Shown here: one piece after another, positions 1 through 53,162 of the stretch | Numbering within the stretch: the first letter of the stretch is position 1 | Layout: each line of letters starts with the position of its first letter | Source of the DNA: a virus | Lineage: Duplodnaviria > Caudoviricetes | DNA length: 53,162 nt | Strand: one strand, 5' to 3' | IMG/VR virus record: IMGVR_UViG_3300024323_000009 | Coordinates: 1-53,162 of that record | The notes under the pieces: generated by a model | The model's input: the letters and a program-made list of their open reading frames with translations, nothing else | The model's database searches: none | What the model was told of the DNA's origin: nothing | Made by a program: the position numbers and the translations under genes

Positions 1-3
1 TCG

Positions 4-34
4 CCCTCCCCCCTCCCCCCCCCCCCCCCCCCCC
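4..34. repeat. Poly-C tract (20 consecutive C at 15-34) at the contig end
   Basis: Seen directly. It may be real, or a sequencing/assembly artefact marking the break point. Confidence 0.8.
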
Positions 35-63
35 AATATCGCACACTTCCCAGGGGTTGTCAA
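35..63 (-). promoter_or_regulatory. sigma70-type promoter pointing leftward, towards the - strand early arm across the genome join
   Basis: Minus strand reads TTGACA-N17-GATATT with an extended -10 TGn (TTGACAACCCCTGGGAAGTGTGCGATATT). Confidence 0.65.
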
Positions 64-140
64 GCGCGTATCACTTTTGGGCCGTCCCTATTGCCTCAAA
101 TGGGTGTCCGGGGGTTTGAGCCGCGAAATCCCCTTTGTCA

Positions 141-156
141 AGCATTTTCCGTGCCA
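141..156 (-). promoter_or_regulatory. sigma54 (-24/-12) promoter A, leftward
   Basis: Minus strand TGGCACGGAAAATGCT: exact GG-N10-GC spacing, close to the TGGCACG-N4-TTGCW consensus. Confidence 0.8.
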
Positions 157-228
157 TAACCCGCCCTACTTCACTTGGGACTAGTCTGCTCACTGGTAAA
201 ATAGTTTGAACTATTTCACTCCGGGGAG

Positions 229-256
229 TTGACACTAGCTCTAGCTGTGCCATTGT
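229..256 (+). promoter_or_regulatory. sigma70-type promoter for ORF 320-1009
   Basis: TTGACA-N16-CATTGT with TGn extension, about 60 nt upstream of the ATG at 320. The -10 is imperfect. Confidence 0.5.
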
Positions 257-319
257 ATAGCTACGGTGACGGCGCGGCAATGAAGCAACGCCCGATGCCG
301 GTAGAACACAGAACAACAT

Positions 320-1009
320 ATGAGTAATGAAGCAAAACCAGTAGTCGCGCCAGTAGTGGCGGACGTTCCCGCATACAATACCCGTGGTGATCGCAACGGT
401 ATCGCCTTTGACCTTGGCAAGCGTGAGACAGAACGCGCTAAGAAGGGCGAAGATACGGTAACGTATTGGGGGTTTGACATTGGGCAGTATCTCAATGCCA
501 GTGTCCCTGGCGAACGTCCCCTGCCACAACTTGCGGCCAATGCCACTGACGCGCAGAAGAAAGCACATGCGGAGATTATTGCGGCGAACATTCAGTCACG
601 CCGTGAGTATGCAATCGCGCAGCTTGATACGCTGTTAGGGAGTGACAGTGACGGCAAGTGTATCCTCTTAGATATGGTTGAATCTAAGATGAACGGCTCA
701 CTACTTGCCGCACAAAAAGACAAGGGCAAGGACAACTATGACATGACTACCAAGCTGCAACGCGCATTCGCTTGGTTCAATAACCTTAGCGTTGCCCGGG
801 CTGTCCAAAAATCCCCGATGGACATTGCCAAGGACGAAATGGTAACGGCGATTCAGGACTCCGCAAAAGCGTTAGCGGCTGGCACCATTGATGCCGCTGC
901 GAATGCTCTTGCGGTGCAATCGGCCATTGCGAGCTATCAGAAGCGCGTCGCAGAACTGTCCGCTGCAATGACGGCGCAAGCACTCGCCGATGCCGGTATC
1001 ACGCTGTAA
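320..1009 (+). CDS. Hypothetical early protein, alanine-rich helical C-terminus
   Basis: 229-aa ORF with its own promoter and terminator. No family recognised. Confidence 0.8.
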   Translation: MSNEAKPVVAPVVADVPAYNTRGDRNGIAFDLGKRETERAKKGEDTVTYWGFDIGQYLNASVPGERPLPQLAANATDAQKKAHAEIIAANIQSRREYAIAQLDTLLGSDSDGKCILLDMVESKMNGSLLAAQKDKGKDNYDMTTKLQRAFAWFNNLSVARAVQKSPMDIAKDEMVTAIQDSAKALAAGTIDAAANALAVQSAIASYQKRVAELSAAMTAQALADAGITL

Positions 1010-1033
1010 GCCTCACTAACAGCCACTACAAAT

Positions 1034-1064
1034 AGCCCCTTGGTTCACAGCCAAGGGGTTTTTT
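1034..1064 (+). terminator. Rho-independent terminator
   Basis: AGCCCCTTGG...CCAAGGGGTT hairpin followed by a T run, just after the stop at 1009. Confidence 0.85.
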
Positions 1065-1093
1065 GTCACTACTCCCAATCGCTTCCGGCGTTG

Positions 1094-1272
1094 TCAGGTT
1101 ACCTACTTCCCCATGCTTGCTAGTAATCCCTATGCGCTAGCTAGCAGACCCATACGTGAGCTAGTAGAAAGCTAGTGTTGCTTTGCGATAAATCGTAAAT
1201 CCTTTTCAGCCAGCATATCCGCCAGTGTTGGCATTTACCCTTCAGGTTACCTATTTGCCCCATCCTGCTAGT
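1094..1272. repeat. Imperfect 31-bp direct repeat (1094-1124 and 1242-1272) in a long non-coding region
   Basis: TCAGGTTACCTACTTCCCCATGCTTGCTAGT vs TCAGGTTACCTATTTGCCCCATCCTGCTAGT. Confidence 0.75.
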
Positions 1273-1984
1273 CCTACTCCGATCACTCTCCTAGCGAGTC
1301 GCTATCTCCTGCTAGCTTGCTCAAAAACTAGGAGTAGTAAGTAGTGGCATCTGACTAAGATCATAATGGTAAGTGTTTAAGTTTAAAAAGACCCCCCACA
1401 CCGTGTATATTAGAATATATAATTTATATACATTATAGTTGTTTACTGGCGTTTAACCCGTAAATTCTCGCAAACACTTCACGGGCACCCCTTAAACACT
1501 CCGCTCGTTCAATGGCGTTTATCGGAGACCTACAACGACACCCTTGCTACTCGACACCTAGTGCTAGCTAGCAATCCTTATCGTCTTTGTAGTGACACAA
1601 GCGCAACTAAAGACTAGCACTATTCCGACGTGTATAAATAAATACAGCTAACATCACACTCGCGTTTAATTGTTGCGCTTATCTTACGAGTTGACTAATG
1701 ACATTTACTACTCATTACTAACAAGCATCACGCTGTTACTAATAACGTCGCTAGTTAGCGGCAGATAATTAAACGCCGTTTATCCCACCGTGCTAGTCAT
1801 CACGCCAGTTACTACTCCACCGCTAGTTATTACCATAGCTAATCATGTGCTATTACTAGGGAGGGGTAGCCCCCAGAAACATTTTTGCTGGCCCGAACCA
1901 TCATACTCTCTCGAAACGCTAATTTTCGAGTATTCGAGGTTCTTAATGATAGCAACTAGCTACTCGATACTATTACCCAGATGT

Positions 1985-2000
1985 TGGCATAAGAAATGCT
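1985..2000 (+). promoter_or_regulatory. sigma54 promoter B, head of the packaging/structural arm
   Basis: TGGCATAAGAAATGCT with GG-N10-GC. With flanks it is a near-identical 20-mer to promoter D. Confidence 0.85.
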
Positions 2001-2081
2001 CTGTTAGATAGTGATTTATGGATACTAGTTTGTGGAGCACATCTAATAATGGTAACGGATGGAGTATAACTTCACAGAGAA

Positions 2082-2270
2082 TTGTGGCGGAGAGTGGTTA
2101 TGGACGATTACAGAACATTAGCAGCGAAGCGGGACAGTCTAGTAAAGACGATGCAGCAAGCACAACAGTTGAAGAACAGGGTAGTCGAGAGAACGACGCG
2201 GTTGCAGTTGCAGCAAGTTAGGGACCAAATAAAGCAGGTGGTTAAGAACTATAATAACAGTAAAAGATAA
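2082..2270 (+). CDS. Small coiled-coil hypothetical protein (start may be the ATG at 2100)
   Basis: ORF just downstream of promoter B, 7 nt before the next ORF. An overlapping alternative ORF exists at 2018-2221. Confidence 0.5.
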   Translation: MWRRVVMDDYRTLAAKRDSLVKTMQQAQQLKNRVVERTTRLQLQQVRDQIKQVVKNYNNSKR

Positions 2271-2277
2271 TAATAAT

Positions 2278-2475
2278 ATGAAAAAAGGACTTCAAGTTAG
2301 TTGGCAAGTTAAAGGAGCACCAATGCCGGGTTATGGTACAGTTATCTCCGATGAGGAGAATGGTTGTGTGTTGGTGGCAGTGGATACTCTCGATGGTAGT
2401 CCTAATCCGGGTTACCATATTGTGATTCACTGTACTGTGACATGGTTGACGCCAGTTAATACCAGCACGAACTAG
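2278..2475 (+). CDS. Small hypothetical protein
   Basis: 65-aa ORF in a tightly packed operon. Confidence 0.7.
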   Translation: MKKGLQVSWQVKGAPMPGYGTVISDEENGCVLVAVDTLDGSPNPGYHIVIHCTVTWLTPVNTSTN

Positions 2476-2476
2476 T

Positions 2477-2614
2477 ATGGACCTTACTAATCCGAAAACG
2501 ATTTTGTGCATCATCGCGGTAATACTCGCAGTGGTAGGCATCGTGAAACCGCAGTGGCCATGTGTGGCGGTAGCTGTGTTGCTAGTGGCGATAGCGACGT
2601 TGATTAAGTCGTAG
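2477..2614 (+). CDS. 45-aa two-TM membrane protein (holin-like candidate), not in the ORF track
   Basis: Translated by hand: MDLTNPKTILCIIAVILAVVGIVKPQWPCVAVAVLLVAIATLIKS. It fills the gap between neighbouring ORFs. Confidence 0.65.
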   Translation: MDLTNPKTILCIIAVILAVVGIVKPQWPCVAVAVLLVAIATLIKS

Positions 2615-2618
2615 TAGT

Positions 2619-3056
2619 ATGGGCTTCGACAGCAGACAGATACTAGAGCTAGGCAAGCAAGGGTTAAATGCCGAGGAGATAGCTGCCGCTTTGGGGTATG
2701 ATGTAGAGCTAGTCACTACTGTCTTGACGAAGGGGGCGGAAGTTCCGGCCCTAGCTGATACTACTCTCGAAAAGCCTAAAGCTAGAGGGATGATGTTTGA
2801 TGATAGTATGGAGCAACTCGCAGTTGCGACGGTGAAGGATATTCTATTAGATACAGAAGTGAAAGCACAAACACGTCTTAATGCGGCTCGAACTGTCATC
2901 GAGGAACGCAAGGGCCTACTAGAACCCAAAGTCGCTACTAACGTCACTTTCAATATCATGGACTTTAACGAACGGTTGCAGCAGATGCGCCGACGGCGGG
3001 AGGAATTGGAGAGGGTGATAGATGTGCAGGGAGATACTAAATTGGTAGCTGCATGA
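2619..3056 (+). CDS. Putative terminase small subunit
   Basis: N-terminal HTH-like segment (GLNAEEIAAALGYD), helical middle and coiled-coil tail. Lies upstream of TerL. Confidence 0.6.
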   Translation: MGFDSRQILELGKQGLNAEEIAAALGYDVELVTTVLTKGAEVPALADTTLEKPKARGMMFDDSMEQLAVATVKDILLDTEVKAQTRLNAARTVIEERKGLLEPKVATNVTFNIMDFNERLQQMRRRREELERVIDVQGDTKLVAA

Positions 3057-3349
3057 ACACAAGAACATTCATCAAATCACTGCTAGTCGGCGCTATCGCA
3101 CCTTCGGTATTTTTGCCGAAAGCTAGTGACTCGTTTAAGTGGAAACGCACGGCTAGTGGAATCTATGTTGTTAGTGACGTTGACAAATTTCAAAGACTTC
3201 CTTATTACTTAACCAAGGTTGAATTAGAGCATTTTCCCAGCTGGAATAGTTTTGAAATGTTGTATGGAACCAATATCTGGAAACCAGATATGGGTGATAC
3301 TAAAAGAGCAATTACTATTCGCTCCGATTTTTACGCTTCTGGATTCTAG
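3053..3349 (+). CDS. Tat-like leader fused to a paralogue of the major capsid N-terminus
   Basis: MNTRTFIKSLLVGAIAP leader. Segment DVDKFQRLPYY...KRAIT aligns ungapped to MCP DKDRFQKLPFY...MRAVT at 28/47 identities by hand count. Confidence 0.75.
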   Translation: MNTRTFIKSLLVGAIAPSVFLPKASDSFKWKRTASGIYVVSDVDKFQRLPYYLTKVELEHFPSWNSFEMLYGTNIWKPDMGDTKRAITIRSDFYASGF

Positions 3350-3351
3350 TT

Positions 3352-4959
3352 GTGGACTCCAACACCTCCATCGTCCCCTTCGATTTCAAAGACCCGATAG
3401 ATATGCTACTAGCGATAGATGATATGCTACTTCGAGGCTCCGCGAATGGTGGCATTGACCTCTATAAGTGGCAAATGGAAGTAATGAAAGACTTCGCACA
3501 GGAGAGTAGCGACCGAGAGCCATTCCTAGCAGTAGCTCGAACCTGTAATGGTGCCGGTAAGGACCATATGCTAATTGCGCCCTGTGCTACATGGTTGTGC
3601 TGTCACTATGCCTACGCACAAGTTGTGATAACGTCGAAGTCCGGCCCACAGCTAGACAAGCAGACGAACACCCGCATACAACAGATATGCGAAGCATTTA
3701 ATGCTAAGTGCGGCGAAGAGATATGGAAGATCAACTACCGGCACTATGAGAACCTTCGCACTCGCTCTACTATTGAAATGTTTGTTACAGATGAGGCTGG
3801 ACGCGCCGAAGGATGGCACCCTAAAGTTCCGGGAGGCAAGCAGGCGATATTTACTAGCGAAGCGAAGTCCATCGAAGAAGAGATATTCCAAGCCCTCGCT
3901 AGATGCACCGGAACTACTCACCGACTCGACTGTTCTACACCGGGGTTACCTATGGGGCATTTCTTTAACAGATGCACTAGTGGCAACTGGCGCAAGTACC
4001 ATGTGACGGCGTTCGACTGTCCCCATATCTCACCGGCGGAGATAGCTAGCGTTGCAGAGATGTATGGTGAAGGCTCTCCGACGTATAAGTCCATGATCCT
4101 CGCAGAGTTCTCCACTACCGACGACTTAGTAGTAATTCCGTATTTTCGTGTAGTAGCAGCGATGTCGGGGAACGGGAAGATTCCGCATACTCGGGAAGTG
4201 CATAACACCGGCGGTCTAGACCTATCGGCGGGTGGAGACGAGACTGTGCTAGCGGTTAGGAATGGTAACAAACTACTCTCTATATATGGATGGCGATATG
4301 ATGATACCAGTAGAACAGTCGAACATGTCGAAAAACTGCTCAAGGAGAATGGGTTACAAGACCCTAAAACTACAATCTGGGCTGACGCCGGAGGACTTGG
4401 GAAACCAATCATTGATAATCTACGTTCGAGAGGATGGTACAATATCAAGTATGTTGTTAATCAAGGCTCCCCCAACGACAAGCGAGTCTATCTCAACCGT
4501 GGAACAGAAATGTACTTCACCCTCAACCGATGGCTAGAAAATGGCGAGATCATACTACTCCCAGATGAACGATTACGACGACAACTATCCACTCGTTACT
4601 ATGTTGCGACCGATAACAGGTATCGTCTTGAATCAAAGCTACAAGCGAGGGCCAAAGGGCATCCGTCCCCGGACAGAGCTGATGCCGTTGTATTGGCATT
4701 CTCGAACTACCGAACTCAATTTCGAGATGGCGTACCAGATGATCGGCTCCCGCTACCACCACGAGTTATACAGTCACCTCCTACGGGGGGAGACTTCACT
4801 CTGAAAGGTCATGCACAGGGAGGGGATGATGTGCAACGATACCTCGATCAGAAGTATGGTTCATGGTCAGCGAACGGCAAAGATGATAGCTATTTGAGGG
4901 AGCAGATTGCGGAGTTGAATGCGAAGAGGAAAGCAGTAACCACTAATGAAAATAACTGA
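3352..4959 (+). CDS. terL: Terminase large subunit
   Basis: Walker A-like RTCNGAGKD, STPG coupling motif, and RNase H-fold nuclease motifs GLDLSAGGDETV, DAGGLG and SPDRADA. Confidence 0.9.
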   Translation: MDSNTSIVPFDFKDPIDMLLAIDDMLLRGSANGGIDLYKWQMEVMKDFAQESSDREPFLAVARTCNGAGKDHMLIAPCATWLCCHYAYAQVVITSKSGPQLDKQTNTRIQQICEAFNAKCGEEIWKINYRHYENLRTRSTIEMFVTDEAGRAEGWHPKVPGGKQAIFTSEAKSIEEEIFQALARCTGTTHRLDCSTPGLPMGHFFNRCTSGNWRKYHVTAFDCPHISPAEIASVAEMYGEGSPTYKSMILAEFSTTDDLVVIPYFRVVAAMSGNGKIPHTREVHNTGGLDLSAGGDETVLAVRNGNKLLSIYGWRYDDTSRTVEHVEKLLKENGLQDPKTTIWADAGGLGKPIIDNLRSRGWYNIKYVVNQGSPNDKRVYLNRGTEMYFTLNRWLENGEIILLPDERLRRQLSTRYYVATDNRYRLESKLQARAKGHPSPDRADAVVLAFSNYRTQFRDGVPDDRLPLPPRVIQSPPTGGDFTLKGHAQGGDDVQRYLDQKYGSWSANGKDDSYLREQIAELNAKRKAVTTNENN

Positions 4960-5260
4960 CACTATTCCAGCGGCGACCGAAGGGAGTAGAGATACAAGCG
5001 GCTATGCAGTTGAGAGCACTCTTTTCTTAGCACGTAGAGTTCTTGACGATCATGCGTTAGTGTTCAAGCAGTTCTATGAAGAGAGCTTGAAAGAGCAGGG
5101 TGGACAAATGAGCGAGCTATCACGTAGGTATGCAGCGCAATATAACAGCTTAGTAGATTTACGCAAGAAACTAAATCAAGAGACTGCATCGCAGATGGTA
5201 AGATGGGATGGACCAGAAGCAACACAGAAAATTTACTTTAGTACAACAACAAACAACTGA
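4946..5260 (+). CDS. Hypothetical protein
   Basis: 104-aa ORF overlapping the terL stop. Confidence 0.65.
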   Translation: MKITDTIPAATEGSRDTSGYAVESTLFLARRVLDDHALVFKQFYEESLKEQGGQMSELSRRYAAQYNSLVDLRKKLNQETASQMVRWDGPEATQKIYFSTTTNN

Positions 5261-5268
5261 TTACTATT

Positions 5269-5550
5269 ATGATGGACAAAGTTAACACAGATGGCGCAGA
5301 TGGTCAGGGTGATGCGGTAGCTAGTGGCGCGCTAGATAGTGGTGCAGAAGAACGTGGTGAACCCTCCTCCGAGGGAGTAGTAATCTCCGAGCAGTTCCAA
5401 AAAGCATTGTATGAATTGTTGGAAGATGCGAGTATGGAAGAGCTACAATTCGCATCAAACTGTGCGAACGAAAAGCGATATGAGCTAGAGCAAGCGAAGA
5501 GGGAAGAGGAAGCGCCAGAACTCTCCACTGAGGGGATGCCCTCTGACTAG
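5269..5550 (+). CDS. Acidic hypothetical protein
   Basis: 93-aa E/D-rich ORF in the operon. Confidence 0.65.
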   Translation: MMDKVNTDGADGQGDAVASGALDSGAEERGEPSSEGVVISEQFQKALYELLEDASMEELQFASNCANEKRYELEQAKREEEAPELSTEGMPSD

Positions 5551-5551
5551 T

Positions 5552-5665
5552 ATGTCTAAAGACCTTAAAGAGCGTATAGTGGCAGTTTTGATAGGTGTTG
5601 GCGCTGGTATAGTAGTCGGCACAATCATTTTAGTCATCATCCATTTCTACAATCAACCTCTATGA
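5552..5665 (+). CDS. 37-aa single-TM protein, not in the ORF track
   Basis: MSKDLKERIVAVLIGVGAGIVVGTIILVIIHFYNQPL, with an ATGA overlap onto the portal start. Confidence 0.55.
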   Translation: MSKDLKERIVAVLIGVGAGIVVGTIILVIIHFYNQPL

Positions 5666-7626
5666 GCGCCACTACCGACAATCAACCCGCCTCTTCTGAC
5701 ACCTACAAAGTCCCCAACCTCCTAGTATTCGACGAGGCAAAGGACATGATTAAGAAGCTCGTCTCTGTCATGGAGGAGCAAGATAAGGTATTGAAGACGA
5801 ATCGGAACTTACGGTATGCGGAGATAGATATAGAAGCAGAACGCAAAGCGGGCAGGATAGCGCCAGATGAACTCTACGTTCCTCAGCATGTCATTGATGC
5901 TAATATCCGGCGCGAACAGTCCGTCTATGTCGGTTATCTTACCGCTCCTCCACGCTCTTTAGTGCTATCAAACATTCAGAATCCATCCACAGTTACCGAG
6001 CCGATTGAGCGTGATATAACGAACCGCATTCGCTACGATGGCTGGCAAATGCCACTCTATCGAGCCGTCGACTCCATGCAACAGAACGGCTACGGAGTAG
6101 TAGAAATCGTCCAAGACCAGTCGAAGCCGGGCCACTTAGTAATACAAGATGTAGCTTATGACGACTTCGGCTACTGTCTCGACTCGAAGGATATTCAGAG
6201 TGCGGAGATGATAACGCGGCAATATCACTTCACTAAGACGCAGTTGATAGCGTTGACGAAGATCAAAGACCCTACGAAGAGGTTCGACATAGAACAAGTA
6301 GAACGTATCGTCACTGCGAAGGACCGCGAAGCAGAGGACTACAAGGAGACTTCGCTGTTCAAAGTAGAGAAAGTAATGTTCCGCAAGAAGGGAGTAGTGC
6401 AAGTGGGGTGGTCTTGTCAGTTGAAGTGTGATGATTGGTTACGAGCACCACGGCCATTATATATCGGGCGTCAGCGTCGCTCTCCAATCGGCTTCTGGAT
6501 GAAGGATTTTGAGACAGATTACCCCTTCTTTATCCTTCCCTATACTATCACTGAGAACACCACCATCCGGCAATTCCGAGGACGGGCGTATTTCGATCAA
6601 GATGTGCAGGAAGCTATCTCCTCGCTCATGTCGTCCGTGGTGACTGGCTACCGACGTTCCACCTACTTCATGTTCTCCAAAGATATTGACAATGACCCCA
6701 ATGGAGATGTGGCGACACAGACGGTAGTAGTAGGCAACGGCAAAGTGGTGAACAGTAAGGTAAGGCAGTTCATGCTAGCGGCGCCGGATGCCACCTCTCT
6801 ATCCGCGATACAAGCCCTCACTTCTGCTAATCTCCAAGAACAATCCCAGATCAACTATGCTGCAAACAACCGTCAAGACTCTCGTAAAACTGCAACTGAG
6901 ATACAGGCTGCACAGCAGAACTCACAACAACTATCCACTATTCAGTTGGCGTTGTTTTCCACTAGCATCAAAGCTATCTATTCGACATTCTTCGAGGTGT
7001 GTCGTAGTAGAGTGCTAGCTCAGTTGATACTAGACTTACCGCCGCAGCTTGTGGAGTTGTATGGCGCTACATACTCGATTCGACCGGCGGGTGACTCCGA
7101 TGTAGTCGAACGTCAACAGAAGATTCAACAGATGCAACAAGCATGGCCAGTGATGGAACATACTCCGGCAGCGCAGATGTTCCTCTCGAAGTTATTGATG
7201 CTATTGTTCCCCGAAGATGCTCCGCAGTACTTGACGGCATTCCAAGTAGATCAGACGAAGGATAAAGCGTTACAATCCTGTCTCCAAGTACTAGGCGCGT
7301 TAGTCCAAGACCCCAACGCCTTATCTCCCCAAGAGCGTCAGAATGTGCCGCAGATACTAGGACTGATACAGAATATTATCCAGATACTCCATCCTCAGCA
7401 GCAACCGGGCCAAGGCAAGGGCCAACAACAAGGTAGTGGTAAAGGTATCGGTGGCCAACCTGCTATCGGCGCTAACTCCCCCATGCAACCCCAAGGTGGT
7501 AATCGTCCACAGATGCCTCAAGGTGGTAGTGGAGGCGGTCCTAGTCCTAGCATGGGTCAATTACTCTCTACTCGGCTTCTCCAGATGGCGAGGCCAGCAC
7601 AGCAACTACAACAGCAGAATCCATAG
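5662..7626 (+). CDS. Portal protein
   Basis: 654 aa after TerL. Has a podovirus-portal-like RKTATEIQ motif and a Q/G/P-rich C-terminal tail. Confidence 0.8.
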   Translation: MSATTDNQPASSDTYKVPNLLVFDEAKDMIKKLVSVMEEQDKVLKTNRNLRYAEIDIEAERKAGRIAPDELYVPQHVIDANIRREQSVYVGYLTAPPRSLVLSNIQNPSTVTEPIERDITNRIRYDGWQMPLYRAVDSMQQNGYGVVEIVQDQSKPGHLVIQDVAYDDFGYCLDSKDIQSAEMITRQYHFTKTQLIALTKIKDPTKRFDIEQVERIVTAKDREAEDYKETSLFKVEKVMFRKKGVVQVGWSCQLKCDDWLRAPRPLYIGRQRRSPIGFWMKDFETDYPFFILPYTITENTTIRQFRGRAYFDQDVQEAISSLMSSVVTGYRRSTYFMFSKDIDNDPNGDVATQTVVVGNGKVVNSKVRQFMLAAPDATSLSAIQALTSANLQEQSQINYAANNRQDSRKTATEIQAAQQNSQQLSTIQLALFSTSIKAIYSTFFEVCRSRVLAQLILDLPPQLVELYGATYSIRPAGDSDVVERQQKIQQMQQAWPVMEHTPAAQMFLSKLLMLLFPEDAPQYLTAFQVDQTKDKALQSCLQVLGALVQDPNALSPQERQNVPQILGLIQNIIQILHPQQQPGQGKGQQQGSGKGIGGQPAIGANSPMQPQGGNRPQMPQGGSGGGPSPSMGQLLSTRLLQMARPAQQLQQQNP

Positions 7627-7633
7627 TACTATT

Positions 7634-7831
7634 ATGTTAACACTCCAAGACCGTATCCGAATGTTTCGAGGCACTAAACGCTTCGACTCCTTACACGAAG
7701 TTCCAGCTGATCTCGTTCATGCTCAAGATGTGCGTGATGATACTCATCCAGTGCCAGAAACACCAGCGCCGCTTACTGAGTCAGCGGAAGTAACGCCGAA
7801 GAAGAGTAAGGCGAAGACGAGACATAACTAA
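7634..7831 (+). CDS. Small hypothetical protein
   Basis: Non-overlapping 3' part of track ORF 7436-7831, starting at the ATG at 7634. Confidence 0.55.
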   Translation: MLTLQDRIRMFRGTKRFDSLHEVPADLVHAQDVRDDTHPVPETPAPLTESAEVTPKKSKAKTRHN

Positions 7832-7832
7832 T

Positions 7833-8135
7833 ATGAATCCATCTCAAACTACACAGCTTCCTGATGGTTCTGCTTTCTTTACAGCAGAGATAATGTCAAA
7901 GGATGAAGCATTAGCACTTCCGATCAACAAGCGTCCCATTTGTTATCGTGTTTCATCTGAACTTTACCATGATGTCTTTCAAGCTGTAGGTTCTGCATCT
8001 ATGTGCTGGAAGCCAGATACAGGAAGTGCTGTATTTCAAAGTGAGCAGGCTTCCGATATTGCAATTAAACTGTTGTTTAAGATAGCAAATGAAAAAGAGA
8101 AAGCAGTAGAAGAAGCTTTGAGCTTAAAGAAGTGA
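7833..8135 (+). CDS. Hypothetical protein
   Basis: 100-aa ORF in the operon. Confidence 0.65.
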   Translation: MNPSQTTQLPDGSAFFTAEIMSKDEALALPINKRPICYRVSSELYHDVFQAVGSASMCWKPDTGSAVFQSEQASDIAIKLLFKIANEKEKAVEEALSLKK

Positions 8136-8416
8136 AACAGCTACCACCACAACTAGCTACTCCTGAGAACATTGAACTCGTAGCTCTCCACGAAAAGTGG
8201 CTCCAATCACCAGTAGCAGCGAAGGTGCGACAATTACTAGACCACTGGGTTACTAACTACACTAACTTTGCTGCTACTGGTTCAGTTACTTCTGAAATAT
8301 CAGCCGAATCTGTTCGCATACGCGCGGCACAACTTCACACACTCCTAAAACTCCGAGACACACTATATGACACTGAACGCTTCATCACAGAGATTGCTAG
8401 ACCCCACACCAGTTGA
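8132..8416 (+). CDS. Hypothetical protein
   Basis: 94-aa helical ORF between portal and scaffold. Confidence 0.6.
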   Translation: MKQLPPQLATPENIELVALHEKWLQSPVAAKVRQLLDHWVTNYTNFAATGSVTSEISAESVRIRAAQLHTLLKLRDTLYDTERFITEIARPHTS

Positions 8417-9635
8417 GGGCGGGAATGGTGGCACTACCACTACTACGGAGCCTCCGGCTTCTGCTACCACACTCACTCCTGACCAACAGAAGATAGCCTC
8501 GGCAGTTGAGAAGGTAGCAGCAGCGGAGCCATCACCAGCGCCACGAACTAGCACTACGCCTAAGATCACCAAGCCACTAGTACCCACAGGTGTTCCAGAC
8601 GATGTGTTGAAGATCAACTTTGGGATGGATGATAATGATGTTTTGTCCACACTTGAACAGGAGCAAGAGGTTCCAGTTAAGAAGGAGGGTGAGAAGAAAG
8701 TAGAGCCGAAGGTTGAGGCTAAAGTCGAGCCAAAGAAAGATGAAAAAGCTCCCACCGAAGATGGTATCATTCGGCCCAAAGCCGCGCAACAGCGCCAACA
8801 GCAACAGCAACAGCAACCCGACTCGCGTGACTATAACGGATTCGATGCTGAGACAGTTGCCGCGTTGAAGAGGATGCCGAACGAGTCGTATAACGTAGTG
8901 CATAAGCAGTTGCGAGAGTTCGAGCAGTTGAAACAACAGAAGGTGGGTAGTTACTTGCAGCATCCACAAGCTTATACTTTGAGTCCCGAGTATGCTCAAG
9001 CGTCGGCAATGGTAGGACAAGCTGAATACGAGATACAGCATTACGAACAGCAATTACTAAATATCCGCGCCGGTAAAGACTGGACTGTCCTCACTGGCTT
9101 CGATCAGAAGACTGGTCAACCAATAGTATCTCCGGCGCAGAAAGCTAGTGACGAGTCGGATATACGAGTAGCGAACACCCTCTCTCAACTCTCGCAACAA
9201 GCCGAACAGTTCCGGCGTCAACGCTCTGATATAACCGCGAACTTCCAGAAGCGTATTGAAGCCGAGAACCAGATGATTAACCAAGTCAGGGCGCAACGGT
9301 TCGGATGGGTAGCTGACCCCAAAACTCTTGATGATACTGTCGAGGTTGTGATTAAGGGTACTCCTACTCCCATTCCTATCAAGCAGGTCATCGCTGACTT
9401 TAAGAACTTATTCCCTCCTCACCATCACGCATCACCTATCCTCGATGTTGCTGCTGATATGTTCGTAGCTATGCAGATCAAAGAACAGGAGAACCGCGAA
9501 CTACGAAGTAAGACCGAGACTCAATCGCGGTTGCGAGAAGACTCGGACGCTGCTGAGATTAACGTCGAGACTGCTAGTAACGGAGCACCTAATAAGGGTG
9601 AGACTGTGTTTGATATGGCAGGGTTGGAGGACTAG
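8367..9635 (+). CDS. Putative capsid scaffolding protein
   Basis: Low-complexity N-terminus plus coiled coils, immediately upstream of the capsid gene. Confidence 0.65.
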   Translation: MTLNASSQRLLDPTPVEGGNGGTTTTTEPPASATTLTPDQQKIASAVEKVAAAEPSPAPRTSTTPKITKPLVPTGVPDDVLKINFGMDDNDVLSTLEQEQEVPVKKEGEKKVEPKVEAKVEPKKDEKAPTEDGIIRPKAAQQRQQQQQQQPDSRDYNGFDAETVAALKRMPNESYNVVHKQLREFEQLKQQKVGSYLQHPQAYTLSPEYAQASAMVGQAEYEIQHYEQQLLNIRAGKDWTVLTGFDQKTGQPIVSPAQKASDESDIRVANTLSQLSQQAEQFRRQRSDITANFQKRIEAENQMINQVRAQRFGWVADPKTLDDTVEVVIKGTPTPIPIKQVIADFKNLFPPHHHASPILDVAADMFVAMQIKEQENRELRSKTETQSRLREDSDAAEINVETASNGAPNKGETVFDMAGLED

Positions 9636-9655
9636 CATTGCTAGTAACTCAGTCT

Positions 9656-9671
9656 TGGCACGAATCTTGCT
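9656..9671 (+). promoter_or_regulatory. sigma54 promoter C, major capsid gene
   Basis: TGGCACGAATCTTGCT is a perfect match to TGGCACG-N4-TTGCW. Intergenic, 145 nt upstream of the capsid ATG. Confidence 0.92.
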
Positions 9672-9699
9672 AATACCCAAGTAGTTCGGCGCTCGACGC

Positions 9700-9759
9700 C
9701 ATTGCTTCTAGTCGTAGTAAGGGCATACTACATTGCTTCTGAAGTAGAAGGGCATCTAC
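9700..9759 (+). repeat. Tandem repeat of CATTGCTTCT plus a hairpin with AGGGCA loop, in the capsid 5' leader
   Basis: GTAGTA-AGGGCA-TACTAC (9714-9731) and GTAGA-AGGGCA-TCTAC (9744-9759). Confidence 0.8.
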
Positions 9760-9816
9760 AGCGATAACAGGCTGTCTGTTATACTGTCAGATAACTTTTT
9801 ACAACAGGACAATTAA

Positions 9817-11097
9817 ATGCCAAATTACTATGAGCAGCCTGCTTCCTTCGCTAATGCGATTGTGGAAGATAAGGACCGCTTCCAGAAACTTCCCTTCTAT
9901 CTCGTCAAAAACGAACTCGAAGTGTTCCCACGCTGGAATATCTTCGATCAACTCTATGGTAACATCTCATGGGAACCCAACATGGGTAACACCATGCGAG
10001 CAGTTACGCCGCAGAAAAGCCCAGTAGCTAACTCATTCGCGTTCCCTAACAATATCGACGTTCTCCCTAATAAGAACGTCTATCAGGTTACGGAGTCGAG
10101 CGAAGACGCGAGAGTAAAGGCGCAGCGGTTCGAGTCACAGCAATTCTCGTTTGTTCCCTACTTCACGTCGTTCTGGCGCGATCACTTACAGTTTGCGAAC
10201 CGTGATATTGCGACGCAGATTCAGAACTATAACAATCAGTTCATACGAACGAATATGCTGGCGAAGAGCAACTATGCTTATATCGCCGGTAAGGGACTCA
10301 TCGGGCAAGCTCCTACTGCGGACCTTGGCACTGTTACTACGGATGCGAATGGTAACACGTTGACAGCAGCCGCAAACTCTAAGACCTCCGCATGGTTCGC
10401 TGCACAAGCCGCACTCATTAAGAACAATCTCTCGCTCCGGGATGTGTATAACGCGATGCTCAGCCATACGGAAGACCTCGCTGCTCCACCGTTCGATGGC
10501 GTGAAGAATATGCCTACTGACAATGAAGGACTGAAAGGGAAGTATGTCATTGTTGGTAGCACAGAAGCGTGGGCAGCATTTCCCTACGACCCTGATACTA
10601 ATCTCCTCAAGAGCTTGGAACAGAATATCCTGTTCAAAGACTTCACTGGGCTGTTGTTCGGCAAGGTGACGTGGAAGTTTGACCGCTATCCTCTGCGGTT
10701 CGATGCTACTGGCGCATTCATTGCTCCCGAAGCGTATGATGACACGGTGAAGAAGTGCATTCCTAATCCGAACTACACTTCGTTGCTCACTGCACCCTAC
10801 GAAATCGCATGGATGCTCGGACAAGACGCCTGCAAGACGATCAAAGTCGGACCTCCACCGAAAGAGTTCGCTGCTACTAGCATGGCTGCGAAGAAGTTCT
10901 ACTCTCTCAAGTGGAATGGTGAGATTCAGCTTACCGATCAAGTGTTGATTACCTACGCGGATGGCACTACTGACCTCAACACCTACGGCACTCAGTTGAA
11001 GTTCATCTCGCAATGCACTCACGGCTACCTTACTGGTGAGCCTCGCTATGCGTTCCCCATTCTGTTCAAGCGCGCTCGTCCGGCGTTGGCAGTCTAA
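9817..11097 (+). CDS. Major capsid protein
   Basis: 426 aa after the scaffold, with a dedicated promoter. Call rests on position and size. Confidence 0.8.
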   Translation: MPNYYEQPASFANAIVEDKDRFQKLPFYLVKNELEVFPRWNIFDQLYGNISWEPNMGNTMRAVTPQKSPVANSFAFPNNIDVLPNKNVYQVTESSEDARVKAQRFESQQFSFVPYFTSFWRDHLQFANRDIATQIQNYNNQFIRTNMLAKSNYAYIAGKGLIGQAPTADLGTVTTDANGNTLTAAANSKTSAWFAAQAALIKNNLSLRDVYNAMLSHTEDLAAPPFDGVKNMPTDNEGLKGKYVIVGSTEAWAAFPYDPDTNLLKSLEQNILFKDFTGLLFGKVTWKFDRYPLRFDATGAFIAPEAYDDTVKKCIPNPNYTSLLTAPYEIAWMLGQDACKTIKVGPPPKEFAATSMAAKKFYSLKWNGEIQLTDQVLITYADGTTDLNTYGTQLKFISQCTHGYLTGEPRYAFPILFKRARPALAV

Positions 11098-11138
11098 CCA
11101 CTAACGATAACCTTTTATACAAAGAAAGATATAAGACA

Positions 11139-11660
11139 ATGAAAAAACTTATCGCTATTATCGCACTCCTTGGAGCGTCACTTGCATCCTATGGAGCTTC
11201 CACCACCATCAACACTCCCGCAGGTGTTACTCCTACCATCTTGGTGAGTAACTCTTGTAGGAGTGTCCAGTTCATCATCTCAAACACGAACTTGATCGCT
11301 AATGCGTATCATACGTTCTTCGATGCACCGGCAGTTACGACAACAACTACACCAGCAACAGCAGGTGCGGCGATTACCAATGTGCTCGCTAGCTATACCT
11401 ATGTGTCGTTGACGTTCTCGCACATTACGAACGTATACACTTACTACACTGGCGTAGCTCAAACTACGAACGTGCAGTATGATGCATGGACTCACACGAC
11501 TAATACCGTGGCACAGACAACAAATGGTTATCCGGCGTTGTTAACCCTAGTAGTGCCTACCAACTCCACACTGACGATTGACTTCAATCAGCGTTGGATT
11601 AACGGCATTCTCAATACTAACTCTGGGGCAGGTAGTGTAACTACCGTCTTCACCCAGTAA
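11139..11660 (+). CDS. Signal-peptide-bearing Thr/Asn-rich beta protein co-transcribed with the capsid gene
   Basis: MKKLIAIIALLGASLASYGA is a Sec-type signal. A terminator follows the gene. Confidence 0.75.
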   Translation: MKKLIAIIALLGASLASYGASTTINTPAGVTPTILVSNSCRSVQFIISNTNLIANAYHTFFDAPAVTTTTTPATAGAAITNVLASYTYVSLTFSHITNVYTYYTGVAQTTNVQYDAWTHTTNTVAQTTNGYPALLTLVVPTNSTLTIDFNQRWINGILNTNSGAGSVTTVFTQ

Positions 11661-11678
11661 GGAGGGGCTTGGTTTGGG

Positions 11679-11718
11679 GGCACTCACTGACACCTTGTAG
11701 TTGGTGAGTGCCTTTTCT
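11679..11718 (+). terminator. Rho-independent terminator closing the capsid transcript
   Basis: GGCACTCACTGAC-loop-GTTGGTGAGTGCC followed by TTTTCT. Confidence 0.75.
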
Positions 11719-11760
11719 CCTTTAAGTGAATGATTAGAAGAAAGGAACGATAATAGTAAT

Positions 11761-12090
11761 ATGATAAATGTTGCACTAGCAGTTGAGGGTCTAAGCCCAA
11801 CAGCGCCGAATATAGTAGCGGGGAATGCAGGGCAGACGAAGGATGTGCTCACAGATAGGACTGGCGATGACCGCACAGACAAGCAACTCGCGTATAGGTT
11901 TATCCAGAACCTTGATGCTAATAATGACCTCTACTACGCGATGGGTACAGACTGCACTACCAATCAAAACAACTATCATGGTATTATACCTCCGAAGACT
12001 CAGTTGAGTGTGCCGACGAAACAACGAGTGTCGTGTTTTGCACCGGGAGCATGGACAGCGGCGGTCCTAGAGTTGCATCGAGTGAGATAG
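11761..12090 (+). CDS. Small beta-rich virion-module protein
   Basis: 109-aa ORF, assigned by position. Confidence 0.65.
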   Translation: MINVALAVEGLSPTAPNIVAGNAGQTKDVLTDRTGDDRTDKQLAYRFIQNLDANNDLYYAMGTDCTTNQNNYHGIIPPKTQLSVPTKQRVSCFAPGAWTAAVLELHRVR

Positions 12091-12091
12091 T

Positions 12092-13798
12092 ATGAAACGA
12101 TTTTTCTTGTTTCCATTATTAGTAACACTATCCACTAGTGCTCAGTTAGGACCAACGCCGATTATTAGTGGAGGCAACACTGCTCCAAAAGTTCTTGCTA
12201 GAGGCATAGTGTATCGCAACGGTTCTGCTATCAATAACTTCGAGTCTGCTTTTAGTGGTTCTAGCGTTGGAGATTCATTTATTCTTGGGCCGGGAGTCTT
12301 CTGCATGACTAATCAAATAGTTATGAAGAACAACCAAAGTATCATAGGATATGACCCTATTCAGACAGCAGTGATATTTGCTGGTGGGCAGTATTCGTCG
12401 AACAATAATGGACTTTGGACTGGTATTGAGTTAGCCACTAATGTGTATCTAGCTAACTTTAGTATTTATGCCACTAATTGGCAAGCAAACTTTTTCGCTG
12501 CTTGTATTGGTGGTAGCACAGGCGGGAAGGGTTTTAGCAATGCAGTTGTTCAGAATGTGTGGATGTATGGAGATACTGATAACTTTTATGTGGATAACAC
12601 ATTCCATGCTGATGGAACGTTAAATAACTGTCGGTTCTATTCGCAGTGGGACACATTAGCAGTCAATACGAGTGGACACCCCGGAAGTATTATTCGGGTT
12701 AATAATAGCACGTTCAATAATCTTGGTCCTAGTGTAAGTAGCCCATCGTCACCTGCTGTTTGCCTTAGAAATAGTAATGCGCGAACTGCCTTAATTTTGA
12801 ATAACTGTGACTTTACTTCTAGTCAGTATATAGGTAGTGGGGGTAATATGCGCTTAATGCACTGTAGAATAAACACTACGAATCAACTTGCTTTCTATAA
12901 CAATATAACTCTGTTGCCATTATACTTTGAAGACGTTAACATTATACCTCTACAGATAGACGCTTCTGCTAATAACAATATGTCTAGTTATGTGCAGATA
13001 AATAACTCGTCTAGTAACTTCGTTGCTCAATCACTAGGAGGAATAGGAACGCCGTCTTACGGTTGGAATATCGAAGACACAAATAGATTTCCACAGGTAG
13101 GACTAGGACAGATTTACTTTGATAACACTACAAAGGGACTACGTATTTTTAATGGTATAGAATGGCAAGCCTTGACTCCTGCTATGGATACTAATAAAGC
13201 TGTATTGAGCGGACGTGGAGATGCTTATGATGGAGTGTATAAACAGGATAGCTACGTGGTTGATGCTTTGCCGGGTGTATCGTGGACTAATCGAGATGGT
13301 GTTTTCTTTATGTTCACAACGAATGCGAACGCAGATGGTGTAGTTGGTATTAGTGCTACTAAAAGCATGATTAGTGGGGCTGAGATAGATTTAGGAGGTG
13401 TGAATATAGATAACACACATTACGCCCTTGCACCAAAAGGCTCATGGGCAAATACACCTACTACACTTACTTTTGCAGATAAGACTACTTTAAGTAATGC
13501 AGTATTAGTAATAGGAACAGCTTATACTAATCAGACAGGAAAAGTGCAAACAATTTGTGGGCTGAACGGGACGGCGACAGTTGCCGCAGTTAGTGGAAAA
13601 TGCACAATACAGTTAGAATTATCTGACTGCTTCACAAATGAAGTCTTTTCTATGCCAACCACAGCGAGTAGTATTACTGGAACTTACACGAATGCGTTAC
13701 CAACTATTATGGTGCCATCAGGCAGTAGATATTTATTTAAGAACACTAGCACTGGCACAGGAAACTCCACAGCACTCGCAAATGGTCAACGTCTCTAA
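12092..13798 (+). CDS. Signal-peptide-bearing beta-helix (pectate-lyase-like) protein, possible tailspike/depolymerase
   Basis: MKRFFLFPLLVTLSTSAQ leader, GDSFILGPGVF beta-helix-cap-like motif, and Asn-rich repeats (NNCRF, NNSTF, NNCDF). Confidence 0.6.
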   Translation: MKRFFLFPLLVTLSTSAQLGPTPIISGGNTAPKVLARGIVYRNGSAINNFESAFSGSSVGDSFILGPGVFCMTNQIVMKNNQSIIGYDPIQTAVIFAGGQYSSNNNGLWTGIELATNVYLANFSIYATNWQANFFAACIGGSTGGKGFSNAVVQNVWMYGDTDNFYVDNTFHADGTLNNCRFYSQWDTLAVNTSGHPGSIIRVNNSTFNNLGPSVSSPSSPAVCLRNSNARTALILNNCDFTSSQYIGSGGNMRLMHCRINTTNQLAFYNNITLLPLYFEDVNIIPLQIDASANNNMSSYVQINNSSSNFVAQSLGGIGTPSYGWNIEDTNRFPQVGLGQIYFDNTTKGLRIFNGIEWQALTPAMDTNKAVLSGRGDAYDGVYKQDSYVVDALPGVSWTNRDGVFFMFTTNANADGVVGISATKSMISGAEIDLGGVNIDNTHYALAPKGSWANTPTTLTFADKTTLSNAVLVIGTAYTNQTGKVQTICGLNGTATVAAVSGKCTIQLELSDCFTNEVFSMPTTASSITGTYTNALPTIMVPSGSRYLFKNTSTGTGNSTALANGQRL

Positions 13799-13806
13799 TC
13801 ACTAGA

Positions 13807-14235
13807 ATGTCCAACTCTCTCACCACCATCCCCGGCACTAACATTGACGTTGGGCACTTAACTACATTCCTAGAGAGTCTCTATGGAATGCCGAAGGTAG
13901 GGCTAGTCCTGATATTTTGCACTGCATTCTGTTTGTGGTTGCACTTCTTCATCAAGAAGATGCCATTCATACCCAACTACGTCATTCCTATCGCAGTTCC
14001 ATGTATAGTGCCATTCATCGGCGCTATCCTACTCATCGCTTGCCAAGACTTTCAGGATAGCAAGATTAAGACATTTGGCTCATTCATCTTCATCAATGGG
14101 ATGATCGGCTTCGTATCTGGGACAGTTTCAACGATGGTATATTACTTTGCGTTGCTGCCTGCCATCCGCAAGTTCCGTCCTCGCACGAATGGAGGACTAG
14201 ATGATACGACAACATTTACAGCTAAGAGTAATTAG
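13807..14235 (+). CDS. Three-TM membrane protein (holin candidate)
   Basis: Three hydrophobic segments and a charged C-terminal tail. Confidence 0.55.
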   Translation: MSNSLTTIPGTNIDVGHLTTFLESLYGMPKVGLVLIFCTAFCLWLHFFIKKMPFIPNYVIPIAVPCIVPFIGAILLIACQDFQDSKIKTFGSFIFINGMIGFVSGTVSTMVYYFALLPAIRKFRPRTNGGLDDTTTFTAKSN

Positions 14236-15645
14236 ATGACTTTATCGCTAGCTATGTTGTGTGGCGCAGTAGTCAGTGGCAATTTGCATGACGAGATTGG
14301 CACATATACGTCTCCTATTGTGCCGGTGTTTAATTCGCTGCCGACACCATTGATGACTAATGTGGTAGCTGTACTAGACGTGAATCGCAAAGCTAGTGCG
14401 GCGAACGGATTGTTTGCATCCTTTTGTGTGGGTGGACTCTATAGGGTGGATTTCGGTGACGTAAAGAGTGAGTTAATAATGGTGCCACTACACGACACGA
14501 ACACTTACCAGTATGTCGCAATGCGCGACAATGCGACGAATGTGACACTAGCAGCAGCGTGGTTGAATGGAGTGATGCAGACGAATATCTCATATGTGGA
14601 GGTGACTAATTCGCCGTGGGCTGACACGAACCTCACCACTATGATGAGCAACTCGCTATACTTGTCTATAGTCGCAGCAACGAATGGCTTTGTAAGTGCT
14701 TCTCAGACTAACATCTCATATACTGTGGTGACTAATGCGCCGTGGTTACAGACTAACGGTAACGGTAGTGCATTGACAGGCTTCACTAGTAATCAGTTGC
14801 CGGGAATTAGTGCAACGGGGATTGTTAGTGGGACATTGCAGGGGACATTGATACCAACAAGTGTGACGAATGGAGCAGCGTGGCTAAGTGCTAATCAAAC
14901 TTTTAGTGGTGTCAATACTTATTTAACTAGCAATCTATTCAATCAGTCCGTCATGGTGAGTAATTCAACCAGTGCAGCAGGTGTTCAGCTAAACACGAAT
15001 GGAACAATTAAGGCTACTGGAGCAATAACTACGGGGAGTACTATCTCAAGTGGTGGAGCAATAAAAGCAACTGCGGGAGAGGTTATAGCAACCGCTTCAG
15101 GCTCAAGTGCTGGTGGTTCTAGTGGAGACTTAGAGGCTGTTAGGAGTGGAACGGCTGGCGCTTTGTGGCTCGGGAGTGATGGTAACTGTTATATTTTTAG
15201 AAGTAGTGGTGATATAAGTGTTCCTTCGACAATTACTACGTTCACTATGGGTTCGGTTGCGTCTTCTTTGAAATCAGTTGCGGTAACAGCGGCCAGCACT
15301 ATTCAAACAAACAACGCGGGATTCAACTTCTTCCCTGCCAATCCCGGCAACTGGGTAACGGCGTTAAACACTCGGACTACGAATGGAGTGCGTCGTGCTA
15401 CACTCGAAGTTGATATTTCATTCACTGATGCAGTTGGTGGAACACCAGTGGCACAAGTTGTGATTGAACATCAAGGCGTCATTACTAACACTTGGATTTC
15501 CTCAATGCCCGGTGGTATTTCATCCACGGTCACAAATCATTACTTCTATCGTTTGACGACCAATTCCGTTGTGAACATCACTGACATTTCTCGCGGGACA
15601 GGCGCAAGTGTTGGTATCTCTCAATCACAACTTACAAGCGAATGA
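14236..15645 (+). CDS. Tail fibre/receptor-binding-like protein
   Basis: T/N/G/S-rich, with an internal repeat (QTNISYVEVTNSPW / QTNISYTVVTNAPW) and an ANQTFSGVNT fibre-like motif. Confidence 0.55.
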   Translation: MTLSLAMLCGAVVSGNLHDEIGTYTSPIVPVFNSLPTPLMTNVVAVLDVNRKASAANGLFASFCVGGLYRVDFGDVKSELIMVPLHDTNTYQYVAMRDNATNVTLAAAWLNGVMQTNISYVEVTNSPWADTNLTTMMSNSLYLSIVAATNGFVSASQTNISYTVVTNAPWLQTNGNGSALTGFTSNQLPGISATGIVSGTLQGTLIPTSVTNGAAWLSANQTFSGVNTYLTSNLFNQSVMVSNSTSAAGVQLNTNGTIKATGAITTGSTISSGGAIKATAGEVIATASGSSAGGSSGDLEAVRSGTAGALWLGSDGNCYIFRSSGDISVPSTITTFTMGSVASSLKSVAVTAASTIQTNNAGFNFFPANPGNWVTALNTRTTNGVRRATLEVDISFTDAVGGTPVAQVVIEHQGVITNTWISSMPGGISSTVTNHYFYRLTTNSVVNITDISRGTGASVGISQSQLTSE

Positions 15646-15716
15646 AACGAAGAATCATAACTCTTCCTTGATAACAGTGAACCAATACAAACAAAAAGAA
15701 AGGCAATGATAGTAGT

Positions 15717-16265
15717 ATGAAGAAAGTAATTATTAGTATCCTACTTGGTAGCACATTAGTAGTCGGTGCCCAAACCAATAACACCGGTGTCACTGGTTTT
15801 GTCACTCAAGTGACACAGTGGATTGCGTCATTCAACACTAACTACGATGTGGCAATCGCAGCTTGTAAAATGCGGTTGTGGACAGGGGTGGACTCTGTGC
15901 AGGGTGGAAACGAATCGTTGGTGAATGAAATCGGCGTCTCCTACGATGCACTCACGAAGAACAAGGTGCTATCTCTAGAGGCAGTCGAGAGGAATGGAGG
16001 TGTTGCTGGCACACTAATATCGGTGCAAGGAGGCGCTAGTCTCAACTTCCTCGTCCATGACTTTATGCTTTCACTCTATTGCGATGGTGGCAAGTATATG
16101 GATAATATCGTGAGTGATAAAGGCAAGAAGAATGAGATGTTTGGTGAGATAGGTATTCGTGGGTTCAAAGCGTTGGGGCCGAACACCTACACAGGAGTAG
16201 GATTAGGAACACAGTTTCCCACGTCGAGACAGTTGTATATGGCATATGTTGGTATTCGGCTCTAA
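15717..16265 (+). CDS. Signal-peptide protein with an outer-membrane beta-barrel-like pattern
   Basis: MKKVIISILLGSTLVVGAQ leader and amphipathic strands ending YMAYVGIRL. Confidence 0.55.
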   Translation: MKKVIISILLGSTLVVGAQTNNTGVTGFVTQVTQWIASFNTNYDVAIAACKMRLWTGVDSVQGGNESLVNEIGVSYDALTKNKVLSLEAVERNGGVAGTLISVQGGASLNFLVHDFMLSLYCDGGKYMDNIVSDKGKKNEMFGEIGIRGFKALGPNTYTGVGLGTQFPTSRQLYMAYVGIRL

Positions 16266-16286
16266 TACTACTCAACTCTTAACTCT

Positions 16287-16385
16287 ATGATTCTCGGCAT
16301 CCTCCCATTACTCGAAGTTGGCGACGTGGCATTGCCTTTCGTTGCTGGCTTAGTGGTGGGAGTGATGCTTCTCTCCGTAGAGTAG
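16287..16385 (+). CDS. 32-aa hydrophobic peptide, not in the ORF track
   Basis: MILGILPLLEVGDVALPFVAGLVVGVMLLSVE fills the gap before 16387. Confidence 0.35.
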   Translation: MILGILPLLEVGDVALPFVAGLVVGVMLLSVE

Positions 16386-16386
16386 T

Positions 16387-17067
16387 ATGGGTACACCTAA
16401 TATCCAACAGCAGGGACCACCTACACTGAATAGGTGGTTGAATATCAATTCGGTGTTGAGGAATCAACGCGAGAGAGGCTCAGTGTTTGTGCCCACTGAC
16501 CAGCTAGAGCTTGCTAGTCATAATCTGTCTGCTGTGTGGAATGGTACGTTTAGCGATAAAGTAATACAGTTTAACTTCGCAGTGACTAACAACATTTCAC
16601 TATTGCGAAGTTCGTTCTTCAATACTGATGGCACTTTCAAACTACCTTTCGGAGATTTGATGCTTTGGAATGTGGCGCGACACAGCACTACTAAACCATA
16701 CCGTCCTACATTTCCGTTAAATCCTGTGGGATACGCATCAGTTGATAGATTTAGATTGAATAACGCTACAGATTATACTATCAATTTAGATGGAGATTAT
16801 ACTGGTCAAACACTAGGTTCTAGTTTCTCGATAGAAGCATGGACTACTCCGAGTTCGGATTTCCAGCTATCTCCGTCAACAGCAGTAGAGATTCTGACTT
16901 CGATACTGTCTCCTACTGTTGACGTTAGGACTAACGGTGCTAACTTTAATATTGCAACACACACCTCTTCCTATCAGCACTTCGAGAATACTAGCTTTAG
17001 CCAAGCAGGAGTAGGATGGGATTTACCTATGGCCTTTCCGCAGTATATCATTGACTTCACACTCTAA
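16387..17067 (+). CDS. Virion-module hypothetical protein
   Basis: 226-aa ORF, assigned by position. Confidence 0.65.
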   Translation: MGTPNIQQQGPPTLNRWLNINSVLRNQRERGSVFVPTDQLELASHNLSAVWNGTFSDKVIQFNFAVTNNISLLRSSFFNTDGTFKLPFGDLMLWNVARHSTTKPYRPTFPLNPVGYASVDRFRLNNATDYTINLDGDYTGQTLGSSFSIEAWTTPSSDFQLSPSTAVEILTSILSPTVDVRTNGANFNIATHTSSYQHFENTSFSQAGVGWDLPMAFPQYIIDFTL

Positions 17068-17082
17068 TAACCAAATAAAAAT

Positions 17083-18207
17083 ATGCCAGCCTCAGCACAA
17101 GATTTTATCGGTGGTTTTGACCCATCTGCCGCAGGGAGTATAACAGGACCGCAGTTACTCGCATTGATACAGTCGGGGACACCATATGGTGATAAGGGAC
17201 TTATCGTAGTTACGGCTGATGATGGTTCTGGTAATCCTGATGTGCCTAACGCAGTAGCTACGACAAAATGGCAAGCATATGTGTGGGTGCGGCACTTAGC
17301 GTCATCGGCGGTTGCCTACCTGTGGAACCCCGCTGCCGCTAGTGATGCAACATTCCTCAAGTGGCAGCAAATCAACGTTACTGGTATTGCGGATTTCTCT
17401 ATTACCAACCAGAAGATCGCTCCCGCAGCAGTAACAGACGACAAGATCACTAGTGTCTCATATGCGAAAGTGATAGGAGCGCCGACTGGACTACCACCTA
17501 CTGGTAACGCTGGTGGTGACTTGACCGGCGTATATCCTAATCCGACAGTTGCAGCGAATGCTATCACTTCGACGAAGTTGAGTAGTGATGCGGCAGTTGA
17601 TGCTAACCGAGCAGTCGGCGCTGACCACGTTAAGAATCAAGCGATTTCGCCACTACGCCATTTACTAGTAGGTGCCGCGTATCAGTATCCCCAGACGAAC
17701 TCGGGGGCTACTAACTACGAGTTTGTATATCCTGCGGTGTTGCAGAACTTATACAAAGCAACCACTGCTGCCGATAGCACCAACGTCTCCATTCCAGCAG
17801 ACGACACTATTCCACAAGTGACAGAGGGCAAGGAGTATATTTCTACCTCGATTACGATGAAGTCGGCGTCGTCGCTATTGCGAGTGCAGTTCTCAGGACG
17901 TGTATCGGATGGGACTAACACTACATCGGTTGTAGTCGCAGCGTTTGCCACCTATGCTGGCAGCACTAGCAACGCTATCCAAACAGCCTTCACTCATATT
18001 CCTACTGCTGGAACATCGCAGAACGTGATTATTGATATAGTAATTGCATCGCCGGGACTAGGAACAGTAGTGACAGTTGCGGTTAGGTTCGGCCCTGCTG
18101 GTGGTGGTTCGACTGCTTATATGAATCAACCTTCTACTGGGCACTTATATGGGGTGTCAGCGGGTAGTATTTTAACGGTTCAGGAAATGTTCGGAGTGCT
18201 CTCTTAA
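17083..18207 (+). CDS. Tail fibre-like protein
   Basis: Fibre-type motifs SITNQKIAPAAVTDDKI and AGGDLTGVYPNPTVAANAITSTKL. Confidence 0.65.
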   Translation: MPASAQDFIGGFDPSAAGSITGPQLLALIQSGTPYGDKGLIVVTADDGSGNPDVPNAVATTKWQAYVWVRHLASSAVAYLWNPAAASDATFLKWQQINVTGIADFSITNQKIAPAAVTDDKITSVSYAKVIGAPTGLPPTGNAGGDLTGVYPNPTVAANAITSTKLSSDAAVDANRAVGADHVKNQAISPLRHLLVGAAYQYPQTNSGATNYEFVYPAVLQNLYKATTAADSTNVSIPADDTIPQVTEGKEYISTSITMKSASSLLRVQFSGRVSDGTNTTSVVVAAFATYAGSTSNAIQTAFTHIPTAGTSQNVIIDIVIASPGLGTVVTVAVRFGPAGGGSTAYMNQPSTGHLYGVSAGSILTVQEMFGVLS

Positions 18208-18208
18208 T

Positions 18209-19180
18209 ATGGCCGTCAAATACATCTTAGAGCAAGCTGGATTGAAGGTGGGACTCAATCCACAAGCGCCGGGAGATAGGGCAGTCCTACTCCGCTATTT
18301 GAATGAAGCTGCGTCGGAAGCATACGATCAAGCAGACGTAGATGATATGCTATTCGAGGGTTTGTTTCAGTGCAATGGCGACCAGCAAATAGCATTGCCG
18401 CCGGATGTTGGCCCTTTGCGTGCGATGCGCGAGTATTCGACGCATGTTACTTGGCGTTTGGAGCGTCAGCGTAACCGCTATAACCCCGTGAATTGGAAGA
18501 ATAGGTGGCGTAATTGGCGCGAGAAGGGAACGTCGCCGATTATGTATCCTGTCGTCAATCAAAGCACCGTGACTATAACGGTGCCCACTATTGAGAATCC
18601 GCCGATAGCGATTAGTGTGACTGGACCAACACAAGCAGCGAATAGTATCTCCGAGACAATAATAATGGATGCGTCGAGTAAGAGCACTATCGCGGCCTTT
18701 ATGAATATCACGGCGCTCAAGAAGGATAGGGTGAATACTCTCGATGTGACAGTGAAGGATGCTGATAGCACTGTTCTCGCGGTCATTCCTAACAACATGC
18801 TCCAGATGCGCTATCGCTTGCTCGACGTATCGCTATATCCGTGGACTTCTACTGCCCAAAGCGCGGTCGATCATTGGATGGAGGTCTTATATAAGCAAGC
18901 GTTGCCGTGGCTTTCTAATGATGAAGACGAGTATCCTGCGATTGGATACGATAACATACTAGTGAATAAGGTGCTCCAGCTGTGGGCCGAAGAGCAGGGT
19001 AAGGGTAGTGAAGCGATTGCGTATGATGCGAAGGCTACACGCAGTATGGCTCGTAAAAAGGAAGATCAGAATAGGGGAGTGCAAGACGAAGCTGTAATTG
19101 ACGAGAATCCACATGATACTTTGTTGCCACGCAATCGTCCACTAGGACCGGCACGCTATTCAGGACAGGTCTGGTACTAG
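18209..19180 (+). CDS. Putative head-tail adaptor / tail tubular protein A
   Basis: LLRYLNEA N-terminal helix, and position before the nozzle-like gene. Confidence 0.55.
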   Translation: MAVKYILEQAGLKVGLNPQAPGDRAVLLRYLNEAASEAYDQADVDDMLFEGLFQCNGDQQIALPPDVGPLRAMREYSTHVTWRLERQRNRYNPVNWKNRWRNWREKGTSPIMYPVVNQSTVTITVPTIENPPIAISVTGPTQAANSISETIIMDASSKSTIAAFMNITALKKDRVNTLDVTVKDADSTVLAVIPNNMLQMRYRLLDVSLYPWTSTAQSAVDHWMEVLYKQALPWLSNDEDEYPAIGYDNILVNKVLQLWAEEQGKGSEAIAYDAKATRSMARKKEDQNRGVQDEAVIDENPHDTLLPRNRPLGPARYSGQVWY

Positions 19181-19191
19181 TATTTCACTCA

Positions 19192-20943
19192 ATGAGCGAG
19201 TATAATCAAACATCATTCAAAGGTGGGATGAATCTCATCTATGATGATACGCGGATTGGTGAATCAGAATACCGCGAGGGTTTCAACATTCGCAATCGCT
19301 TCGACGTGCTAGACCAGATTCAAGGTGCAGCAGAGATTATTTCGCCACCCGGCCCTAAACAAGGGTTGTTTACGTTTGGAGACTACTTATTATTGTTCGT
19401 AGGTGGACTAGCCTTCTATCAATTCCGCGATACTCCGGGATGGCAAATAGTGCCGAACTTCAAAATGTCAGAGTCGGCACCGCGAGTATATGTCTGTGTT
19501 GTGCCAGTTAATACGACGAATTACGCGAGATTTGCAGTTCAACAGTCAGATGGTTCTGTGAATGCCGATGCTAAGATAAGTGTGCAACGCAATAACTCTA
19601 GCGCAGCATTCGGGAATGTATCGGGATTGGTTGTCCAGAATGGCATAGACCAACCGTGGTTCATATTTGTGAGCACAGTAGGGATAGTAGCGAAAGTAAC
19701 ACAGAAATATACAGAGTGGTTCTTTTCTGCTGAGGTTGACAAGCGCGAGTATGTGCCAGTCGGCACCTTCATGGAATGGTGGGAAGGGATGCTACTAGTG
19801 GTTGCGCCGGATTTTGAGAATATCTATCGTAGCGTTAGTGGACGCCCACTTGATTTCGTGATTGACGTAGATCAAAACGGTCAGAAGGCTGCGACTGAAA
19901 AGGGTGGTGGTGCAGATGTTACGTCGTATAGTGTGGGTATTGGCGGCATTACGTGTATCCGCGCTATGTCAGATGGTGGACTATTCGTCGCGTGTAGCAA
20001 TGTGACGTGCTTTAAGGTAACGGTAGATAGGTCGAACAATGCGAGGACGATATTCGGTGAACCCACCTTCATCCGTCAATTCCTCTTTAATGCTGGCTGC
20101 ATGAGTGATCGTACGATTGTAGATATTCTAGGAGACACTGCCTTCATAGACCTAGATGGATTACGGTCATTCAATGCAGTCCAGCAATACCAGAATGAGG
20201 GTAGAAACTCGGTGTTCTCATTGAAGTTAGCACCGATTTTCAAAGACATTACTCAGCTACCAGATACTACTGCTGCAATAGTCTTCGATAACTATGCGAT
20301 GTTTGGAGTCAACACACACTATGGCTACGTGATTGTGGTATATGACACGTTGAATTCGTGCTTCTCGTCACTCGATAACATCACTCAAGGGCGAGCAGTA
20401 CGGCAGTTTGCGAAGATTGACACCGATGTGAGGCGATTATATTGTATTACCGAGGATGACCGAGTACTACAGCTATATGCGCAGCGAGATGGCTTCGGCA
20501 ACCCTGTATTCGCTACTAGCACCGTCCGTCTCCAGAGTATGTGTGCGAGTGTTATGTATCAGGACTCGACTGTAAAGATGCAGTGTCCTAAGACGGAAAC
20601 ACGGTTGACGGAGTTTCGAGCACTACTCTCGGGATATAGGGCACCTTCGACAGTATCAGCTAGTGTCTATGTGGACAACCGTTTCGCAATAGCGTTACCA
20701 GATAAGCATTTGGAGTCGCCGGTCTATAATGGTTCTACTCCCTATGGTGATATAGGCTCTAGTGTCTCGAATCTAATGTGGACGATAGCAGCTTCCGGTT
20801 GCAAACAGGGATGGAAGACGTTCGTAACTCTAGAGTGGACTGGTGGAGGAACTATTACGAATGTGTATGCGTTGTTGCAAGATATTACACCGAAGAACTC
20901 CCTCAATACACAAGCTAACCTATTGTCTCAACCCTCGGCATGA
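19192..20943 (+). CDS. Putative tail nozzle / tubular protein B (P22 gp10 / T7 gp12-like)
   Basis: Begins QTSFKGGMN, is beta-rich over 583 aa, and sits in the typical podovirus position. Confidence 0.65.
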   Translation: MSEYNQTSFKGGMNLIYDDTRIGESEYREGFNIRNRFDVLDQIQGAAEIISPPGPKQGLFTFGDYLLLFVGGLAFYQFRDTPGWQIVPNFKMSESAPRVYVCVVPVNTTNYARFAVQQSDGSVNADAKISVQRNNSSAAFGNVSGLVVQNGIDQPWFIFVSTVGIVAKVTQKYTEWFFSAEVDKREYVPVGTFMEWWEGMLLVVAPDFENIYRSVSGRPLDFVIDVDQNGQKAATEKGGGADVTSYSVGIGGITCIRAMSDGGLFVACSNVTCFKVTVDRSNNARTIFGEPTFIRQFLFNAGCMSDRTIVDILGDTAFIDLDGLRSFNAVQQYQNEGRNSVFSLKLAPIFKDITQLPDTTAAIVFDNYAMFGVNTHYGYVIVVYDTLNSCFSSLDNITQGRAVRQFAKIDTDVRRLYCITEDDRVLQLYAQRDGFGNPVFATSTVRLQSMCASVMYQDSTVKMQCPKTETRLTEFRALLSGYRAPSTVSASVYVDNRFAIALPDKHLESPVYNGSTPYGDIGSSVSNLMWTIAASGCKQGWKTFVTLEWTGGGTITNVYALLQDITPKNSLNTQANLLSQPSA

Positions 20944-21320
20944 AAGTTGCTACAGCAGTAACAGTTCCGCGATTAGTGAAGTGGGTTCTAGAGAATCGGC
21001 GCGATAGAGCTTTTCACGGATGGACACTAGAGCAGATTGGCTGCAATATACTCTATGGTATAGAACATCGTTGTATGTTCTACTCGACTGATAGTGAGGG
21101 AATGCTGAATGGTATTGCAGTATCGAGCCGTGATGACTCGAAGCGAGAGATATACGTTCACGCAATGCTAACAACTCAGCCACGAGTAATGCGAGATTTT
21201 GTACTGGCTTTTGCTAAGCACTTCCCCGGCTACTCACTAGTTGCAACTCGTCACGATAGACCACACACTTTCAACCTAAAACGATTGATTCCAAAACTCT
21301 TAAAAGGAGCACAGCACTAA
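20940..21320 (+). CDS. Small GNAT-like assembly protein
   Basis: Position between nozzle and ejection genes, with an alpha/beta pattern (GIAVS...EIYVHAML). Confidence 0.4.
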   Translation: MKVATAVTVPRLVKWVLENRRDRAFHGWTLEQIGCNILYGIEHRCMFYSTDSEGMLNGIAVSSRDDSKREIYVHAMLTTQPRVMRDFVLAFAKHFPGYSLVATRHDRPHTFNLKRLIPKLLKGAQH

Positions 21321-21321
21321 T

Positions 21322-22464
21322 ATGGGAGACTACGGCGGTTCAGCACCCAGCTACGGCGAGTATATGAATGCCCTCAGTAATTACTATACTGGGGACATTG
21401 GAAGCTATTCGCAGTCGGTCAACAATGCGTCGCAGCAGAACGATTTGAGTAACTTGGGTATCTCGAACCTACTCACGCAAGGATACTCGAATATAGGGTT
21501 GCAGAACCTTACTAACTATGCAATGCCCTACAATCAGATAGGACAGCAGATTGAGAATAGTAATGCACAAGCAGGTGCGAATACTAACCTCGCGCAGATT
21601 AGCGGTGCAGGTGGGCAAGTGTCTAGAGTGGCGAACCAGTTAGAGCAGCAGGTTAACCCAGAGTACTATCAAATACGCGGCGCAGCGGGTAATCAGGCGA
21701 CCAATCTCGTCAATAGCATCAATCTGAATGGATTGAGTGGTGGTGAACAAGCAGCAGTGGAGCGTTCATTAGCACAGAGCAATTATGCTAGTGGGAACTT
21801 GGGACTAGATAATGCTACTAATGCCGTATCGAACGCAATGAACTTTGGTGACTACTTGAATACGAAGCGGACGGCACTTAGTAATGCGTTGAACACTGCC
21901 TCTACTACGATGAATGCGGTGAATAATACGTCGTGGAACCCTGTATCAACAGCGTTGTCGCAGCCTGATAGTAGCACTCAGAGCAACTGGGGAACGTCGC
22001 AGTTCGCCGGAACTACTAAGGCATCCGGCACCAATGAGAATACTACCTCATCGGATTTAATGTCTAGCATATCGTCGTTACTAGGTTCTCAGATGGGTTA
22101 TCAGTATTCCGCGAACGCTAGTAACTCTTTCGGCGGCATCTTGAGCAGTCAAACCTCGTCAATAGGTGACGTTTGCTGCTTCATCTTTCTCGAAGCTTAT
22201 CATGGTACGTTGCCGTGGTGGGTTAGGGAGTGCCGAGACTATTATTATCGTGAGTGTCCGCAGCTAGCTTCCGGGTATCGCCGCATGGCGAAGTGGCTAG
22301 TGCCGATTATGCGGCACTCACGATTAGTTCGTGGACTGGTGTGGCATGTTATGGTGAAGCCGATTACAGAGTATGGGAAGTGGATGGTTGGACTATCCGC
22401 TAAAGCGAGTGGTCGTGCTAGTCGTAACTTCTGGTTCCGAGTGTGGAGCTACTTAGGGCGATGA
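21322..22464 (+). CDS. Putative ejection protein with a CFI-box-like C-terminal domain
   Basis: N/Q/S/A-rich body. C-terminus reads CCFIFLEAYHG...RECRDYYY...GYRRMAKWLVP. Confidence 0.6.
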   Translation: MGDYGGSAPSYGEYMNALSNYYTGDIGSYSQSVNNASQQNDLSNLGISNLLTQGYSNIGLQNLTNYAMPYNQIGQQIENSNAQAGANTNLAQISGAGGQVSRVANQLEQQVNPEYYQIRGAAGNQATNLVNSINLNGLSGGEQAAVERSLAQSNYASGNLGLDNATNAVSNAMNFGDYLNTKRTALSNALNTASTTMNAVNNTSWNPVSTALSQPDSSTQSNWGTSQFAGTTKASGTNENTTSSDLMSSISSLLGSQMGYQYSANASNSFGGILSSQTSSIGDVCCFIFLEAYHGTLPWWVRECRDYYYRECPQLASGYRRMAKWLVPIMRHSRLVRGLVWHVMVKPITEYGKWMVGLSAKASGRASRNFWFRVWSYLGR

Positions 22465-23249
22465 CTGTCGTAGCTCTAGTATCAGTTCCAGAAGGTGCCG
22501 ACTTCGATGTTTGCACGTTAGCATTCTCGTCGCTACGAGTTGGCTTTCCCTCTGCGACAATTAAAGTGTATGATAATGGTAATGGCGAGGAAGTTACTAG
22601 TAGGTTGAAGCCTCTCGCAGACAGTATCGGCGCTGAACTCCATAGGTGTATCGAACCAAAACACCACGCTGATTGGATTAGCCTCATGGTTAGGATGCAC
22701 GATGGACCACTACGAGTAGTAGATACTGATACTATCTGGTGGGAGAGCTGTGAAGGATTCGATTTCGATTCTCCGCTAGCAGGCCGGTTCGTTCCTACTA
22801 TGTGGAATGAGTTCTCTCAGTGTCCGTCGTTTGCTCGCTTACATACGTCATTCATGTGGATACGTGATTGTGCAGAGTTATGCAACCGCATCAGGGAAGC
22901 GTATCCTCCAGCGCATTCGGCGTGCGGAGAGTATTGTCCATGCAACCCATTCCTACCAGCAGTTGGCTTCGTAGGTGGTAAGCCAGTGTTTTGGGATTCT
23001 ACTGCGATGCTCTACAATATGATAGGTGGTGCTCATTTCGAGCCGAAGCATTTGGAGTGCTATACGCATGTGAATTCGGCGTCGTTCTATAAAGTAATGC
23101 TCGAACGAGTAGAGAACAAGACAGCTTTCGCACGACAACATGAGCTAGCTAAGTATGAACCCGAGAAGCTTCGAGGATTCTGGCGTGCCGAGGACCGTTA
23201 CTATGCCGAGATGAATCGGCGATATTTGGAAGGAGTTAATAAGCAATAA
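22461..23249 (+). CDS. Glycosyltransferase-like protein (GT-A fold)
   Basis: IKVYDNG and VVDTDTIWW (DxD) motifs. ATG at 22461 overlaps the upstream stop. Confidence 0.5.
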   Translation: MTVVALVSVPEGADFDVCTLAFSSLRVGFPSATIKVYDNGNGEEVTSRLKPLADSIGAELHRCIEPKHHADWISLMVRMHDGPLRVVDTDTIWWESCEGFDFDSPLAGRFVPTMWNEFSQCPSFARLHTSFMWIRDCAELCNRIREAYPPAHSACGEYCPCNPFLPAVGFVGGKPVFWDSTAMLYNMIGGAHFEPKHLECYTHVNSASFYKVMLERVENKTAFARQHELAKYEPEKLRGFWRAEDRYYAEMNRRYLEGVNKQ

Positions 23250-23250
23250 T

Positions 23251-24888
23251 ATGGCTAGAAAGAAAAGCGGACACCACACAACGGCATTGGGGTTATTGGC
23301 TGGAACAGGACTAACTTCTATGTTGGGCGGCGATTCTACGCCTGACCCCAATGAGGCATATGGTTCTGAGAATCTTGCGGATGCTAACAGCACAAACCCA
23401 TTATATCTGGATAGTCAGGGTAATGATGTTAGCAGTGCCGCGCAGAAGTATGGAACGAAGAACCGTTATGTAGAGCCAACTGCGGGTCAACGGATGTTTA
23501 GACCGGCGTTGGCACAGCAGATTGACACTCTCAACACTAAGTATATCGATCAACCTCTAGCAGCTCAACAGCAAGAGCAAACTACACAGGACATACTTCG
23601 TCCGAAGGTTAGAGCGGTGATGGAACATGCTGCGAAGGTATCAGGTGGTGATCCGTCGAAGATCAGCAATGAAGATGTGGATGCGATGGTATTGCAACAT
23701 GGAGCAGAGGCTAGTAATAATGCGCTTTCGACGGGAGTGTTGAATACTGAAAGACTTAATCAAACCTTGTCTAAACTAGGAACACCAGAACGAGAAGCTT
23801 CACTGCAAGATTATACTACACGAACGGCACATGAAAAAGCTGCAAAGGATTACTATGCTGGACTAGGAGGCGCTCAATCTGACGAAGCTTTAGCGCAAGC
23901 TAGATATGGAAGTGCATTGGCGGGTGGGAGATTGAATATACTACCATTAACACTAGGAGCCGAAGCTTCTCAGGCAGCTTACGGGAGTGCTCTCAATGAC
24001 GCAAGATTGCCGTACGCTGGCAATGCTGCTAGTGCAGAAAATGCAGCAAACATACTTAGTACGGCACAAAGTAATGCAGAACTTCCCAATGTTAGTCGTA
24101 AGGCTCTAGCAAGTGGACTGATTGCTGACTATACAGGCACTAACACTAAGGACGAAATAGCAAATCTACCACTATCAAACGCTGCTCGTCAAGCCGAAGC
24201 ACAACGAGCGATTGTCAATGCTAGAACTATAAATCCCGGTCCTGATAATCCGAACATGAGGATGATAAATGAGAATGGAACAATATCGTCCGCTCCTAAT
24301 CTCTATTATAGTCCTTCGATGTTGAATAAGATGGGAACTATGCAGCAGTTTGGACAGCAGTATGGTGGCCAGAATACCCAAGGTGGAACAGCGATATTAC
24401 CGAATGGTTCGGCGGTAGTAGGGTTGCCTCGTAAAGCACAGACTATTCCGGCGCTCTCTGTACTTCCTATCTCGTCAGCTACTAGCACTAATGCGTCGGC
24501 TCCTCCTATCACTCAGTTCGCCTCTCAGCCCTCTAACTATGGATTAACTACTCCATATCCGACAGTCACGCCATCGAGTAGTCCAGCGGTGACTCCTACA
24601 CTCTCGTCACCTCCTACCGCTACATCGCCGGGTTACTATTCTCCACAGACGACACTACCTACTAGTAGCATGGGGCCAACTTCGCTGACGACTGGGCAGA
24701 GTGCGTTGCCACAAGGAATGCAACAGGCTATTCAAAGCAATCAGGCAATACGAGATGATAGGATTAAGTCGCTCCTCGACCGGCAGAAGAAGTATCCTAT
24801 CTATATGAAGTATAATGGTGAGGCTGAGGAACTGCAAAACTTGTTGCAGCAACAGCACCTACAACAGATCATGGATAACTCCCAGTAA
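23251..24888 (+). CDS. Putative internal virion/ejection protein
   Basis: 545 aa, A/Q/S/T/P-rich, just before the giant internal protein. Confidence 0.6.
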   Translation: MARKKSGHHTTALGLLAGTGLTSMLGGDSTPDPNEAYGSENLADANSTNPLYLDSQGNDVSSAAQKYGTKNRYVEPTAGQRMFRPALAQQIDTLNTKYIDQPLAAQQQEQTTQDILRPKVRAVMEHAAKVSGGDPSKISNEDVDAMVLQHGAEASNNALSTGVLNTERLNQTLSKLGTPEREASLQDYTTRTAHEKAAKDYYAGLGGAQSDEALAQARYGSALAGGRLNILPLTLGAEASQAAYGSALNDARLPYAGNAASAENAANILSTAQSNAELPNVSRKALASGLIADYTGTNTKDEIANLPLSNAARQAEAQRAIVNARTINPGPDNPNMRMINENGTISSAPNLYYSPSMLNKMGTMQQFGQQYGGQNTQGGTAILPNGSAVVGLPRKAQTIPALSVLPISSATSTNASAPPITQFASQPSNYGLTTPYPTVTPSSSPAVTPTLSSPPTATSPGYYSPQTTLPTSSMGPTSLTTGQSALPQGMQQAIQSNQAIRDDRIKSLLDRQKKYPIYMKYNGEAEELQNLLQQQHLQQIMDNSQ

Positions 24889-24899
24889 CTACTCTGGTT

Positions 24900-27800
24900 A
24901 TGCCTATCAAACGTCAGTTGACAGATGAGGAATTGGCAGAGTTAGATCGTCAAGGGTATGATGTGTCACAGGTGCCGAAGGATGGAGTGACGGTATTATC
25001 GCCAGAGGAGCAGCAACAACAGGCACTCAAGGCACAAGGAGAGCAGCAGGGACAACTCGGCGCTGTCGGCGCTACTCTCAAGGGACATGCTGGTTCTCTC
25101 ATAGGTGGTGGTGCAGGGGCATTAACAGCTGGTGCAGTAGTGCCAGCTATTGCCGCATCATGGGCAGGTGGGCCGGTTACTGGCATACCGGGAACATTGC
25201 TAGGACTAGGTGCGATGGCGGCGGGTGGATTAGCTGGGTCTTATGCTGGCCAAAAAGCACAAGAGGCGATATTGCCGCAAGCGACGAATCAACAGTTACA
25301 GCAGGCAGCAGTGGCAGCACAGGCAGCGTATCCAAAGACAGCACTAGCTACTGATGTGGGTGCTGGAGCACTACTAAGTGGTGGCAGACCATCATTGACA
25401 GTTCCGAGTCTAGCAGGTAGTGGACTTAAGAAGATATTGACTCAAGGCATAGCTTCACAGTTACTCCCACAAGAAGCTAGTGCGATACGTAACGTGGTGA
25501 CTATGAACGCGGCGAATCTAGGTGTGAATGCCGGATTGCAGGCTGCGACGACTGGGAAGGTGGACCCCACTGAGCTTGCTGCGTCAGGACTAGCAGGAGT
25601 TGCGTTCTCACAACCTAACTTCCTTGGTCGAAAACTGTTGAAGTGGGAACCGCTATCACGAAGTGCCGCACCACAAGCTGAGACTCAAGCGACTCCTTAT
25701 ACTATTGAGGATGGTCAGATACAAACTGTGGAGCAACGTCAAGCGAGGCAGAAGCAGCAGGGCAACGAGGATTGGCAGCGCCAGCAACTAGAGACGCAGC
25801 AGGCGAATGAGTATTCGGCGCAACAGGCTGCACAACTAGAAGCGCAACAACAGCAACAGAGAGATGCCGCTGAGTATCGCCAAGCGAACTGGAAGTCCCT
25901 CTCTCCGGCTCAACCTGCTAATAAGGACGGGACTCCTAACTATATGGTAGGCGATCAGGGAGTGAAGAGGGCGTGGTTGAAGCGCAACTCGGAGCCGGTT
26001 CCTGATGATGCGGACGAGATTACCCGAGCATCGGTACAGGCGCGTAACAACCTCTTGAAGCAAACTCCTGTAAGTCAGATGCGCGACGAGATGTATGTGC
26101 AGGACTTGGCGACGAAAGACCCAGAGGGCTATCAGCAATATCAGCAACAGCAACAGGCTCAGATGCAACGCATCCAACAGATGCAACAAGATGTTGCTAG
26201 CCAGAATGCTAGAATAGCGAATCAGACAGAAGCGCAGAAGCAAGCGTTGGCACAACAGCAAGCGCAGGCTAAAGCGCAACAGGTGCAGGCTCAACAGCAA
26301 CTCGCGGCACGTCAGAAGCGTCACGATGATTTCGTAGCAGCATTCCAACGCGATCAACAGGCACAACGTCAGATAGAGGCGGAACAGCTTAGACAGCAGA
26401 TACTAGGGAGGGGTTTGGAGCAACGTAGCGCGGCGACTGGCACCGCCGAGATGCAAGCGAAAGCTGCGAGAGAGGCAGCATTTGCACAAGCGGAGCGAGA
26501 GGGTGAGGCTGCTAGACAGCGTGCGCTAGAGATAGAAGAGCAGCAGCGCCGAGATGAAGGGGATACACGCTATCAAGGTGTTACTCCCGGCGACAAAGAA
26601 GTATCTAGAGCTACTCCCGAACTCCTCGGAGAAGCCGCGAAACGAGCTACGACTATCGGCCAACTACAGCCAGAAGATCGCTTAACTATCCCAGAGACTG
26701 GCGGCGAGGCGAGAGGAGCGGCGAGGATAGGGGAGCGGTTGATCTTGCTATCAAGGATGGCGACGAAGGATACCGGCTATCACGAACTCCTACACCAGAC
26801 ATTGAGTGATATGGACAAGAGTGGCGATAGGTATATGATGGAACTCGCTGGGAGGATGCGCCGAGTCCATGCGGGAGAGGAGCAACTAGCGCAACAGGGT
26901 GGAGAGCAATACCAGCAGCAAGTCGAAGGTCGTAGGAATATGATGGCGAAGGCAGGCTCTACACTCAAAGATGTCTATGCTGCGTTATCGGCGCGATTGG
27001 GGACGGAGAATCCGGGCCTTTTGAGGAGGAACCTAATCGCTATCGCTAGAGGGGCGAGTGGGCCGGAGACACCATTGATAGCGAAAGCTAGTGCAGCAAT
27101 AGGCGGAAAAGGAATCATACACTATAATACTAATGATGACTTCAAACGCTACAATGAGTTAGTATCCAAAATCCGAACCGCTCAATTATCTGAAAGACCT
27201 TCTATCTGGAAAGAACTAGAAGAGATTAAGAACCGCAATGGTGGAATGCCACCACAAGGTGTTCATATTGATGGCTCTAACGGTACTAAGTATCAAGGTG
27301 TTGAACCTGAACAACAGCGTAGAGTGGCTGGAGCTAATGTTAATCGTGCTCTAGGACTACTCGGCGCTTCTATGTATGATAAGAACTATTCTCAAACTGC
27401 GGTTAAAGAGATGGTTCAGAATGCTTTTGATGCGGTTAAAGGAGTCAATGAACCAACTATTCGACTACACTTGGAAGAGAGTGGTGGAGAGACTATAGGA
27501 GTTTCTGATAATGGTCGTGGAATGACTCCAGAGATAGTGTTGACTAAGCTTCTTCCAGCATTTGAGAGCGGCAAAGAAAGCACAGAAAGTGCTGGCGGCT
27601 ATGGATTAGCGAAAGTTGCACTTTTTAGTGGTGCTGATGACTTTAGAGTAGTGACAGTTGCAGAACATCAAGGGCAGAAGTTGCAGACAGAGGTGAATGG
27701 TGATGGCAAAGCATGGCTAGACTTCGTGAATCATGGTGCTGATTTGCCACTTGACCTGAACCAACCGGGCAGACATACACTCGACAGCAAGGGTGATTTA

Positions 27801-30800
27801 GAAGTGTGGGTTAAGCCTGTGGATGCTGAGACTACTACTGGCACTAAGATGGAAATTACTCCGTCGAAGAATTACGACAAGTATGACGCTAGAAAAGTAT
27901 TCAAAAACATCGCCAAGAACGAGCCGGGAACCATCAAGTTCTTAGATGAATATGGTACAGAGATTAAGCCAGATGCGGCAGCTTTAGCACCGGCACAGCA
28001 TACAGTTATAACTAAGGGTGCAGAAGTAAAAGTTCACTATGATCCCAGTGAATCTCCAGAACGTCAATGGGGTTTTCCAGTGATGAATAATGGATTGGTT
28101 CAATTCGACTACCCTTTCTACGAAGATGTTAAACTACCTTCGATTAAAATTAACGTCAACCCTACAGTGGACGTAATGAATCCAGAGTATCCGTTCACCA
28201 ACAATCGTGATGCTTTGAAAGGTGAGTCTAGGCAAGCAGTTGAGAATATCTTGAAGAATATGTCTCAACAATATAAGCAGAAAGTGCTAGATGTATTTCA
28301 GTCTCGCATGAATGATACTACTAAAATCGAAGGCTCTCGACAGAGATTCCTCGATGTTAGTGGTAGAATGAAGCCGGAAGATGTTACTGAGATAGCCACG
28401 GATAAGAGGATACAGGACTTGAATAAAGCATTGAGTAGAGTTCATACTGCTGCATTCAAATATCTCAACCGGCGTTTTGGTGATTTCTGGTCTAATGCTA
28501 GATACAAAGGTTTTGCCAATGGTGGAGGTTTCAAAGGTGTGCGATTTGGAGTGCCAGAGAAGGGTAAGAAAGGGGAAATTTATTATGACTTACAGCACGT
28601 ATTCAATGATGGGATACAAGCATTTCGAGATGGTAAGTATGGACCAGCAGAGATGAATAAAGCGGTTGGTGAAAGTTTAGCAGGTGTAGTATTACATGAG
28701 ATTTCGCACCAGGTTTCACACTCCGAAGGTGAAGGTCATGCTATAGCAATGACTGACCTCGCTGGTCCAATGGCTGAATACATTCGTAAATCAATCCGAG
28801 CAGTAGAAAAAACATTCACACACGATAGTGATATATTAAACTTCTATGAATGGTACAGAGATAAAATTAAAAATACGGAACTCGCAGCAGATGAGGCGCG
28901 TGATTTCATTCGCCAAGGTCAACGCGGCGAACCAACAGGACAAATCTTCTCAGCAACTAATAGAGAAGCTAGCACCAGAACTAGTGAAGCAGGCGGAGAA
29001 ACCAAGTTTCAGCCAGTAGATATTGGTGATGTGTTAGAGCCACAAGAAGGACGATTAGGGAAGCAGGGCTATTACCACCTCCGCGATGAACGCCTACAAG
29101 CCTCGTCGGTTCACATTACTGACGACAAGATTCATGTCATTAACTTGCAAGTGCCACAAGAGAAACAAGGTAAAGGTATCGGCTCCGAAGTGCTCGGCAA
29201 ACTCAAAGGACTCTCCGACTCTATCGGTAAGCCTATCGAATTGATAGCACACCCCGATAGTGAAAAGCAACAGGAACAGTTGAACCGATTCTATGAGCGT
29301 AACGGATTCACAAAGCTAGAAGGCGACGATCGGAAGTTTAGCTATTTTCCACCAGCATCTAGTATGAAGTATCAACCCGTAGCTGGCCATCCTGAGGACG
29401 AATCACCAGTAGCGAAGGAGGCGTCGTTGAAGCTTACGCAATCGGCGATTGACCGCATTCGTAGTATTCCGGCGAAGATAGCACCGGAGCTAGGTGATGC
29501 GTTCCAGCAGACTCTAGCGAAGAAGCAGAACCTCCTTGGGCAGTGGTGGAACAAAGCGGCATACGCTATTAATAAGCTCTCGACTAACGAGCAGGCGACG
29601 TTACAAGATGTACTCTATAACGAGCGTGATAGTAGGCAGAAGATGTTTGTTCCACAGAAGCTGCGCGAGGCTTATGGCGCGATTCGGCAGGCATATCTCG
29701 ATAGCGCCGAACACCAACGTGCTATCAATGAACCCATCCAAGAGAGTGATGGCACTATGCGTCCTATCGAAGTGGACCCCTTCTACCATGCGACTACGAT
29801 GGAGCCGAAGGTAGCAGATGTGTTTCGGCAGGGGACGGATAAGGCTGAGGAGCAGCGGTTGACGGACATCTTTGTGCAACACCAACTCCGGCATATTGAC
29901 CCGAAGATCACTGACCCTGAGCAACGACTCGCGATTGCACATAGTAACCTCAAAGATATTATCGCGTCACTGCGCGGCTCCGCCAAGTTCGACACCGGCG
30001 ATCATAGCAACCAGACGTTCTATAATGCAGCGCGGAGAGCCGAGGGAATACTCCTTCCTAAAGAGTTCATGCGCCAAGATTTGAAGCGCAACCTACAAGT
30101 GTATTTCATGCGACGTGCAGCGGATAATGCTTATTATGAGCATATGGAGAGTCAGCCGAAGATAGCATCAGCGTTAGGTTATACTAAAGATGCGTGGGGT
30201 AACAAACTGCCGAAAGCTGACGAGTTACTATCGGGCAACGATCAAGTCCGTGCAGTAATGAACATGCTCAAGGGTGAGGGGATTACGAAGACGAGTATGC
30301 AGGAGCACGCGGTAGAGTCACTCGCGAGTGCAGTGATGCTAGGACCAACCACCGAAGGCCATAAGATAGTGGGTAGTCAAGCGATGGCGATGACCTACGC
30401 AGATAACCCAGTGGAAGCCGCGAAGATGTATCTGCACGCGATACGCAATCTTGGGAGTGGATGGGTTAATACTAAGAATGAGCCAACTGGTAGTTACGCA
30501 CACACGCTAGAGACTGGCTATCACGTCCTCGATAGTAAGTCGGCGCATGACATGCTCAATACTCACTTGACTGCTGCTGAACGACTCCGTGGGTTGACTA
30601 CTGGGATACGCGAGATTTATACTATTGGTGGGTTGACTGAACGGTTCAACAAGAGCATGTTGCAGGGGATGGCCGAATATCTCATACCCTCGAAACTAGC
30701 CGCAGCTAGGAATGGTGATGCCGGAGCTTTAGCACTAGTCCGGCATATAGACCCCTCCTTCACTCCCGACAAAGCTTATACTGACAAGCAACTCGTAGCA

Positions 30801-31847
30801 ATAGCATCCGAGTTCGCCAATCTGATGCACGGCACTAAGGATGCTAGGACATTGCCTGCGTGGATGCTACACGATAACGAAGTCTCATCATTCTTCAAGC
30901 TCGCTTCGTGGAACATCGCCCAGACTAATAACTTCATGCGTAACGTATGGACACCAGCCAAGCAGGGCAACTTCCAACCGCTGCTAATGTCCACCCTTGG
31001 CGCTGCCCTCGGAGGTTATGCCTTGACTCAGTTGCGGGAGGCAATCAATGCGAAGCGTTCCGGCGTCCCGTCCTTCGGGGAAATGGCCGCCTCGGAGCGG
31101 GGATTGTTTCAACCGGCGCTCGCATATCAGGCGATGGCGATGGCCAGCTATGCCGGATTTGGGGGGATACTCTCGACGGTCGCAAGGTGGCCATTCGACA
31201 TTGCGTTCCGAAACGCTCCACAAGGCGCGACGTTTCCACTCGACGAAGAGGTTAGCGGACTAGTGAAGGTGGGCAACAACGTAGTGGATGCGTTGTTGAA
31301 TGACCCTACTGGCAACTGGATGAACATAGGCGCTCATGGTATTGCGGACATATTGAAAAATAACATTCAACTAGCGCGAGTGGGATATAACCACATGGCC
31401 GATTTAGGAATGCTATCGCCGGAGCGTAACGAGTTGAAGGCGACTAGTGATAAGATGGCCGAGTTACGCCGGTTCAAACAGGTGAGTGGTTATACTGTTG
31501 ATTTACAGGGTGGTGCTGGTGATGAGAACCCCTATATGAACTTAGAGCAGCGTAGCTTTAAGAGGGAGCAAGATATGGGCAAAGCAATGCAGGAGTTGCC
31601 GGCGCTAGTGAACACGTTAGTTACGAAGTATGGTGATAAGCCTGACGTGATGCTATCGAAACTAAGGTCATTGAAGAGCAATAGCACTTACGAAACTATG
31701 CCCTCGTTTGAAGATACTCCATTGGTGTTCACCAGATACTTGTCCTTCTTGCAGAAACGTGAGGGTAACAATGCCGCAAATGCTAGGCTGATGGACTATA
31801 TGCAGCACAAGATTGTGAATGCGGCTAAAGCTTCGGCAGTTCCTTAA
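24900..31847 (+). CDS. Giant multidomain internal virion (polyvalent) protein: HExxH zincin-like motifs, GHKL ATPase, GNAT
   Basis: YHELLH at ~26781. GHKL motifs KEMVQNAFDA, DNGRGM, GGYGLAK and TGT. LHEISH at ~28695. GNAT motifs QGKGIGS and RFYERNGF. Confidence 0.8.
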   Translation: MPIKRQLTDEELAELDRQGYDVSQVPKDGVTVLSPEEQQQQALKAQGEQQGQLGAVGATLKGHAGSLIGGGAGALTAGAVVPAIAASWAGGPVTGIPGTLLGLGAMAAGGLAGSYAGQKAQEAILPQATNQQLQQAAVAAQAAYPKTALATDVGAGALLSGGRPSLTVPSLAGSGLKKILTQGIASQLLPQEASAIRNVVTMNAANLGVNAGLQAATTGKVDPTELAASGLAGVAFSQPNFLGRKLLKWEPLSRSAAPQAETQATPYTIEDGQIQTVEQRQARQKQQGNEDWQRQQLETQQANEYSAQQAAQLEAQQQQQRDAAEYRQANWKSLSPAQPANKDGTPNYMVGDQGVKRAWLKRNSEPVPDDADEITRASVQARNNLLKQTPVSQMRDEMYVQDLATKDPEGYQQYQQQQQAQMQRIQQMQQDVASQNARIANQTEAQKQALAQQQAQAKAQQVQAQQQLAARQKRHDDFVAAFQRDQQAQRQIEAEQLRQQILGRGLEQRSAATGTAEMQAKAAREAAFAQAEREGEAARQRALEIEEQQRRDEGDTRYQGVTPGDKEVSRATPELLGEAAKRATTIGQLQPEDRLTIPETGGEARGAARIGERLILLSRMATKDTGYHELLHQTLSDMDKSGDRYMMELAGRMRRVHAGEEQLAQQGGEQYQQQVEGRRNMMAKAGSTLKDVYAALSARLGTENPGLLRRNLIAIARGASGPETPLIAKASAAIGGKGIIHYNTNDDFKRYNELVSKIRTAQLSERPSIWKELEEIKNRNGGMPPQGVHIDGSNGTKYQGVEPEQQRRVAGANVNRALGLLGASMYDKNYSQTAVKEMVQNAFDAVKGVNEPTIRLHLEESGGETIGVSDNGRGMTPEIVLTKLLPAFESGKESTESAGGYGLAKVALFSGADDFRVVTVAEHQGQKLQTEVNGDGKAWLDFVNHGADLPLDLNQPGRHTLDSKGDLEVWVKPVDAETTTGTKMEITPSKNYDKYDARKVFKNIAKNEPGTIKFLDEYGTEIKPDAAALAPAQHTVITKGAEVKVHYDPSESPERQWGFPVMNNGLVQFDYPFYEDVKLPSIKINVNPTVDVMNPEYPFTNNRDALKGESRQAVENILKNMSQQYKQKVLDVFQSRMNDTTKIEGSRQRFLDVSGRMKPEDVTEIATDKRIQDLNKALSRVHTAAFKYLNRRFGDFWSNARYKGFANGGGFKGVRFGVPEKGKKGEIYYDLQHVFNDGIQAFRDGKYGPAEMNKAVGESLAGVVLHEISHQVSHSEGEGHAIAMTDLAGPMAEYIRKSIRAVEKTFTHDSDILNFYEWYRDKIKNTELAADEARDFIRQGQRGEPTGQIFSATNREASTRTSEAGGETKFQPVDIGDVLEPQEGRLGKQGYYHLRDERLQASSVHITDDKIHVINLQVPQEKQGKGIGSEVLGKLKGLSDSIGKPIELIAHPDSEKQQEQLNRFYERNGFTKLEGDDRKFSYFPPASSMKYQPVAGHPEDESPVAKEASLKLTQSAIDRIRSIPAKIAPELGDAFQQTLAKKQNLLGQWWNKAAYAINKLSTNEQATLQDVLYNERDSRQKMFVPQKLREAYGAIRQAYLDSAEHQRAINEPIQESDGTMRPIEVDPFYHATTMEPKVADVFRQGTDKAEEQRLTDIFVQHQLRHIDPKITDPEQRLAIAHSNLKDIIASLRGSAKFDTGDHSNQTFYNAARRAEGILLPKEFMRQDLKRNLQVYFMRRAADNAYYEHMESQPKIASALGYTKDAWGNKLPKADELLSGNDQVRAVMNMLKGEGITKTSMQEHAVESLASAVMLGPTTEGHKIVGSQAMAMTYADNPVEAAKMYLHAIRNLGSGWVNTKNEPTGSYAHTLETGYHVLDSKSAHDMLNTHLTAAERLRGLTTGIREIYTIGGLTERFNKSMLQGMAEYLIPSKLAAARNGDAGALALVRHIDPSFTPDKAYTDKQLVAIASEFANLMHGTKDARTLPAWMLHDNEVSSFFKLASWNIAQTNNFMRNVWTPAKQGNFQPLLMSTLGAALGGYALTQLREAINAKRSGVPSFGEMAASERGLFQPALAYQAMAMASYAGFGGILSTVARWPFDIAFRNAPQGATFPLDEEVSGLVKVGNNVVDALLNDPTGNWMNIGAHGIADILKNNIQLARVGYNHMADLGMLSPERNELKATSDKMAELRRFKQVSGYTVDLQGGAGDENPYMNLEQRSFKREQDMGKAMQELPALVNTLVTKYGDKPDVMLSKLRSLKSNSTYETMPSFEDTPLVFTRYLSFLQKREGNNAANARLMDYMQHKIVNAAKASAVP

Positions 31848-32169
31848 TAATTTGTTTGTAGTCTTTTCCACGCAAGTAGTCTTCGTAGATACTATTACCT
31901 TCGTATCGGCATCGTCTCTCCTCTTCTTCATACCTACTCATAGTTCTGCCACCACGACGTTGTAATTCTTCCTCTACTACTTTGCGAATCCAGTTGGTTC
32001 TATAAATCATCTCTCGTTCTACGGCTTCAAGACGCCCTTCCAAGTCTTTTACTCGCTTCTCCAACTGCTTATTCTCTACCGTCAACTTGACATTTTTCGC
32101 GCCGATTTCTACCTTCTCGAACAACGAGTTGAAAGTGTCTCGAAGAGTGTTGCTAGACGGTTTGCTCAT
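31825..32169 (-). CDS. Coiled-coil hypothetical protein
   Basis: 114-aa ORF, last gene of the - arm. Confidence 0.6.
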   Translation of the reverse strand: MSKPSSNTLRDTFNSLFEKVEIGAKNVKLTVENKQLEKRVKDLEGRLEAVEREMIYRTNWIRKVVEEELQRRGGRTMSRYEEEERRCRYEGNSIYEDYLRGKDYKQIIKELPKL

Positions 32170-32417
32170 TTTGTGTTGTTAGTGTGATTCGTCCTACTCT
32201 CTCGCATCTTCGATTCCCAACTCATCCGCTCCCGCTTATCAGCTTCATGTTGGTAGTGCCACATTAGCGTTTTGCGAATGTTCACTTGGACGCTAGTATT
32301 AGCGATAGTGTTAGTATGTTCGTTCTCCGGCAACTTCGTCAAGTAGGTTGGTGACTTAGTAGTGCAACCAGAGGCGAGCATTGCTAACCATAGTGCTCTC
32401 ATTATAGCTGTCCCCAC
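32166..32417 (-). CDS. Putative lipoprotein
   Basis: MRALWLAMLASGC lipobox-like signal. Confidence 0.55.
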   Translation of the reverse strand: MGTAIMRALWLAMLASGCTTKSPTYLTKLPENEHTNTIANTSVQVNIRKTLMWHYQHEADKRERMSWESKMRESRTNHTNNTK

Positions 32418-32668
32418 TTCTTCATCACCTCCTTTATGAACGGAACACTCTCATGTTCAGGAAACCAACACACTAGTGTAATGCAGCATACGTCACATAA
32501 GTTGTCAAAGTTACCGTGAATGCTATGCCTACCCTTGCATCGAGGACACTGGACATATGTGTTGGAGTCTAGCTTACGTTCGTCTTCGGCTTGCAGTGCT
32601 AGTAGCCTGACGATACTAGGTGGTGTGCCGCCTTCAATGAGACTATCTCTAGCTTGGGCTGGAGTCAT
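32402..32668 (-). CDS. Zinc-finger protein
   Basis: CPRC...CDVC. Confidence 0.6.
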   Translation of the reverse strand: MTPAQARDSLIEGGTPPSIVRLLALQAEDERKLDSNTYVQCPRCKGRHSIHGNFDNLCDVCCITLVCWFPEHESVPFIKEVMKKWGQL

Positions 32669-32671
32669 ACT

Positions 32672-33049
32672 CTATTTCCACTTCTCGGGCCAAAGTGTGC
32701 GACAAAGAGCCTCGCAGCGTTGGGAGGCGGTAGCTGAAATTAAATGCCAAGTGCCATGCCATAGATACCCATGTTGATCCTTACCTCTGGATACAACCTC
32801 GCCGAGTATGGCCATGTAACGTCCAGTTGTGCCGTTTATCGTTACTGGAATTCTCCCCTCGGTTAACTCTTTTTCATGTTCTGCGCATAGTTTGGATTCG
32901 AGGGCATGGACCGAATCAAGATCGCGAGTATAATCTGGCTCGTATTGGTAGTAAGAGCCAGAGGCTAGCTCAACTTCTGTTGGTTTATGGTATGGAGTGC
33001 CATTCCACTCCGCCAACGCAATCCGCTGTTCTTCTGGTGTCATGCTCAT
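32672..33049 (-). CDS. Phage hypothetical protein
   Basis: 125-aa ORF in the operon. Confidence 0.65.
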   Translation of the reverse strand: MSMTPEEQRIALAEWNGTPYHKPTEVELASGSYYQYEPDYTRDLDSVHALESKLCAEHEKELTEGRIPVTINGTTGRYMAILGEVVSRGKDQHGYLWHGTWHLISATASQRCEALCRTLWPEKWK

Positions 33050-33258
33050 TTACCATCATCCTCCTGTCTCAAATAGTTAGCTACATTCTCTCGATGTTGC
33101 TGCGGTACGAAGATAGTCGCCAAGTTCCTAAACTTCGAGCTACCTTCTTTATGCTCTACTAAGTCGAGTATTACGGTTCCGTCACTCTCCTCTTGCATAC
33201 GTATATGAACGGTAGCATTACACTGTAAGTTCTGAATCATTTTAGGTGGCTTCTTCAT
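33046..33258 (-). CDS. Hypothetical protein
   Basis: 70-aa ORF overlapping its neighbours. Confidence 0.55.
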   Translation of the reverse strand: MKKPPKMIQNLQCNATVHIRMQEESDGTVILDLVEHKEGSSKFRNLATIFVPQQHRENVANYLRQEDDGK

Positions 33259-33431
33259 GGTGATAGTCTAGTATTTCTGGTCTTATGATGATTTTGGTGT
33301 TGCGTCCTGTAGAGACTGTTATGCCCATCTTCTCCGCGATTGCTAGTAAGGTGTTCATTTCCGAACGAATGAGGTTCTTGCAGCGTAACGCGACACGACG
33401 ACGCGGCGCTTTTGTGGGATGGTGGGGCATA

Positions 33432-33887
33432 CTACGGAATGAGTTGATATGTTGGACCTTGACGGTGGAGACGAAACTCTTCGAGTGGTAACAAATGTCC
33501 GTTAGTCCGCAGTATATCAGCATTAGTATTTTGAAGCCCTGCCATATTCCGGCGTAACACATCCCATGTTCGCCAATGATTAGTACTACGTTGTAGTTCC
33601 CACAGATAGTTAGTGGCATCTTTTGGTAATCGTATAGCGATGAATCGGTCAGGAGTAGGAGGCTTCACAATCGCTTTAGTCATCGCCGGAAAATTCGCCA
33701 TAGTTTTAGGAGGCGCTATTACTATCTCGGCTCGCCGCATTCGGTGATGGGTTTTGACTTGTGGAGGTAGTGGTGGCTCTTGACTCCACAACTTGAGTGC
33801 CGTCAGCAACAATAGTAACAACACTAGGAGTAGGAGTGATGGTGGGGGGAATAGCGGTAGCTTGTTGTTTTTGTTGGAGTGCTTCAT
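33432..33887 (-). CDS. Membrane-anchored/exported protein overlapping the 3' end of the upstream NTPase gene
   Basis: Poly-Leu hydrophobic stretch and a C-terminal YLWELQRSTNHWRTW...FRL motif. Confidence 0.5.
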   Translation of the reverse strand: MKHSNKNNKLPLFPPPSLLLLVLLLLLLTALKLWSQEPPLPPQVKTHHRMRRAEIVIAPPKTMANFPAMTKAIVKPPTPDRFIAIRLPKDATNYLWELQRSTNHWRTWDVLRRNMAGLQNTNADILRTNGHLLPLEEFRLHRQGPTYQLIP

Positions 33888-35142
33888 GGTGAGATTTGGA
33901 GATGCGGAAGGTTCCACGATCTATGTTTTGAGTTTGGGGATTGGTGTTGATAGCTCTGTCGGTGGCTACAAGAGACTCCATCACTTCCATCAACTCGGTC
34001 TTCTTGAGGTCGTTGCCGAACTGGAGTTGGAGGCGTTTGAACGACGTAGTAGATTCGCCTTGCTCTGCGAGATACCGTACTATGTCATTCCCCGATTCAT
34101 GCAAGACGTTTCTCCCTGAGTTAGCAAACGCTAGGTGCATATTGACTTCGGCTTCTCCTAGCGTGTCGAAGGCTTCCTTAGCAGTAGCAATGGAGATGAC
34201 ATTCGTATCATATCGCTCCGCGTAGTGTAGTATGGTCATCAACTTGAGCCAGTGTATCTTCTTCCTCCCGTAGTAGTCATCGAGTCGAGGATTCTTATTG
34301 ACTCGATGCTTTATCATATCTCCCGACTCATACATCGTGTTGAAGTAGTGTTCAGCTTCGGGGGAGAGCGTGACTTCTCCCACTACGCGAGTAGCTATCT
34401 CCTTCACATGCGCGACAATCTCTACATACGCTTGTTGTTGCTCTGGTGATAGCTCTCTCGGCGCACGGAAGAACCTAGCACCATCAGCATAAATCATAAT
34501 CGTCCTCGACGTGAATCCTTTCTTGACAACTCTATCAGCCAAGAGATCACGTATGCTATTGGGAGTAGTGCCAGCAAGCATATTGACACACACGTTCTTG
34601 ATATGATGGACTCCTTGGTGACGGGTTTCATAGCTTAGATTACCAGCATCGTAGAGGTCGTTTAGTACAGCTACCATATCGGCCATATCACGGGAGAAGA
34701 GGACTTCTAGTTCTTCGATGTTGAAGGAGCATGAACAGTGAGCGGTAATGCGTTTCTCGCCGTTCGAGGACTTGTACTCGGCGCTCCGTATCTCCTTGGA
34801 GAGGAGTTCGATAATACGTTGGCATGTGACTTTCGATGGTGATGTTTTGATTAGCTGGATGATACGGCCATCCTTGTCCACTGTAGTCATTAGTGGGTGA
34901 AGTATCACGGAGAGCACTTGTTTGATAGTTCGCCCTTTGCCAGTAGCAGGAGGGCCGATGAGTATGGAGTAGAGGTTCGAGAATATGGAGTTGTGGTCGG
35001 GTAGTTCAGTGATGCGATTGGCGCGTAACCAGACCTTGCGTTGGAGCGCACTGGCGATCATGTGGATAAAGCCCCACCGTATGAAGATTAGGGGCGATTC
35101 TAGGTCTTGTGTGTATAGTAGCCATCTGTCATAGTTTGTCAT
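33706..35142 (-). CDS. P-loop NTPase, DUF3987-like putative replicative helicase
   Basis: Walker A IGPPATGKGR, plus LNDLYD, NMLAGTTP and GFTSR motifs. Lies downstream of the polymerase. Confidence 0.65.
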   Translation of the reverse strand: MTNYDRWLLYTQDLESPLIFIRWGFIHMIASALQRKVWLRANRITELPDHNSIFSNLYSILIGPPATGKGRTIKQVLSVILHPLMTTVDKDGRIIQLIKTSPSKVTCQRIIELLSKEIRSAEYKSSNGEKRITAHCSCSFNIEELEVLFSRDMADMVAVLNDLYDAGNLSYETRHQGVHHIKNVCVNMLAGTTPNSIRDLLADRVVKKGFTSRTIMIYADGARFFRAPRELSPEQQQAYVEIVAHVKEIATRVVGEVTLSPEAEHYFNTMYESGDMIKHRVNKNPRLDDYYGRKKIHWLKLMTILHYAERYDTNVISIATAKEAFDTLGEAEVNMHLAFANSGRNVLHESGNDIVRYLAEQGESTTSFKRLQLQFGNDLKKTELMEVMESLVATDRAINTNPQTQNIDRGTFRISKSHHEALQQKQQATAIPPTITPTPSVVTIVADGTQVVESRATTTSTSQNPSPNAASRDSNSAS

Positions 35143-35608
35143 GAGCTATTGTGGCGCTATGTTGTTGGTAGTTCAGTTCTCGCTGCCATTGACTAAACAT
35201 ATAGCTAAGTTCTTGTGGGACTTCTTTATATCTAGCAGCAGGGTGAGGACCATTAATAAATGATATATTAGGGAACACTATTGGAATAACTGCTTCTTGT
35301 GCGATTTTGCCGAACAGTAGTATTACTACAGGCTTGTATAAGTCTATCGCTTCTCGAATATGCTTATCGTCAGCAGTGAATCGAGAAGAAGCGTGTCCTC
35401 TTATCTCACGTGAGGTTTCTTCCCATACGATATTATCTACGTTATCACCAAATGCTCGTAGTATTCGCTGACCAGTCAAGCATCCGGCGAATAGTGTTCG
35501 CTTAATCCACAGACGCCGAAACTTTTCATCTCGGCGTGATAGTATAAGCTTAACCTTTTCAGGATTGCGAAACCATTGGTTTTGTAGGAAGGCTAGTGTT
35601 GTTGTCAT
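35129..35608 (-). CDS. Uracil-DNA-glycosylase-superfamily protein
   Basis: AFLQNQW, TGQRI, KPVVILLFGKIAQ and GPHPAAR motifs. Likely ATG start at 35608. Confidence 0.6.
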   Translation of the reverse strand: MTTTLAFLQNQWFRNPEKVKLILSRRDEKFRRLWIKRTLFAGCLTGQRILRAFGDNVDNIVWEETSREIRGHASSRFTADDKHIREAIDLYKPVVILLFGKIAQEAVIPIVFPNISFINGPHPAARYKEVPQELSYMFSQWQRELNYQQHSATIAHDKL

Positions 35609-35734
35609 AGAAAAGCTGTAGCTGCAACTCACAAGGTAATATTTCGCATCAGTGGCTTATGTTGGAAGCTATAAACTTCCGTTTATTCCACCCAGTCCTT
35701 TGGGCTTTATTGTGAGAGCAGCCACAAAATAGTA

Positions 35735-38227
35735 TTAGTTCAATTTCAAAATCTCCATCTCTCCCCACGACGATTCACTCCACTTTGCCTCCGTCTTCAT
35801 ATAGAACTCTTCGCCGCGAGGGGATACTAACCGGCGATTCATATGCCTTGCTATCTCCTTAGCCATAGCCTCCTTGTGGGAAGGGTAACACTGCGCGAGG
35901 ATGCTATCATGGTTGTTCTGTAGGATGTCAAGACCGGCTTCTTCGAGCACCTTATCGCCGTCCATCAACCTCTCTTGTAGTTCGGTGATAGCATAGTTCG
36001 TGATTTGTCCAATAGTAGATTGCGGTGGGAAAGCGTAGTATTCCTTATACTTCGACTCTTCAATGATGCCAGTTATCACGCGAGGATGGCCGAATGCATT
36101 ACGAAGGATGCCGGTGCGTCGCACTTCCATCACTAGGTCACGCTGCCATTCTTGGATTTCGGGGAACAACCGTTGGCGAACGTCTATGATCTTCTGTGCT
36201 TCGACCATAGAGAGAGCGACGGCGCCACCACTCTTTACTAGAGTGTTAAGACGAAATGCTCTCGCCTTAGCATCATAGTTCAAGCTGTGGTTGCCTTGCT
36301 TCGCCATAAAGTAGTAGCGTCGTTCGGCTGGCCACTTATCTGACTCTTTGCAGCACTTGGCTATCTCTGGCCACTTACTCTCCTTTACTAACTCCCTAAC
36401 TGGTAATGCTCGATAGTGGTCTAGCTTATAGCCTAACTCGGCTTCAAACTGCTCCGCGAAGATGTGCATTGCTAGCCACGAATGAGGGTTGATACCACAC
36501 AAGAAGATGTCTCGGAACTGACCAGCGCGACACAAGTAGGCGACGTGTAACGCTTCTGCTCCAGCTTGGTCTAGTTGTAGCATACCCTTACCGTAATCCG
36601 GTGTTATCTCCTTCCTCAACTCTTCTTCCCAGTTCTGCAAGTTATCCCCCCACCGTCTGAGAAGCTTGCTTGAACCAAGTCGCATAGTAATAGTTTTGCC
36701 GAGACGCCAGCTAGTAGTAATCCGGGGAGTAGTTCCCTCTTTGGTGTAAAGACCAAAGTAATATCGAGGTTCTCCTTTTTTAGATTTAAGTCCAGCTTTG
36801 CTAATACGTTTCTGATTTCCTCTGTACTTAAGAATTGCATGGATAGCTGGCACGTCGTATTTGAGCAACAGTTGAAGGAGAGTCTTTTCGTTTGTAGGGT
36901 CTTCCGCTGGTTTGGGGATTTTGAAGGTGGTGTTGTCATATAAATACGCGCTGACTTGTTGCCAAGAGTTAGGGTTGAAATCGTAGCCTGTGATGATGTG
37001 GAGGATGCGTTTGATTTGGATGTTGAACCGCTCATGGTAATCTACTACTTTAGCGATGCGAGTGGTGTCGAGACGTATCCCTTGGAGGGTCATCGTGAGA
37101 TAAGGTATGACCATCCTATTAACCTGCTCCACACTCTCTACTGCTTTGAGCCGCACAGCAGTAGCATCTATCCCCTTCTTAATCTCGACGAGTGCTAGCA
37201 CGTCTTTGCCGTTATACTCGTAGAGTTGTTGGGCTTGTATGTGAGAGCGCGGCTCGAAGATGCCTTCGTTCTTATGGTAGGGGAGTGTGTCGCTATAGAG
37301 ACTTATACAGTGGCCCAAGGATTTTTCGACTTCGATATAACATCGGTTATGCGCCAGCATAGTGTCATAGACACGACGGCCAAGAGGAATACCATAACGC
37401 CACGCGAGCACAAAGAGGTCAAAACAAGCGTTATGAATAATTGCGGTATTATCCCGAAGAGCCACAGCCAAAGCTCGGAGCAATAGTGCGGTGTTGAGTT
37501 CACCATAATAATATGTGGGTTGAGGTTGTATGTGAGTTTGGAGCATTGGCACTACGTAGATATTCGCTCCTTCGTCTAGTGAGAAGCCGAAACACGTAAG
37601 CTGTAAGTTCGAGTCGGTTTCAATGTCAAAATAAAATTGTGTTCGCTTATTGGTGTATAGCAGGTGAAGGATAGTATTAAGGTCTGGGTAGTAATGGTAG
37701 GATGGACTGCTACGCTGTGATAACGCGCTAAGCAGTCTAACAGCTTTCCGTATATCCTGCCGCATCCAGAACCGCCAGTTCTTCCTCTGCGTCCTACCAT
37801 GCGTCGTTTTCCCTTCTGCTGTTTCAGCATCGTCTTTGTCATCATCTTCTTCGCCTTCTGACGAGAAGTAGTCATAGCGGTCGTTAGCGTCTTGTGGTGC
37901 ATATGTTGGTATAAGAGTGAGGTCGTTGTAGTGTAGGGGACACCCTCGGTATTCGTGGAGGTTAGCGCCGGGGAGCCATCTGCGGAGGGAGGCTTCACCC
38001 ATTAGCAATAAGACTTTAGTGTTAGGCAAGAATGGTTGTTGTACGTCACAGGTGCGTATCTCTACTGTTGCGCGGTGTATCATTGGGTTACCACCGGCGA
38101 GTAGGGAGGAGTCGAAGTATTGACCGGCGTTACCACTAATCAACTCCTTCTTGTCAAACCTCGACGGCTTGTCTAGTATCGCGGTGATGCCGGAGTAGGA
38201 GAACTTGGGATGGTGGGTAGTAATCAT
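35735..38227 (-). CDS. polA: Family A DNA polymerase with N-terminal UDG-like and 3'-5' exonuclease domains
   Basis: Exo motifs FDIET, HNACFD and YNGKD. Pol motifs A (DQAGAE), B (AKQGNHSLNY) and C (NHDS). N-terminus has GNAGQYF, LLLMGEAS and PTYAP. Confidence 0.9.
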   Translation of the reverse strand: MITTHHPKFSYSGITAILDKPSRFDKKELISGNAGQYFDSSLLAGGNPMIHRATVEIRTCDVQQPFLPNTKVLLLMGEASLRRWLPGANLHEYRGCPLHYNDLTLIPTYAPQDANDRYDYFSSEGEEDDDKDDAETAEGKTTHGRTQRKNWRFWMRQDIRKAVRLLSALSQRSSPSYHYYPDLNTILHLLYTNKRTQFYFDIETDSNLQLTCFGFSLDEGANIYVVPMLQTHIQPQPTYYYGELNTALLLRALAVALRDNTAIIHNACFDLFVLAWRYGIPLGRRVYDTMLAHNRCYIEVEKSLGHCISLYSDTLPYHKNEGIFEPRSHIQAQQLYEYNGKDVLALVEIKKGIDATAVRLKAVESVEQVNRMVIPYLTMTLQGIRLDTTRIAKVVDYHERFNIQIKRILHIITGYDFNPNSWQQVSAYLYDNTTFKIPKPAEDPTNEKTLLQLLLKYDVPAIHAILKYRGNQKRISKAGLKSKKGEPRYYFGLYTKEGTTPRITTSWRLGKTITMRLGSSKLLRRWGDNLQNWEEELRKEITPDYGKGMLQLDQAGAEALHVAYLCRAGQFRDIFLCGINPHSWLAMHIFAEQFEAELGYKLDHYRALPVRELVKESKWPEIAKCCKESDKWPAERRYYFMAKQGNHSLNYDAKARAFRLNTLVKSGGAVALSMVEAQKIIDVRQRLFPEIQEWQRDLVMEVRRTGILRNAFGHPRVITGIIEESKYKEYYAFPPQSTIGQITNYAITELQERLMDGDKVLEEAGLDILQNNHDSILAQCYPSHKEAMAKEIARHMNRRLVSPRGEEFYMKTEAKWSESSWGEMEILKLN

Positions 38228-38415
38228 CTAGCTCTCATAGTCCATTGACCATGACAGTCATAGCCTCGTTGCTGAATCATTGTTAGTAATTGCTTAAGCT
38301 TATTCTCCCACTGCGAAGTAGTCATCACTCCATGTTCAGGACCATCTATACACCAGTCTACTAGTTTGAATAGTTCTTCTAGTTCAGCAGTAGAGTATCG
38401 TTCTTTTTTGCCCAT
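38224..38415 (-). CDS. Small hypothetical protein
   Basis: 63-aa ORF with a 4-nt overlap onto polA. Confidence 0.55.
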   Translation of the reverse strand: MGKKERYSTAELEELFKLVDWCIDGPEHGVMTTSQWENKLKQLLTMIQQRGYDCHGQWTMRAR

Positions 38416-38510
38416 AAAAAGTGTCGCAGCATTTCGTATCGCAGTGCTGCTTACCGTCTGCGCTCACCACTAGCTTACGGCCCAAAACCTAGGGCTAGTA
38501 GTGGAGAGGG

Positions 38511-39035
38511 TTAATAGGCGACGTTCTCTGCCGGAATCGTGAACTCATCATTCGCACCTACGTATGCGGTGATGCGATAGTTGTTGTTGATGATGGGATG
38601 CCCTTCACCGTCAAGCATAGGCTGCTTTGTAACTTCGTCAATGTCAACCTTCGACTCGGTGTAGCTATGAGCATACACAGCTTTGCCGATGTAGTGGCGT
38701 AGTTGGGTAGGGTCTTCGATGTCCACTTTGTCGCCTCCGGGGTGCTTCACGCTTTGGTTGAGTGATTTGAAGCGGTTCTTGCTACGCTCCGAACCCGGCC
38801 CATCAAAGAACACGATGCAGTCTGTTGTCTGTAATCCGGCAATCTTCAACTCATGGTCGCCTACTTTGATGCTATCAGGCGCCGCGATTTCCTCGGTGAG
38901 CAAGACCATCTTGTTACCCGCCGCGCTAGTGCGAAACTCCGCATTCAAGATGCGCCATGTGAGTTTCGTCTTGGGGATAACAGGTTTGTTCTGAGGCTTA
39001 CCTGTTACGTCTGATGTGTCAATAACTGTTGCCAT
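38511..39035 (-). CDS. Putative single-stranded DNA-binding protein (DUF669-like)
   Basis: ILNAEFRTSAAGNKMV OB-like strand pattern and an acidic/aromatic C-terminus, near the Sak4-like ATPase. Confidence 0.55.
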   Translation of the reverse strand: MATVIDTSDVTGKPQNKPVIPKTKLTWRILNAEFRTSAAGNKMVLLTEEIAAPDSIKVGDHELKIAGLQTTDCIVFFDGPGSERSKNRFKSLNQSVKHPGGDKVDIEDPTQLRHYIGKAVYAHSYTESKVDIDEVTKQPMLDGEGHPIINNNYRITAYVGANDEFTIPAENVAY

Positions 39036-39117
39036 ATGTTTTGTTTGTTACTATGTTTTTGTTTTGTTTTACGTGTTACGTATTTTGCCATGTTATCGCT
39101 ATGGCGAGCGTCTGCCA

Positions 39118-39384
39118 CTAGGGACTAGTGGAAAGTGATGCTAATTCTTGCTCAATAATTCTAGCGTGGCAGGTTGGACTATCATATCCACAACCTGCAC
39201 AATAAAGTCTTGCTCCATTCTGTAGTTGTTCTTTAAGCCATTTGACTTTGTTAGGATGAACAACCATTACTCTTCTAAAGTGTTCTCTATATGACTCGCT
39301 AACAACCTTCTCACGTTTAGGATTGCCAAACAAACCACCAAATATACCACCAGAAGTTGAGCGACTTACATTTACTATGTTCAT
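39118..39384 (-). CDS. DUF4326-like protein
   Basis: FGNP and LYCAGC...CHARII motifs. Confidence 0.4.
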   Translation of the reverse strand: MNIVNVSRSTSGGIFGGLFGNPKREKVVSESYREHFRRVMVVHPNKVKWLKEQLQNGARLYCAGCGYDSPTCHARIIEQELASLSTSP

Positions 39385-39521
39385 TTCTTCTTACTACGTT
39401 GAGTGCTAGGAGTCCATCCAGTTTTGCGTAAGGTGCCATATACATAGGCATCCTGTCGTTCTTTGCTGGTGAACTTCTTCGCTGCTTCCTTCTTCAATTT
39501 ACGTTCGAGTTTGGTGGGCAT
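39381..39521 (-). CDS. 46-aa basic protein, not in the ORF track
   Basis: MPTKLERKLKKEAAKKFTSKERQDAYVYGTLRKTGWTPSTQRSKKK, with an ATGA overlap onto the next gene. Confidence 0.6.
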   Translation of the reverse strand: MPTKLERKLKKEAAKKFTSKERQDAYVYGTLRKTGWTPSTQRSKKK

Positions 39522-39525
39522 ATCG

Positions 39526-39759
39526 TCAATCTCCCTCCTTCGGTTGTAGTCCTAGCAAGCGTTGCTCTAGTCCCTGTAGCGCCGCATTCACTCCACGAAT
39601 ACTATACAGCGCACTTCTCACTGGCACTAGGTGTTCCGTTGCGTTAAGACCACGCTTATCACCATCTAGTATCACGCGAGGTAATGCTTGTAGGTGAGCT
39701 TCAGCACTCAATATGCCATCACGCGCCTTTGTTAGTAGTTGGATTTTACTCTCTGGCAT
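39526..39759 (-). CDS. Hypothetical protein
   Basis: 77-aa ORF in the operon. Confidence 0.55.
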   Translation of the reverse strand: MPESKIQLLTKARDGILSAEAHLQALPRVILDGDKRGLNATEHLVPVRSALYSIRGVNAALQGLEQRLLGLQPKEGD

Positions 39760-40045
39760 ACTCAGTAGTGGTTTGTTCTCGCTTCCACTCGAATGGAATA
39801 CGATTCACATTGTCCTCCGACTCGTTTAGTCGCACCACTATCTCGTCTATCATTGCGTCGGCAACGTCAGGAGTGGAGTTGGTGGGGATATTGAGTTCGC
39901 CCCGGATGGTGTAGCGGACGTTAGTCATAGCTTTGATAAAGACTTTCTTCTTATTGTTCAGTTCGGCTTTTATCTCTTTGTAAAGACAAGAGTTCTTATC
40001 TCTTAACACTAATCCTACAGAGTCAACAGCAGAGAATTTTGTCAT
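39746..40045 (-). CDS. Hypothetical protein
   Basis: 99-aa ORF in the operon. Confidence 0.55.
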   Translation of the reverse strand: MTKFSAVDSVGLVLRDKNSCLYKEIKAELNNKKKVFIKAMTNVRYTIRGELNIPTNSTPDVADAMIDEIVVRLNESEDNVNRIPFEWKREQTTTEYARE

Positions 40046-40047
40046 AG

Positions 40048-40332
40048 CTATTCTATCGGCCTAACATCTCTATCTCGCAACTCCATATTGATAGCGTTGC
40101 GGGAGTTCCAGATGTAGTTAGCTAAACAAGTTTTATTGCTCACTAATCCTGCCATTTCTTGTGATGTTTCTCCTTTATAGAGCCGGTAGTCAGCTTCCCA
40201 CCACAGCCATGATAGATACGATTCGGGAACGTCTTGCAGACATTCACCACTGTGCTTGCCAAACCATATTCGGTCTAGGTCTGTAAATGCTGGTTCGAGT
40301 TTGTTCTGTTGTCCTAATGCGTTTTGGCTCAT
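40048..40332 (-). CDS. DUF3820-like small protein
   Basis: WFGKHSGECLQDVPESYLSWL motif. The ATG at 40332 is preferred over the track start at 40533. Confidence 0.55.
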   Translation of the reverse strand: MSQNALGQQNKLEPAFTDLDRIWFGKHSGECLQDVPESYLSWLWWEADYRLYKGETSQEMAGLVSNKTCLANYIWNSRNAINMELRDRDVRPIE

Positions 40333-40538
40333 AGTAAAAGATGCCGTCTCTCCGGCTGCCAAGCTTTTTGATACTAGGGTTACTTCATCCCTATATGCGC
40401 CACTAGCACACCACCGCGAACAACACCGAACGGTAGCAGAGGGCGCAATCCCCCGCCCACAAGTCCTCGGTAACATATACTTAACATCGTCGAGAGGTGT
40501 ATAGCCATAAGGATGAGAATGGGGATGGTTCACTCCAC

Positions 40539-40787
40539 CTAGGTCGAACTAGGAACTGATGGAGTAAAGTTATGGATGATGCCGAGTGCAAAGCGACGGC
40601 GATGTTGGCACTCTTTGCCTTCTCGCCTAGCTCTAGCTACTGACTCACGATAAAAGTCACGGCGACTAGCTACCTTTGGAGTGAGTGTGAAGATAGCACT
40701 AGCTGGATACGCCTTTGCAGGTGGCTGAATAGTGGGGTTATACTTGTTATCCGGTTTCGCTGGTGGTTGTTCTTTAGTATCGTTCAT
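40539..40787 (-). CDS. Hypothetical protein
   Basis: 82-aa ORF overlapping the stop of the ATPase gene. Confidence 0.5.
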   Translation of the reverse strand: MNDTKEQPPAKPDNKYNPTIQPPAKAYPASAIFTLTPKVASRRDFYRESVARARREGKECQHRRRFALGIIHNFTPSVPSST

Positions 40788-41461
40788 GTTGTTTTTGGTT
40801 CACCATTATAGTAACTCTTCGCTCTTGCAATCACTGCTGCTAAATCGTTCGGCACTAGTTGGTCAGTGAACATTTCTAGTGGAGTCTTCGCTGTCGTCGA
40901 ACCGTCCGTGTTCGTCTGAAACCAATACTCCATAGCTCCGGCTTTATTGCGTCGGGGTTCAGTGAACAACACCAGTAAGAACTCCTTCTCAATCTTGCCG
41001 CGTTGTTCCTTGCCATCTACTGCCATCATTCGCTTATTCGTAGTTGAGCCATCCACATTCACTAGTTCTACTATGTCGTCTATGCTAGTGACTGCTACGG
41101 CACACTTATCATTTTTGTATTGGTTGAGAGTAGCTTGGACCATCTTCGAGTATTGTCCGTAAATCTCAAATCCCTTGTAGCACTTTTGGCATAGCTCTTT
41201 GATCTGCTCGAAACGTTTAGTGAGTGAGTCTACTACAATCAACTCTACGTTAGGTGTCTTGAGTGCGAGTTGGAACTGTGAATCATGCTCGGCAGGATTA
41301 GCAAAGGGAAGGATTCGGAACTTATTTGAGCCACGAAAGGGGAACCCCTTACGTTCGCCGTCTAGTATCACAGTTGTATCAGGATTAAGATTTCGTAGCG
41401 AGGTACTCTTCCCAGACCCCGATGGTCCTACAATCGCGATTAGTGCCTTGTGTTCGGACAT
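40784..41461 (-). CDS. AAA_24 / Sak4-like recombination ATPase
   Basis: GPSGSGKST, ILDGERKG, IVVDSLT and AKTP motifs. Confidence 0.75.
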   Translation of the reverse strand: MSEHKALIAIVGPSGSGKSTSLRNLNPDTTVILDGERKGFPFRGSNKFRILPFANPAEHDSQFQLALKTPNVELIVVDSLTKRFEQIKELCQKCYKGFEIYGQYSKMVQATLNQYKNDKCAVAVTSIDDIVELVNVDGSTTNKRMMAVDGKEQRGKIEKEFLLVLFTEPRRNKAGAMEYWFQTNTDGSTTAKTPLEMFTDQLVPNDLAAVIARAKSYYNGEPKTT

Positions 41462-41512
41462 AGCTAGTAGATAGTGATGGTGTTGTTACTGTTTAACTGA
41501 GTGAAAACATAG

Positions 41513-41528
41513 AGCATTTTCTATGCCA
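41513..41528 (-). promoter_or_regulatory. sigma54 promoter D, upstream of the Sak4-like/SSB/polymerase genes
   Basis: Minus strand TGGCATAGAAAATGCT in a 71-bp intergenic gap. Confidence 0.85.
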
Positions 41529-41532
41529 ACTT

Positions 41533-41781
41533 TTAGAGCAATGCTACACGCATCGGTTTGATAGTGTCAATTCGCCGTTCAGCACGATTGAGGATGCCGA
41601 GTATTCTATCAGCTTCACGTGTGGAAAGATATGGAGTGCGACAGACGAAAGCTTTAGCGCCGCGTAACCGTAGTTTGTGCCAGTTGCGGACAGCAGCGGC
41701 GCGGGAGAGTGGTGATTGGTCGTGGCCGGGATGCTTAGGAGTGTTCATCCCGTGTGCGTATTTATAGTTGGTGTTTTTCAT
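41533..41781 (-). CDS. Basic hypothetical protein
   Basis: 82-aa ORF. Confidence 0.55.
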   Translation of the reverse strand: MKNTNYKYAHGMNTPKHPGHDQSPLSRAAAVRNWHKLRLRGAKAFVCRTPYLSTREADRILGILNRAERRIDTIKPMRVALL

Positions 41782-42722
41782 GTTTGGAATTGGAGGGGAT
41801 CATACTTCTTGCTCACAAAATTACTACTCGCAATCGCCGCTCTACTATCAGCATCGAGGCATCTACACATAGGGACAAACTCGCACATACCATACTCGGC
41901 AGAGCAGCAGGTGAAGTTGGGAGGGAACAACTCGGCGGGGTCTTCGCCGGGTTTCGATGCTAGCACTGACTCGAACCGCGATATGATTTCCTTCGCTTTC
42001 CCTATCAGTGCGTTTTTGTGGTGTCGCAACTGCCACTCAGTAGGCTCTATTAAGTCGCTGCGTTGGAACACATTCTTATTAGTGCGGTTGAGGAAGATGC
42101 CGTTCAACATCACGCCGATGGGTGGCTCCGTAGGAAATAGGAGAGAGTTGATAGTAGCGTATGTCAGGAGTTGCGCCGAGGGGTCCGCCTTAGCTAGATA
42201 GCCAGTGGGGTTCTGAGACATGCTAGTGGTCTTGTGGTCGCAGATAACGTGCCGATTCATACACTCACCTTTGAGGTCTATGGTGCCACAGAGGAGTAGC
42301 TCGGTGGTGTCGGTGCGATAGAATGGGTAAGCGAAGTTCTTCTCTACTAGATACTCGGTGCCGATACGTCCAGCGACGAGAGTATCCCCACTACCATAGT
42401 GCTCAAAGTACTGCATCAGACAGTTCACTAGATGGGCTAGGGAGCGCCAGTCGGAGGTGGGAACTGTCACAGGAGCATAGTGAGCGACTGCTAACGCAAT
42501 ACACTGTTCGGGGTTATGATTCCCACGATACCAATGTGCTAACGCTTTGTGGAACGCCGTACCATATTCCATCTTGAAGTCTTTATGTTCAGTAGTGAGT
42601 CCTAGGAACAACCTATTCCAGACATACATATAGCAGTTAGACTTGGAGTGGAGAGAGGCGTCGTAGCGGAGGATATACCTGCCTGTCTCTTTATCCTGTT
42701 CGATGGGGAGTTGTAGTGTCAT
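41778..42722 (-). CDS. PD-(D/E)xK (Cas4/RecB-like) exonuclease
   Basis: GTAFHKAL, VEKNF, GTIDL, ICDHKTT and QLLTY motifs, plus a C-terminal Cys cluster. Confidence 0.8.
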   Translation of the reverse strand: MTLQLPIEQDKETGRYILRYDASLHSKSNCYMYVWNRLFLGLTTEHKDFKMEYGTAFHKALAHWYRGNHNPEQCIALAVAHYAPVTVPTSDWRSLAHLVNCLMQYFEHYGSGDTLVAGRIGTEYLVEKNFAYPFYRTDTTELLLCGTIDLKGECMNRHVICDHKTTSMSQNPTGYLAKADPSAQLLTYATINSLLFPTEPPIGVMLNGIFLNRTNKNVFQRSDLIEPTEWQLRHHKNALIGKAKEIISRFESVLASKPGEDPAELFPPNFTCCSAEYGMCEFVPMCRCLDADSRAAIASSNFVSKKYDPLQFQT

Positions 42723-42943
42723 ATAATAGAAGCGTCTTTCATTCTATCTCTAGCCCACTCTGCTCTAGCTACGAAATACTCGCCTACAAACTCCATGATA
42801 CGACTCTGTAGTTTGTCGTTATCATACATATCGAAGCCACAGTGTTCACAGTGGCAGTCAGGATAGTAGTCAGAGGGTGACTCTATCACTATATCTATGT
42901 CAGTATCCTTGTGACAGTTAGTGCATTCAAATGGCATTGTCAT
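42719..42943 (-). CDS. Zinc-ribbon protein
   Basis: CTNC...CEHC. Confidence 0.6.
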   Translation of the reverse strand: MTMPFECTNCHKDTDIDIVIESPSDYYPDCHCEHCGFDMYDNDKLQSRIMEFVGEYFVARAEWARDRMKDASII

Positions 42944-43263
42944 ATCTTCTTTATCTCTTTCGGTAGTTCCACATTCGTTATTCCATGTCTCGCCTTGAGG
43001 CGTTCTAGTTCTAGTAGCCAGTCGCTAGCGGTCTTAGGACTACTCTTACCACTAGCTTTAGTCTTCGGCTCTTTAGGTTCCTTTGGCTCTTCTTTCTCCT
43101 TCAACTCGACTACTCGGATATACGGAGCGCAGTGTTGGAGTAGTTCCTCTTGAGTCATCCGCTCCAGCACCTCCACAGGGTCATCGGTGGTGTTGAAGCC
43201 GAGGAGTTGTTTGATGGTCATTTTAGAATATCTTAAATCCACCACAGTTACGTAGGAACACAA
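42940..43263 (-). CDS. Hypothetical protein (start probably at MTIKQLL)
   Basis: ORF in the operon. Confidence 0.55.
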   Translation of the reverse strand: MCSYVTVVDLRYSKMTIKQLLGFNTTDDPVEVLERMTQEELLQHCAPYIRVVELKEKEEPKEPKEPKTKASGKSSPKTASDWLLELERLKARHGITNVELPKEIKKI

Positions 43264-43621
43264 CGAACTCTTTGATATGATCTAAGCTGACTGAATAAGC
43301 TGATTCAGTTTCGCCTTTGTAGTCAGATGAAGCAAACACTCCTGTTCCTTTTTTTACTCTACAGGTAGGATGCTCTAACACAAACTGCTTTGCAGTCATT
43401 GCTTTATGTTTCTCGATAGCATCTGCCAGCTTGTTGCAGTCCTCCTGAGTAGTGAGTCCTTCACCATCGTTGCTATCCCACCATTTAGTAGATAGTCCTA
43501 AGCTGTGTTCTTCGATTACTTCTCGGCAAATCTGTAGCATGGGTCGCCATGACCACACATTGAATCTAATATATTTGCCATCTTCGTTTGCCGGATTACG
43601 ACCTTCAATGTCCATTCCCAT
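43223..43621 (-). CDS. Phage hypothetical protein
   Basis: MGMD...RFNVWSWRP...EFVVFLRNCGGFKIF, resembling a recurring phage protein pattern. Confidence 0.65.
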   Translation of the reverse strand: MGMDIEGRNPANEDGKYIRFNVWSWRPMLQICREVIEEHSLGLSTKWWDSNDGEGLTTQEDCNKLADAIEKHKAMTAKQFVLEHPTCRVKKGTGVFASSDYKGETESAYSVSLDHIKEFVVFLRNCGGFKIF

Positions 43622-43648
43622 ATAGTGTTGTTCTTTCTAGTGTTGCCG

Positions 43649-44032
43649 TTAATTGCCAAACAGGTTGTCGCGCTTCGGAGCCTCGAAGGGACTAGGAGTA
43701 GGAGTCGTCGGCTCTCCACTACTCTTTATCTCTTCCATCACTTTATCGAACATCTTCATCATCTCAACAGCGTTCTTCATACCAGCCATCGCATGTTGGA
43801 CACGTACTTCACTGATCTGTCTGAGTAACCAGTCTGCGACTACAGCTACTAATGTCCTGGTAGAGCACTTTGCTACTTCTTCCTTGATAATCTCTGTGAA
43901 CTCTTTGCGTCCTCTCTCGAAGTTCTCTACTGAGAAGCCACCCTTTATTACTTCGGCTTCAGCGAGTTTTAGACGTGGAGCGATACGATTAATTGCGCTA
44001 GCTAACTCTTTGATTTGTTGTTCTTTTGTCAT
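43649..44032 (-). CDS. Hypothetical protein
   Basis: 127-aa helical ORF. Confidence 0.6.
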   Translation of the reverse strand: MTKEQQIKELASAINRIAPRLKLAEAEVIKGGFSVENFERGRKEFTEIIKEEVAKCSTRTLVAVVADWLLRQISEVRVQHAMAGMKNAVEMMKMFDKVMEEIKSSGEPTTPTPSPFEAPKRDNLFGN

Positions 44033-44062
44033 ACTATACTATTGTGTTTGTTGTTTGTGTTG

Positions 44063-44674
44063 TTATCTCATTACTCTCACATAAGTCTGTTGTATATCTG
44101 CCTCTACTCCCTCGATACCCGCAAACAGTTGGACTAGCCACTCCTTATCGGCGTCGGAGATAGGAATGCCATTTGCGTATAGCTTCCGACTATCCCATAT
44201 CTCTTCCGACTGTGCGACTTGTAACCACTCCTGCAATGCATCTTTCCAGTTAGCTTCGGGTCTGGAAGCATCAACTACGTTAGTCACTGAGCTAGCTAGT
44301 ATCGCAGACATAGTGTTCTTGAAGTAGAGGATGATACCGATAGCTTCTCCCTCAGCGTTCCACTCTTTGCTAATACCTATTTGCTGTCTGAACTGTAAAT
44401 AGCGTCCGGGTTGTGGGTCGAACTCGCTCAACCAGCGGAGGGCGTCGTTAGCTTTGATATACAACGTGCTAGCGGAATAGCCAGAGAGTTGACAGCTAAC
44501 CTTCTTCGTCTGCCTATCTGCTATCATTCCATCAAAGATCGGCTTCCACGCAGCCGCGTTCTCAGGAGTGAACGATGGACGATGCTTCGCTATAGTCCCT
44601 TTCGGTCTGCGGGTGTTAGCTAGCACCGGCGCTGCCACACTAATCGCTTCGAGAGGGGGATTATCGTTGGGCAT
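44063..44674 (-). CDS. Hypothetical protein
   Basis: 203-aa ORF. Confidence 0.7.
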   Translation of the reverse strand: MPNDNPPLEAISVAAPVLANTRRPKGTIAKHRPSFTPENAAAWKPIFDGMIADRQTKKVSCQLSGYSASTLYIKANDALRWLSEFDPQPGRYLQFRQQIGISKEWNAEGEAIGIILYFKNTMSAILASSVTNVVDASRPEANWKDALQEWLQVAQSEEIWDSRKLYANGIPISDADKEWLVQLFAGIEGVEADIQQTYVRVMR

Positions 44675-44679
44675 AAACG

Positions 44680-44928
44680 CTATCGAGAGAGTTGGTGTTT
44701 ATTGGCATAGCAAAAATTAAAGAGTGACAACAGTAGGGCTTCATACCTTGCGACTCGGCTCAATCCCCGATATGTTGCATACTTAGTAACCATCTCTATG
44801 CTCACTAGTGAATCACTTGGCATAGATACTCTCCTGTTCTGCGGTCGCTTCGGCGTCGGGGCTAGCACGCCGGATACTGGTTCTAACAACAACCACGCGA
44901 AGGCTATTGCTGATTCCGATTTTATCAT
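44680..44928 (-). CDS. Hypothetical protein
   Basis: 82-aa ORF with weak support. Confidence 0.4.
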   Translation of the reverse strand: MIKSESAIAFAWLLLEPVSGVLAPTPKRPQNRRVSMPSDSLVSIEMVTKYATYRGLSRVARYEALLLSLFNFCYANKHQLSR

Positions 44929-45192
44929 CTACTGTTGTCACAAAATTATTCCCACAGTCCAACAACTAGGCTCTAGGTACGACTGGCAGAACTACACTAA
45001 ACGAGCCGTCACACACATTGTCAGTTAGCGATGATGCTGTGGGAGCCATCATATGTTTGAAATGTTTAGTGTAGGAAAGAGAAAGTCCTCACCACTACTC
45101 CCAACTCTACGTTGCTTTCGTGGTGAGGTTCCACAACCTTCCTCTATTGAAATTGAAGGATAACGATAGAGGCGTTGTGTTGATTGTTGCGA

Positions 45193-45774
45193 TTACGTAG
45201 TCGCAGTAGTCGCCTGTGCCGCAGCCGCAGCAGCTTCTCCCTGCGCCATTTCTGTCATTACCTTCTGCATCTTGAGCAGCAAGGCAACACCCTCTTGTAT
45301 CTTCGCCGGGTCTTTTGACTCCATCAGCTCGCGAGCTTGCTTGAACATCTGATTGGGCGAGAGTTCGCGCACGTCTGGACGCCAGCTAGCAGCTTCGTCC
45401 TGAGTGTAGAGGATGCCGTCTTTGAACTTCGCTAGTAACGTCTGTTGCAGTTGGATACCAGCAGCGACATTCTTAGTATCGAACTTTTCGGGGACGTTAT
45501 CATTCTTCACCTTCGTCCTGATACGAGCAGCGCCGACACTGGCCATCACTCCCATAATCGCTTCTTTGCCGAGCCGAGTTACCATAGTGTCGAAGTCGGA
45601 ATACACAGGAGAGTAGAACTTGAAGTTCTTGAGTGGGCCTTCGGAGATTTCGTTAAGCTCGAAGGTGATGGGAGCACCATTGGTAGCAGCGGGTGCTGCG
45701 GTAGTTGTAGTAGCAGCAGTGCCTCCACTATCTGCAACTGTGGGGTCAAGGAGGATGTTTCGATTATTATTCAT
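45193..45774 (-). CDS. Hypothetical protein with its own sigma54 promoter and a scaffold-like N-terminal motif
   Basis: 193 aa, N-terminus ILLDPTVADSGGTAATTTTAAP. Confidence 0.8.
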   Translation of the reverse strand: MNNNRNILLDPTVADSGGTAATTTTAAPAATNGAPITFELNEISEGPLKNFKFYSPVYSDFDTMVTRLGKEAIMGVMASVGAARIRTKVKNDNVPEKFDTKNVAAGIQLQQTLLAKFKDGILYTQDEAASWRPDVRELSPNQMFKQARELMESKDPAKIQEGVALLLKMQKVMTEMAQGEAAAAAAQATTATT

Positions 45775-45847
45775 ATTGCCTTTTTACTAACTGTTCTATT
45801 GTTTGGTTTAGAGGAGTAACTATTACTCCCGAATCGAGTTGAGGTTA

Positions 45848-45863
45848 AGCAGGAATCGTGCCA
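45848..45863 (-). promoter_or_regulatory. sigma54 promoter E
   Basis: Minus strand TGGCACGATTCCTGCT, intergenic, 73 nt upstream of the ATG at 45774. Confidence 0.88.
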
Positions 45864-45900
45864 ACCCCGGAGAGATAGGACGAGGATTGAGATGTAGCTA

Positions 45901-46269
45901 TTACTTTCGCTTCTTGGTTGTGGTTCCTTTCTGCTGTTTCTTATAGATAAAAGTACTCCACGCCTTCCACATCACCGCTGCTCGTTCGCCAGTATAGGTG
46001 ATGGAGTGATTCGCGGAGAGTTGGAAGATGACACACTCTTTCCAGACATCAACTAGTCGTAGTCTTATACCACGTTCTAGTTCTGTCTCGCCGGGGTAGT
46101 CTGGATGAGGATAGGCTAGCTTGTTAGGGTAAATCAACTCCCTCCTAATAGTATTGAATCCACCCGGACCTTTTAACTTGCTCTGCTGCCCATACTGGTT
46201 CACCCAATAGTGGGTGCCGTGTTGGACATGACTAAAGTTTAGTAGACTGGTGTTGTTTGGTATTTTCAT
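45901..46269 (-). CDS. Basic hypothetical protein
   Basis: 122-aa ORF. Confidence 0.6.
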   Translation of the reverse strand: MKIPNNTSLLNFSHVQHGTHYWVNQYGQQSKLKGPGGFNTIRRELIYPNKLAYPHPDYPGETELERGIRLRLVDVWKECVIFQLSANHSITYTGERAAVMWKAWSTFIYKKQQKGTTTKKRK

Positions 46270-46507
46270 TTTCTTTTCTGTAGTTTAGAATTTGGTTAAG
46301 CTCATCAATGAACATGCGACCTTTATCACACTTGGCACACAAGAAGTAATGCCGAACTTTGTTGGTAGGATTTATTCCTACAGATTCTATGGCGCTTCTT
46401 TCAACTTCGTATCCATTTAGTTCGCGTTTAGCATCTACCAAATCTTGTTCCACTTCACTAGTCGGTATGTGATTAACTTTGTTTATCTGTTCTACTGTTA
46501 GTGTCAT
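46232..46507 (-). CDS. Hypothetical protein
   Basis: 91-aa ORF with a 4-nt overlap onto the activator stop. Confidence 0.55.
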   Translation of the reverse strand: MTLTVEQINKVNHIPTSEVEQDLVDAKRELNGYEVERSAIESVGINPTNKVRHYFLCAKCDKGRMFIDELNQILNYRKENENTKQHQSTKL

Positions 46508-47376
46508 TGTATATCCTCCACCGTTATCGCCTCTACCCCTAACACTTCGATGCGGAGCGCAAGGTTAAGGAGTTGCCGCACATTACCCGGCAACACTTTT
46601 TCTGGCGGGACAGTCTTAACTAGCTCTAGTATTCTAGTATAAGCAACACTATTAACTAGTAGTTTGCAGTCATCCATTTTCTCGCGGAGAGGCTTCACTT
46701 TCAATTCAAATACTGATAGCCTCTGATACAAGTCTAGTCTAAAAGTAGGAGGGTCTAACTTAGACATGGCTTTCAAGTCTTTATGTGTTGCAGCCACAAT
46801 GCGACACAATAATTGTTCATCCGTATTACCACCAACCTTGCGAAAGGTTCTATTGTTAATTGTGCGTAATAGCTTTACTTGCAAATCGGCAGGCATATCA
46901 CCTACCTCGTCTAGAAAAAGTGTGCCTCCTTCGGCTTGTTTGATAAGGCCATTACGTTCTCTCTCTGCTCCTGTGAAAGCACCTCTAGTATGGCCGAATA
47001 GTTCACTCTCGAATAATAGTGGACTGACAGCACACACATTGACGCCGACTAGTTGACCTCTACGTTCTCCATGTAGTATGTTAGCGAGCAGTTCTTTACC
47101 TACTCCACTGTCGCCTAAGATAAGAACAGGCTCTTCTCTAGGGGCTAGTTTAATAGTTTGCTCCTTCACTTTGATAGTGTCAGCGTCGTTAGTCTTGAAC
47201 GCTCTCGCTGCCTTCCACGCTGCTATTCGCCAAGGGTTGATGATGCCGGAGGCTACTGCGCCGGACATGAGAGCTACACTAGGTGACTTCTCCTTCTCTA
47301 GTAGTGTGGCCCATATCTCGGCTTGTTGCTCAATAGTGAGTTCGCTAGTGGAGGGTGCTATTTTTTGTTCACTCAT
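46504..47376 (-). CDS. sigma54-dependent transcriptional activator (bEBP AAA+ core, no HTH, no REC)
   Basis: GDSGVGKE, ESELFGHTRGAFTGA, LFLDEVGD, QVKLLR, RIVAATH, FRLDLYQRL and PGNVRQL. The protein ends about 20 aa after the last motif. Confidence 0.95.
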   Translation of the reverse strand: MSEQKIAPSTSELTIEQQAEIWATLLEKEKSPSVALMSGAVASGIINPWRIAAWKAARAFKTNDADTIKVKEQTIKLAPREEPVLILGDSGVGKELLANILHGERRGQLVGVNVCAVSPLLFESELFGHTRGAFTGAERERNGLIKQAEGGTLFLDEVGDMPADLQVKLLRTINNRTFRKVGGNTDEQLLCRIVAATHKDLKAMSKLDPPTFRLDLYQRLSVFELKVKPLREKMDDCKLLVNSVAYTRILELVKTVPPEKVLPGNVRQLLNLALRIEVLGVEAITVEDIQ

Positions 47377-47377
47377 A

Positions 47378-47578
47378 TTAGTATCTCGCTTGCATCTTAA
47401 CGTGTTCCATTGCTGTTGCTTCTATCATGTCGAGGCCGGACTTGACGGTGCGGCAGTAGGTCATCCAGTATTCCGGCTCCTTCTCCATAGGATGCAACAC
47501 TAACAGTTCGTTAATAATTGCATCTACTCTTGTTGCATCTCTGTATGCTTCTGCTCTTTTTGTCAGTATTGATTTCAT
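47378..47578 (-). CDS. Small hypothetical protein
   Basis: 66-aa ORF directly upstream of the activator. Confidence 0.55.
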   Translation of the reverse strand: MKSILTKRAEAYRDATRVDAIINELLVLHPMEKEPEYWMTYCRTVKSGLDMIEATAMEHVKMQARY

Positions 47579-47609
47579 TCTATGTTGTTCTTTCTCTTGT
47601 TACTACTAA

Positions 47610-48518
47610 CTAAGCCTGTATCACATCCGTCGTCGCCCACTCCCGTAGGAGTCGCCGGAACTCGGCTAGCATCCTAGTGGGGTCATCTTGGTTCAATGAC
47701 GAAATCCAGATGGGGTTGAGGTTGGAGTCGAAAGGTAGGGTTACGGTGGAATGGGATAGCATGATAGGTATGCCATAACAACCATAGTTTTCAAATCCTA
47801 GTTGTTTACGCTCTTCTGTAGGATACATTTCTTCTATAACAAGACCTAGTCTTCGACACATATAAGAAGAGCATAATGCTATGGCTAACTTGTTAGTGTC
47901 GAATAACTCTCCAAACTCCTTCACCTTAATATATGTAACACACCTCATACCACTACCTTCACATGGTGATACTGTATAGACTTCTGTTGAATATCCACAT
48001 TGTTCCATATGCTCTATCATCAGATAGGTATAAGCTCCGCGATAGAAGAATGCGTTTTCGTCCATGTCTGAGTTATTACGAATGTTACAATAGATACTCT
48101 GCACCTTATTGCCTCGCTTCGTATCTCCACCATCTATCGGCACTTGTTCCGCGATAAACGTCTCCGGCGTCGCACCACTTAGATGCGCGGCAACGTCTAT
48201 CACTCCACCCGCTATCTGATGACGTAGCTCCGGCTTATACTCTGTAACTGGCATCACACAGTCGAATAGGTCTGGGGGTAGTGTGCGTTGTAGCTCGCGT
48301 ATCTTAGCGATACCTACTGGCCAGCCGTCGTGACAATAACGCAGAGCTTGTTGTAGAGAAGCGCCGGCCCAATCGTCATACTCGGAGTATAGTGACAAGT
48401 AGCTACGTGGCTCCGTTCGCTCTCCGTGTTCCACTTGATCTACGAACTCCGACCATGAGTGGAATATATGGGTATATTGTGAGGGAGTGGAGTAGTGTTG
48501 GCCTTTCATATCGGACAC
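47610..48518 (-). CDS. VWA/CobT-like partner of the AAA+ ATPase
   Basis: GGVIDVAAHLSGATPE motif and an alpha/beta C-terminal half. Overlaps the AAA+ gene stop. Confidence 0.55.
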   Translation of the reverse strand: MSDMKGQHYSTPSQYTHIFHSWSEFVDQVEHGERTEPRSYLSLYSEYDDWAGASLQQALRYCHDGWPVGIAKIRELQRTLPPDLFDCVMPVTEYKPELRHQIAGGVIDVAAHLSGATPETFIAEQVPIDGGDTKRGNKVQSIYCNIRNNSDMDENAFFYRGAYTYLMIEHMEQCGYSTEVYTVSPCEGSGMRCVTYIKVKEFGELFDTNKLAIALCSSYMCRRLGLVIEEMYPTEERKQLGFENYGCYGIPIMLSHSTVTLPFDSNLNPIWISSLNQDDPTRMLAEFRRLLREWATTDVIQA

Positions 48519-50344
48519 TCTCCTATCTCTTTTAACTTACTGCCTTCGCTTATTACTAGTCCAGTATCTTCGCTGTCGTGACTCGGCTCCTGATTCCCCA
48601 CATCCTTATGCTTCTTCCACACATGCGGCGCTTTCACCCTATCCACTTCTTCCTTCTTCAACCCCTTATACACGCTCTTCTGTAAGCATTTGTTCACACT
48701 CCACTTCTGGTTGCAGATGAGCATCTTAGCGACGTTGATGATGTTGCGGGTGGAGATAATGATACGTATGTTCTGCTTCTCGGCGTTGACTCGCATAGCA
48801 GAGAACATATCTAGTAGTGTTCGCATGTGTTCTAGCTTCCAACCACCCGCATCTTTGTAGCTCATATACAACCGTTGTAAGAGTGCCCACTCGAACGCTT
48901 CGTCATAGTTCCACTCTTGGAACTGGAACTCGTTGAGTAACGCTGCGTCTTGAGCACACCTACCTACATATTCGCGTGTAGCTCCGGTGCCCCACGTATT
49001 CATAGTAGCGATCACTACTACTTGCGGATTCACTTCCTGCATACCATAGGGCATCATTATCCTTCCGGTGTTTAGCGCCTTGAGTATCATAATGACGTTC
49101 TCGTTAGCATTGTCCATCTCGTCTACTATTATCATAGCGGGAGTGGAGAAGTGAGTAGTGGGTATCTTACCGCCATTACTGTTGTCGTAAACCTGACCTA
49201 GTATCGCATCTGTCCATGCTCCTTTACGATAGTGGCCACCAGCATCCATGAACCCAATGAGATCATGGGGTGCTATGATACGAGTCATTTGCTTGATACA
49301 CACGAGTTGTCGTGGTATCTTGAGTGCGTCGGCACACTGGAAAGCGCCGAGCGTCTTTCCGCCTCCTGATGGTCCCACTGCTGCACACCAACAACCACTT
49401 TGGACTATACCGATAACTTCGGGAACACTAGCATGAACAGCATCGGGTAGTTCAGTGATAGTTGGTGGAGTGGAGCGCCGGTCTTCGATGATTAGCCGAG
49501 AGGCTTGTAGTGTGTCTAGCTTAGCTTTGAGTGTGTCCTCTATCTCCTTCTTAACACTCTCTAGGCTATCACTTAGTTCCGCACGCAACTCTCCGGCGGA
49601 GGGTATCTTCTCCTTCACTTGCGCTAGGACTCTATCTACTAAATCCTTACACATTAGTTCGTATGGGTCGTTCATATTTCTAGTTTGTGGTTCATCTTTG
49701 TGTTGTTCTTTCGGCTTTGTATCCTTTCCGGTTTGTCTCCTAAGCCATCGTTCGGCTTCTTCTAGATAGTTCTCTCGTATTTGGAGTGGTTCTGGGTTAG
49801 CAGTTTCATACTCCAAACTAGCATGTAGAACTTCCTTTCTGCCGTTTGCTTTGAAGCAGATAGTATCATTTGAATATTGACAGCCACCATTCCAACCATA
49901 GAAAACAGCTAAGTCTTGGAGTTTGAAGAATGTATCCTTATCCACTCCAAGAAAGGCCACTCCAGTAGTATTGTATTTGTCTTCAATCTTATCCTCGTCT
50001 ATCCATAATCCTCCAACAGAAGGCATATCTTTAGTCTTCTCTTTAGTAGTTGGTTGTGGTTGTTCTCCTTTTCCATCCGTTATCCACTTGATAAACTCGG
50101 CGCAGTGATTGCTATAGACTGTAGTACGATTAACGTCATAAGTTGTATCATCAGCACTATGATTTATTACTAAACTACTACTATAAACTATAATGCTTTT
50201 GTGTGGTGACTCGTAAAGTTTTTGTCCATAATACCAGCAATAGCCGTATCTAAACGCTAATAGCTGCAACTCCCTACTAGTCTCCACTGTCAATCCGCGA
50301 GCTACGAAGTCGGTGGAGGGCATAACTACTCCTTTACTCGCCAA
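48506..50344 (-). CDS. MoxR/CobS-like AAA+ ATPase with a long N-terminal extension
   Basis: VGPSGGGKT, IIVDEMDN and ATMNTWGTG...YVGR..QDAALL motifs. Confidence 0.8.
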   Translation of the reverse strand: MASKGVVMPSTDFVARGLTVETSRELQLLAFRYGYCWYYGQKLYESPHKSIIVYSSSLVINHSADDTTYDVNRTTVYSNHCAEFIKWITDGKGEQPQPTTKEKTKDMPSVGGLWIDEDKIEDKYNTTGVAFLGVDKDTFFKLQDLAVFYGWNGGCQYSNDTICFKANGRKEVLHASLEYETANPEPLQIRENYLEEAERWLRRQTGKDTKPKEQHKDEPQTRNMNDPYELMCKDLVDRVLAQVKEKIPSAGELRAELSDSLESVKKEIEDTLKAKLDTLQASRLIIEDRRSTPPTITELPDAVHASVPEVIGIVQSGCWCAAVGPSGGGKTLGAFQCADALKIPRQLVCIKQMTRIIAPHDLIGFMDAGGHYRKGAWTDAILGQVYDNSNGGKIPTTHFSTPAMIIVDEMDNANENVIMILKALNTGRIMMPYGMQEVNPQVVVIATMNTWGTGATREYVGRCAQDAALLNEFQFQEWNYDEAFEWALLQRLYMSYKDAGGWKLEHMRTLLDMFSAMRVNAEKQNIRIIISTRNIINVAKMLICNQKWSVNKCLQKSVYKGLKKEEVDRVKAPHVWKKHKDVGNQEPSHDSEDTGLVISEGSKLKEIGECPI

Positions 50345-50511
50345 GGTTCTAGTGCTGCTTCAATGCGATCAGCTAACGATAAGCTGACATTGTATAGTTT
50401 AGCTCGTTCGATTGTAATAGCTGGTAGAGCATCCCTTGCTTCTAGCAATAGTTTAGCTTGCTCTATCACTATCTTCTCTAACTCTTCATGTGTTAAGTCT
50501 GCTATTTTCAT
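50326..50511 (-). CDS. Small hypothetical protein
   Basis: 61-aa ORF. Confidence 0.55.
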   Translation of the reverse strand: MKIADLTHEELEKIVIEQAKLLLEARDALPAITIERAKLYNVSLSLADRIEAALEPWRVKE

Positions 50512-50523
50512 ATCGGTGTTGTT

Positions 50524-52146
50524 CTATTCTTGGTTTTCTAGTCCCTCTCCGGTGATTCCTTCCTCCGAATCATCTATTCCATTATCAGTATCACCCTTAT
50601 GTGCGTCTGTCTCCACAATCTCCGCTATCTTATCACTCTCTTCGCGGTCTATGTCATCGCCAGCGGAACGCTCGAACAGAGTGGAGAACTGTTCCTTCGC
50701 GGTAACTGACTTCGAGATACACTTCACTTTACGCTCTAACACTGGCATCACCTTTTGTGTCTCGATAGTGTCTGCGAACAAGAGCATATCTTGAGTAGTC
50801 GGGGACAAGCTAGTAAGGCGGTGCCCACGTCCTAGGAACTGTACTAGGTCTATCGCGCTCCAAGGTAGCGGTATTACTACATGCCTAGGCTTGGTGCTAG
50901 CACGGTCGTGGTGTAGTGAGATGCCTACTCCGCCGGAAGTAGTAGTGACGACGATGTAGTCACTCTTACCTTGCTGGAAATTATCCACAGCTAGCTGGCG
51001 TGCCTTCTCTGTCTGTCCGCCTACGATAAACGAGATACGTTCCTTCGGCACTCCTAATACCTTAACTAGGTGTGTCCATATTCCGCGAGCAGTATCTATG
51101 AAGTTGACGCCGAAGATTACTTGCTTACCACTCTGCGTTACTGCTTCGTAACCTCGCTCTGCTAACTGGGCGTAACGTAGGAATTCCGCTTTTTGCCGGA
51201 ACTTTTGCATCGCCACGAGTATCGCCATGCTGCCATGCTCCGTGTTCTTGTTAGCTTTACGTAGCTCTTCGAGATACTCTAGGTAAGCGTTCTCGTATTG
51301 TGTGCGCTGTTCACTAGTCTTGAACTGAATGACTTTGCACTTCGTTGACGACGGGTATTTGAAACGAACGCCCTTCAACTCTACTATCCACGGCTCTAAC
51401 GATTCGCGCAACCGCTCGACACTACTAGGACTGTATTCGTCTGGATGCTTAGGAGACGCGATAGAGTGGGTGATAGCTTCCACGTTCTTATAGTTAGCGG
51501 GGAAGTAATAGTATGGCTTGGGAGTTGCGGCTGTTCGTATTAGCGAGCATCGTGCATCACTAACTCGCTGCCACGGTGTTGCGGAAGCGCCGAGCCACTT
51601 CACGGAGCTAGGACAAGCACACATTACGCTAGTAATCATTGCTCCACGATTCTTCAACTTCTGTATCTCGTCACACTTCACGATAGCTGGCAGGAAAGAG
51701 TGTTTCCATACTGGTTTAATCACTGGTTGACCGTTCTCGATAGTAGTAACATATTCGAGGAACAAGTCGGTGCCTAGCTTAGCTTTTAGTTCGCCGTAGG
51801 ACATTACTAGACATAGGTGGAAGATACCACACTCCTTTAGGACGCGGTTAGTTTGTATCTTCACTGACTTAGGACAGAGCCATAGGACGGGGAAGGGAGT
51901 GATACTGCCAGCGGGCAATACTAGCTTACCCTCATCCACCATACGGCGAATAGCTAGTGCGGCGATATACATTTTGCCGAGACCCGTGCTACCACGTAAT
52001 ACGACACCTTGATAGTTCGTGTTACCATACAACTTATCCACTATCTCCTCTACTGCCCGTTGTTGCCAGTCTATTAGCTGGACACTAGGGAGGATAGGTA
52101 TGGTGGGAGCGATGGGGATAGTAGGTAGTGTGAGGGTGTCGAGCAT
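50524..52146 (-). CDS. Superfamily 2 helicase with strawberry-notch-like C-terminal motifs
   Basis: STGLGKMY, DEIQK, SATP, SGGVGISLH and PWSAIDLVQFLGRGHR motifs. Confidence 0.8.
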   Translation of the reverse strand: MLDTLTLPTIPIAPTIPILPSVQLIDWQQRAVEEIVDKLYGNTNYQGVVLRGSTGLGKMYIAALAIRRMVDEGKLVLPAGSITPFPVLWLCPKSVKIQTNRVLKECGIFHLCLVMSYGELKAKLGTDLFLEYVTTIENGQPVIKPVWKHSFLPAIVKCDEIQKLKNRGAMITSVMCACPSSVKWLGASATPWQRVSDARCSLIRTAATPKPYYYFPANYKNVEAITHSIASPKHPDEYSPSSVERLRESLEPWIVELKGVRFKYPSSTKCKVIQFKTSEQRTQYENAYLEYLEELRKANKNTEHGSMAILVAMQKFRQKAEFLRYAQLAERGYEAVTQSGKQVIFGVNFIDTARGIWTHLVKVLGVPKERISFIVGGQTEKARQLAVDNFQQGKSDYIVVTTTSGGVGISLHHDRASTKPRHVVIPLPWSAIDLVQFLGRGHRLTSLSPTTQDMLLFADTIETQKVMPVLERKVKCISKSVTAKEQFSTLFERSAGDDIDREESDKIAEIVETDAHKGDTDNGIDDSEEGITGEGLENQE

Positions 52147-52147
52147 A

Positions 52148-52324
52148 CTACTCCTTCGCCGGAAACTTCACTGTTCTAGGGTCAACTCGGAAGTATATTC
52201 CCTCTTTAGTTTCCTTACCACAATCGCAGCATTGTTCAGTATTAGGTTCTATTAGTTTGATAGGAGTTTGTCCGCCGGAGCGTTTGTTGTAGCATTCTTC
52301 ACATATAGGCTGTGTCCACTTCAT
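52148..52324 (-). CDS. 58-aa zinc-finger protein, not in the ORF track
   Basis: MKWTQPICEEC...CCDCGK...PAKE, translated by hand. Confidence 0.6.
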   Translation of the reverse strand: MKWTQPICEECYNKRSGGQTPIKLIEPNTEQCCDCGKETKEGIYFRVDPRTVKFPAKE

Positions 52325-52367
52325 ATTAGTCCTTTCCTTTGCAGGTATTTTCTTTGTTGAAAGCGTA

Positions 52368-52787
52368 CTAACCTACTTTCTGTTGCTGTTGCATCTGCCA
52401 CATCGCCTCAATCGTAGCTTGTGGCAATCCTTTAACCATCTGTGTTGCTAGTAGGGGATTGATACCCTGATTGCAGAAACCAGCTACTACTGCATCCGCT
52501 TTACTCTGCCAAGCAGCTTGTAGCTCCGCAATACGCTCGTTAATAGCGCGGCGTTTGTTTTGGGAGCTATCCCAGTCGCGCTTGTGCCATAGCCTATATA
52601 GGCCAGCGTTTAATTGTGGCAATAGTGAGCCATCACTAGAGACAGCTTCCGAGCTATTCTCTATCTCGCACACTTGCCGATAGTCGGGATGCTCCCGCAC
52701 TATCCGTTCGCGGTCTAGCTCGTTTATAGTGGCCCAGTCACGGTGACGGACTACTAGGTCGAGATACTCAGTTAGTGTTAGTGTCAT
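52368..52787 (-). CDS. Hypothetical early protein
   Basis: 139-aa ORF. Confidence 0.65.
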   Translation of the reverse strand: MTLTLTEYLDLVVRHRDWATINELDRERIVREHPDYRQVCEIENSSEAVSSDGSLLPQLNAGLYRLWHKRDWDSSQNKRRAINERIAELQAAWQSKADAVVAGFCNQGINPLLATQMVKGLPQATIEAMWQMQQQQKVG

Positions 52788-52826
52788 ATCTAGCCTTTCT
52801 TTGGAGTAAGTAGATACTACTGTGGG

Positions 52827-53108
52827 TTATTCGTTACTGTCGTCACCGTTTGCCGGAGTTACGTCCACACCATTTACTAGTATAGACAATCCGGGATAGG
52901 TAGTGCCATCAGCGCGAGTCTTATTAACTTGCGTGAATCTGGCATGAGGCTGAAAGATAGAATTGAAGCAGTTATTGAACGCCGCATTGTTGCGACAACG
53001 CAATCGAACATGCTTGCACAACTTCACTAGTGTCCAAAGCTGTTGGGCGCTAAGAGTAGCGCCGAAGTCTCGTTCTATGTTTGCTTTAAGTGTGCTAGGT
53101 GTTGTCAT
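52827..53108 (-). CDS. Hypothetical early protein, first gene of the - arm
   Basis: 93-aa ORF. Confidence 0.65.
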   Translation of the reverse strand: MTTPSTLKANIERDFGATLSAQQLWTLVKLCKHVRLRCRNNAAFNNCFNSIFQPHARFTQVNKTRADGTTYPGLSILVNGVDVTPANGDDSNE

Positions 53109-53162
53109 ATATTACCTTGCTAATACTGTTAGTTAGTGTTGCTATTCGTTTTGACCGTCCCG

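What the first reader, a model, noticed from the sequence alone, without database searches (positions are those of the whole stretch)
141..45863. Five intergenic -24/-12 sigma54 promoters form a phage-wide regulon
Seen: TGGCACGGAAAATGCT (141-156, -), TGGCATAAGAAATGCT (1985-2000, +), TGGCACGAATCTTGCT (9656-9671, +), TGGCATAGAAAATGCT (41513-41528, -) and TGGCACGATTCCTGCT (45848-45863, -). All have exact GG-N10-GC spacing and share TGGCAYR-N5-TGCT. All lie outside credible genes and face an operon: the early arm, terminase/portal, capsid, Sak4-SSB-polymerase, and the 45774 gene. B and D are near-identical 20-mers (GTTGGCATAAGAAATGCTCT / GTTGGCATAGAAAATGCTCT). Most other TGGCA sites I inspected inside genes fail the spacing. 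Inference: these are the cis half of the activator system.
Basis: partly seen in the sequence, partly recalled or inferred. Interest (0 to 1): 0.93.

Follow-up and report, generated by a model that had tools for sequence, protein, structure and literature searches.

The report
Phage sigma-54 promoter set, self-activated
An uncultured 53-kb phage carries five well-placed promoters for the host's alternative sigma-54 RNA polymerase together with its own stripped-down activator gene, and its relatives keep the same promoters at the same gene junctions, so it probably switches on its middle and late genes this way.

Summary
All five TGGCAYR-N5-TGCT sites are at the stated coordinates. The pattern gives 6 matches against 0.09 expected. 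The sixth (39703-39718, -) lies inside a gene and scores low.

A weight matrix built only from relatives ranks the five sites as the window's top five hits, all in the 7% non-coding DNA.

The phage encodes a 290-aa GAFTGA activator with no DNA-binding domain (46504-47376, -). It has no sigma-54, sigma-70-type factor or own polymerase.

Conservation:
- A co-oriented site precedes the capsid gene in 37 of 37 related contigs.
- One follows the activator gene in 45 of 55.
- Three positions recur in 8-9 of 9 complete relatives.
- The Sak4 site is unique to this phage.
- The "early arm" site needs the record's ends to join, which is not shown.

No RNA data exist and the host is unknown.

Host sigma-54 use is published for phage YuA, which lacks an activator. 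I found no paper on a phage-encoded one. This scan had already flagged the system on this genome (e1-6286161) and on other genomes.

The parts
45848..45863 (-). Sigma-54 -24/-12 promoter (TGGCACGATTCCTGCT) before the 193-aa gene 45193-45774. Predicted start about 45837, leader about 63 nt.
   Evidence: Top matrix hit in the window, 24.3 bits. Intergenic. A co-oriented site follows the activator gene in 45 of 55 related loci and in 9 of 9 complete relatives.
9656..9671 (+). Sigma-54 promoter (TGGCACGAATCTTGCT) between the scaffold-like gene 8367-9635 and the capsid gene 9817-11097. Predicted start about 9682, leader about 135 nt.
   Evidence: 19.6 bits. A co-oriented site lies 125-260 nt before the capsid match in 37 of 37 viral loci, with 0 antisense, and also in L074. 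Present in 9 of 9 complete relatives.
1985..2000 (+). Sigma-54 promoter (TGGCATAAGAAATGCT) at the head of the rightward packaging/virion arm. Predicted start about 2011. The first gene is uncertain: ATG 2018 (leader 7 nt) or ATG 2100 (leader 89 nt, GGAGAG before it).
   Evidence: 12.9 bits, fifth-best hit. Intergenic. A co-oriented site lies upstream of the TerL block in 8 of 9 complete relatives.
41513..41528 (-). Sigma-54 promoter (TGGCATAGAAAATGCT) in the 71-nt gap before the Sak4-like gene 40784-41461. Predicted start about 41502, leader about 41 nt.
   Evidence: 20.3 bits. Sak4 assignment: phrog_2872, E 1.3e-26. Not conserved: 0 of 9 complete relatives have a site next to Sak4.
141..156 (-). 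Sigma-54 promoter (TGGCACGGAAAATGCT) pointing at the record's left end. If the ends join, it lies upstream of the early arm that starts at 53108 and contains the activator gene.
   Evidence: 20.0 bits. Non-coding. Sites that face the early arm occur in 5 of 9 relatives (G002, G006, G007, G008, G009). In G002 this control region is contiguous.
35..63 (-). Sigma-70-type promoter-like site (TTGACA, 17 nt, GATATT, with TG before the second hexamer), downstream of the 141-156 site and pointing the same way. Likely the activator-independent early promoter.
   Evidence: Best consensus match (10 of 12) in 1-12500. This is a consensus match only. The number of such sites in the region is not above the shuffles.
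46504..47376 (-). Gene for a 290-aa sigma-54 activator: AAA+ core with Walker A GDSGVGKE, GAFTGA and Walker B DE. It has a 63-aa N-terminal extension and no helix-turn-helix domain.
   Evidence: PF00158 E 6.1e-52 over residues 64-225, and no DNA-binding family found. Sequence read. phrog_7998 'unknown function'.
45193..45774 (-). 193-aa protein of unknown function. It is the first gene behind the most conserved promoter.
   Evidence: Orthologues sit behind the same promoter in relatives. No Pfam or PHROG family. The model has pLDDT 81 but no fold match beyond generic helical hairpins.
9714..9759 (+). Two hairpins in the capsid leader (9714-9731 and 9744-9759), each with an AGGGCA loop closed by A-T.
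   Evidence: In 42 distinct units from relatives, stem pairs 2-4 are paired in 42/42, 42/42 and 41/42, with all Watson-Crick types. Shifted controls give 4-19 of 42. Leader fold z = -3.7. No Rfam family.
11676..11715 (+). Terminator-like hairpin (16-bp stem, T-rich tail) after the capsid gene and gene 11139-11660. It may bound a short, abundant capsid transcript.
   Evidence: pattern scan only.
39703..39718 (-). Sixth exact match to the shared pattern (TGGCATATTGAGTGCT), inside gene 39526-39759. Probably chance or a weak internal site.
   Evidence: Under 8.4 bits with the relatives' matrix.

Best explanation
The five sites are working promoters for the host's sigma-54 RNA polymerase holoenzyme. 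The phage's own activator (46504-47376) switches them on.

Proposed sequence of events (inferred unless marked):
1. Host sigma-70 polymerase starts at an ordinary promoter (about 63-35, -) and reads the leftward early arm, which includes the activator gene.
2. The activator has no DNA-binding domain. It assembles in solution and uses ATP to open the closed complexes that sigma-54 holoenzyme has already formed at the -24/-12 sites. The domain content is shown. The mode of action is inferred from bacterial activators that lack a DNA-binding domain.
3. This fires three transcription units: a middle unit from about 45837 (193-aa protein to exonuclease), a unit from about 41502 (Sak4, DNA polymerase, primase), and the rightward arm from about 2011 (terminase, portal, scaffold).
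4. A separate strong promoter at about 9682 serves the capsid gene. Its leader carries two conserved hairpins.
5. The site at 141-156 would feed back on the early arm if the genome ends join.
For: Statistics:
- 6 pattern matches against 0.09 expected.
- A matrix built from 30 distinct sites of relatives ranks the five sites first to fifth in the window (24.3, 20.3, 20.0, 19.6, 12.9 bits).
- Hits above 15 bits: 4 real against 0 in the reversed sequence.
- All five lie in the 7.0% non-coding DNA (p about 1.7e-6) and all are co-oriented with the following gene.

Trans factor:
- PF00158 at E 6e-52 with GAFTGA and no HTH.
- No sigma-54 domains, no Sigma70_r2 and no T7-type polymerase in the phage.

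Conservation:
- A co-oriented site after the activator gene in 45 of 55 loci (43 within 150 nt, 0 antisense).
- A site before the capsid gene in 37 of 37 loci and in L074.
- In 9 complete relatives: pre-capsid 9/9, post-activator 9/9, head of the TerL arm 8/9.
- TGGCA-N7-TGCW totals 61 in those nine, against 3 for the reversed pattern.
- Outside the -24/-12 boxes the flanks are not conserved between lineages.

Precedent: phage YuA depends on host sigma-54 (passage in PMC5053324). Its GenBank record annotates three active '-24/-12' promoters in the virion region.
Against: - No transcript data: no RNA run holds this phage, so no start site is mapped.
- The host is unknown, so the presence of RpoN is not shown. 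The only clue is a 4.6-kb related contig binned in an Acidobacteriota MAG that has rpoN, which is weak.
- Four of the five sites lack the T of TTGC at -12.
- The Sak4 site is in none of 9 relatives.
- 10 of 55 activator loci show no site.
- The 141-156 site points off the end of the record. Two assemblies stop at the same poly-C run.
- No upstream enhancer-like repeat is shared by the window's promoters.
- No strong minus-strand terminators separate the leftward units, so read-through from the early promoter could also express them.
- In the redundant activator loci the reversed control pattern still gave 29 hits against 63.
Confidence: 0.85

Rival explanations
1. The sites are genuine sigma-54 promoters, but host activators switch them on (as must be the case in phage YuA). 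The phage's activator would then serve another purpose, such as turning on host sigma-54 genes.
For: YuA uses sigma-54 promoters without encoding an activator: PF00158 scores only 11.7 bits, under the 20.2 cut-off. An activator without a DNA-binding domain would act on host promoters as well.
Against: The activator gene and the sites co-occur. The most conserved site lies directly after the activator gene in 43 of 55 loci. All four relatives tested for PF00158 have the gene at 179-194 bits. No array of binding sites for a host activator was found upstream of the window's promoters.
Confidence: 0.07
2. The motif is bound by a different, phage-specific factor and only resembles the sigma-54 consensus.
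For: Four of five sites deviate from TTGC at -12. Several relatives carry lineage-specific motifs at a fixed distance upstream of the box, so another DNA-binding factor may be involved.
Against: The invariant letters are exactly the sigma-54 determinants (TGGCA, then TGC after 7 bases) across lineages whose flanks differ. The genome encodes the one protein class that acts only on sigma-54. No alternative sigma factor or polymerase was found.
Confidence: 0.04
3. The sites bind sigma-54 holoenzyme without firing. They would act as roadblocks, insulators or a sink for host sigma-54.
For: Sigma-54 holoenzyme forms stable closed complexes. Widespread non-productive and intragenic binding is reported for E. 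coli (PMC4591121; title and start of the abstract seen in the search listing).
Against: All five sites are oriented with, and just upstream of, genes. The capsid site is followed by a conserved structured leader. A roadblock would not need a phage-encoded activator.
Confidence: 0.03
4. Chance matches.
For: None beyond the one intragenic sixth match. A loosened pattern is only mildly enriched (18 against 11.8).
Confidence: 0.01

Closest known systems
Sigma-54-dependent promoters of Pseudomonas aeruginosa phage YuA (Ceyssens et al. 2008, J Bacteriol 190:1429). The paper itself is not held. I saw the citing passages in PMC5053324 and PMC10914365, and the GenBank annotation of NC_010116.
   Same: A tailed phage without its own RNA polymerase places -24/-12 promoters in front of virion genes and depends on host sigma-54. 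YuA also has a conserved non-coding RNA in the 5'UTR of its major head gene (passage in PMC10914365). That parallels the structured capsid leader here.
   Different: YuA has no sigma-54 activator gene, whereas this phage and its relatives do. The two are not related: the capsid gives no tblastn hit to any named phage, no Pseudomonas record is among the 65 activator hits, and YuA is not among the 25 TerL hits shown, though 148 further TerL records, 8 of them Pseudomonas, were not listed. Here the sites also drive recombination and replication genes.
Bacterial enhancer-binding proteins that lack a DNA-binding domain: FlgR of Helicobacter pylori, CtcC of Chlamydia, FleT of Cereibacter sphaeroides. 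Also the truncated, promiscuous DctD250 used in Salmonella (PMC3844500; title and start of the abstract seen in the listing). The first three are recalled.
   Same: An AAA+ core with GAFTGA and no C-terminal HTH. It is expected to activate from solution any promoter occupied by sigma-54 holoenzyme. This fits the lack of shared upstream sites in the window.
   Different: It is encoded by a virus, next to its own target promoter. It has no receiver domain and carries a 63-aa N-terminal extension of unknown role. Its activity is untested.
Classical enhancer-dependent sigma-54 promoters (NtrC at glnAp2, NifA, PspF) (recalled).
   Same: -24 GG and -12 GC with 10-bp spacing and a TGGCAC-like -24 box.
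   Different: No upstream activator sites or repeats are shared by the window's five promoters. The -12 box is mostly ATGC or CTGC.
Htm (Gp204) of an E. coli phage (bioRxiv 10.64898/2026.10.06.757011; passages read).
   Same: A phage AAA+ protein that resembles these activators in fold and lacks the DNA-binding domain.
   Different: By the authors' account Htm lacks the GAFTGA loop, and no sigma-54 promoters of the phage are described. The protein here has GAFTGA and a matching promoter set.

Membership tests
Sigma-54 (-24/-12) promoter | GG and GC dinucleotides exactly 10 bases apart within a TGGCAC-N5-TTGCW-like box (consensus recalled from Barrios et al. 1999) | tested here: met
   5 of 5 sites have TGGCA[CT] and TGCT at the right spacing. 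Only 1 of 5 has TTGC. Relatives show the same range of variation.
Sigma-54 (-24/-12) promoter | Lies in non-coding DNA upstream of, and co-oriented with, a gene | tested here: met
   For 141-156 the downstream gene exists only if the record's ends join.
Sigma-54 (-24/-12) promoter | A cognate AAA+ activator with GAFTGA is available | tested here: met
   46504-47376: PF00158 E 6.1e-52, GAFTGA read directly.
Sigma-54 (-24/-12) promoter | Sigma-54 (RpoN) is present in the cell | not testable with these tools
   The phage encodes none and the host is unknown. The only clue is a related contig binned in a MAG that has rpoN, which is weak.
Sigma-54 (-24/-12) promoter | Transcription starts about 12 nt after the GC and depends on rpoN | not testable with these tools
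   No RNA run holds the phage.
Sigma-54 (-24/-12) promoter | Kept at orthologous positions in diverged relatives | tested here: met
   Pre-capsid 37/37 loci and 9/9 genomes. Post-activator 45/55 loci and 9/9 genomes. TerL arm 8/9, early arm 5/9, Sak4 0/9.
Classical enhancer-dependent sigma-54 promoter (NtrC/NifA type) | Upstream activator sites (repeats or palindromes) about 80-150 bp upstream | tested here: not met
   Only the 80 nt upstream of each box were searched, which covers just the near edge of the classical enhancer distance. Within that stretch no shared fixed-position motif was found in the window (observed score 20, null mean 19.5). I therefore do not file the sites under this subtype. 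Some relatives do have fixed-position upstream motifs.
YuA-type phage use of host sigma-54 | Phage -24/-12 promoters served by host sigma-54 without a phage-encoded activator | tested here: not met
   This phage and four relatives encode PF00158 proteins (179-194 bits). YuA does not (11.7 bits, under the cut-off).
Activators lacking a DNA-binding domain (FlgR/CtcC/FleT type) | Sigma-54 interaction domain with GAFTGA and no C-terminal HTH | tested here: met
   The protein ends at residue 290. The PF00158 match ends at residue 225, and the phrog_7998 match runs on to 289. No HTH family was found at E <= 0.01. Activation from solution is not testable here.

The most novel reading that the evidence does not exclude
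A whole clade of uncultured 43-54-kb phages has replaced the usual phage middle/late switch with a self-encoded, enhancer-independent sigma-54 activator. The result is a sigma-70 to activator to sigma-54 cascade with positive feedback on the early arm. In several lineages a lineage-specific motif sits at a fixed distance upstream of the -24 box: AGCCAC at -32, GCTGTCACA at -34, TAGAAGAY at -16. This motif would be a new promoter-proximal docking element, read by the variable N-terminus of the activator or by an accessory phage protein. It would give the phage's own promoters priority over host sigma-54 promoters.
Probability: 0.25. Interest if true: 0.85.

Novelty: new variant of a known kind. 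Interest (0 to 1): 0.72.

Why it matters
Phages are known to redirect host RNA polymerase with their own sigma factors, anti-sigma factors or polymerases. Use of sigma-54 is documented for one phage group (YuA), and there without a viral activator. Here a phage brings the ATPase that sigma-54 strictly needs and places matching promoters at its main operon heads. That would be a tight off-to-on switch for middle and late genes, built from a host system with essentially no basal activity.

The arrangement is conserved across dozens of uncultured phage contigs. So it is a transcription strategy of a lineage, not an oddity of one genome.

It gives testable predictions: five start sites, dependence on rpoN, and dependence on GAFTGA. 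It also offers a compact, portable activator-promoter pair of possible use as an orthogonal expression switch. An activator without DNA-binding specificity should fire host sigma-54 regulons during infection too, which bears on host takeover.

Tried and rejected
Sequence similarity to named phages
- Megablast of 1-25000 found nothing.
- The capsid protein found nothing.
- The 30 listed of 65 tblastn hits of the activator are mostly bacterial-looking or unannotated contigs filed as phage, all under 60% identity. I did not use them.

RNA evidence and record ends
- No RNA holder is listed for this phage. Only two DNA runs labelled soil metagenome hold it.
- Laying their contigs on 1-12000 showed that an independent 53,158-base contig stops at the same poly-C run. 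Whether the ends join stays open.

Gene calls
- A crude greedy ORF caller (40 aa or more) applied to the relatives labelled many promoter sites 'genic', because spurious short ORFs fill the gaps. It also mislabelled the window's 1985 site. I dropped that classification and used synteny and codon scores instead.

Function of the flanking genes
- PHROGs and Pfam gave nothing for most virion genes.
- The capsid assignment rests on Atlas structure rows: TM 0.59/0.75 to Phage_capsid_4 clusters.
- The 193-aa protein has no family and nothing usable in the Atlas.
- Its model has pLDDT 81, but Foldseek against the PDB gives no match at E <= 0.001. VIA-align finds only generic helical hairpins over residues 136-193, Z at most 7.0.

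Upstream enhancer in the window
- None was found.

Other checks
- RNAalifold on the capsid leader recovered only part of the structure. An anchored count did better. A first count was in the wrong register.
- Rfam gave 0 matches and there are no tRNAs.
- The PF00940 search is uninformative, because its control rang in no genome.
- The host clue is weak: one 4.6-kb contig in a MAG.

Literature
- Seven searches found no paper on a phage-encoded GAFTGA activator with phage sigma-54 promoters.
- 'YuA' as a word start matched 'Yuan'.
- The 'phage' mentions in PMC4641369 are all phage shock.
- The library lacks most subscription journals.
- Supplements are closed. Table S3 of PMC10914365, which lists the YuA promoters, could not be seen.

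Full report
**What the window is.** The window is a whole virus record of 53,162 bases. It is rated 100% complete and 'linear', meaning no terminal repeat was found. GC content is 47%. It has no close DNA relative among named phages.

Genes run rightward from about 2.0 to 31.8 kb. This arm holds the terminase large subunit at 3352-4959, confirmed by tblastn to annotated terminases (best E 9e-47). It also holds a portal-sized gene, a scaffold-like gene, and the capsid gene 9817-11097. The capsid assignment rests on Atlas structure rows to Phage_capsid_4 clusters (TM 0.59/0.75).

Genes run leftward from 53.1 to 31.8 kb. This arm holds:
- a helicase, an AAA_5 protein and a DUF7192 protein;
- a sigma-54 activator;
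- an exonuclease, a Sak4-like annealing protein, a DNA polymerase and a primase.

**The observation.** The shared pattern TGGCAYR-N5-TGCT occurs 6 times, against 0.09 expected. None of 100 dinucleotide-preserving shuffles reaches 6. The pattern read backwards occurs 0 times.

It lies inside a 77-aa ORF with coding-like codon usage.

Looser patterns show the enrichment sits in the full box:
- TGGC-N8-TGC gives 16 against 6.2.
- GGCA-N7-TGCT gives 9 against 1.6.
- TGGCA-N6-TTGC with one mismatch gives 18 against 11.8, which is not significant.

Of 148 TGGCA pentamers, 8 have TGC at the right distance: 5 of 14 intergenic against 3 of 134 genic (Fisher p = 1.7e-4).

The ORFs that nominally overlap the sites have non-coding codon scores: 71-568 minus, 1790-2011 plus, and 9501-9680 minus score -0.002, -0.12 and -0.11. 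Trusted genes score 0.18-0.41. So the sites are in non-coding DNA, which makes up 7.0% of the genome.

**An independent matrix.** To avoid circularity, I built a weight matrix from 30 distinct sites found only in related viral contigs. I then scanned the window on both strands.
- The next hit (12.1 bits) is inside a gene.
- Above 15 bits there are 4 real hits and 0 in the reversed sequence, whose maximum is 14.5.
- The chance that five hits all fall in the non-coding 7% is about 1.7e-6.

**The trans factor.** Gene 46504-47376 (-) encodes a 290-aa protein with a sigma-54 interaction domain (PF00158, E 6.1e-52, residues 64-225). It has Walker A, the GAFTGA loop and Walker B (read). No DNA-binding family was found, and the protein ends just after the AAA+ core. 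PHROGs files it as phrog_7998, 'unknown function'.

The phage has no sigma-54 domains and no Sigma70_r2. It shows no T7-type polymerase either, though that search's control rang nowhere. It must therefore use the host polymerase, and for these promoters the host's sigma-54.

**Relatives: the decisive evidence.**
- Fifty-five viral loci encode relatives of the activator. In 45 of them a co-oriented TGGCA-N7-TGCW site lies within 2.5 kb after the activator match: 43 within 150 nt (mostly 58-61 nt), and none on the opposite strand.
- The 10 loci without a site carry the most distant activators.
- These loci are redundant, with only 30 distinct sites. The reversed control pattern still gave 29 hits against 63, so I do not lean on that total.
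- Thirty-seven viral loci encode relatives of the capsid protein (39-73% identity). All 37 have a co-oriented site 125-260 nt before the capsid match, with no antisense match in the same stretches.
- A related contig from a bacterial MAG shows the same arrangement.

**Complete relatives.** In nine complete or near-complete relatives, TGGCA-N7-TGCW totals 61 matches against 3 for the reversed pattern. Two of the nine have terminal repeats.

Synteny maps give these counts:

| Site position | Relatives with a co-oriented site |
|---|---|
| Between scaffold and capsid | 9 of 9 |
| Downstream of the activator | 9 of 9 |
| Upstream of the terminase block | 8 of 9 (the ninth contig begins inside the terminase gene) |
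| Facing the early arm, upstream of the helicase | 5 of 9 |
| Next to Sak4 | 0 of 9 |

Proteins of the four relatives compared are only 22-57% identical to the window's. Outside the boxes the flanks differ between lineages. The boxes themselves are therefore under selection.

**The site at 141-156.** This site points at the left end of the record. Seventy-eight bases further on lies the best sigma-70-type match of the region (TTGACA, 17 nt, GATATT). Then come a poly-G run and the end of the record.

On the other side of the junction, the first leftward gene starts 54 nt in. In relative G002 the equivalent region is contiguous. It has two leftward sigma-54 sites before the early genes and one rightward site before the packaging arm.

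An independent assembly of the same data also stops at the homopolymer. The join is therefore likely but not shown. If it holds, the activator gene sits in an arm served both by a sigma-70 promoter and by a sigma-54 promoter. That would give positive feedback.

**Transcription units.**
- Predicted starts are 130, 2011, 9682, 41502 and 45837.
- The first gene of the rightward arm is uncertain. ATG 2018 leaves a 7-nt leader. ATG 2100 has a GGAGAG before it and a better codon score.
- A terminator-like hairpin at 11676-11715 follows the capsid gene and one small gene. This suggests a short, abundant capsid transcript.
- I found no strong minus-strand terminators in 38-53 kb. The leftward sigma-54 promoters may therefore boost units that the early promoter also reads.
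- The genes from 11.7 to 31.8 kb have no site of their own at 12 bits or more.

**Enhancers.**
- The window's five promoters share no upstream motif at a fixed distance (observed score 20, null mean 19.5). This fits an activator that works from solution.
- Several relatives do have such motifs (0 of 200 shuffles reach the observed score for G001-G003; 0.03 and 0.005 of shuffles for G004 and G006). They were read: G001 has AGCCAC 32 nt before the box at 3 of 3 core promoters, G002 has GCTGTCACA at 34 nt at 3 of 5, and G003 and G004 have TAGAAGAY at 16 nt.
- This hints at an extra, lineage-specific recognition step in those phages.

**The capsid leader.** The transcript from about 9682 begins with two hairpins whose loops read AGGGCA. 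Across 42 distinct units from relatives, the three variable stem pairs are paired in 42/42, 42/42 and 41/42, using all Watson-Crick types. Shifted controls give 4-19 of 42. The window's leader folds better than all but 1 of its 200 shuffles (z = -3.7). No Rfam family matches. A conserved structured leader that starts right after the predicted start site supports the promoter.

**What is known.**
- Phage YuA of Pseudomonas aeruginosa depends on host sigma-54 (passages in PMC5053324 and PMC10914365). I could not read the original paper.
- Its GenBank record marks three active '-24/-12' promoters in the virion region.
- YuA has no activator gene (11.7 bits, under the cut-off), whereas four relatives of this phage score 179-194 bits.
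- A 2026 preprint describes a phage AAA+ protein that resembles these activators but lacks GAFTGA.
- Seven literature searches found no description of a phage-encoded GAFTGA activator with matching phage promoters. The library lacks most subscription journals.
- This scan had already reported the system from the activator's side on this genome (e1-6286161) and on other genomes (e1-3444291, e1-3642255, e1-3642261). Those are unchecked AI notes. My tests here are independent of them.

**Verdict.** My confidence by site:

| Site | Confidence that it is a working sigma-54 promoter |
|---|---|
| Capsid (9656) | about 0.95 |
| Post-activator (45848) | about 0.95 |
| Head of the rightward arm (1985) | about 0.85 |
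| Sak4 (41513) | about 0.75 |
| Early arm (141) | about 0.7 |

What remains unshown is any transcript, the RpoN dependence, the host, and the joining of the ends.

Noticed in passing
window 9714-9731 and 9744-9759 (+); also L074-L111: Twin hairpins with AGGGCA loops in the capsid 5' leader, each preceded by GCTTCT/GCTACT. They are conserved in 36 of 37 related loci and show strong stem covariation. No Rfam family matches. YuA also has a conserved RNA in its major-head 5'UTR (PMC10914365).
   Followed up: partly
G001 (L062), G002 (L065-L066), G003 (L069-L070), G004 (L071-L072): Lineage-specific motifs sit at a fixed distance upstream of the -24 box in relatives: AGCCAC at -32, GCTGTCACA at -34, TAGAAGAY at -16. 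The window has none. They may be docking sites for an extra factor.
   Followed up: partly
window 1-34: A poly-C-rich tract lies at the very start of the record. An independent 53,158-base contig stops at the same place. Relative G002 has a G9 run in the same control region. The record was probably broken at a homopolymer.
   Followed up: partly
window 1010-2017: A 1-kb non-coding stretch between gene 320-1009 and the rightward promoter. It holds a 31-nt direct repeat (1094-1124 and 1242-1272, 81% identical), several GCGTTTA-type repeats and many CTAG-containing words. It could be an origin or packaging region.
   Followed up: no
window 3053-3349 (+): The 98-aa product matches the N-terminal part of the capsid orthologues of all nine relatives by tblastn. 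It looks like a partial duplicate of the capsid N-terminus, lying just before the terminase gene.
   Followed up: no
window 45193-45774 (-): The 193-aa protein behind the most conserved promoter belongs to a family with invariant W131, P133 and R136. The model is confident (pLDDT 81), but no fold or family match was found.
   Followed up: partly
window 44929-45192 (-): A 264-nt gap without an ORF in the leftward arm. Its fold is modestly better than the shuffles (z = -2.45).
   Followed up: no
window 320-1009 (+): A lone rightward gene (229 aa, coding-like score 0.33) sits between the leftward promoters and the rightward arm. A clean terminator hairpin follows it at 1034-1060. It has no homologue in the nine relatives.
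   Followed up: no

What the first reader, a model, noticed from the sequence alone, without database searches (positions are those of the whole stretch)
3053..3349. Capsid-mimic mini-protein: major capsid N-terminus copy behind a Tat-like leader, between terS and terL
Seen: DVDKFQRLPYYLTKVELEHFPSWNSFEMLYGTNIWKPDMGDTKRAIT aligns without gaps to MCP DKDRFQKLPFYLVKNELEVFPRWNIFDQLYGNISWEPNMGNTMRAVT (28/47 identical, many other changes conservative). It follows MNTRTFIKSLLVGAIAP, which resembles a twin-arginine signal with TR in place of RR. The intact frame and conservative divergence suggest selection. Inference: a membrane-tethered anchor or regulator of procapsid assembly, or a decoy for capsid-sensing host defences.
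Basis: partly seen in the sequence, partly recalled or inferred. Interest (0 to 1): 0.72.

Follow-up and report, generated by a model that had tools for sequence, protein, structure and literature searches.

The report
Leader-tagged copy of capsid arm
A small intact gene of an uncultured soil phage joins a weakened export-type leader to an old, still-conserved copy of the N-terminal arm of the phage's head-shell protein; it belongs to a large family that I found in no paper and whose job is untested.

Summary
ORF 3053-3349 (98 aa) is intact and packed between the terS-like and terL-like genes. Its residues 39-98 align without gaps to residues 15-74 of the 426-aa protein at 9817-11097 (31/60 identical, E 1e-20). 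I show that protein to be an HK97-fold major capsid protein. The copied part is the N-arm plus the first E-loop strand.

Synonymous sites are saturated while 28 of 47 core residues are kept (0 of 20,000 neutral simulations reach that), so the copy is old and under selection.

It is not a singleton. 70 small metagenomic proteins share the leader, and 30 of them carry a piece of this capsid family; 18 of these include the N-arm. 68 of 69 leaders have a true twin arginine, and this gene, with TR, is the only exception and the most diverged leader.

The gene is accessory. Both relatives whose terS-terL region I could read lack it, and its body is unusually AT-rich.

Function is untested. I favour a capsid-arm mimic used in conflict or interference over a core assembly factor.

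This scan has noted the same family before on other DNA. Six full-text searches found no description of it.

The parts
3053..3349 (+). Mini-gene, 98 codons plus stop: leader, linker and capsid-arm copy
   Evidence: ORF list. It matches itself and the capsid gene only in its own genome. It is a family member by profile search, E 1.7e-25.
3053..3124 (+). Leader, residues 1-24: Tat-type layout with TR instead of RR, a hydrophobic core and an LPKA end
   Evidence: Aligned with 68 RR leaders. It scores 9.6 bits on their HMM against a median of 65.1. Its 13-residue core is the most hydrophobic of the 10 compared (2.08). It is a predicted helix, residues 3-19.
3125..3166 (+). Basic linker, residues 25-38, with the family's conserved Trp (W30)
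   Evidence: Alignments A4 and A7: W30 is nearly invariant. Model confidence is low here.
3167..3346 (+). Capsid-arm copy, residues 39-98. The securely homologous part is residues 39-88 (nt 3167-3316).
   Evidence: BLASTP 31/60, E 1e-20. Hit to the capsid HMM at positions 13-64, iE 6e-14. GC 0.36 and GC3 0.32.
9817..11097 (+). Major capsid protein gene (426 aa, HK97 fold)
   Evidence: AlphaFold model with pLDDT 86 and pTM 0.84. Foldseek finds capsids of N4, DEV, Pan3, Moo19 and HK97, prob 1.00, best E 9e-10. 130 homologues in the exhaustive search.
9859..10038 (+). Capsid segment that the mini-gene resembles (residues 15-74): N-arm, strand 49-52 and first E-loop strand 59-66
   Evidence: Searches give the alignment. 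One search gives the secondary structure: H33-40, H42-46, E49-52, E59-66, then E92-106 and the spine helix H116-150.
2619..3056 (+). terS-like gene (145 aa). Its stop overlaps the mini-gene's start.
   Evidence: Position just upstream of the terminase gene. Only a weak HTH_38 hit (E 0.026, below cut-off). Genes at the same position in L003 and L006. The label is inferred.
3352..4959 (+). terL-like gene (535 aa, GTG start)
   Evidence: No Pfam or PDB sequence hit. phrog_5902 at 3.7e-07. The nearest Atlas clusters are 'terminase family', score 0.99, 233 of 256 features.
1985..2000 (+). sigma-54-type -24/-12 box, the nearest such box on the + strand upstream of terS, the mini-gene and terL
   Evidence: The pattern gives 6 matches in the window against 0.09 expected. 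The next one on the + strand is at 9656-9671, before the capsid gene. No + strand terminator-like site lies between 2418 and 5700.

Best explanation
Shown: the gene is a real accessory gene under selection. It is a diverged member of a large, unnamed family of phage mini-proteins. Members join a conserved twin-arginine-type leader to a short piece of an HK97-fold major capsid protein. Here the piece is the N-arm plus the first E-loop strand.

Inferred: the body works as a mimic of the capsid N-arm. It keeps the residues that the real arm keeps, so it should bind what the arm binds. That could be a neighbouring coat subunit, the scaffold, or a host protein that recognises the arm. The leader would take the mimic to the cytoplasmic membrane or the Tat receptor, with or without export.

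The gene is optional, sits in a variable slot and looks imported. I therefore think it serves conflict rather than normal head assembly. It could be a decoy for a capsid-sensing defence, or it could interfere with coat proteins.

In this phage the RR has become TR and the core is more hydrophobic, so true Tat export is doubtful. Docking at the membrane or Sec routing is as likely.

My odds: real selected family member 0.9; N-arm mimicry 0.6; conflict role 0.4. The confidence given is for the whole statement, including the conflict role.
For: - The frame is intact and tightly packed: ATGA overlap upstream, 2-nt gap downstream.
- Purifying selection: pN 0.28 with saturated pS, and 0 of 20,000 neutral simulations reach 28/47.
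- The large paralogue is an HK97-fold capsid protein, and the copied part is the N-arm and first E-loop strand.
- Family: 70 small proteins share the leader (69 of 749 candidates, plus P0128). 68 of 69 leaders have RR.
- 30 of the 70 bodies hit the capsid HMM at iE <= 0.01: 17 N-arm, 1 N-arm plus middle, 3 middle, 9 C-terminal part.
- N-arm bodies mostly end just after the W-x-P-N-M-G..R-x-V motif.
- Column conservation in 18 N-arm bodies tracks that of 80 capsid proteins: Spearman 0.81, p 6e-13, 50 columns.
- The body's nearest sequence among 88 rows is its own phage's capsid protein, 51% against 37% for the best other mini-protein. Where the own capsid and the L003 capsid differ, the body sides with its own at 7 of 11 columns and with L003 at 0.
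- Accessory status: absent from L003 (76-nt terS-terL spacer) and from L006, which has three unrelated ORFs in that slot. The family profile hits only capsid N-termini in those records.
- Body GC3 is 0.32 against 0.49 for the flanking genes, and only 0.19% of 186-nt windows are as AT-rich.
- In P22 the coat N-arm is the scaffold's docking site and later reaches into the neighbouring subunit (PMC9965877, passages read).
Against: - No binding, export or phenotype has been measured.
- The RR motif, the defining Tat feature, is absent here. This leader scores only 9.6 bits on the family's leader HMM.
- No family member reaches the TIGR01409 cut-off. 4 of 20 match at E <= 1; the best is 14.0 bits against a cut-off of 16.7. 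PF10518 gives no hit.
- The leader ends in P-x-A, not A-x-A.
- The phage has no TatA of its own and no true RR leader anywhere.
- The mini-protein model is not a compact fold (pLDDT 63, pTM 0.24).
- The conservation correlation is inflated, because the bodies were classed by their match to the capsid HMM.
- Origin is unresolved. The quick tree puts the body beside its own capsid clade (SH-aLRT 97). But a tree holding all nine mini bodies together has a log-likelihood 11.6 higher (p-AU 0.634).
- The conflict role rests on distribution and composition only. Part of its appeal comes from unchecked earlier notes of this scan.
Confidence: 0.42

Rival explanations
1. Procapsid assembly factor. The mini-protein is made with the terminase and portal genes. 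It uses its N-arm copy to bind the scaffold or coat protein, and it nucleates, anchors or limits head assembly at the membrane.
For: It lies in the terS-terL-portal unit, behind the sigma-54-type box at 1985-2000 and apart from the capsid gene's own box. It keeps the acidic residues and the L-P-[FY]-Y and W-x-P-x-M-G motifs of the real arm. In P22 acidic N-arm residues dock the scaffold (PMC9965877, passages). T4 head assembly starting at the membrane is a precedent that I recall and did not check here.
Against: Both relatives whose terS-terL region I could read build the same type of capsid (48-73% identical capsid protein) without this gene. Other family members carry quite different capsid pieces: the C-terminal strands, or the E-loop and spine helix. 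A single assembly step would not need these. The composition is foreign. The hydrophobic core is short for an anchor.
Confidence: 0.2
2. Exported or membrane-inserted peptide with an envelope job in which the capsid likeness matters only indirectly. Examples are lysis timing coupled to the pool of free coat protein, or superinfection exclusion.
For: The leader has the layout of an export signal. A 45-aa two-helix membrane ORF lies just upstream at 2477-2614, and several signal-peptide proteins lie in the same arm. In L005 the homologous mini-gene follows a lipoprotein-like gene and a small membrane-protein gene.
Against: It does not explain why the bodies keep the capsid arm's own conserved positions. 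No lysis gene has been identified beside it here. RR is lost.
Confidence: 0.15
3. A family member that is losing its function in this phage. An imported cassette has a decaying leader, the frame is still open, and it has no present role.
For: It is the only one of 69 leaders without RR; one base (AGA to ACA) would make the change. It has the lowest leader HMM score, 9.6 against the next lowest 31.3 and a median of 65.1. It is absent from the two relatives with readable context. It is AT-rich and looks foreign.
Against: The body is as capsid-like as the best relatives: iE 6e-14, within the range 2e-17 to 6e-14 of the top seven. The frame is intact with coupled start and stop. First and second codon positions are far better kept than third positions. 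The leader still has a basic N-region, a hydrophobic core and the conserved Pro, Ala and Trp. The sequence is identical in a second soil sample.
Confidence: 0.12

Closest known systems
Twin-arginine (Tat) signal peptides (NCBIfam TIGR01409, Pfam PF10518), including uncleaved Rieske/PetC-type signal anchors (PF25471)
   Same: The family's leaders have the Tat layout. They start M-N-R-R-x-F-L, continue with a mildly hydrophobic Gly/Ala-rich core of about 12-14 residues that holds a Pro, and are followed by basic residues. Weak hits: TIGR01409 in 4 of 20 members and TM_PetC in 2 of 20.
   Different: This gene has TR, not RR. No member reaches a curated cut-off. The end is P-S-A or P-K-A rather than A-x-A. 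The leader is far better conserved than its cargo (median 71% identity to the consensus), which ordinary signal peptides are not (the last point is from my own knowledge). Export is untested.
N-arm of HK97-fold major capsid proteins, e.g. P22 gp5 residues 2-30 (PMC9965877). The nearest solved folds are the capsids of N4 (9e99), DEV (9bgn) and Pan3 (9vye).
   Same: The body is homologous to the N-arm and first E-loop strand of this phage's capsid protein. It keeps the positions that the capsid family keeps. In P22 this arm docks the scaffold and later reaches into the neighbouring subunit.
   Different: It is a stand-alone 60-residue piece behind a leader, without the P and A domains. It cannot be a shell subunit. 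It is not predicted to fold compactly on its own.
SaPI1 CpmB, a satellite protein that competes with the helper phage's scaffold for a site on the capsid protein (PMC5644958, abstract read)
   Same: It is a small accessory protein that acts by occupying a contact site of the head-assembly machinery. That is the kind of mechanism I infer here.
   Different: CpmB mimics the scaffold, is encoded by a satellite and has no export-type leader. Here the phage itself encodes a copy of a coat piece. No sequence relation was found.
Tai tail-assembly-inhibition systems of prophages, PICIs and P4-like satellites (PMC11364771, abstract read)
   Same: They are optional genes of mobile elements that interfere with the assembly of virion parts as a weapon in conflicts. 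They are the nearest published analogue for an interference role.
   Different: Tai blocks tails, not heads. It is not built from a fragment of the target protein and has no Tat-type leader. This is a resemblance of logic only.

Membership tests
Tat signal peptide (TIGR01409 / PF10518) | Consecutive arginines in an S/T-R-R-x-F-L-K motif near the N-terminus | tested here: not met
   This protein has N-T-R-T-F-I-K. 68 of 69 homologous leaders do have RR.
Tat signal peptide (TIGR01409 / PF10518) | Moderately hydrophobic core after the motif, with basic residues after it | tested here: met
   The best 13-residue window scores 2.08 (Kyte-Doolittle), against 1.47-2.01 in nine relatives. K23, K29, K31 and R32 follow.
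Tat signal peptide (TIGR01409 / PF10518) | Score above the curated cut-off of the family model | tested here: not met
   No hit for this protein at E <= 10. The best relative scores 14.0 bits against a cut-off of 16.7. 4 of 20 members match at E <= 1. PF10518 gives no hit.
Tat signal peptide (TIGR01409 / PF10518) | A-x-A type signal-peptidase site | tested here: inconclusive
   The leader ends L-P-K-A here and mostly L-P-S-A in relatives. Pro at -3 is unusual, which I say from recall. No cleavage predictor was available.
Tat signal peptide (TIGR01409 / PF10518) | Tat-dependent transport of the protein | not testable with these tools
   The host is unknown. The phage has no TatA (control positive in 13 of 14 genomes).
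HK97-fold major capsid protein (for the 426-aa paralogue) | HK97 fold: N-arm, E-loop hairpin, spine helix, P and A domains | tested here: met
   Model with pLDDT 86 and pTM 0.84. Foldseek gives prob 1.00 to the capsids of N4, DEV, Pan3, Moo19 and HK97. There is no sequence-level hit in Pfam, PHROGs or PDB.
HK97-fold major capsid protein (for the mini-protein itself) | The complete fold needed to be a shell subunit | tested here: not met
   Only residues 15-74 of the capsid protein are represented. The model has no compact fold (pTM 0.24).
Unnamed 'Tat-type leader plus capsid piece' phage mini-protein family | Homologous leader at the N-terminus | tested here: inconclusive
   The whole protein matches the family profile at E 1.7e-25, but the profile included this protein itself. 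The leader alone scores 9.6 bits on an HMM of the other 68 (median 65.1) and is 35% identical to their consensus. The shared positions are R4, F6, P22, A24 and W30.
Unnamed 'Tat-type leader plus capsid piece' phage mini-protein family | Short body homologous to a segment of an HK97-fold capsid protein; total length about 80-130 aa | tested here: met
   98 aa. The body hits capsid HMM positions 13-64 at iE 6e-14. 17 other members carry the same segment.

The most novel reading that the evidence does not exclude
The family is a phage counter-defence device. A copy of the piece of coat protein that a host sensor recognises is hung on a Tat-type leader. The sensor, or surplus free coat protein, is then captured and dragged to the Tat receptor at the membrane. 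There it is held or exported as a hitchhiker, away from the place where heads are built. The RR-less version in this phage would be a non-exported, membrane-docked trap.
Probability: 0.12. Interest if true: 0.9.

Novelty: categorically new. Interest (0 to 1): 0.68.

Why it matters
Tailed-phage heads are built in the cytoplasm, and no described phage system joins an export-type leader to a fragment of the phage's own shell protein. If these proteins act as mimics, they would be a new class of small accessory proteins made from virion parts. That would bear directly on two open topics: how bacteria sense capsid proteins, and how phages and other mobile elements sabotage one another's assembly.

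This member is useful as a natural variant. Its capsid-like body is kept while the twin arginine is lost. A side-by-side test with an RR relative could therefore separate what the body does from what the leader does.

Tried and rejected
- Complex prediction of the mini-protein (residues 31-98, alignment A4) with the capsid protein (alignment A6) gave 'no answer': score 0.00, mark 0.32, controls not run. This is no evidence either way. The scaffold and the portal were not tried because the cap is one job.
Pairing each mini-protein with its own capsid gene was therefore not possible.
- Scans of viral contigs with the mini-protein, P0119, P0128 and leader alignment A5 found nothing. The one metagenome scan gave a single 4.3-kb locus, L005.
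- GenBank phage records hold no match to the capsid protein, the mini-protein or P0131.
- Pfam, PHROGs and NCBIfam give nothing for the mini-protein.
- PDB sequence searches give nothing usable for the capsid profile, terL or the portal.
- Protein Atlas: the nearest named clusters for the mini-protein include a periplasmic hydrogenase small subunit (0.82) and a TAT_signal cluster (0.78). Both are under 0.9 and are leads only.
- Sequencing runs: no RNA holder is listed. The contigs of X1 (possibly the source) and X2 show no variant, so they say nothing on selection.
- I considered that the 568-aa protein at 12092 (leader K-R-F-F-L) is the counterpart of the RR-leader protein at L006 12502. BLASTP shows no relation (best E 0.91), so I dropped this.
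- I first read the quick tree as showing several independent captures of the capsid arm. The AU test does not back this, so I leave the origin open.
- I found no description in print. The six searches were made, which returned nothing relevant, which returned analogues only. One search checked one preprint by passages and it was irrelevant. I did not ask for supplementary files.
Full report
WHAT IS THERE

The window is a complete 53,162-bp virus record (CheckV estimate 100%) from soil metagenomes. At 3053..3349 on the + strand lies an intact 98-codon ORF. Its ATG overlaps the TGA of the preceding 145-aa gene (2619..3056). The 535-aa gene that follows starts with GTG at 3352, two bases after its stop. 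Contigs of a second soil run from another study carry the same letters over 2600-3167 and 3185-3511 with 0 differences. The gene is therefore not an assembly artefact.

THE SIMILARITY IS REAL AND NOT NEUTRAL

Residues 39-98 align without gaps to residues 15-74 of the 426-aa protein at 9817..11097, with 31/60 identical and E 1e-20. An exhaustive phmmer search with the large protein over 1.84 billion proteins recovers the mini-protein at E 2.9e-11.

At the DNA level the core is identical at 66%, 72% and 36% of first, second and third codon positions. pN is 0.277 while pS is about 1, i.e. saturated. In 20,000 neutral simulations set to the third-position distance, the mean was 4.8 identical residues of 47 and the maximum 16. 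None reached 28, and only 2,292 kept an open frame. The copy is therefore old and has been under purifying selection.

WHAT WAS COPIED

The 426-aa protein has no Pfam, PHROGs, GenBank-phage or PDB sequence match, but it has 130 homologues in the big library. With 80 of them as alignment, AlphaFold gives a confident model (pLDDT 86, pTM 0.84). Foldseek places the model among HK97-fold capsids with prob 1.00: N4, DEV, Pan3 and Moo19 first, HK97 itself further down.

In the model, residues 1-32 are coil. Then come H33-40, H42-46, strand 49-52, E-loop strands 59-66 and 92-106, and the spine helix 116-150. The mini-gene therefore copies the N-arm and the first E-loop strand, and stops there.

Modelled on its own with 20 relatives, the mini-protein shows a leader helix (3-19) and three short helices but no compact fold (pLDDT 63, pTM 0.24).

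THE FLANKS

The 'terS' label rests on position and a sub-threshold HTH hit (E 0.026). 'terL' has no Pfam or PDB sequence hit. Its nearest Atlas clusters are terminase families at 0.99, sharing 233 of 256 features, and it has a weak PHROG hit.

A sigma-54-type box lies at 1985-2000 (+) and the next one on the + strand lies before the capsid gene at 9656-9671. There are 6 such boxes against 0.09 expected. No + strand terminator-like site lies between 2418 and 5700. I therefore infer that the mini-gene is transcribed with the terminase and portal genes, not with the capsid gene.

A FAMILY, NOT A SINGLETON

A word-based search with the mini-protein alone found only itself. Among the weak hits of the capsid search, however, were three 83-92-aa proteins with the same plan: a leader of about 40 residues and then the capsid arm. 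All three start with a true twin arginine.

Profile searches then gave 10 proteins and later 69 proteins (of 749 candidates). With P0128 that makes 70. The leader is strikingly constant, with a median of 71% identity to the consensus.

The bodies differ. Against an HMM of the 80 capsid proteins, at iE <= 0.01:
- 17 bodies match the N-arm.
- 1 matches the N-arm plus a middle piece.
- 3 match the second E-loop strand or spine helix.
- 9 match the C-terminal strands around the conserved G-P-P-P.
- 40 match nothing in this capsid family.
None of the 30 mapped bodies comes from HMM positions 160-305. That part is also the least conserved, so this may be detection bias.

Most N-arm bodies end just after the W-x-P-N-M-G..R-x-V motif. 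Over 50 columns, the conservation profile of 18 N-arm bodies follows that of 80 capsid proteins (Spearman 0.81, p 6e-13). L-P at capsid positions 25-26 is kept in 17 of 18 bodies. The caveat is that the bodies were classed by their match to the capsid HMM, which inflates this figure.

IS THE LEADER A TAT SIGNAL?

By layout, yes for the family. The leaders have M-N-R-R-x-F-L, a mildly hydrophobic core and basic residues after it. By curated models, no. TIGR01409 matches 4 of 20 members at E <= 1, the best at 14.0 bits against a cut-off of 16.7. PF10518 gives no hit, and the Rieske-anchor model TM_PetC hits 2 of 20 at E 0.02. The leader ends in P-S-A rather than A-x-A.

THIS MEMBER IS THE ODD ONE

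Of 69 leaders, 68 have RR and this one has TR. One base, AGA to ACA, would make that change. It scores 9.6 bits on an HMM of the other 68 leaders; the median is 65.1 and the next lowest 31.3. It has the most hydrophobic core of the ten compared.

Its body, however, matches the capsid HMM as well as the best relatives (iE 6e-14). The window has no true RR leader on any ORF of 50 aa or more. Only this T-R leader and a K-R-F-F-L leader at 12092 come close. The window has no TatA.

DISTRIBUTION AND ORIGIN

The closest relative found, L003, has a capsid protein 73% identical. Its record is 45% complete. It has terS and terL 76 nt apart and no mini-gene.

L006 is a 49.9-kb contig binned with a Deltaproteobacteria MAG, and its capsid protein is 48% identical. 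It has three unrelated ORFs (139, 110 and 83 aa) between terS and terL and no mini-gene. The family profile hits only the capsid N-termini in those records and in a third MAG.

L005 carries a member with a C-terminal capsid piece, two genes upstream of the portal gene and next to a lipoprotein-like gene. The position is therefore not fixed.

The body here is a composition outlier. Its GC3 is 0.32, against 0.57 for the homologous capsid segment and 0.49 for terS and terL. Only 0.19% of 186-nt windows in the genome are as AT-rich. That points to import rather than a local duplication.

Yet among 88 rows its nearest sequence is its own capsid protein, at 51%; P0002 is at 43%, L003 at 39% and the best other mini-protein at 37%. 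At the 11 columns where its own capsid and the L003 capsid differ, it sides with its own capsid 7 times and with L003 never. Two of those states were seen in none of seven other capsid proteins. This is a weak hint that the body tracks its own capsid.

The trees do not settle the origin. A quick tree puts the body inside its own capsid subclade (SH-aLRT 97). A tree that holds the nine mini bodies together has a log-likelihood 11.6 higher, and the AU test does not reject it (p 0.634).

HOW IT MOST LIKELY WORKS

Shown: this is a selected, optional small gene whose body keeps the N-arm's own conserved positions and whose leader is homologous to RR leaders.

Inferred: the body binds something that the real arm binds. 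In P22 the arm's acidic residues dock the scaffold's C-terminal helices, and on maturation the arm reaches into the neighbouring subunit (PMC9965877, passages).

The gene is dispensable for relatives that build the same capsid. Family members carry pieces from several parts of the coat protein, and the gene looks imported. I therefore rank a conflict role (a decoy for a sensor of coat protein, or interference with coat subunits) above a core assembly role. Earlier notes of this scan say that some members carry portal or terminase pieces. That moved me towards this ranking, but I did not check those notes and they are not evidence.

What the leader does is open. For the family I think targeting to the Tat receptor is likely. 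For this member, without RR, membrane docking or Sec routing is as likely.

KNOWN ANALOGUES

- Tat signal peptides resemble the leader in layout only.
- The HK97 N-arm is homologous to the body.
- SaPI1 CpmB competes for a site on the coat protein (PMC5644958, abstract).
- Tai systems are mobile-element genes that block assembly of virion parts (PMC11364771, abstract).
None of these combines an export-type leader with a fragment of the phage's own coat. Six full-text searches found no description of such genes. Only the open-access library was searched.

EARLIER NOTES OF THIS SCAN

The same design has been noted repeatedly on other DNA, in N4-like, P22-type, Mx1-type and T4-type phages and others. 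One later check lowered the 'exported decoy' reading to about one in three. This window adds four points:
- A natural RR-less member with an intact body.
- A defined insertion slot between terS and terL that is empty or differently filled in relatives.
- Composition evidence for import.
- A quantitative match of conservation profiles between the bodies and real arms.

VERDICT

The kind of gene is undescribed as far as I could search, and its function is untested.

Noticed in passing
window 12092-13798 (+): The 568-aa protein after the capsid gene starts M-K-R-F-F-L plus a hydrophobic stretch. It is the only other near-Tat leader in the window, and it is also AT-rich (GC 0.40, GC3 0.32) like the mini-gene body. 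It shows no detectable relation to the RR-leader protein at L006 12502.
   Followed up: partly
window 2477-2614 (+): A 45-aa ORF with two hydrophobic stretches, holin-like in size and shape, lies just upstream of the terS-like gene. I did not test it.
   Followed up: no
L006 12502-12903 (+): In the relative binned with a Deltaproteobacteria MAG, a larger protein in the virion module (at least 134 aa, it runs off the locus) starts with a textbook twin-arginine leader that ends A-F-A.
   Followed up: no
L006 4011-5010 (+): The terS-terL slot that holds the mini-gene in the window holds three unrelated ORFs (139, 110 and 83 aa) in this relative and nothing in L003 (76-nt spacer). It is a variable insertion site.
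   Followed up: partly
L005 887-1521 (+): A family member (95 aa, identical to P0145 over its printed first 34 residues) carries a copy of the capsid C-terminal strands around G-P-P-P (HMM 312-363, iE 2e-06). It directly follows a lipoprotein-like 116-aa gene and lies near a 77-aa membrane-protein gene, two genes upstream of the portal gene.
   Followed up: partly
family-wide (proteins P0119-P0196): None of the 30 bodies that map to the capsid HMM comes from positions 160-305, the A domain in the model. All map to the N-arm, the E-loop and spine helix, or the C-terminal strands. This could be detection bias.
   Followed up: partly
window 141-156, 1985-2000, 9656-9671, 39703-39718, 41513-41528, 45848-45863: The sigma-54-type box TGGCAYR-N5-TGCT occurs 6 times against 0.09 expected.
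   Followed up: partly
family-wide (P0142, P0150, P0176): Some members join two capsid pieces in an order different from the capsid protein, e.g. HMM 104-124 placed before HMM 40-71 in P0142. The bodies can be shuffled mosaics.
   Followed up: no

What the first reader, a model, noticed from the sequence alone, without database searches (positions are those of the whole stretch)
46504..47376. Phage-encoded minimal sigma54 activator that could take over host RpoN-RNA polymerase
Seen: a 290-aa protein with every conserved bEBP region (Walker A GDSGVGKE, ESELFGHxxGAFTGA loop, Walker B LFLDE, FRxDLYxRL arginine fingers, PGNVRQL sensor II). It has no C-terminal Fis-type HTH and only a ~60-aa N-terminus that is not a receiver or GAF domain. 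Established: sigma54 holoenzyme stays in a closed complex until a GAFTGA ATPase remodels it, and HTH-less bEBPs (Helicobacter FlgR, Chlamydia CtcC) activate without enhancers. Inference: this phage, with no RNA polymerase or sigma factor that I can recognise, makes a constitutive, enhancer-independent activator to switch on its middle and late genes. I know of no described phage that times its lytic cycle this way.
Basis: partly seen in the sequence, partly recalled or inferred. Interest (0 to 1): 0.96.

Follow-up and report, generated by a model that had tools for sequence, protein, structure and literature searches.

The report
Phage-encoded minimal sigma-54 activator
An uncultured 53-kb tailed phage, like all its relatives examined, encodes a stripped-down copy of the bacterial ATPase that switches on sigma-54 RNA polymerase and carries matching sigma-54 promoters before its recombination, packaging and capsid genes, so it probably runs its later genes through the host's sigma-54 machinery.

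Summary
ORF 46504-47376 (-) encodes a 290-aa protein that matches Pfam Sigma54_activat (E 6e-52) and has intact Walker A/B, GAFTGA, arginine-finger and sensor II motifs. Its AlphaFold model (pLDDT 92) superposes on the FleQ and PspF AAA+ domains. The window holds no HTH_8, receiver, sigma-54 or sigma-70 domain in any frame.

- The window has 6 exact TGGCAY-N6-TGCT sites (0.26 expected).
- Three sites keep their position in relatives with only 40-60% protein identity. They lie before a recombination operon, at the head of the virion arm, and before the capsid gene.
- 45 of 55 viral loci found through the activator have the site just downstream of the gene.
- 37 of 37 loci found through the capsid gene have a GG-N10-GC site upstream.
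- 11 of 11 near-complete genomes chosen by capsid alone encode one such activator.
- Most relatives' proteins are only 240-257 aa, the bare AAA+ domain. A 2020 review knows this architecture only from FleT.

I found no paper describing a phage with its own GAFTGA activator. This scan noted the same kind of system earlier on another phage genome (e1-3444291).

Still open: the host and its rpoN, any expression data, and whether activation is truly enhancer-independent.

The parts
46504..47376 (-). Gene for the 290-aa minimal sigma-54 activator (bEBP): a 3-helix N-terminal extension followed by the AAA+ domain, with no DNA-binding domain
   Evidence: ORF. Pfam PF00158 E 6.1e-52. AF2 model pLDDT 91.8. 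Fold match to the FleQ and PspF AAA+ domains.
47191..47376 (-). N-terminal extension, residues 1-62: three helices of unknown role. It is specific to the window's sub-lineage and absent from most relatives.
   Evidence: Helices 15-27, 32-42 and 48-59. Relatives of 241-257 aa keep only the last helix. Atlas structure look-alikes are weak, TM <= 0.52.
47092..47115 (-). Walker A, GDSGVGKE (residues 88-95)
   Evidence: Translation. G88, G91, G93, K94 and E95 are invariant in 24 family members.
46966..46983 (-). GAFTGA loop (L1, residues 132-137), the sigma-54 contact motif
   Evidence: Translation. G132, T135 and G136 are invariant and F134 is nearly invariant.
46906..46920 (-). Walker B, LFLDE (residues 153-157)
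   Evidence: Translation. D156 and E157 are invariant.
46717..46743 (-). FRLDLYQRL (residues 212-220), the arginine-finger region
   Evidence: Translation. F212, R213, D215, L216 and R219 are invariant.
46570..46590 (-). PGNVRQL (residues 263-269), sensor II
   Evidence: Translation. G264 and N265 are invariant and R267 is nearly invariant.
45848..45863 (-). Sigma-54 type promoter TGGCACGATTCCTGCT. It lies 73 nt before the ATG of ORF 45193-45774 and heads the recombination/replication gene run.
   Evidence: A site at the same position is found in 45 of 55 activator loci, with the element end 62-85 nt from the ATG of the homologous gene in the 44 of those 45 loci that have that gene.
41513..41528 (-). 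Sigma-54 type promoter TGGCATAGAAAATGCT before the Sak4-like gene 40784-41461. A sigma-70-like TTGACA-18-TAGCAT lies just upstream (41570..41541).
   Evidence: Its conservation in relatives was not examined.
9656..9671 (+). Sigma-54 type promoter TGGCACGAATCTTGCT, 146 nt before the capsid-like gene 9817-11097
   Evidence: A site at this position is found in 5 of 5 relatives and in 37 of 37 capsid loci: 26 strict and 11 with TGGCAG.
1985..2000 (+). Sigma-54 type promoter TGGCATAAGAAATGCT at the head of the + strand (packaging and virion) arm
   Evidence: One search placed a site upstream of the homologue of ORF 3352-4959 in relatives G001 and G002 only (loci L069, L070, L073). For G003-G005 the equivalence rests on strand and spacing alone, because their loci L062, L063 and L066 had no protein hit.
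141..156 (-). Sigma-54 type promoter TGGCACGGAAAATGCT facing the record's left end. If the ends join, or carry a terminal repeat, it heads the - strand arm that contains the activator gene (possible positive feedback).
   Evidence: In relative G002 an equivalent site lies 78 bp before the homologue of ORF 52368-52787 on contiguous DNA. Two relatives have direct terminal repeats.
39703..39718 (-). Sixth exact pattern match, TGGCATATTGAGTGCT. It lies inside the start of a 77-aa ORF and its status is uncertain.
   Evidence: It was not examined in relatives.
35..63 (-). Best sigma-70-like match, TTGACA-17-(TG)GATATT. It is a candidate early promoter for the - strand arm.
   Evidence: 10 of 12 positions. 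This is a consensus match only.
45193..45774 (-). First gene behind the conserved promoter, 193 aa, function unknown. The family core is about 135 aa.
   Evidence: Synteny and alignment A2. No Pfam or PHROG hit. The AF2 model is poor, pLDDT 64.
9817..11097 (+). Capsid-like protein, 426 aa
   Evidence: Atlas look-alikes are Uroviricota clusters carrying Phage_capsid_4 and Phage_capsid_3, TM 0.59/0.75. There is no Pfam or PHROG hit.

Best explanation
**What it is.** The gene encodes a working bacterial enhancer-binding protein cut down to its AAA+ motor. The window's sub-lineage adds a small three-helix N-terminal extension.

**Proposed mechanism (inferred).**
1. The gene sits in the - strand arm together with helicase genes and is made early, probably from sigma-70-type promoters.
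2. The protein assembles into a ring.
3. Using ATP and its GAFTGA loops, the ring opens closed complexes of host sigma-54 RNA polymerase that wait at -24/-12 promoters on the phage genome.
4. Those promoters precede the recombination/replication operon (45863), the Sak4-like gene (41528), the virion arm (1985) and the capsid gene (9656).
5. Because it has no input domain and no recognisable DNA-binding domain, timing would follow simply from the protein accumulating. It would act from solution, or by direct docking on the closed complex, rather than from remote enhancers.
6. A further site in front of its own arm (156) could give positive feedback.

**Shown versus inferred.**
- Shown: the domain content, the intact motifs, the fold, the promoter-like sites, and their family-wide conservation and co-occurrence with the gene.
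- Inferred: ATPase activity, ring formation, sigma-54 dependence, timing, and enhancer independence.
For: **The protein.**
- Pfam PF00158 at 6.1e-52 with no other domain.
- The catalytic and sigma-54-contact residues are invariant in 24 family members.
- The confident model matches the FleQ, PspF, NtrC1 and FlrC AAA+ domains.
- No HTH_8, Response_reg, Sigma54_DBD, Sigma70_r2 or Sigma70_r4 in any of the six frames.

**The promoters.**
- TGGCAY-N6-TGCT occurs 6 times against 0.26 expected; 0 of 100 shuffles reach 6.
- In 5 relatives' whole records there are 18 sites against 3 for the reversed-pattern control.
- In 11 further genomes there are 58 sites against 1.

**Position.** The site lies between the activator gene and the homologue of ORF 45193 in 45 of 55 activator loci. 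In 43 of them it is 2-45 bp after the stop. The 10 loci without it are exactly those with long, non-syntenic activators. A site upstream of the capsid gene is present in 37 of 37 capsid loci.

**Co-occurrence.** 11 of 11 near-complete genomes chosen by capsid homology alone encode one Sigma54_activat ORF of 240-323 aa.

**Minimal form.** Most relatives' proteins are 241-257 aa, leaving no room for any extra domain. With only 2-45 bp between the stop codon and the promoter, there is no intergenic space for an enhancer.

**Descent.** The family proteins fall in one set with SH-like support 95 in a FastTree of 91 rows.
Against: - There is no experiment and no expression data.
- The host is unknown, so the presence of rpoN in it is assumed.
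- Enhancer independence is not secure. In relative G002 the 9-mer GCTGTCACA occurs 4 times in 51.7 kb, and 3 copies lie exactly 34 bp upstream of sigma-54 sites. G001 has AGCCAC at -32 in 3 of 4 sites. G003 and G004 have TAGAAGAY at -16 in 3 of 3 and 2 of 3 sites. Some DNA-bound factor or contact may therefore take part in those lineages.
- In the window itself no shared upstream 8-mer was found. Promoter pairs of G006-G016 showed none by eye either.
- The window's three-helix N-terminus has weak structural look-alikes among HTH and winged-helix proteins and the FecR N-domain, TM <= 0.52, so a DNA- or protein-binding role cannot be excluded.
- FleT, the only described bEBP of the same architecture, is believed to work with FleQ as a partner (PMC10084136 passage).
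- Evidence for an early sigma-70 promoter is thin. There is one 10-of-12 match, and the - strand arm shows no enrichment, 21 found against 19 expected.
- A cryptic phage RNA polymerase is not fully excluded (control uninformative).
Confidence: 0.7

Rival explanations
1. The phage protein is a partner subunit or a recruited motor rather than a free-standing activator. Like FleT with FleQ, it would co-assemble with a host enhancer-binding protein. Alternatively it would be positioned by another DNA-bound phage or host factor, or by its own N-terminal helices, at promoter-proximal sites. Activation would then be site-directed, not enhancer-independent.
For: [quoted passage not shown]
- The closest solved relatives are the FleQ and FlrA central domains at about 42% identity.
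- Some relatives carry lineage-specific motifs at fixed offsets of -34, -32 or -16 from the -24 element.
- The three-helix N-terminus has weak HTH-like look-alikes.
Against: - Most family members have no N-terminal domain at all.
- No shared upstream motif was found in the window, and none was seen by eye in G006-G016 promoter pairs.
- The promoter often starts 2 bp after the activator's stop codon.
- HTH-less AAA+ domains of other bEBPs can activate from solution. I recall this for PspF 1-275 and for the truncated DctD used in PMC3844500, of which I saw only the listing and abstract start.
Confidence: 0.17
2. The activator's main job is to reprogram the host. An input-less, promiscuous activator would switch on the whole host sigma-54 regulon (nitrogen, motility, stress). 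The phage promoters would be secondary, or served by host activators.
For: - An activator without a DNA-binding domain should not distinguish phage from host sigma-54 promoters. PMC3844500 used a promiscuous constitutive bEBP to fire a whole regulon (title and abstract start seen).
- Other phages appear to rely on host activators at sigma-54-type promoters according to earlier notes of this scan (e1-6084781, e1-5831842), which I did not check.
Against: The tight, family-wide linkage of the gene with positionally conserved sigma-54 promoters in front of core phage genes is what is expected if the phage promoters are the selected targets. Host effects may well occur as a by-product.
Confidence: 0.08
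3. The gene is a recently captured, non-functional fragment of a host regulator, and the -24/-12 matches are chance.
For: The protein looks like the excised central domain of a cellular regulator. The best cellular hits are 41-49% identical over 67-84% of the query.
Against: - There is a distinct clade of such short proteins on phage-sized contigs.
- The catalytic residues are invariant.
- No shuffle reaches the observed number of sites.
- Position is conserved at 40-60% protein identity.
Confidence: 0.02

Closest known systems
FleT of Rhodobacter (Cereibacter) sphaeroides
   Same: A bEBP consisting of the central AAA+ domain only, with neither regulatory nor DNA-binding domain. [quoted passage not shown]
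   Different: FleT is a cellular flagellar regulator believed to act in hetero-oligomers with FleQ (PMC10084136 passage). The protein here is phage-encoded and belongs to a separate clade. It is linked to promoters on the phage's own genome.
PspF (E. coli) and HrpR/HrpS: bEBPs without an N-terminal regulatory domain
   Same: They have no input domain, so the AAA+ domain is intrinsically active. The fold is the same (PspF 1-275 structures at Foldseek E about 1e-18).
   Different: PspF, HrpR and HrpS keep a C-terminal HTH and are held in check by partner proteins, PspA and HrpV (PMC7175178 table; PMC10084136 passages). No HTH is present here and no inhibitor has been identified.
FlgR (Helicobacter) and CtcC (Chlamydia): bEBPs without a DNA-binding domain
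   Same: [quoted passage not shown]
   Different: They carry a receiver domain controlled by phosphorylation. No Response_reg match exists anywhere in the window.
FleQ / FlrA central domains (PDB 5exp, 6j7e, 8p53 and others)
   Same: These are the closest solved sequences and structures: E 4e-49, about 42% identity, rmsd 2.1-2.2 A over about 238 columns.
   Different: FleQ has an N-terminal FleQ domain and a C-terminal HTH and binds c-di-GMP and FleN. None of these features was seen here.
Pseudomonas phage YuA, which uses a sigma-54-like promoter
   Same: [quoted passage not shown]
   Different: That passage mentions no phage-encoded activator, and only one sigma-54-like promoter (P015) is named. 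I did not read the 2008 paper.
Htm (Gp204) of an E. coli phage (bioRxiv 10.64898/2026.10.06.757011)
   Same: [quoted passage not shown]
   Different: Htm has no GAFTGA loop or motif and has DD in place of the Walker B DE. It reprograms host genes. The protein here has the full sigma-54-contact and catalytic set and sits among sigma-54 promoters on the phage.
Phage takeover of host RNA polymerase by phage-encoded sigma factors or appropriators (T4 gp55/gp33 and MotA/AsiA, SPO1 gp28, phiEco32 sigma; recalled)
   Same: The logic is the same: a phage-made factor redirects host core polymerase to phage middle and late promoters in a timed cascade.
   Different: Those phages bring a new sigma factor or remodel sigma-70. 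This phage would use the host's own alternative sigma factor unchanged and supply only the ATPase that unlocks it.

Membership tests
Bacterial enhancer-binding proteins (sigma-54 activator AAA+ domain, Pfam PF00158) | AAA+ core with Walker A GxxGxGKE and Walker B hhhhDE | tested here: met
   GDSGVGKE at 88-95 and LFLDE at 153-157. These residues are invariant in 24 family members. PF00158 scores 176 bits against a cut-off of 20.2.
Bacterial enhancer-binding proteins (sigma-54 activator AAA+ domain, Pfam PF00158) | GAFTGA motif on the L1 loop inserted in helix 3, the sigma-54 contact | tested here: met
   GAFTGA at 132-137. G132, T135 and G136 are invariant. Family variants are GSFTGA and GSYTGS.
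Bacterial enhancer-binding proteins (sigma-54 activator AAA+ domain, Pfam PF00158) | Arginine fingers, sensor I and sensor II | tested here: met
   FRLDLYQRL, with R213 and R219 invariant. AAT at 195-197. GNVRQL, with N265 invariant and R267 nearly so.
Bacterial enhancer-binding proteins (sigma-54 activator AAA+ domain, Pfam PF00158) | Clade-6 AAA+ fold of solved bEBP central domains | tested here: met
   The model has pLDDT 91.8. Foldseek E is 1e-20 to 1e-17 against FleQ, PspF, NtrC1, NtrC4, FlrC, ZraR and DmpR.
Bacterial enhancer-binding proteins (sigma-54 activator AAA+ domain, Pfam PF00158) | C-terminal HTH that binds upstream enhancer sites (gives the family its name; absent in a few members) | tested here: not met
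   No HTH_8 in the protein or in any frame of the window. The protein ends 11 residues after the AAA+ alignment.
Bacterial enhancer-binding proteins (sigma-54 activator AAA+ domain, Pfam PF00158) | Ring assembly, ATP hydrolysis and ATP-dependent opening of sigma-54 closed complexes | not testable with these tools
   This needs biochemistry. A hexamer (1740 residues) exceeds the size limit of the complex predictor, so no job was sent.
Domain-less 'C-only' bEBPs (FleT type) | No regulatory N-terminal domain and no DNA-binding domain | tested here: met
   Pfam finds only AAA+ families. Relatives are 241-257 aa. The window's protein has an extra 60-aa three-helix extension of unknown role.
Domain-less 'C-only' bEBPs (FleT type) | Acts with a full-length partner bEBP (FleQ-FleT) | not testable with these tools
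   The host is unknown and no second Sigma54_activat gene is present in the window.
Sigma-54 (-24/-12) promoters | GG and GC doublets exactly 10 bp apart within TGGCAC-N5-TTGCW (consensus recalled) | tested here: met
   There are 6 exact TGGCAY-N6-TGCT sites. The consensus of 45 distinct sites from relatives is TGGCAcGa.TCtTGCT followed by tTata.
Sigma-54 (-24/-12) promoters | Placed upstream of, and co-directional with, genes, and conserved in position among relatives | tested here: met
   Five of the 6 sites lie between ORFs and face them. Position is conserved.
Sigma-54 (-24/-12) promoters | Transcription starts about 12 nt downstream and depends on rpoN | not testable with these tools
   No RNA run could be listed (which is no evidence either way).

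The most novel reading that the evidence does not exclude
**The reading.** A whole family of uncultured tailed phages runs essentially its entire post-early programme through the host's sigma-54 polymerase. The programme covers recombination/replication, packaging and capsid genes. It uses a self-contained two-part cassette that travels with the phage: a bare AAA+ activator, plus -24/-12 promoters. One of those promoters is in front of the activator's own arm, giving an autocatalytic, irreversible switch.

**The additional twist.** Some lineages carry fixed-distance, lineage-specific motifs 16 or 34 bp upstream of the -24 element. These would be docking sites that position the ring right at the promoter. 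That would be a mode of bEBP targeting different from remote enhancers with DNA looping.
Probability: 0.2. Interest if true: 0.9.

Novelty: new variant of a known kind. Interest (0 to 1): 0.8.

Why it matters
Phages are known to time their genes in several ways. They bring their own RNA polymerase, bring a sigma factor, or remodel sigma-70.

Supplying only the ATPase that unlocks the host's sigma-54 holoenzyme would be a further strategy, and an economical one. Sigma-54 promoters are silent without an activator, so one small protein gives a tight off-to-on switch for many operons.

It would also turn the 'domain-less' bEBP architecture from a single curiosity (FleT) into a large natural family. 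That family offers compact, input-free activators and matched promoters that could be tested directly in laboratory strains. It would make the host's rpoN a predictable host-range or resistance determinant for these phages.

Tried and rejected
**Host identification failed.**
- The one genome-contig scan with P0012 returned only cellular bEBPs, through the universal FESEIFGH pattern.
- The window has no tRNA genes.
- Only 10 of 39 genes have a loose Shine-Dalgarno match, which made me consider Bacteroidota. However, TTTG-N17-21-TANNTTTG has 0 matches, and TANNTTTG occurs 28 times against 27.5 expected. That lead gave nothing.

**Expression.** No RNA holder was listed by the look-up of sequencing runs.

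**Cultured phages.** Megablast of 44000-50400 against the phage collection found no match. tblastn found 65 records, all under 60% identity (at most 43% in the 40 rows listed), and many carry annotations of cellular regulators or bacterial organism names. PHROG 7998 (unknown function) matches at 8.9e-38, but I could not list its members.

**Phage RNA polymerase.**
- The PF00940 search of the window was empty, but its control rang nowhere, so it is uninformative.
- The 2315-aa ORF has HATPase_c and GNAT hits and no DxDxD-type motif.

**N-terminal extension.** Atlas features score <= 0.89 and structure TM <= 0.52, to the FecR N-domain, HTH_DeoR, ScpB and HTH_11. This is inconclusive.

**A shared enhancer in the window.** No 8-mer (<= 1 mismatch) is shared by 4 of 5 upstream regions, and no 7-mer by 5 of 5. 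With 3 of 5 only common words appeared. A weak AGCNAC near -33 in 3 of 5 sites is not convincing.

**ORF 45193-45774.** It has no Pfam or PHROG hit. The AF2 model was poor (pLDDT 64, pTM 0.34), so no fold search was run.

**Other points.**
- The sigma-70 scan of relative G002's control region was not informative, 4 found against 3.3 expected.
- No complex prediction was sent.
- One literature search was wasted through a loose min_terms setting.
- Supplementary files of papers were not consulted. The TSS tables of PMC10914365 (Table S3) could bear on the YuA comparison.
Full report
**Observation.** The window is a whole virus record of 53,162 bp, with CheckV completeness 100%. ORF 46504-47376 on the minus strand is open and encodes 290 aa.
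- Pfam places residues 64-225 in Sigma54_activat at E 6.1e-52. The only other hits are general AAA+ families, and there is no HTH_8 or Response_reg hit even at E <= 1.
- Six-frame HMM searches of the whole window find no HTH_8, Response_reg, Sigma54_DBD, Sigma70_r2 or Sigma70_r4. The gene is therefore not a frameshifted host regulator, and the phage has no recognisable sigma factor.
- An AlphaFold2 model built on 24 family members is confident, with pLDDT 91.8 and pTM 0.87.
- Its nearest solved structures are the central domains of FleQ (rmsd 2.1 A over 238 columns, 42% identity), PspF, NtrC1, NtrC4, FlrC and ZraR.
- The N-terminal 60 residues form three helices. The chain ends just after the sensor II helix.

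**The protein family.** A search of 5.8 billion proteins gives about 21 short proteins of 256-336 aa at 48-58% identity. They carry only the sigma-54 interaction domain, and several lie on contigs of about 50 kb.
- After these, identity drops to cellular regulators at 41-49% over 67-84% of the query. Those carry PAS, receiver, FleQ and HTH_8 domains.
- In the alignment of 24 members, the Walker A and B residues, the G, T and G of GAFTGA, the arginine fingers and the sensor II asparagine are invariant.
- In a FastTree of 91 rows, the family members fall in one set with SH-like support 95. The set holds long forms, short forms from viral loci, and two unnamed short proteins that I had provisionally labelled cellular.
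- Most relatives found on viral contigs encode an even smaller protein of 241-257 aa. Only one short basic helix precedes the AAA+ core. The three-helix extension is thus a feature of the window's sub-lineage and not of the family.

**The promoters.** TGGCAY-N6-TGCT occurs six times in the window against 0.26 expected, and none of 100 dinucleotide-preserving shuffles reaches six.
- Five sites lie between ORFs and face them:
  - 45863 (-), 73 nt before ORF 45193-45774
  - 41528 (-), before a Sak4-like gene
  - 9656 (+), 146 nt before a capsid-like gene
  - 1985 (+), at the head of the plus-strand arm
  - 156 (-), facing the record's left end
- The sixth site, 39718 (-), lies inside the start of a small ORF and I leave it open.
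- The capsid assignment rests on Atlas look-alikes carrying Phage_capsid_4 and Phage_capsid_3. HMM libraries do not recognise the virion genes.
- The genes behind the minus-strand promoters include a PD-(D/E)XK exonuclease, a Sak4-like annealing protein, a DNA polymerase and a primase-helicase.

**Comparative tests.** I ran three.
1. *Loci found through the activator.* 55 viral loci were found this way.
   - 45 have a strict site on the same strand after the gene, and 43 of these are only 2-45 bp after the stop codon.
   - In the 44 of these loci that have the homologue of ORF 45193, the distance from the element to its ATG is 62-85 nt; it is 73 nt in the window.
   - The ten loci without a site are exactly those whose activators are long (310-778 aa) and non-syntenic.
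2. *Whole records of five relatives.* They hold 18 sites against 3 for the reversed pattern. In all five, one site lies between the homologue of ORF 8367 and the capsid gene. In four of the five, a site lies directly after the activator gene and before the homologue of ORF 45193; in G002 the activator is 2 kb upstream. A site upstream of the homologue of ORF 3352-4959 was placed in two of them, G001 and G002.
3. *Loci found through the capsid gene.* Using a capsid alignment alone I found 37 viral loci.
   - All 37 have a GG-N10-GC element 124-258 nt upstream of the capsid alignment: 26 strict and 11 with TGGCAG.
   - Eleven near-complete genomes among them had not been found through the activator. 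All 11 encode exactly one Sigma54_activat ORF of 240-323 aa.
   - Together they hold 58 strict sites against 1 for the control.
   - Two of these genomes have direct terminal repeats.

The consensus of 45 distinct sites from relatives is TGGCAcGa.TCtTGCT followed by tTata. From memory, this is a near-perfect sigma-54 promoter.

**Mechanism.** The best reading is that this is a working activator of host sigma-54 polymerase, made by the phage to fire promoters on its own genome. The domain content, motifs, fold, sites and their co-inheritance are shown. ATP hydrolysis, ring formation, dependence on rpoN, and timing are inferred.
- The activator gene lies in the arm that also holds helicase and AAA_5 genes. 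The best sigma-70-type match in the window, TTGACA-17-(TG)GATATT at 63..35 (-), lies at the head of that arm if the ends join or carry a terminal repeat. This is thin evidence for early sigma-70 expression, and the arm itself shows no enrichment of such matches.
- The site at 156 (-) would add positive feedback. In relative G002 an equivalent site lies 78 bp before the first gene of the arm on contiguous DNA.

**Enhancer independence.**
- For it: no DNA-binding domain, proteins as small as 241 aa, and promoters that begin 2 bp after the preceding stop codon.
- Against taking it as settled: three relatives have lineage-specific motifs at a fixed offset from the -24 element.
  - In G002, GCTGTCACA occurs four times in 51.7 kb. 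Three copies lie exactly 34 bp upstream of sites, and the fourth lies 42 bp downstream of another.
  - In G001, AGCCAC lies at -32 in three of four sites.
  - In G003 and G004, TAGAAGAY lies at -16 in three of three and two of three sites. Further copies cluster in G003's divergent control region.
- The window itself shows no shared upstream word. Promoter pairs from G006-G016 show none by eye.
- The window's N-terminal helices have only weak look-alikes.
- I therefore put enhancer independence at somewhat better than even, and keep a partner-dependent or docking-site model as the main rival.

**What is known.**
- A 2020 review states that FleT is the only known bEBP lacking both regulatory and DNA-binding domains. 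It lists FlgR and CtcC as receiver-containing activators without a DNA-binding domain (PMC7175178 passages).
- FleT is believed to work in hetero-oligomers with FleQ (PMC10084136 passage).
- Among phages, YuA is reported to depend on sigma-70 and sigma-54 factors and has one mapped sigma-54-like promoter. The passage I read mentions no phage activator (PMC10914365).
- A 2026 preprint describes Htm, an early phage AAA+ protein resembling bEBPs. It lacks the GAFTGA loop and has a DD Walker B.
- Eight full-text searches found no paper describing a phage-encoded GAFTGA activator with matching phage promoters. The library lacks most subscription journals, so this is not proof of absence.
- This scan noted the same kind of system earlier on another roughly 52-kb phage genome (e1-3444291). 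That note gave me the FleT lead, which I checked in the two papers above.

**Verdict.**
- The protein is a new, viral branch of a known enzyme family, in an architecture previously known from one cellular protein.
- The system is a new variant of phage takeover of host transcription.
- The main gaps are the unknown host, the absence of expression data, and the open question of how the activator finds its promoters.

Noticed in passing
Related records G002 (loci L158-L160), G001 (L155-L157), G003 (L161-L163), G004 (L164-L166): Lineage-specific short motifs sit at a fixed distance upstream of the sigma-54 elements. In G002, GCTGTCACA is at -34 (3 of the 4 copies in the genome). In G001, AGCCAC is at -32 (3 of 4 sites). 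In G003 and G004, TAGAAGAY is at -16, and extra copies on both strands cluster in G003's divergent control region (30.5-31.8 kb). What binds them is unknown.
   Followed up: partly
window 24900-31847 (+): A 2315-aa protein at the end of the virion arm has a GHKL-type ATPase hit (HATPase_c_3, residues 832-932) and a weak GNAT hit (1406-1471). No RNA-polymerase DxDxD motif was found. It looks like a multi-enzyme, possibly injected, virion protein.
   Followed up: partly
window, start regions of 39 genes: Only 10 of 39 genes have even a loose Shine-Dalgarno match, and many starts are preceded by TAGT or TAAT. The Bacteroidota-type -7 promoter motif is not enriched, so the meaning for host range is unclear.
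   Followed up: partly
window 47610-50344 (-): Just upstream of the activator lie a CobS-like AAA_5 protein (612 aa, PHROG 249 'porphyrin biosynthesis') and a DUF7192 protein (302 aa). tblastn did not find either in the related loci, so they are specific to this phage.
   Followed up: no
window 45901-46507 (-): Two small ORFs (91 and 122 aa, no family hits) lie between the activator gene and its downstream promoter. In most relatives the promoter follows the activator's stop codon within 2-45 bp. Only the 122-aa ORF has a homologue, in G001.
   Followed up: no
window 41541-41570 (-) and 41513-41528 (-): A sigma-70-like TTGACA-18-TAGCAT lies immediately upstream of the sigma-54 element before the Sak4-like gene. 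These are tandem promoters of two classes. The same pairing, in the opposite order, occurs at 141-156 and 35-63.
   Followed up: no
window 45193-45774 (-) and alignment A2: The first gene behind the conserved promoter is a family of about 135 aa with invariant W131, P133 and R136 and no known relatives. The window's copy has an extra Thr/Ala-rich N-terminal 45 residues and an Ala/Thr-rich tail.
   Followed up: partly
Loci L044, L045, L048-L050, L052-L056: Ten further 'viral' contigs carry long activators of 310-778 aa with other N-terminal regions. They have no strict sigma-54 site nearby and no synteny with this phage family. They may be unrelated viruses or cellular DNA in the viral collection.
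   Followed up: no
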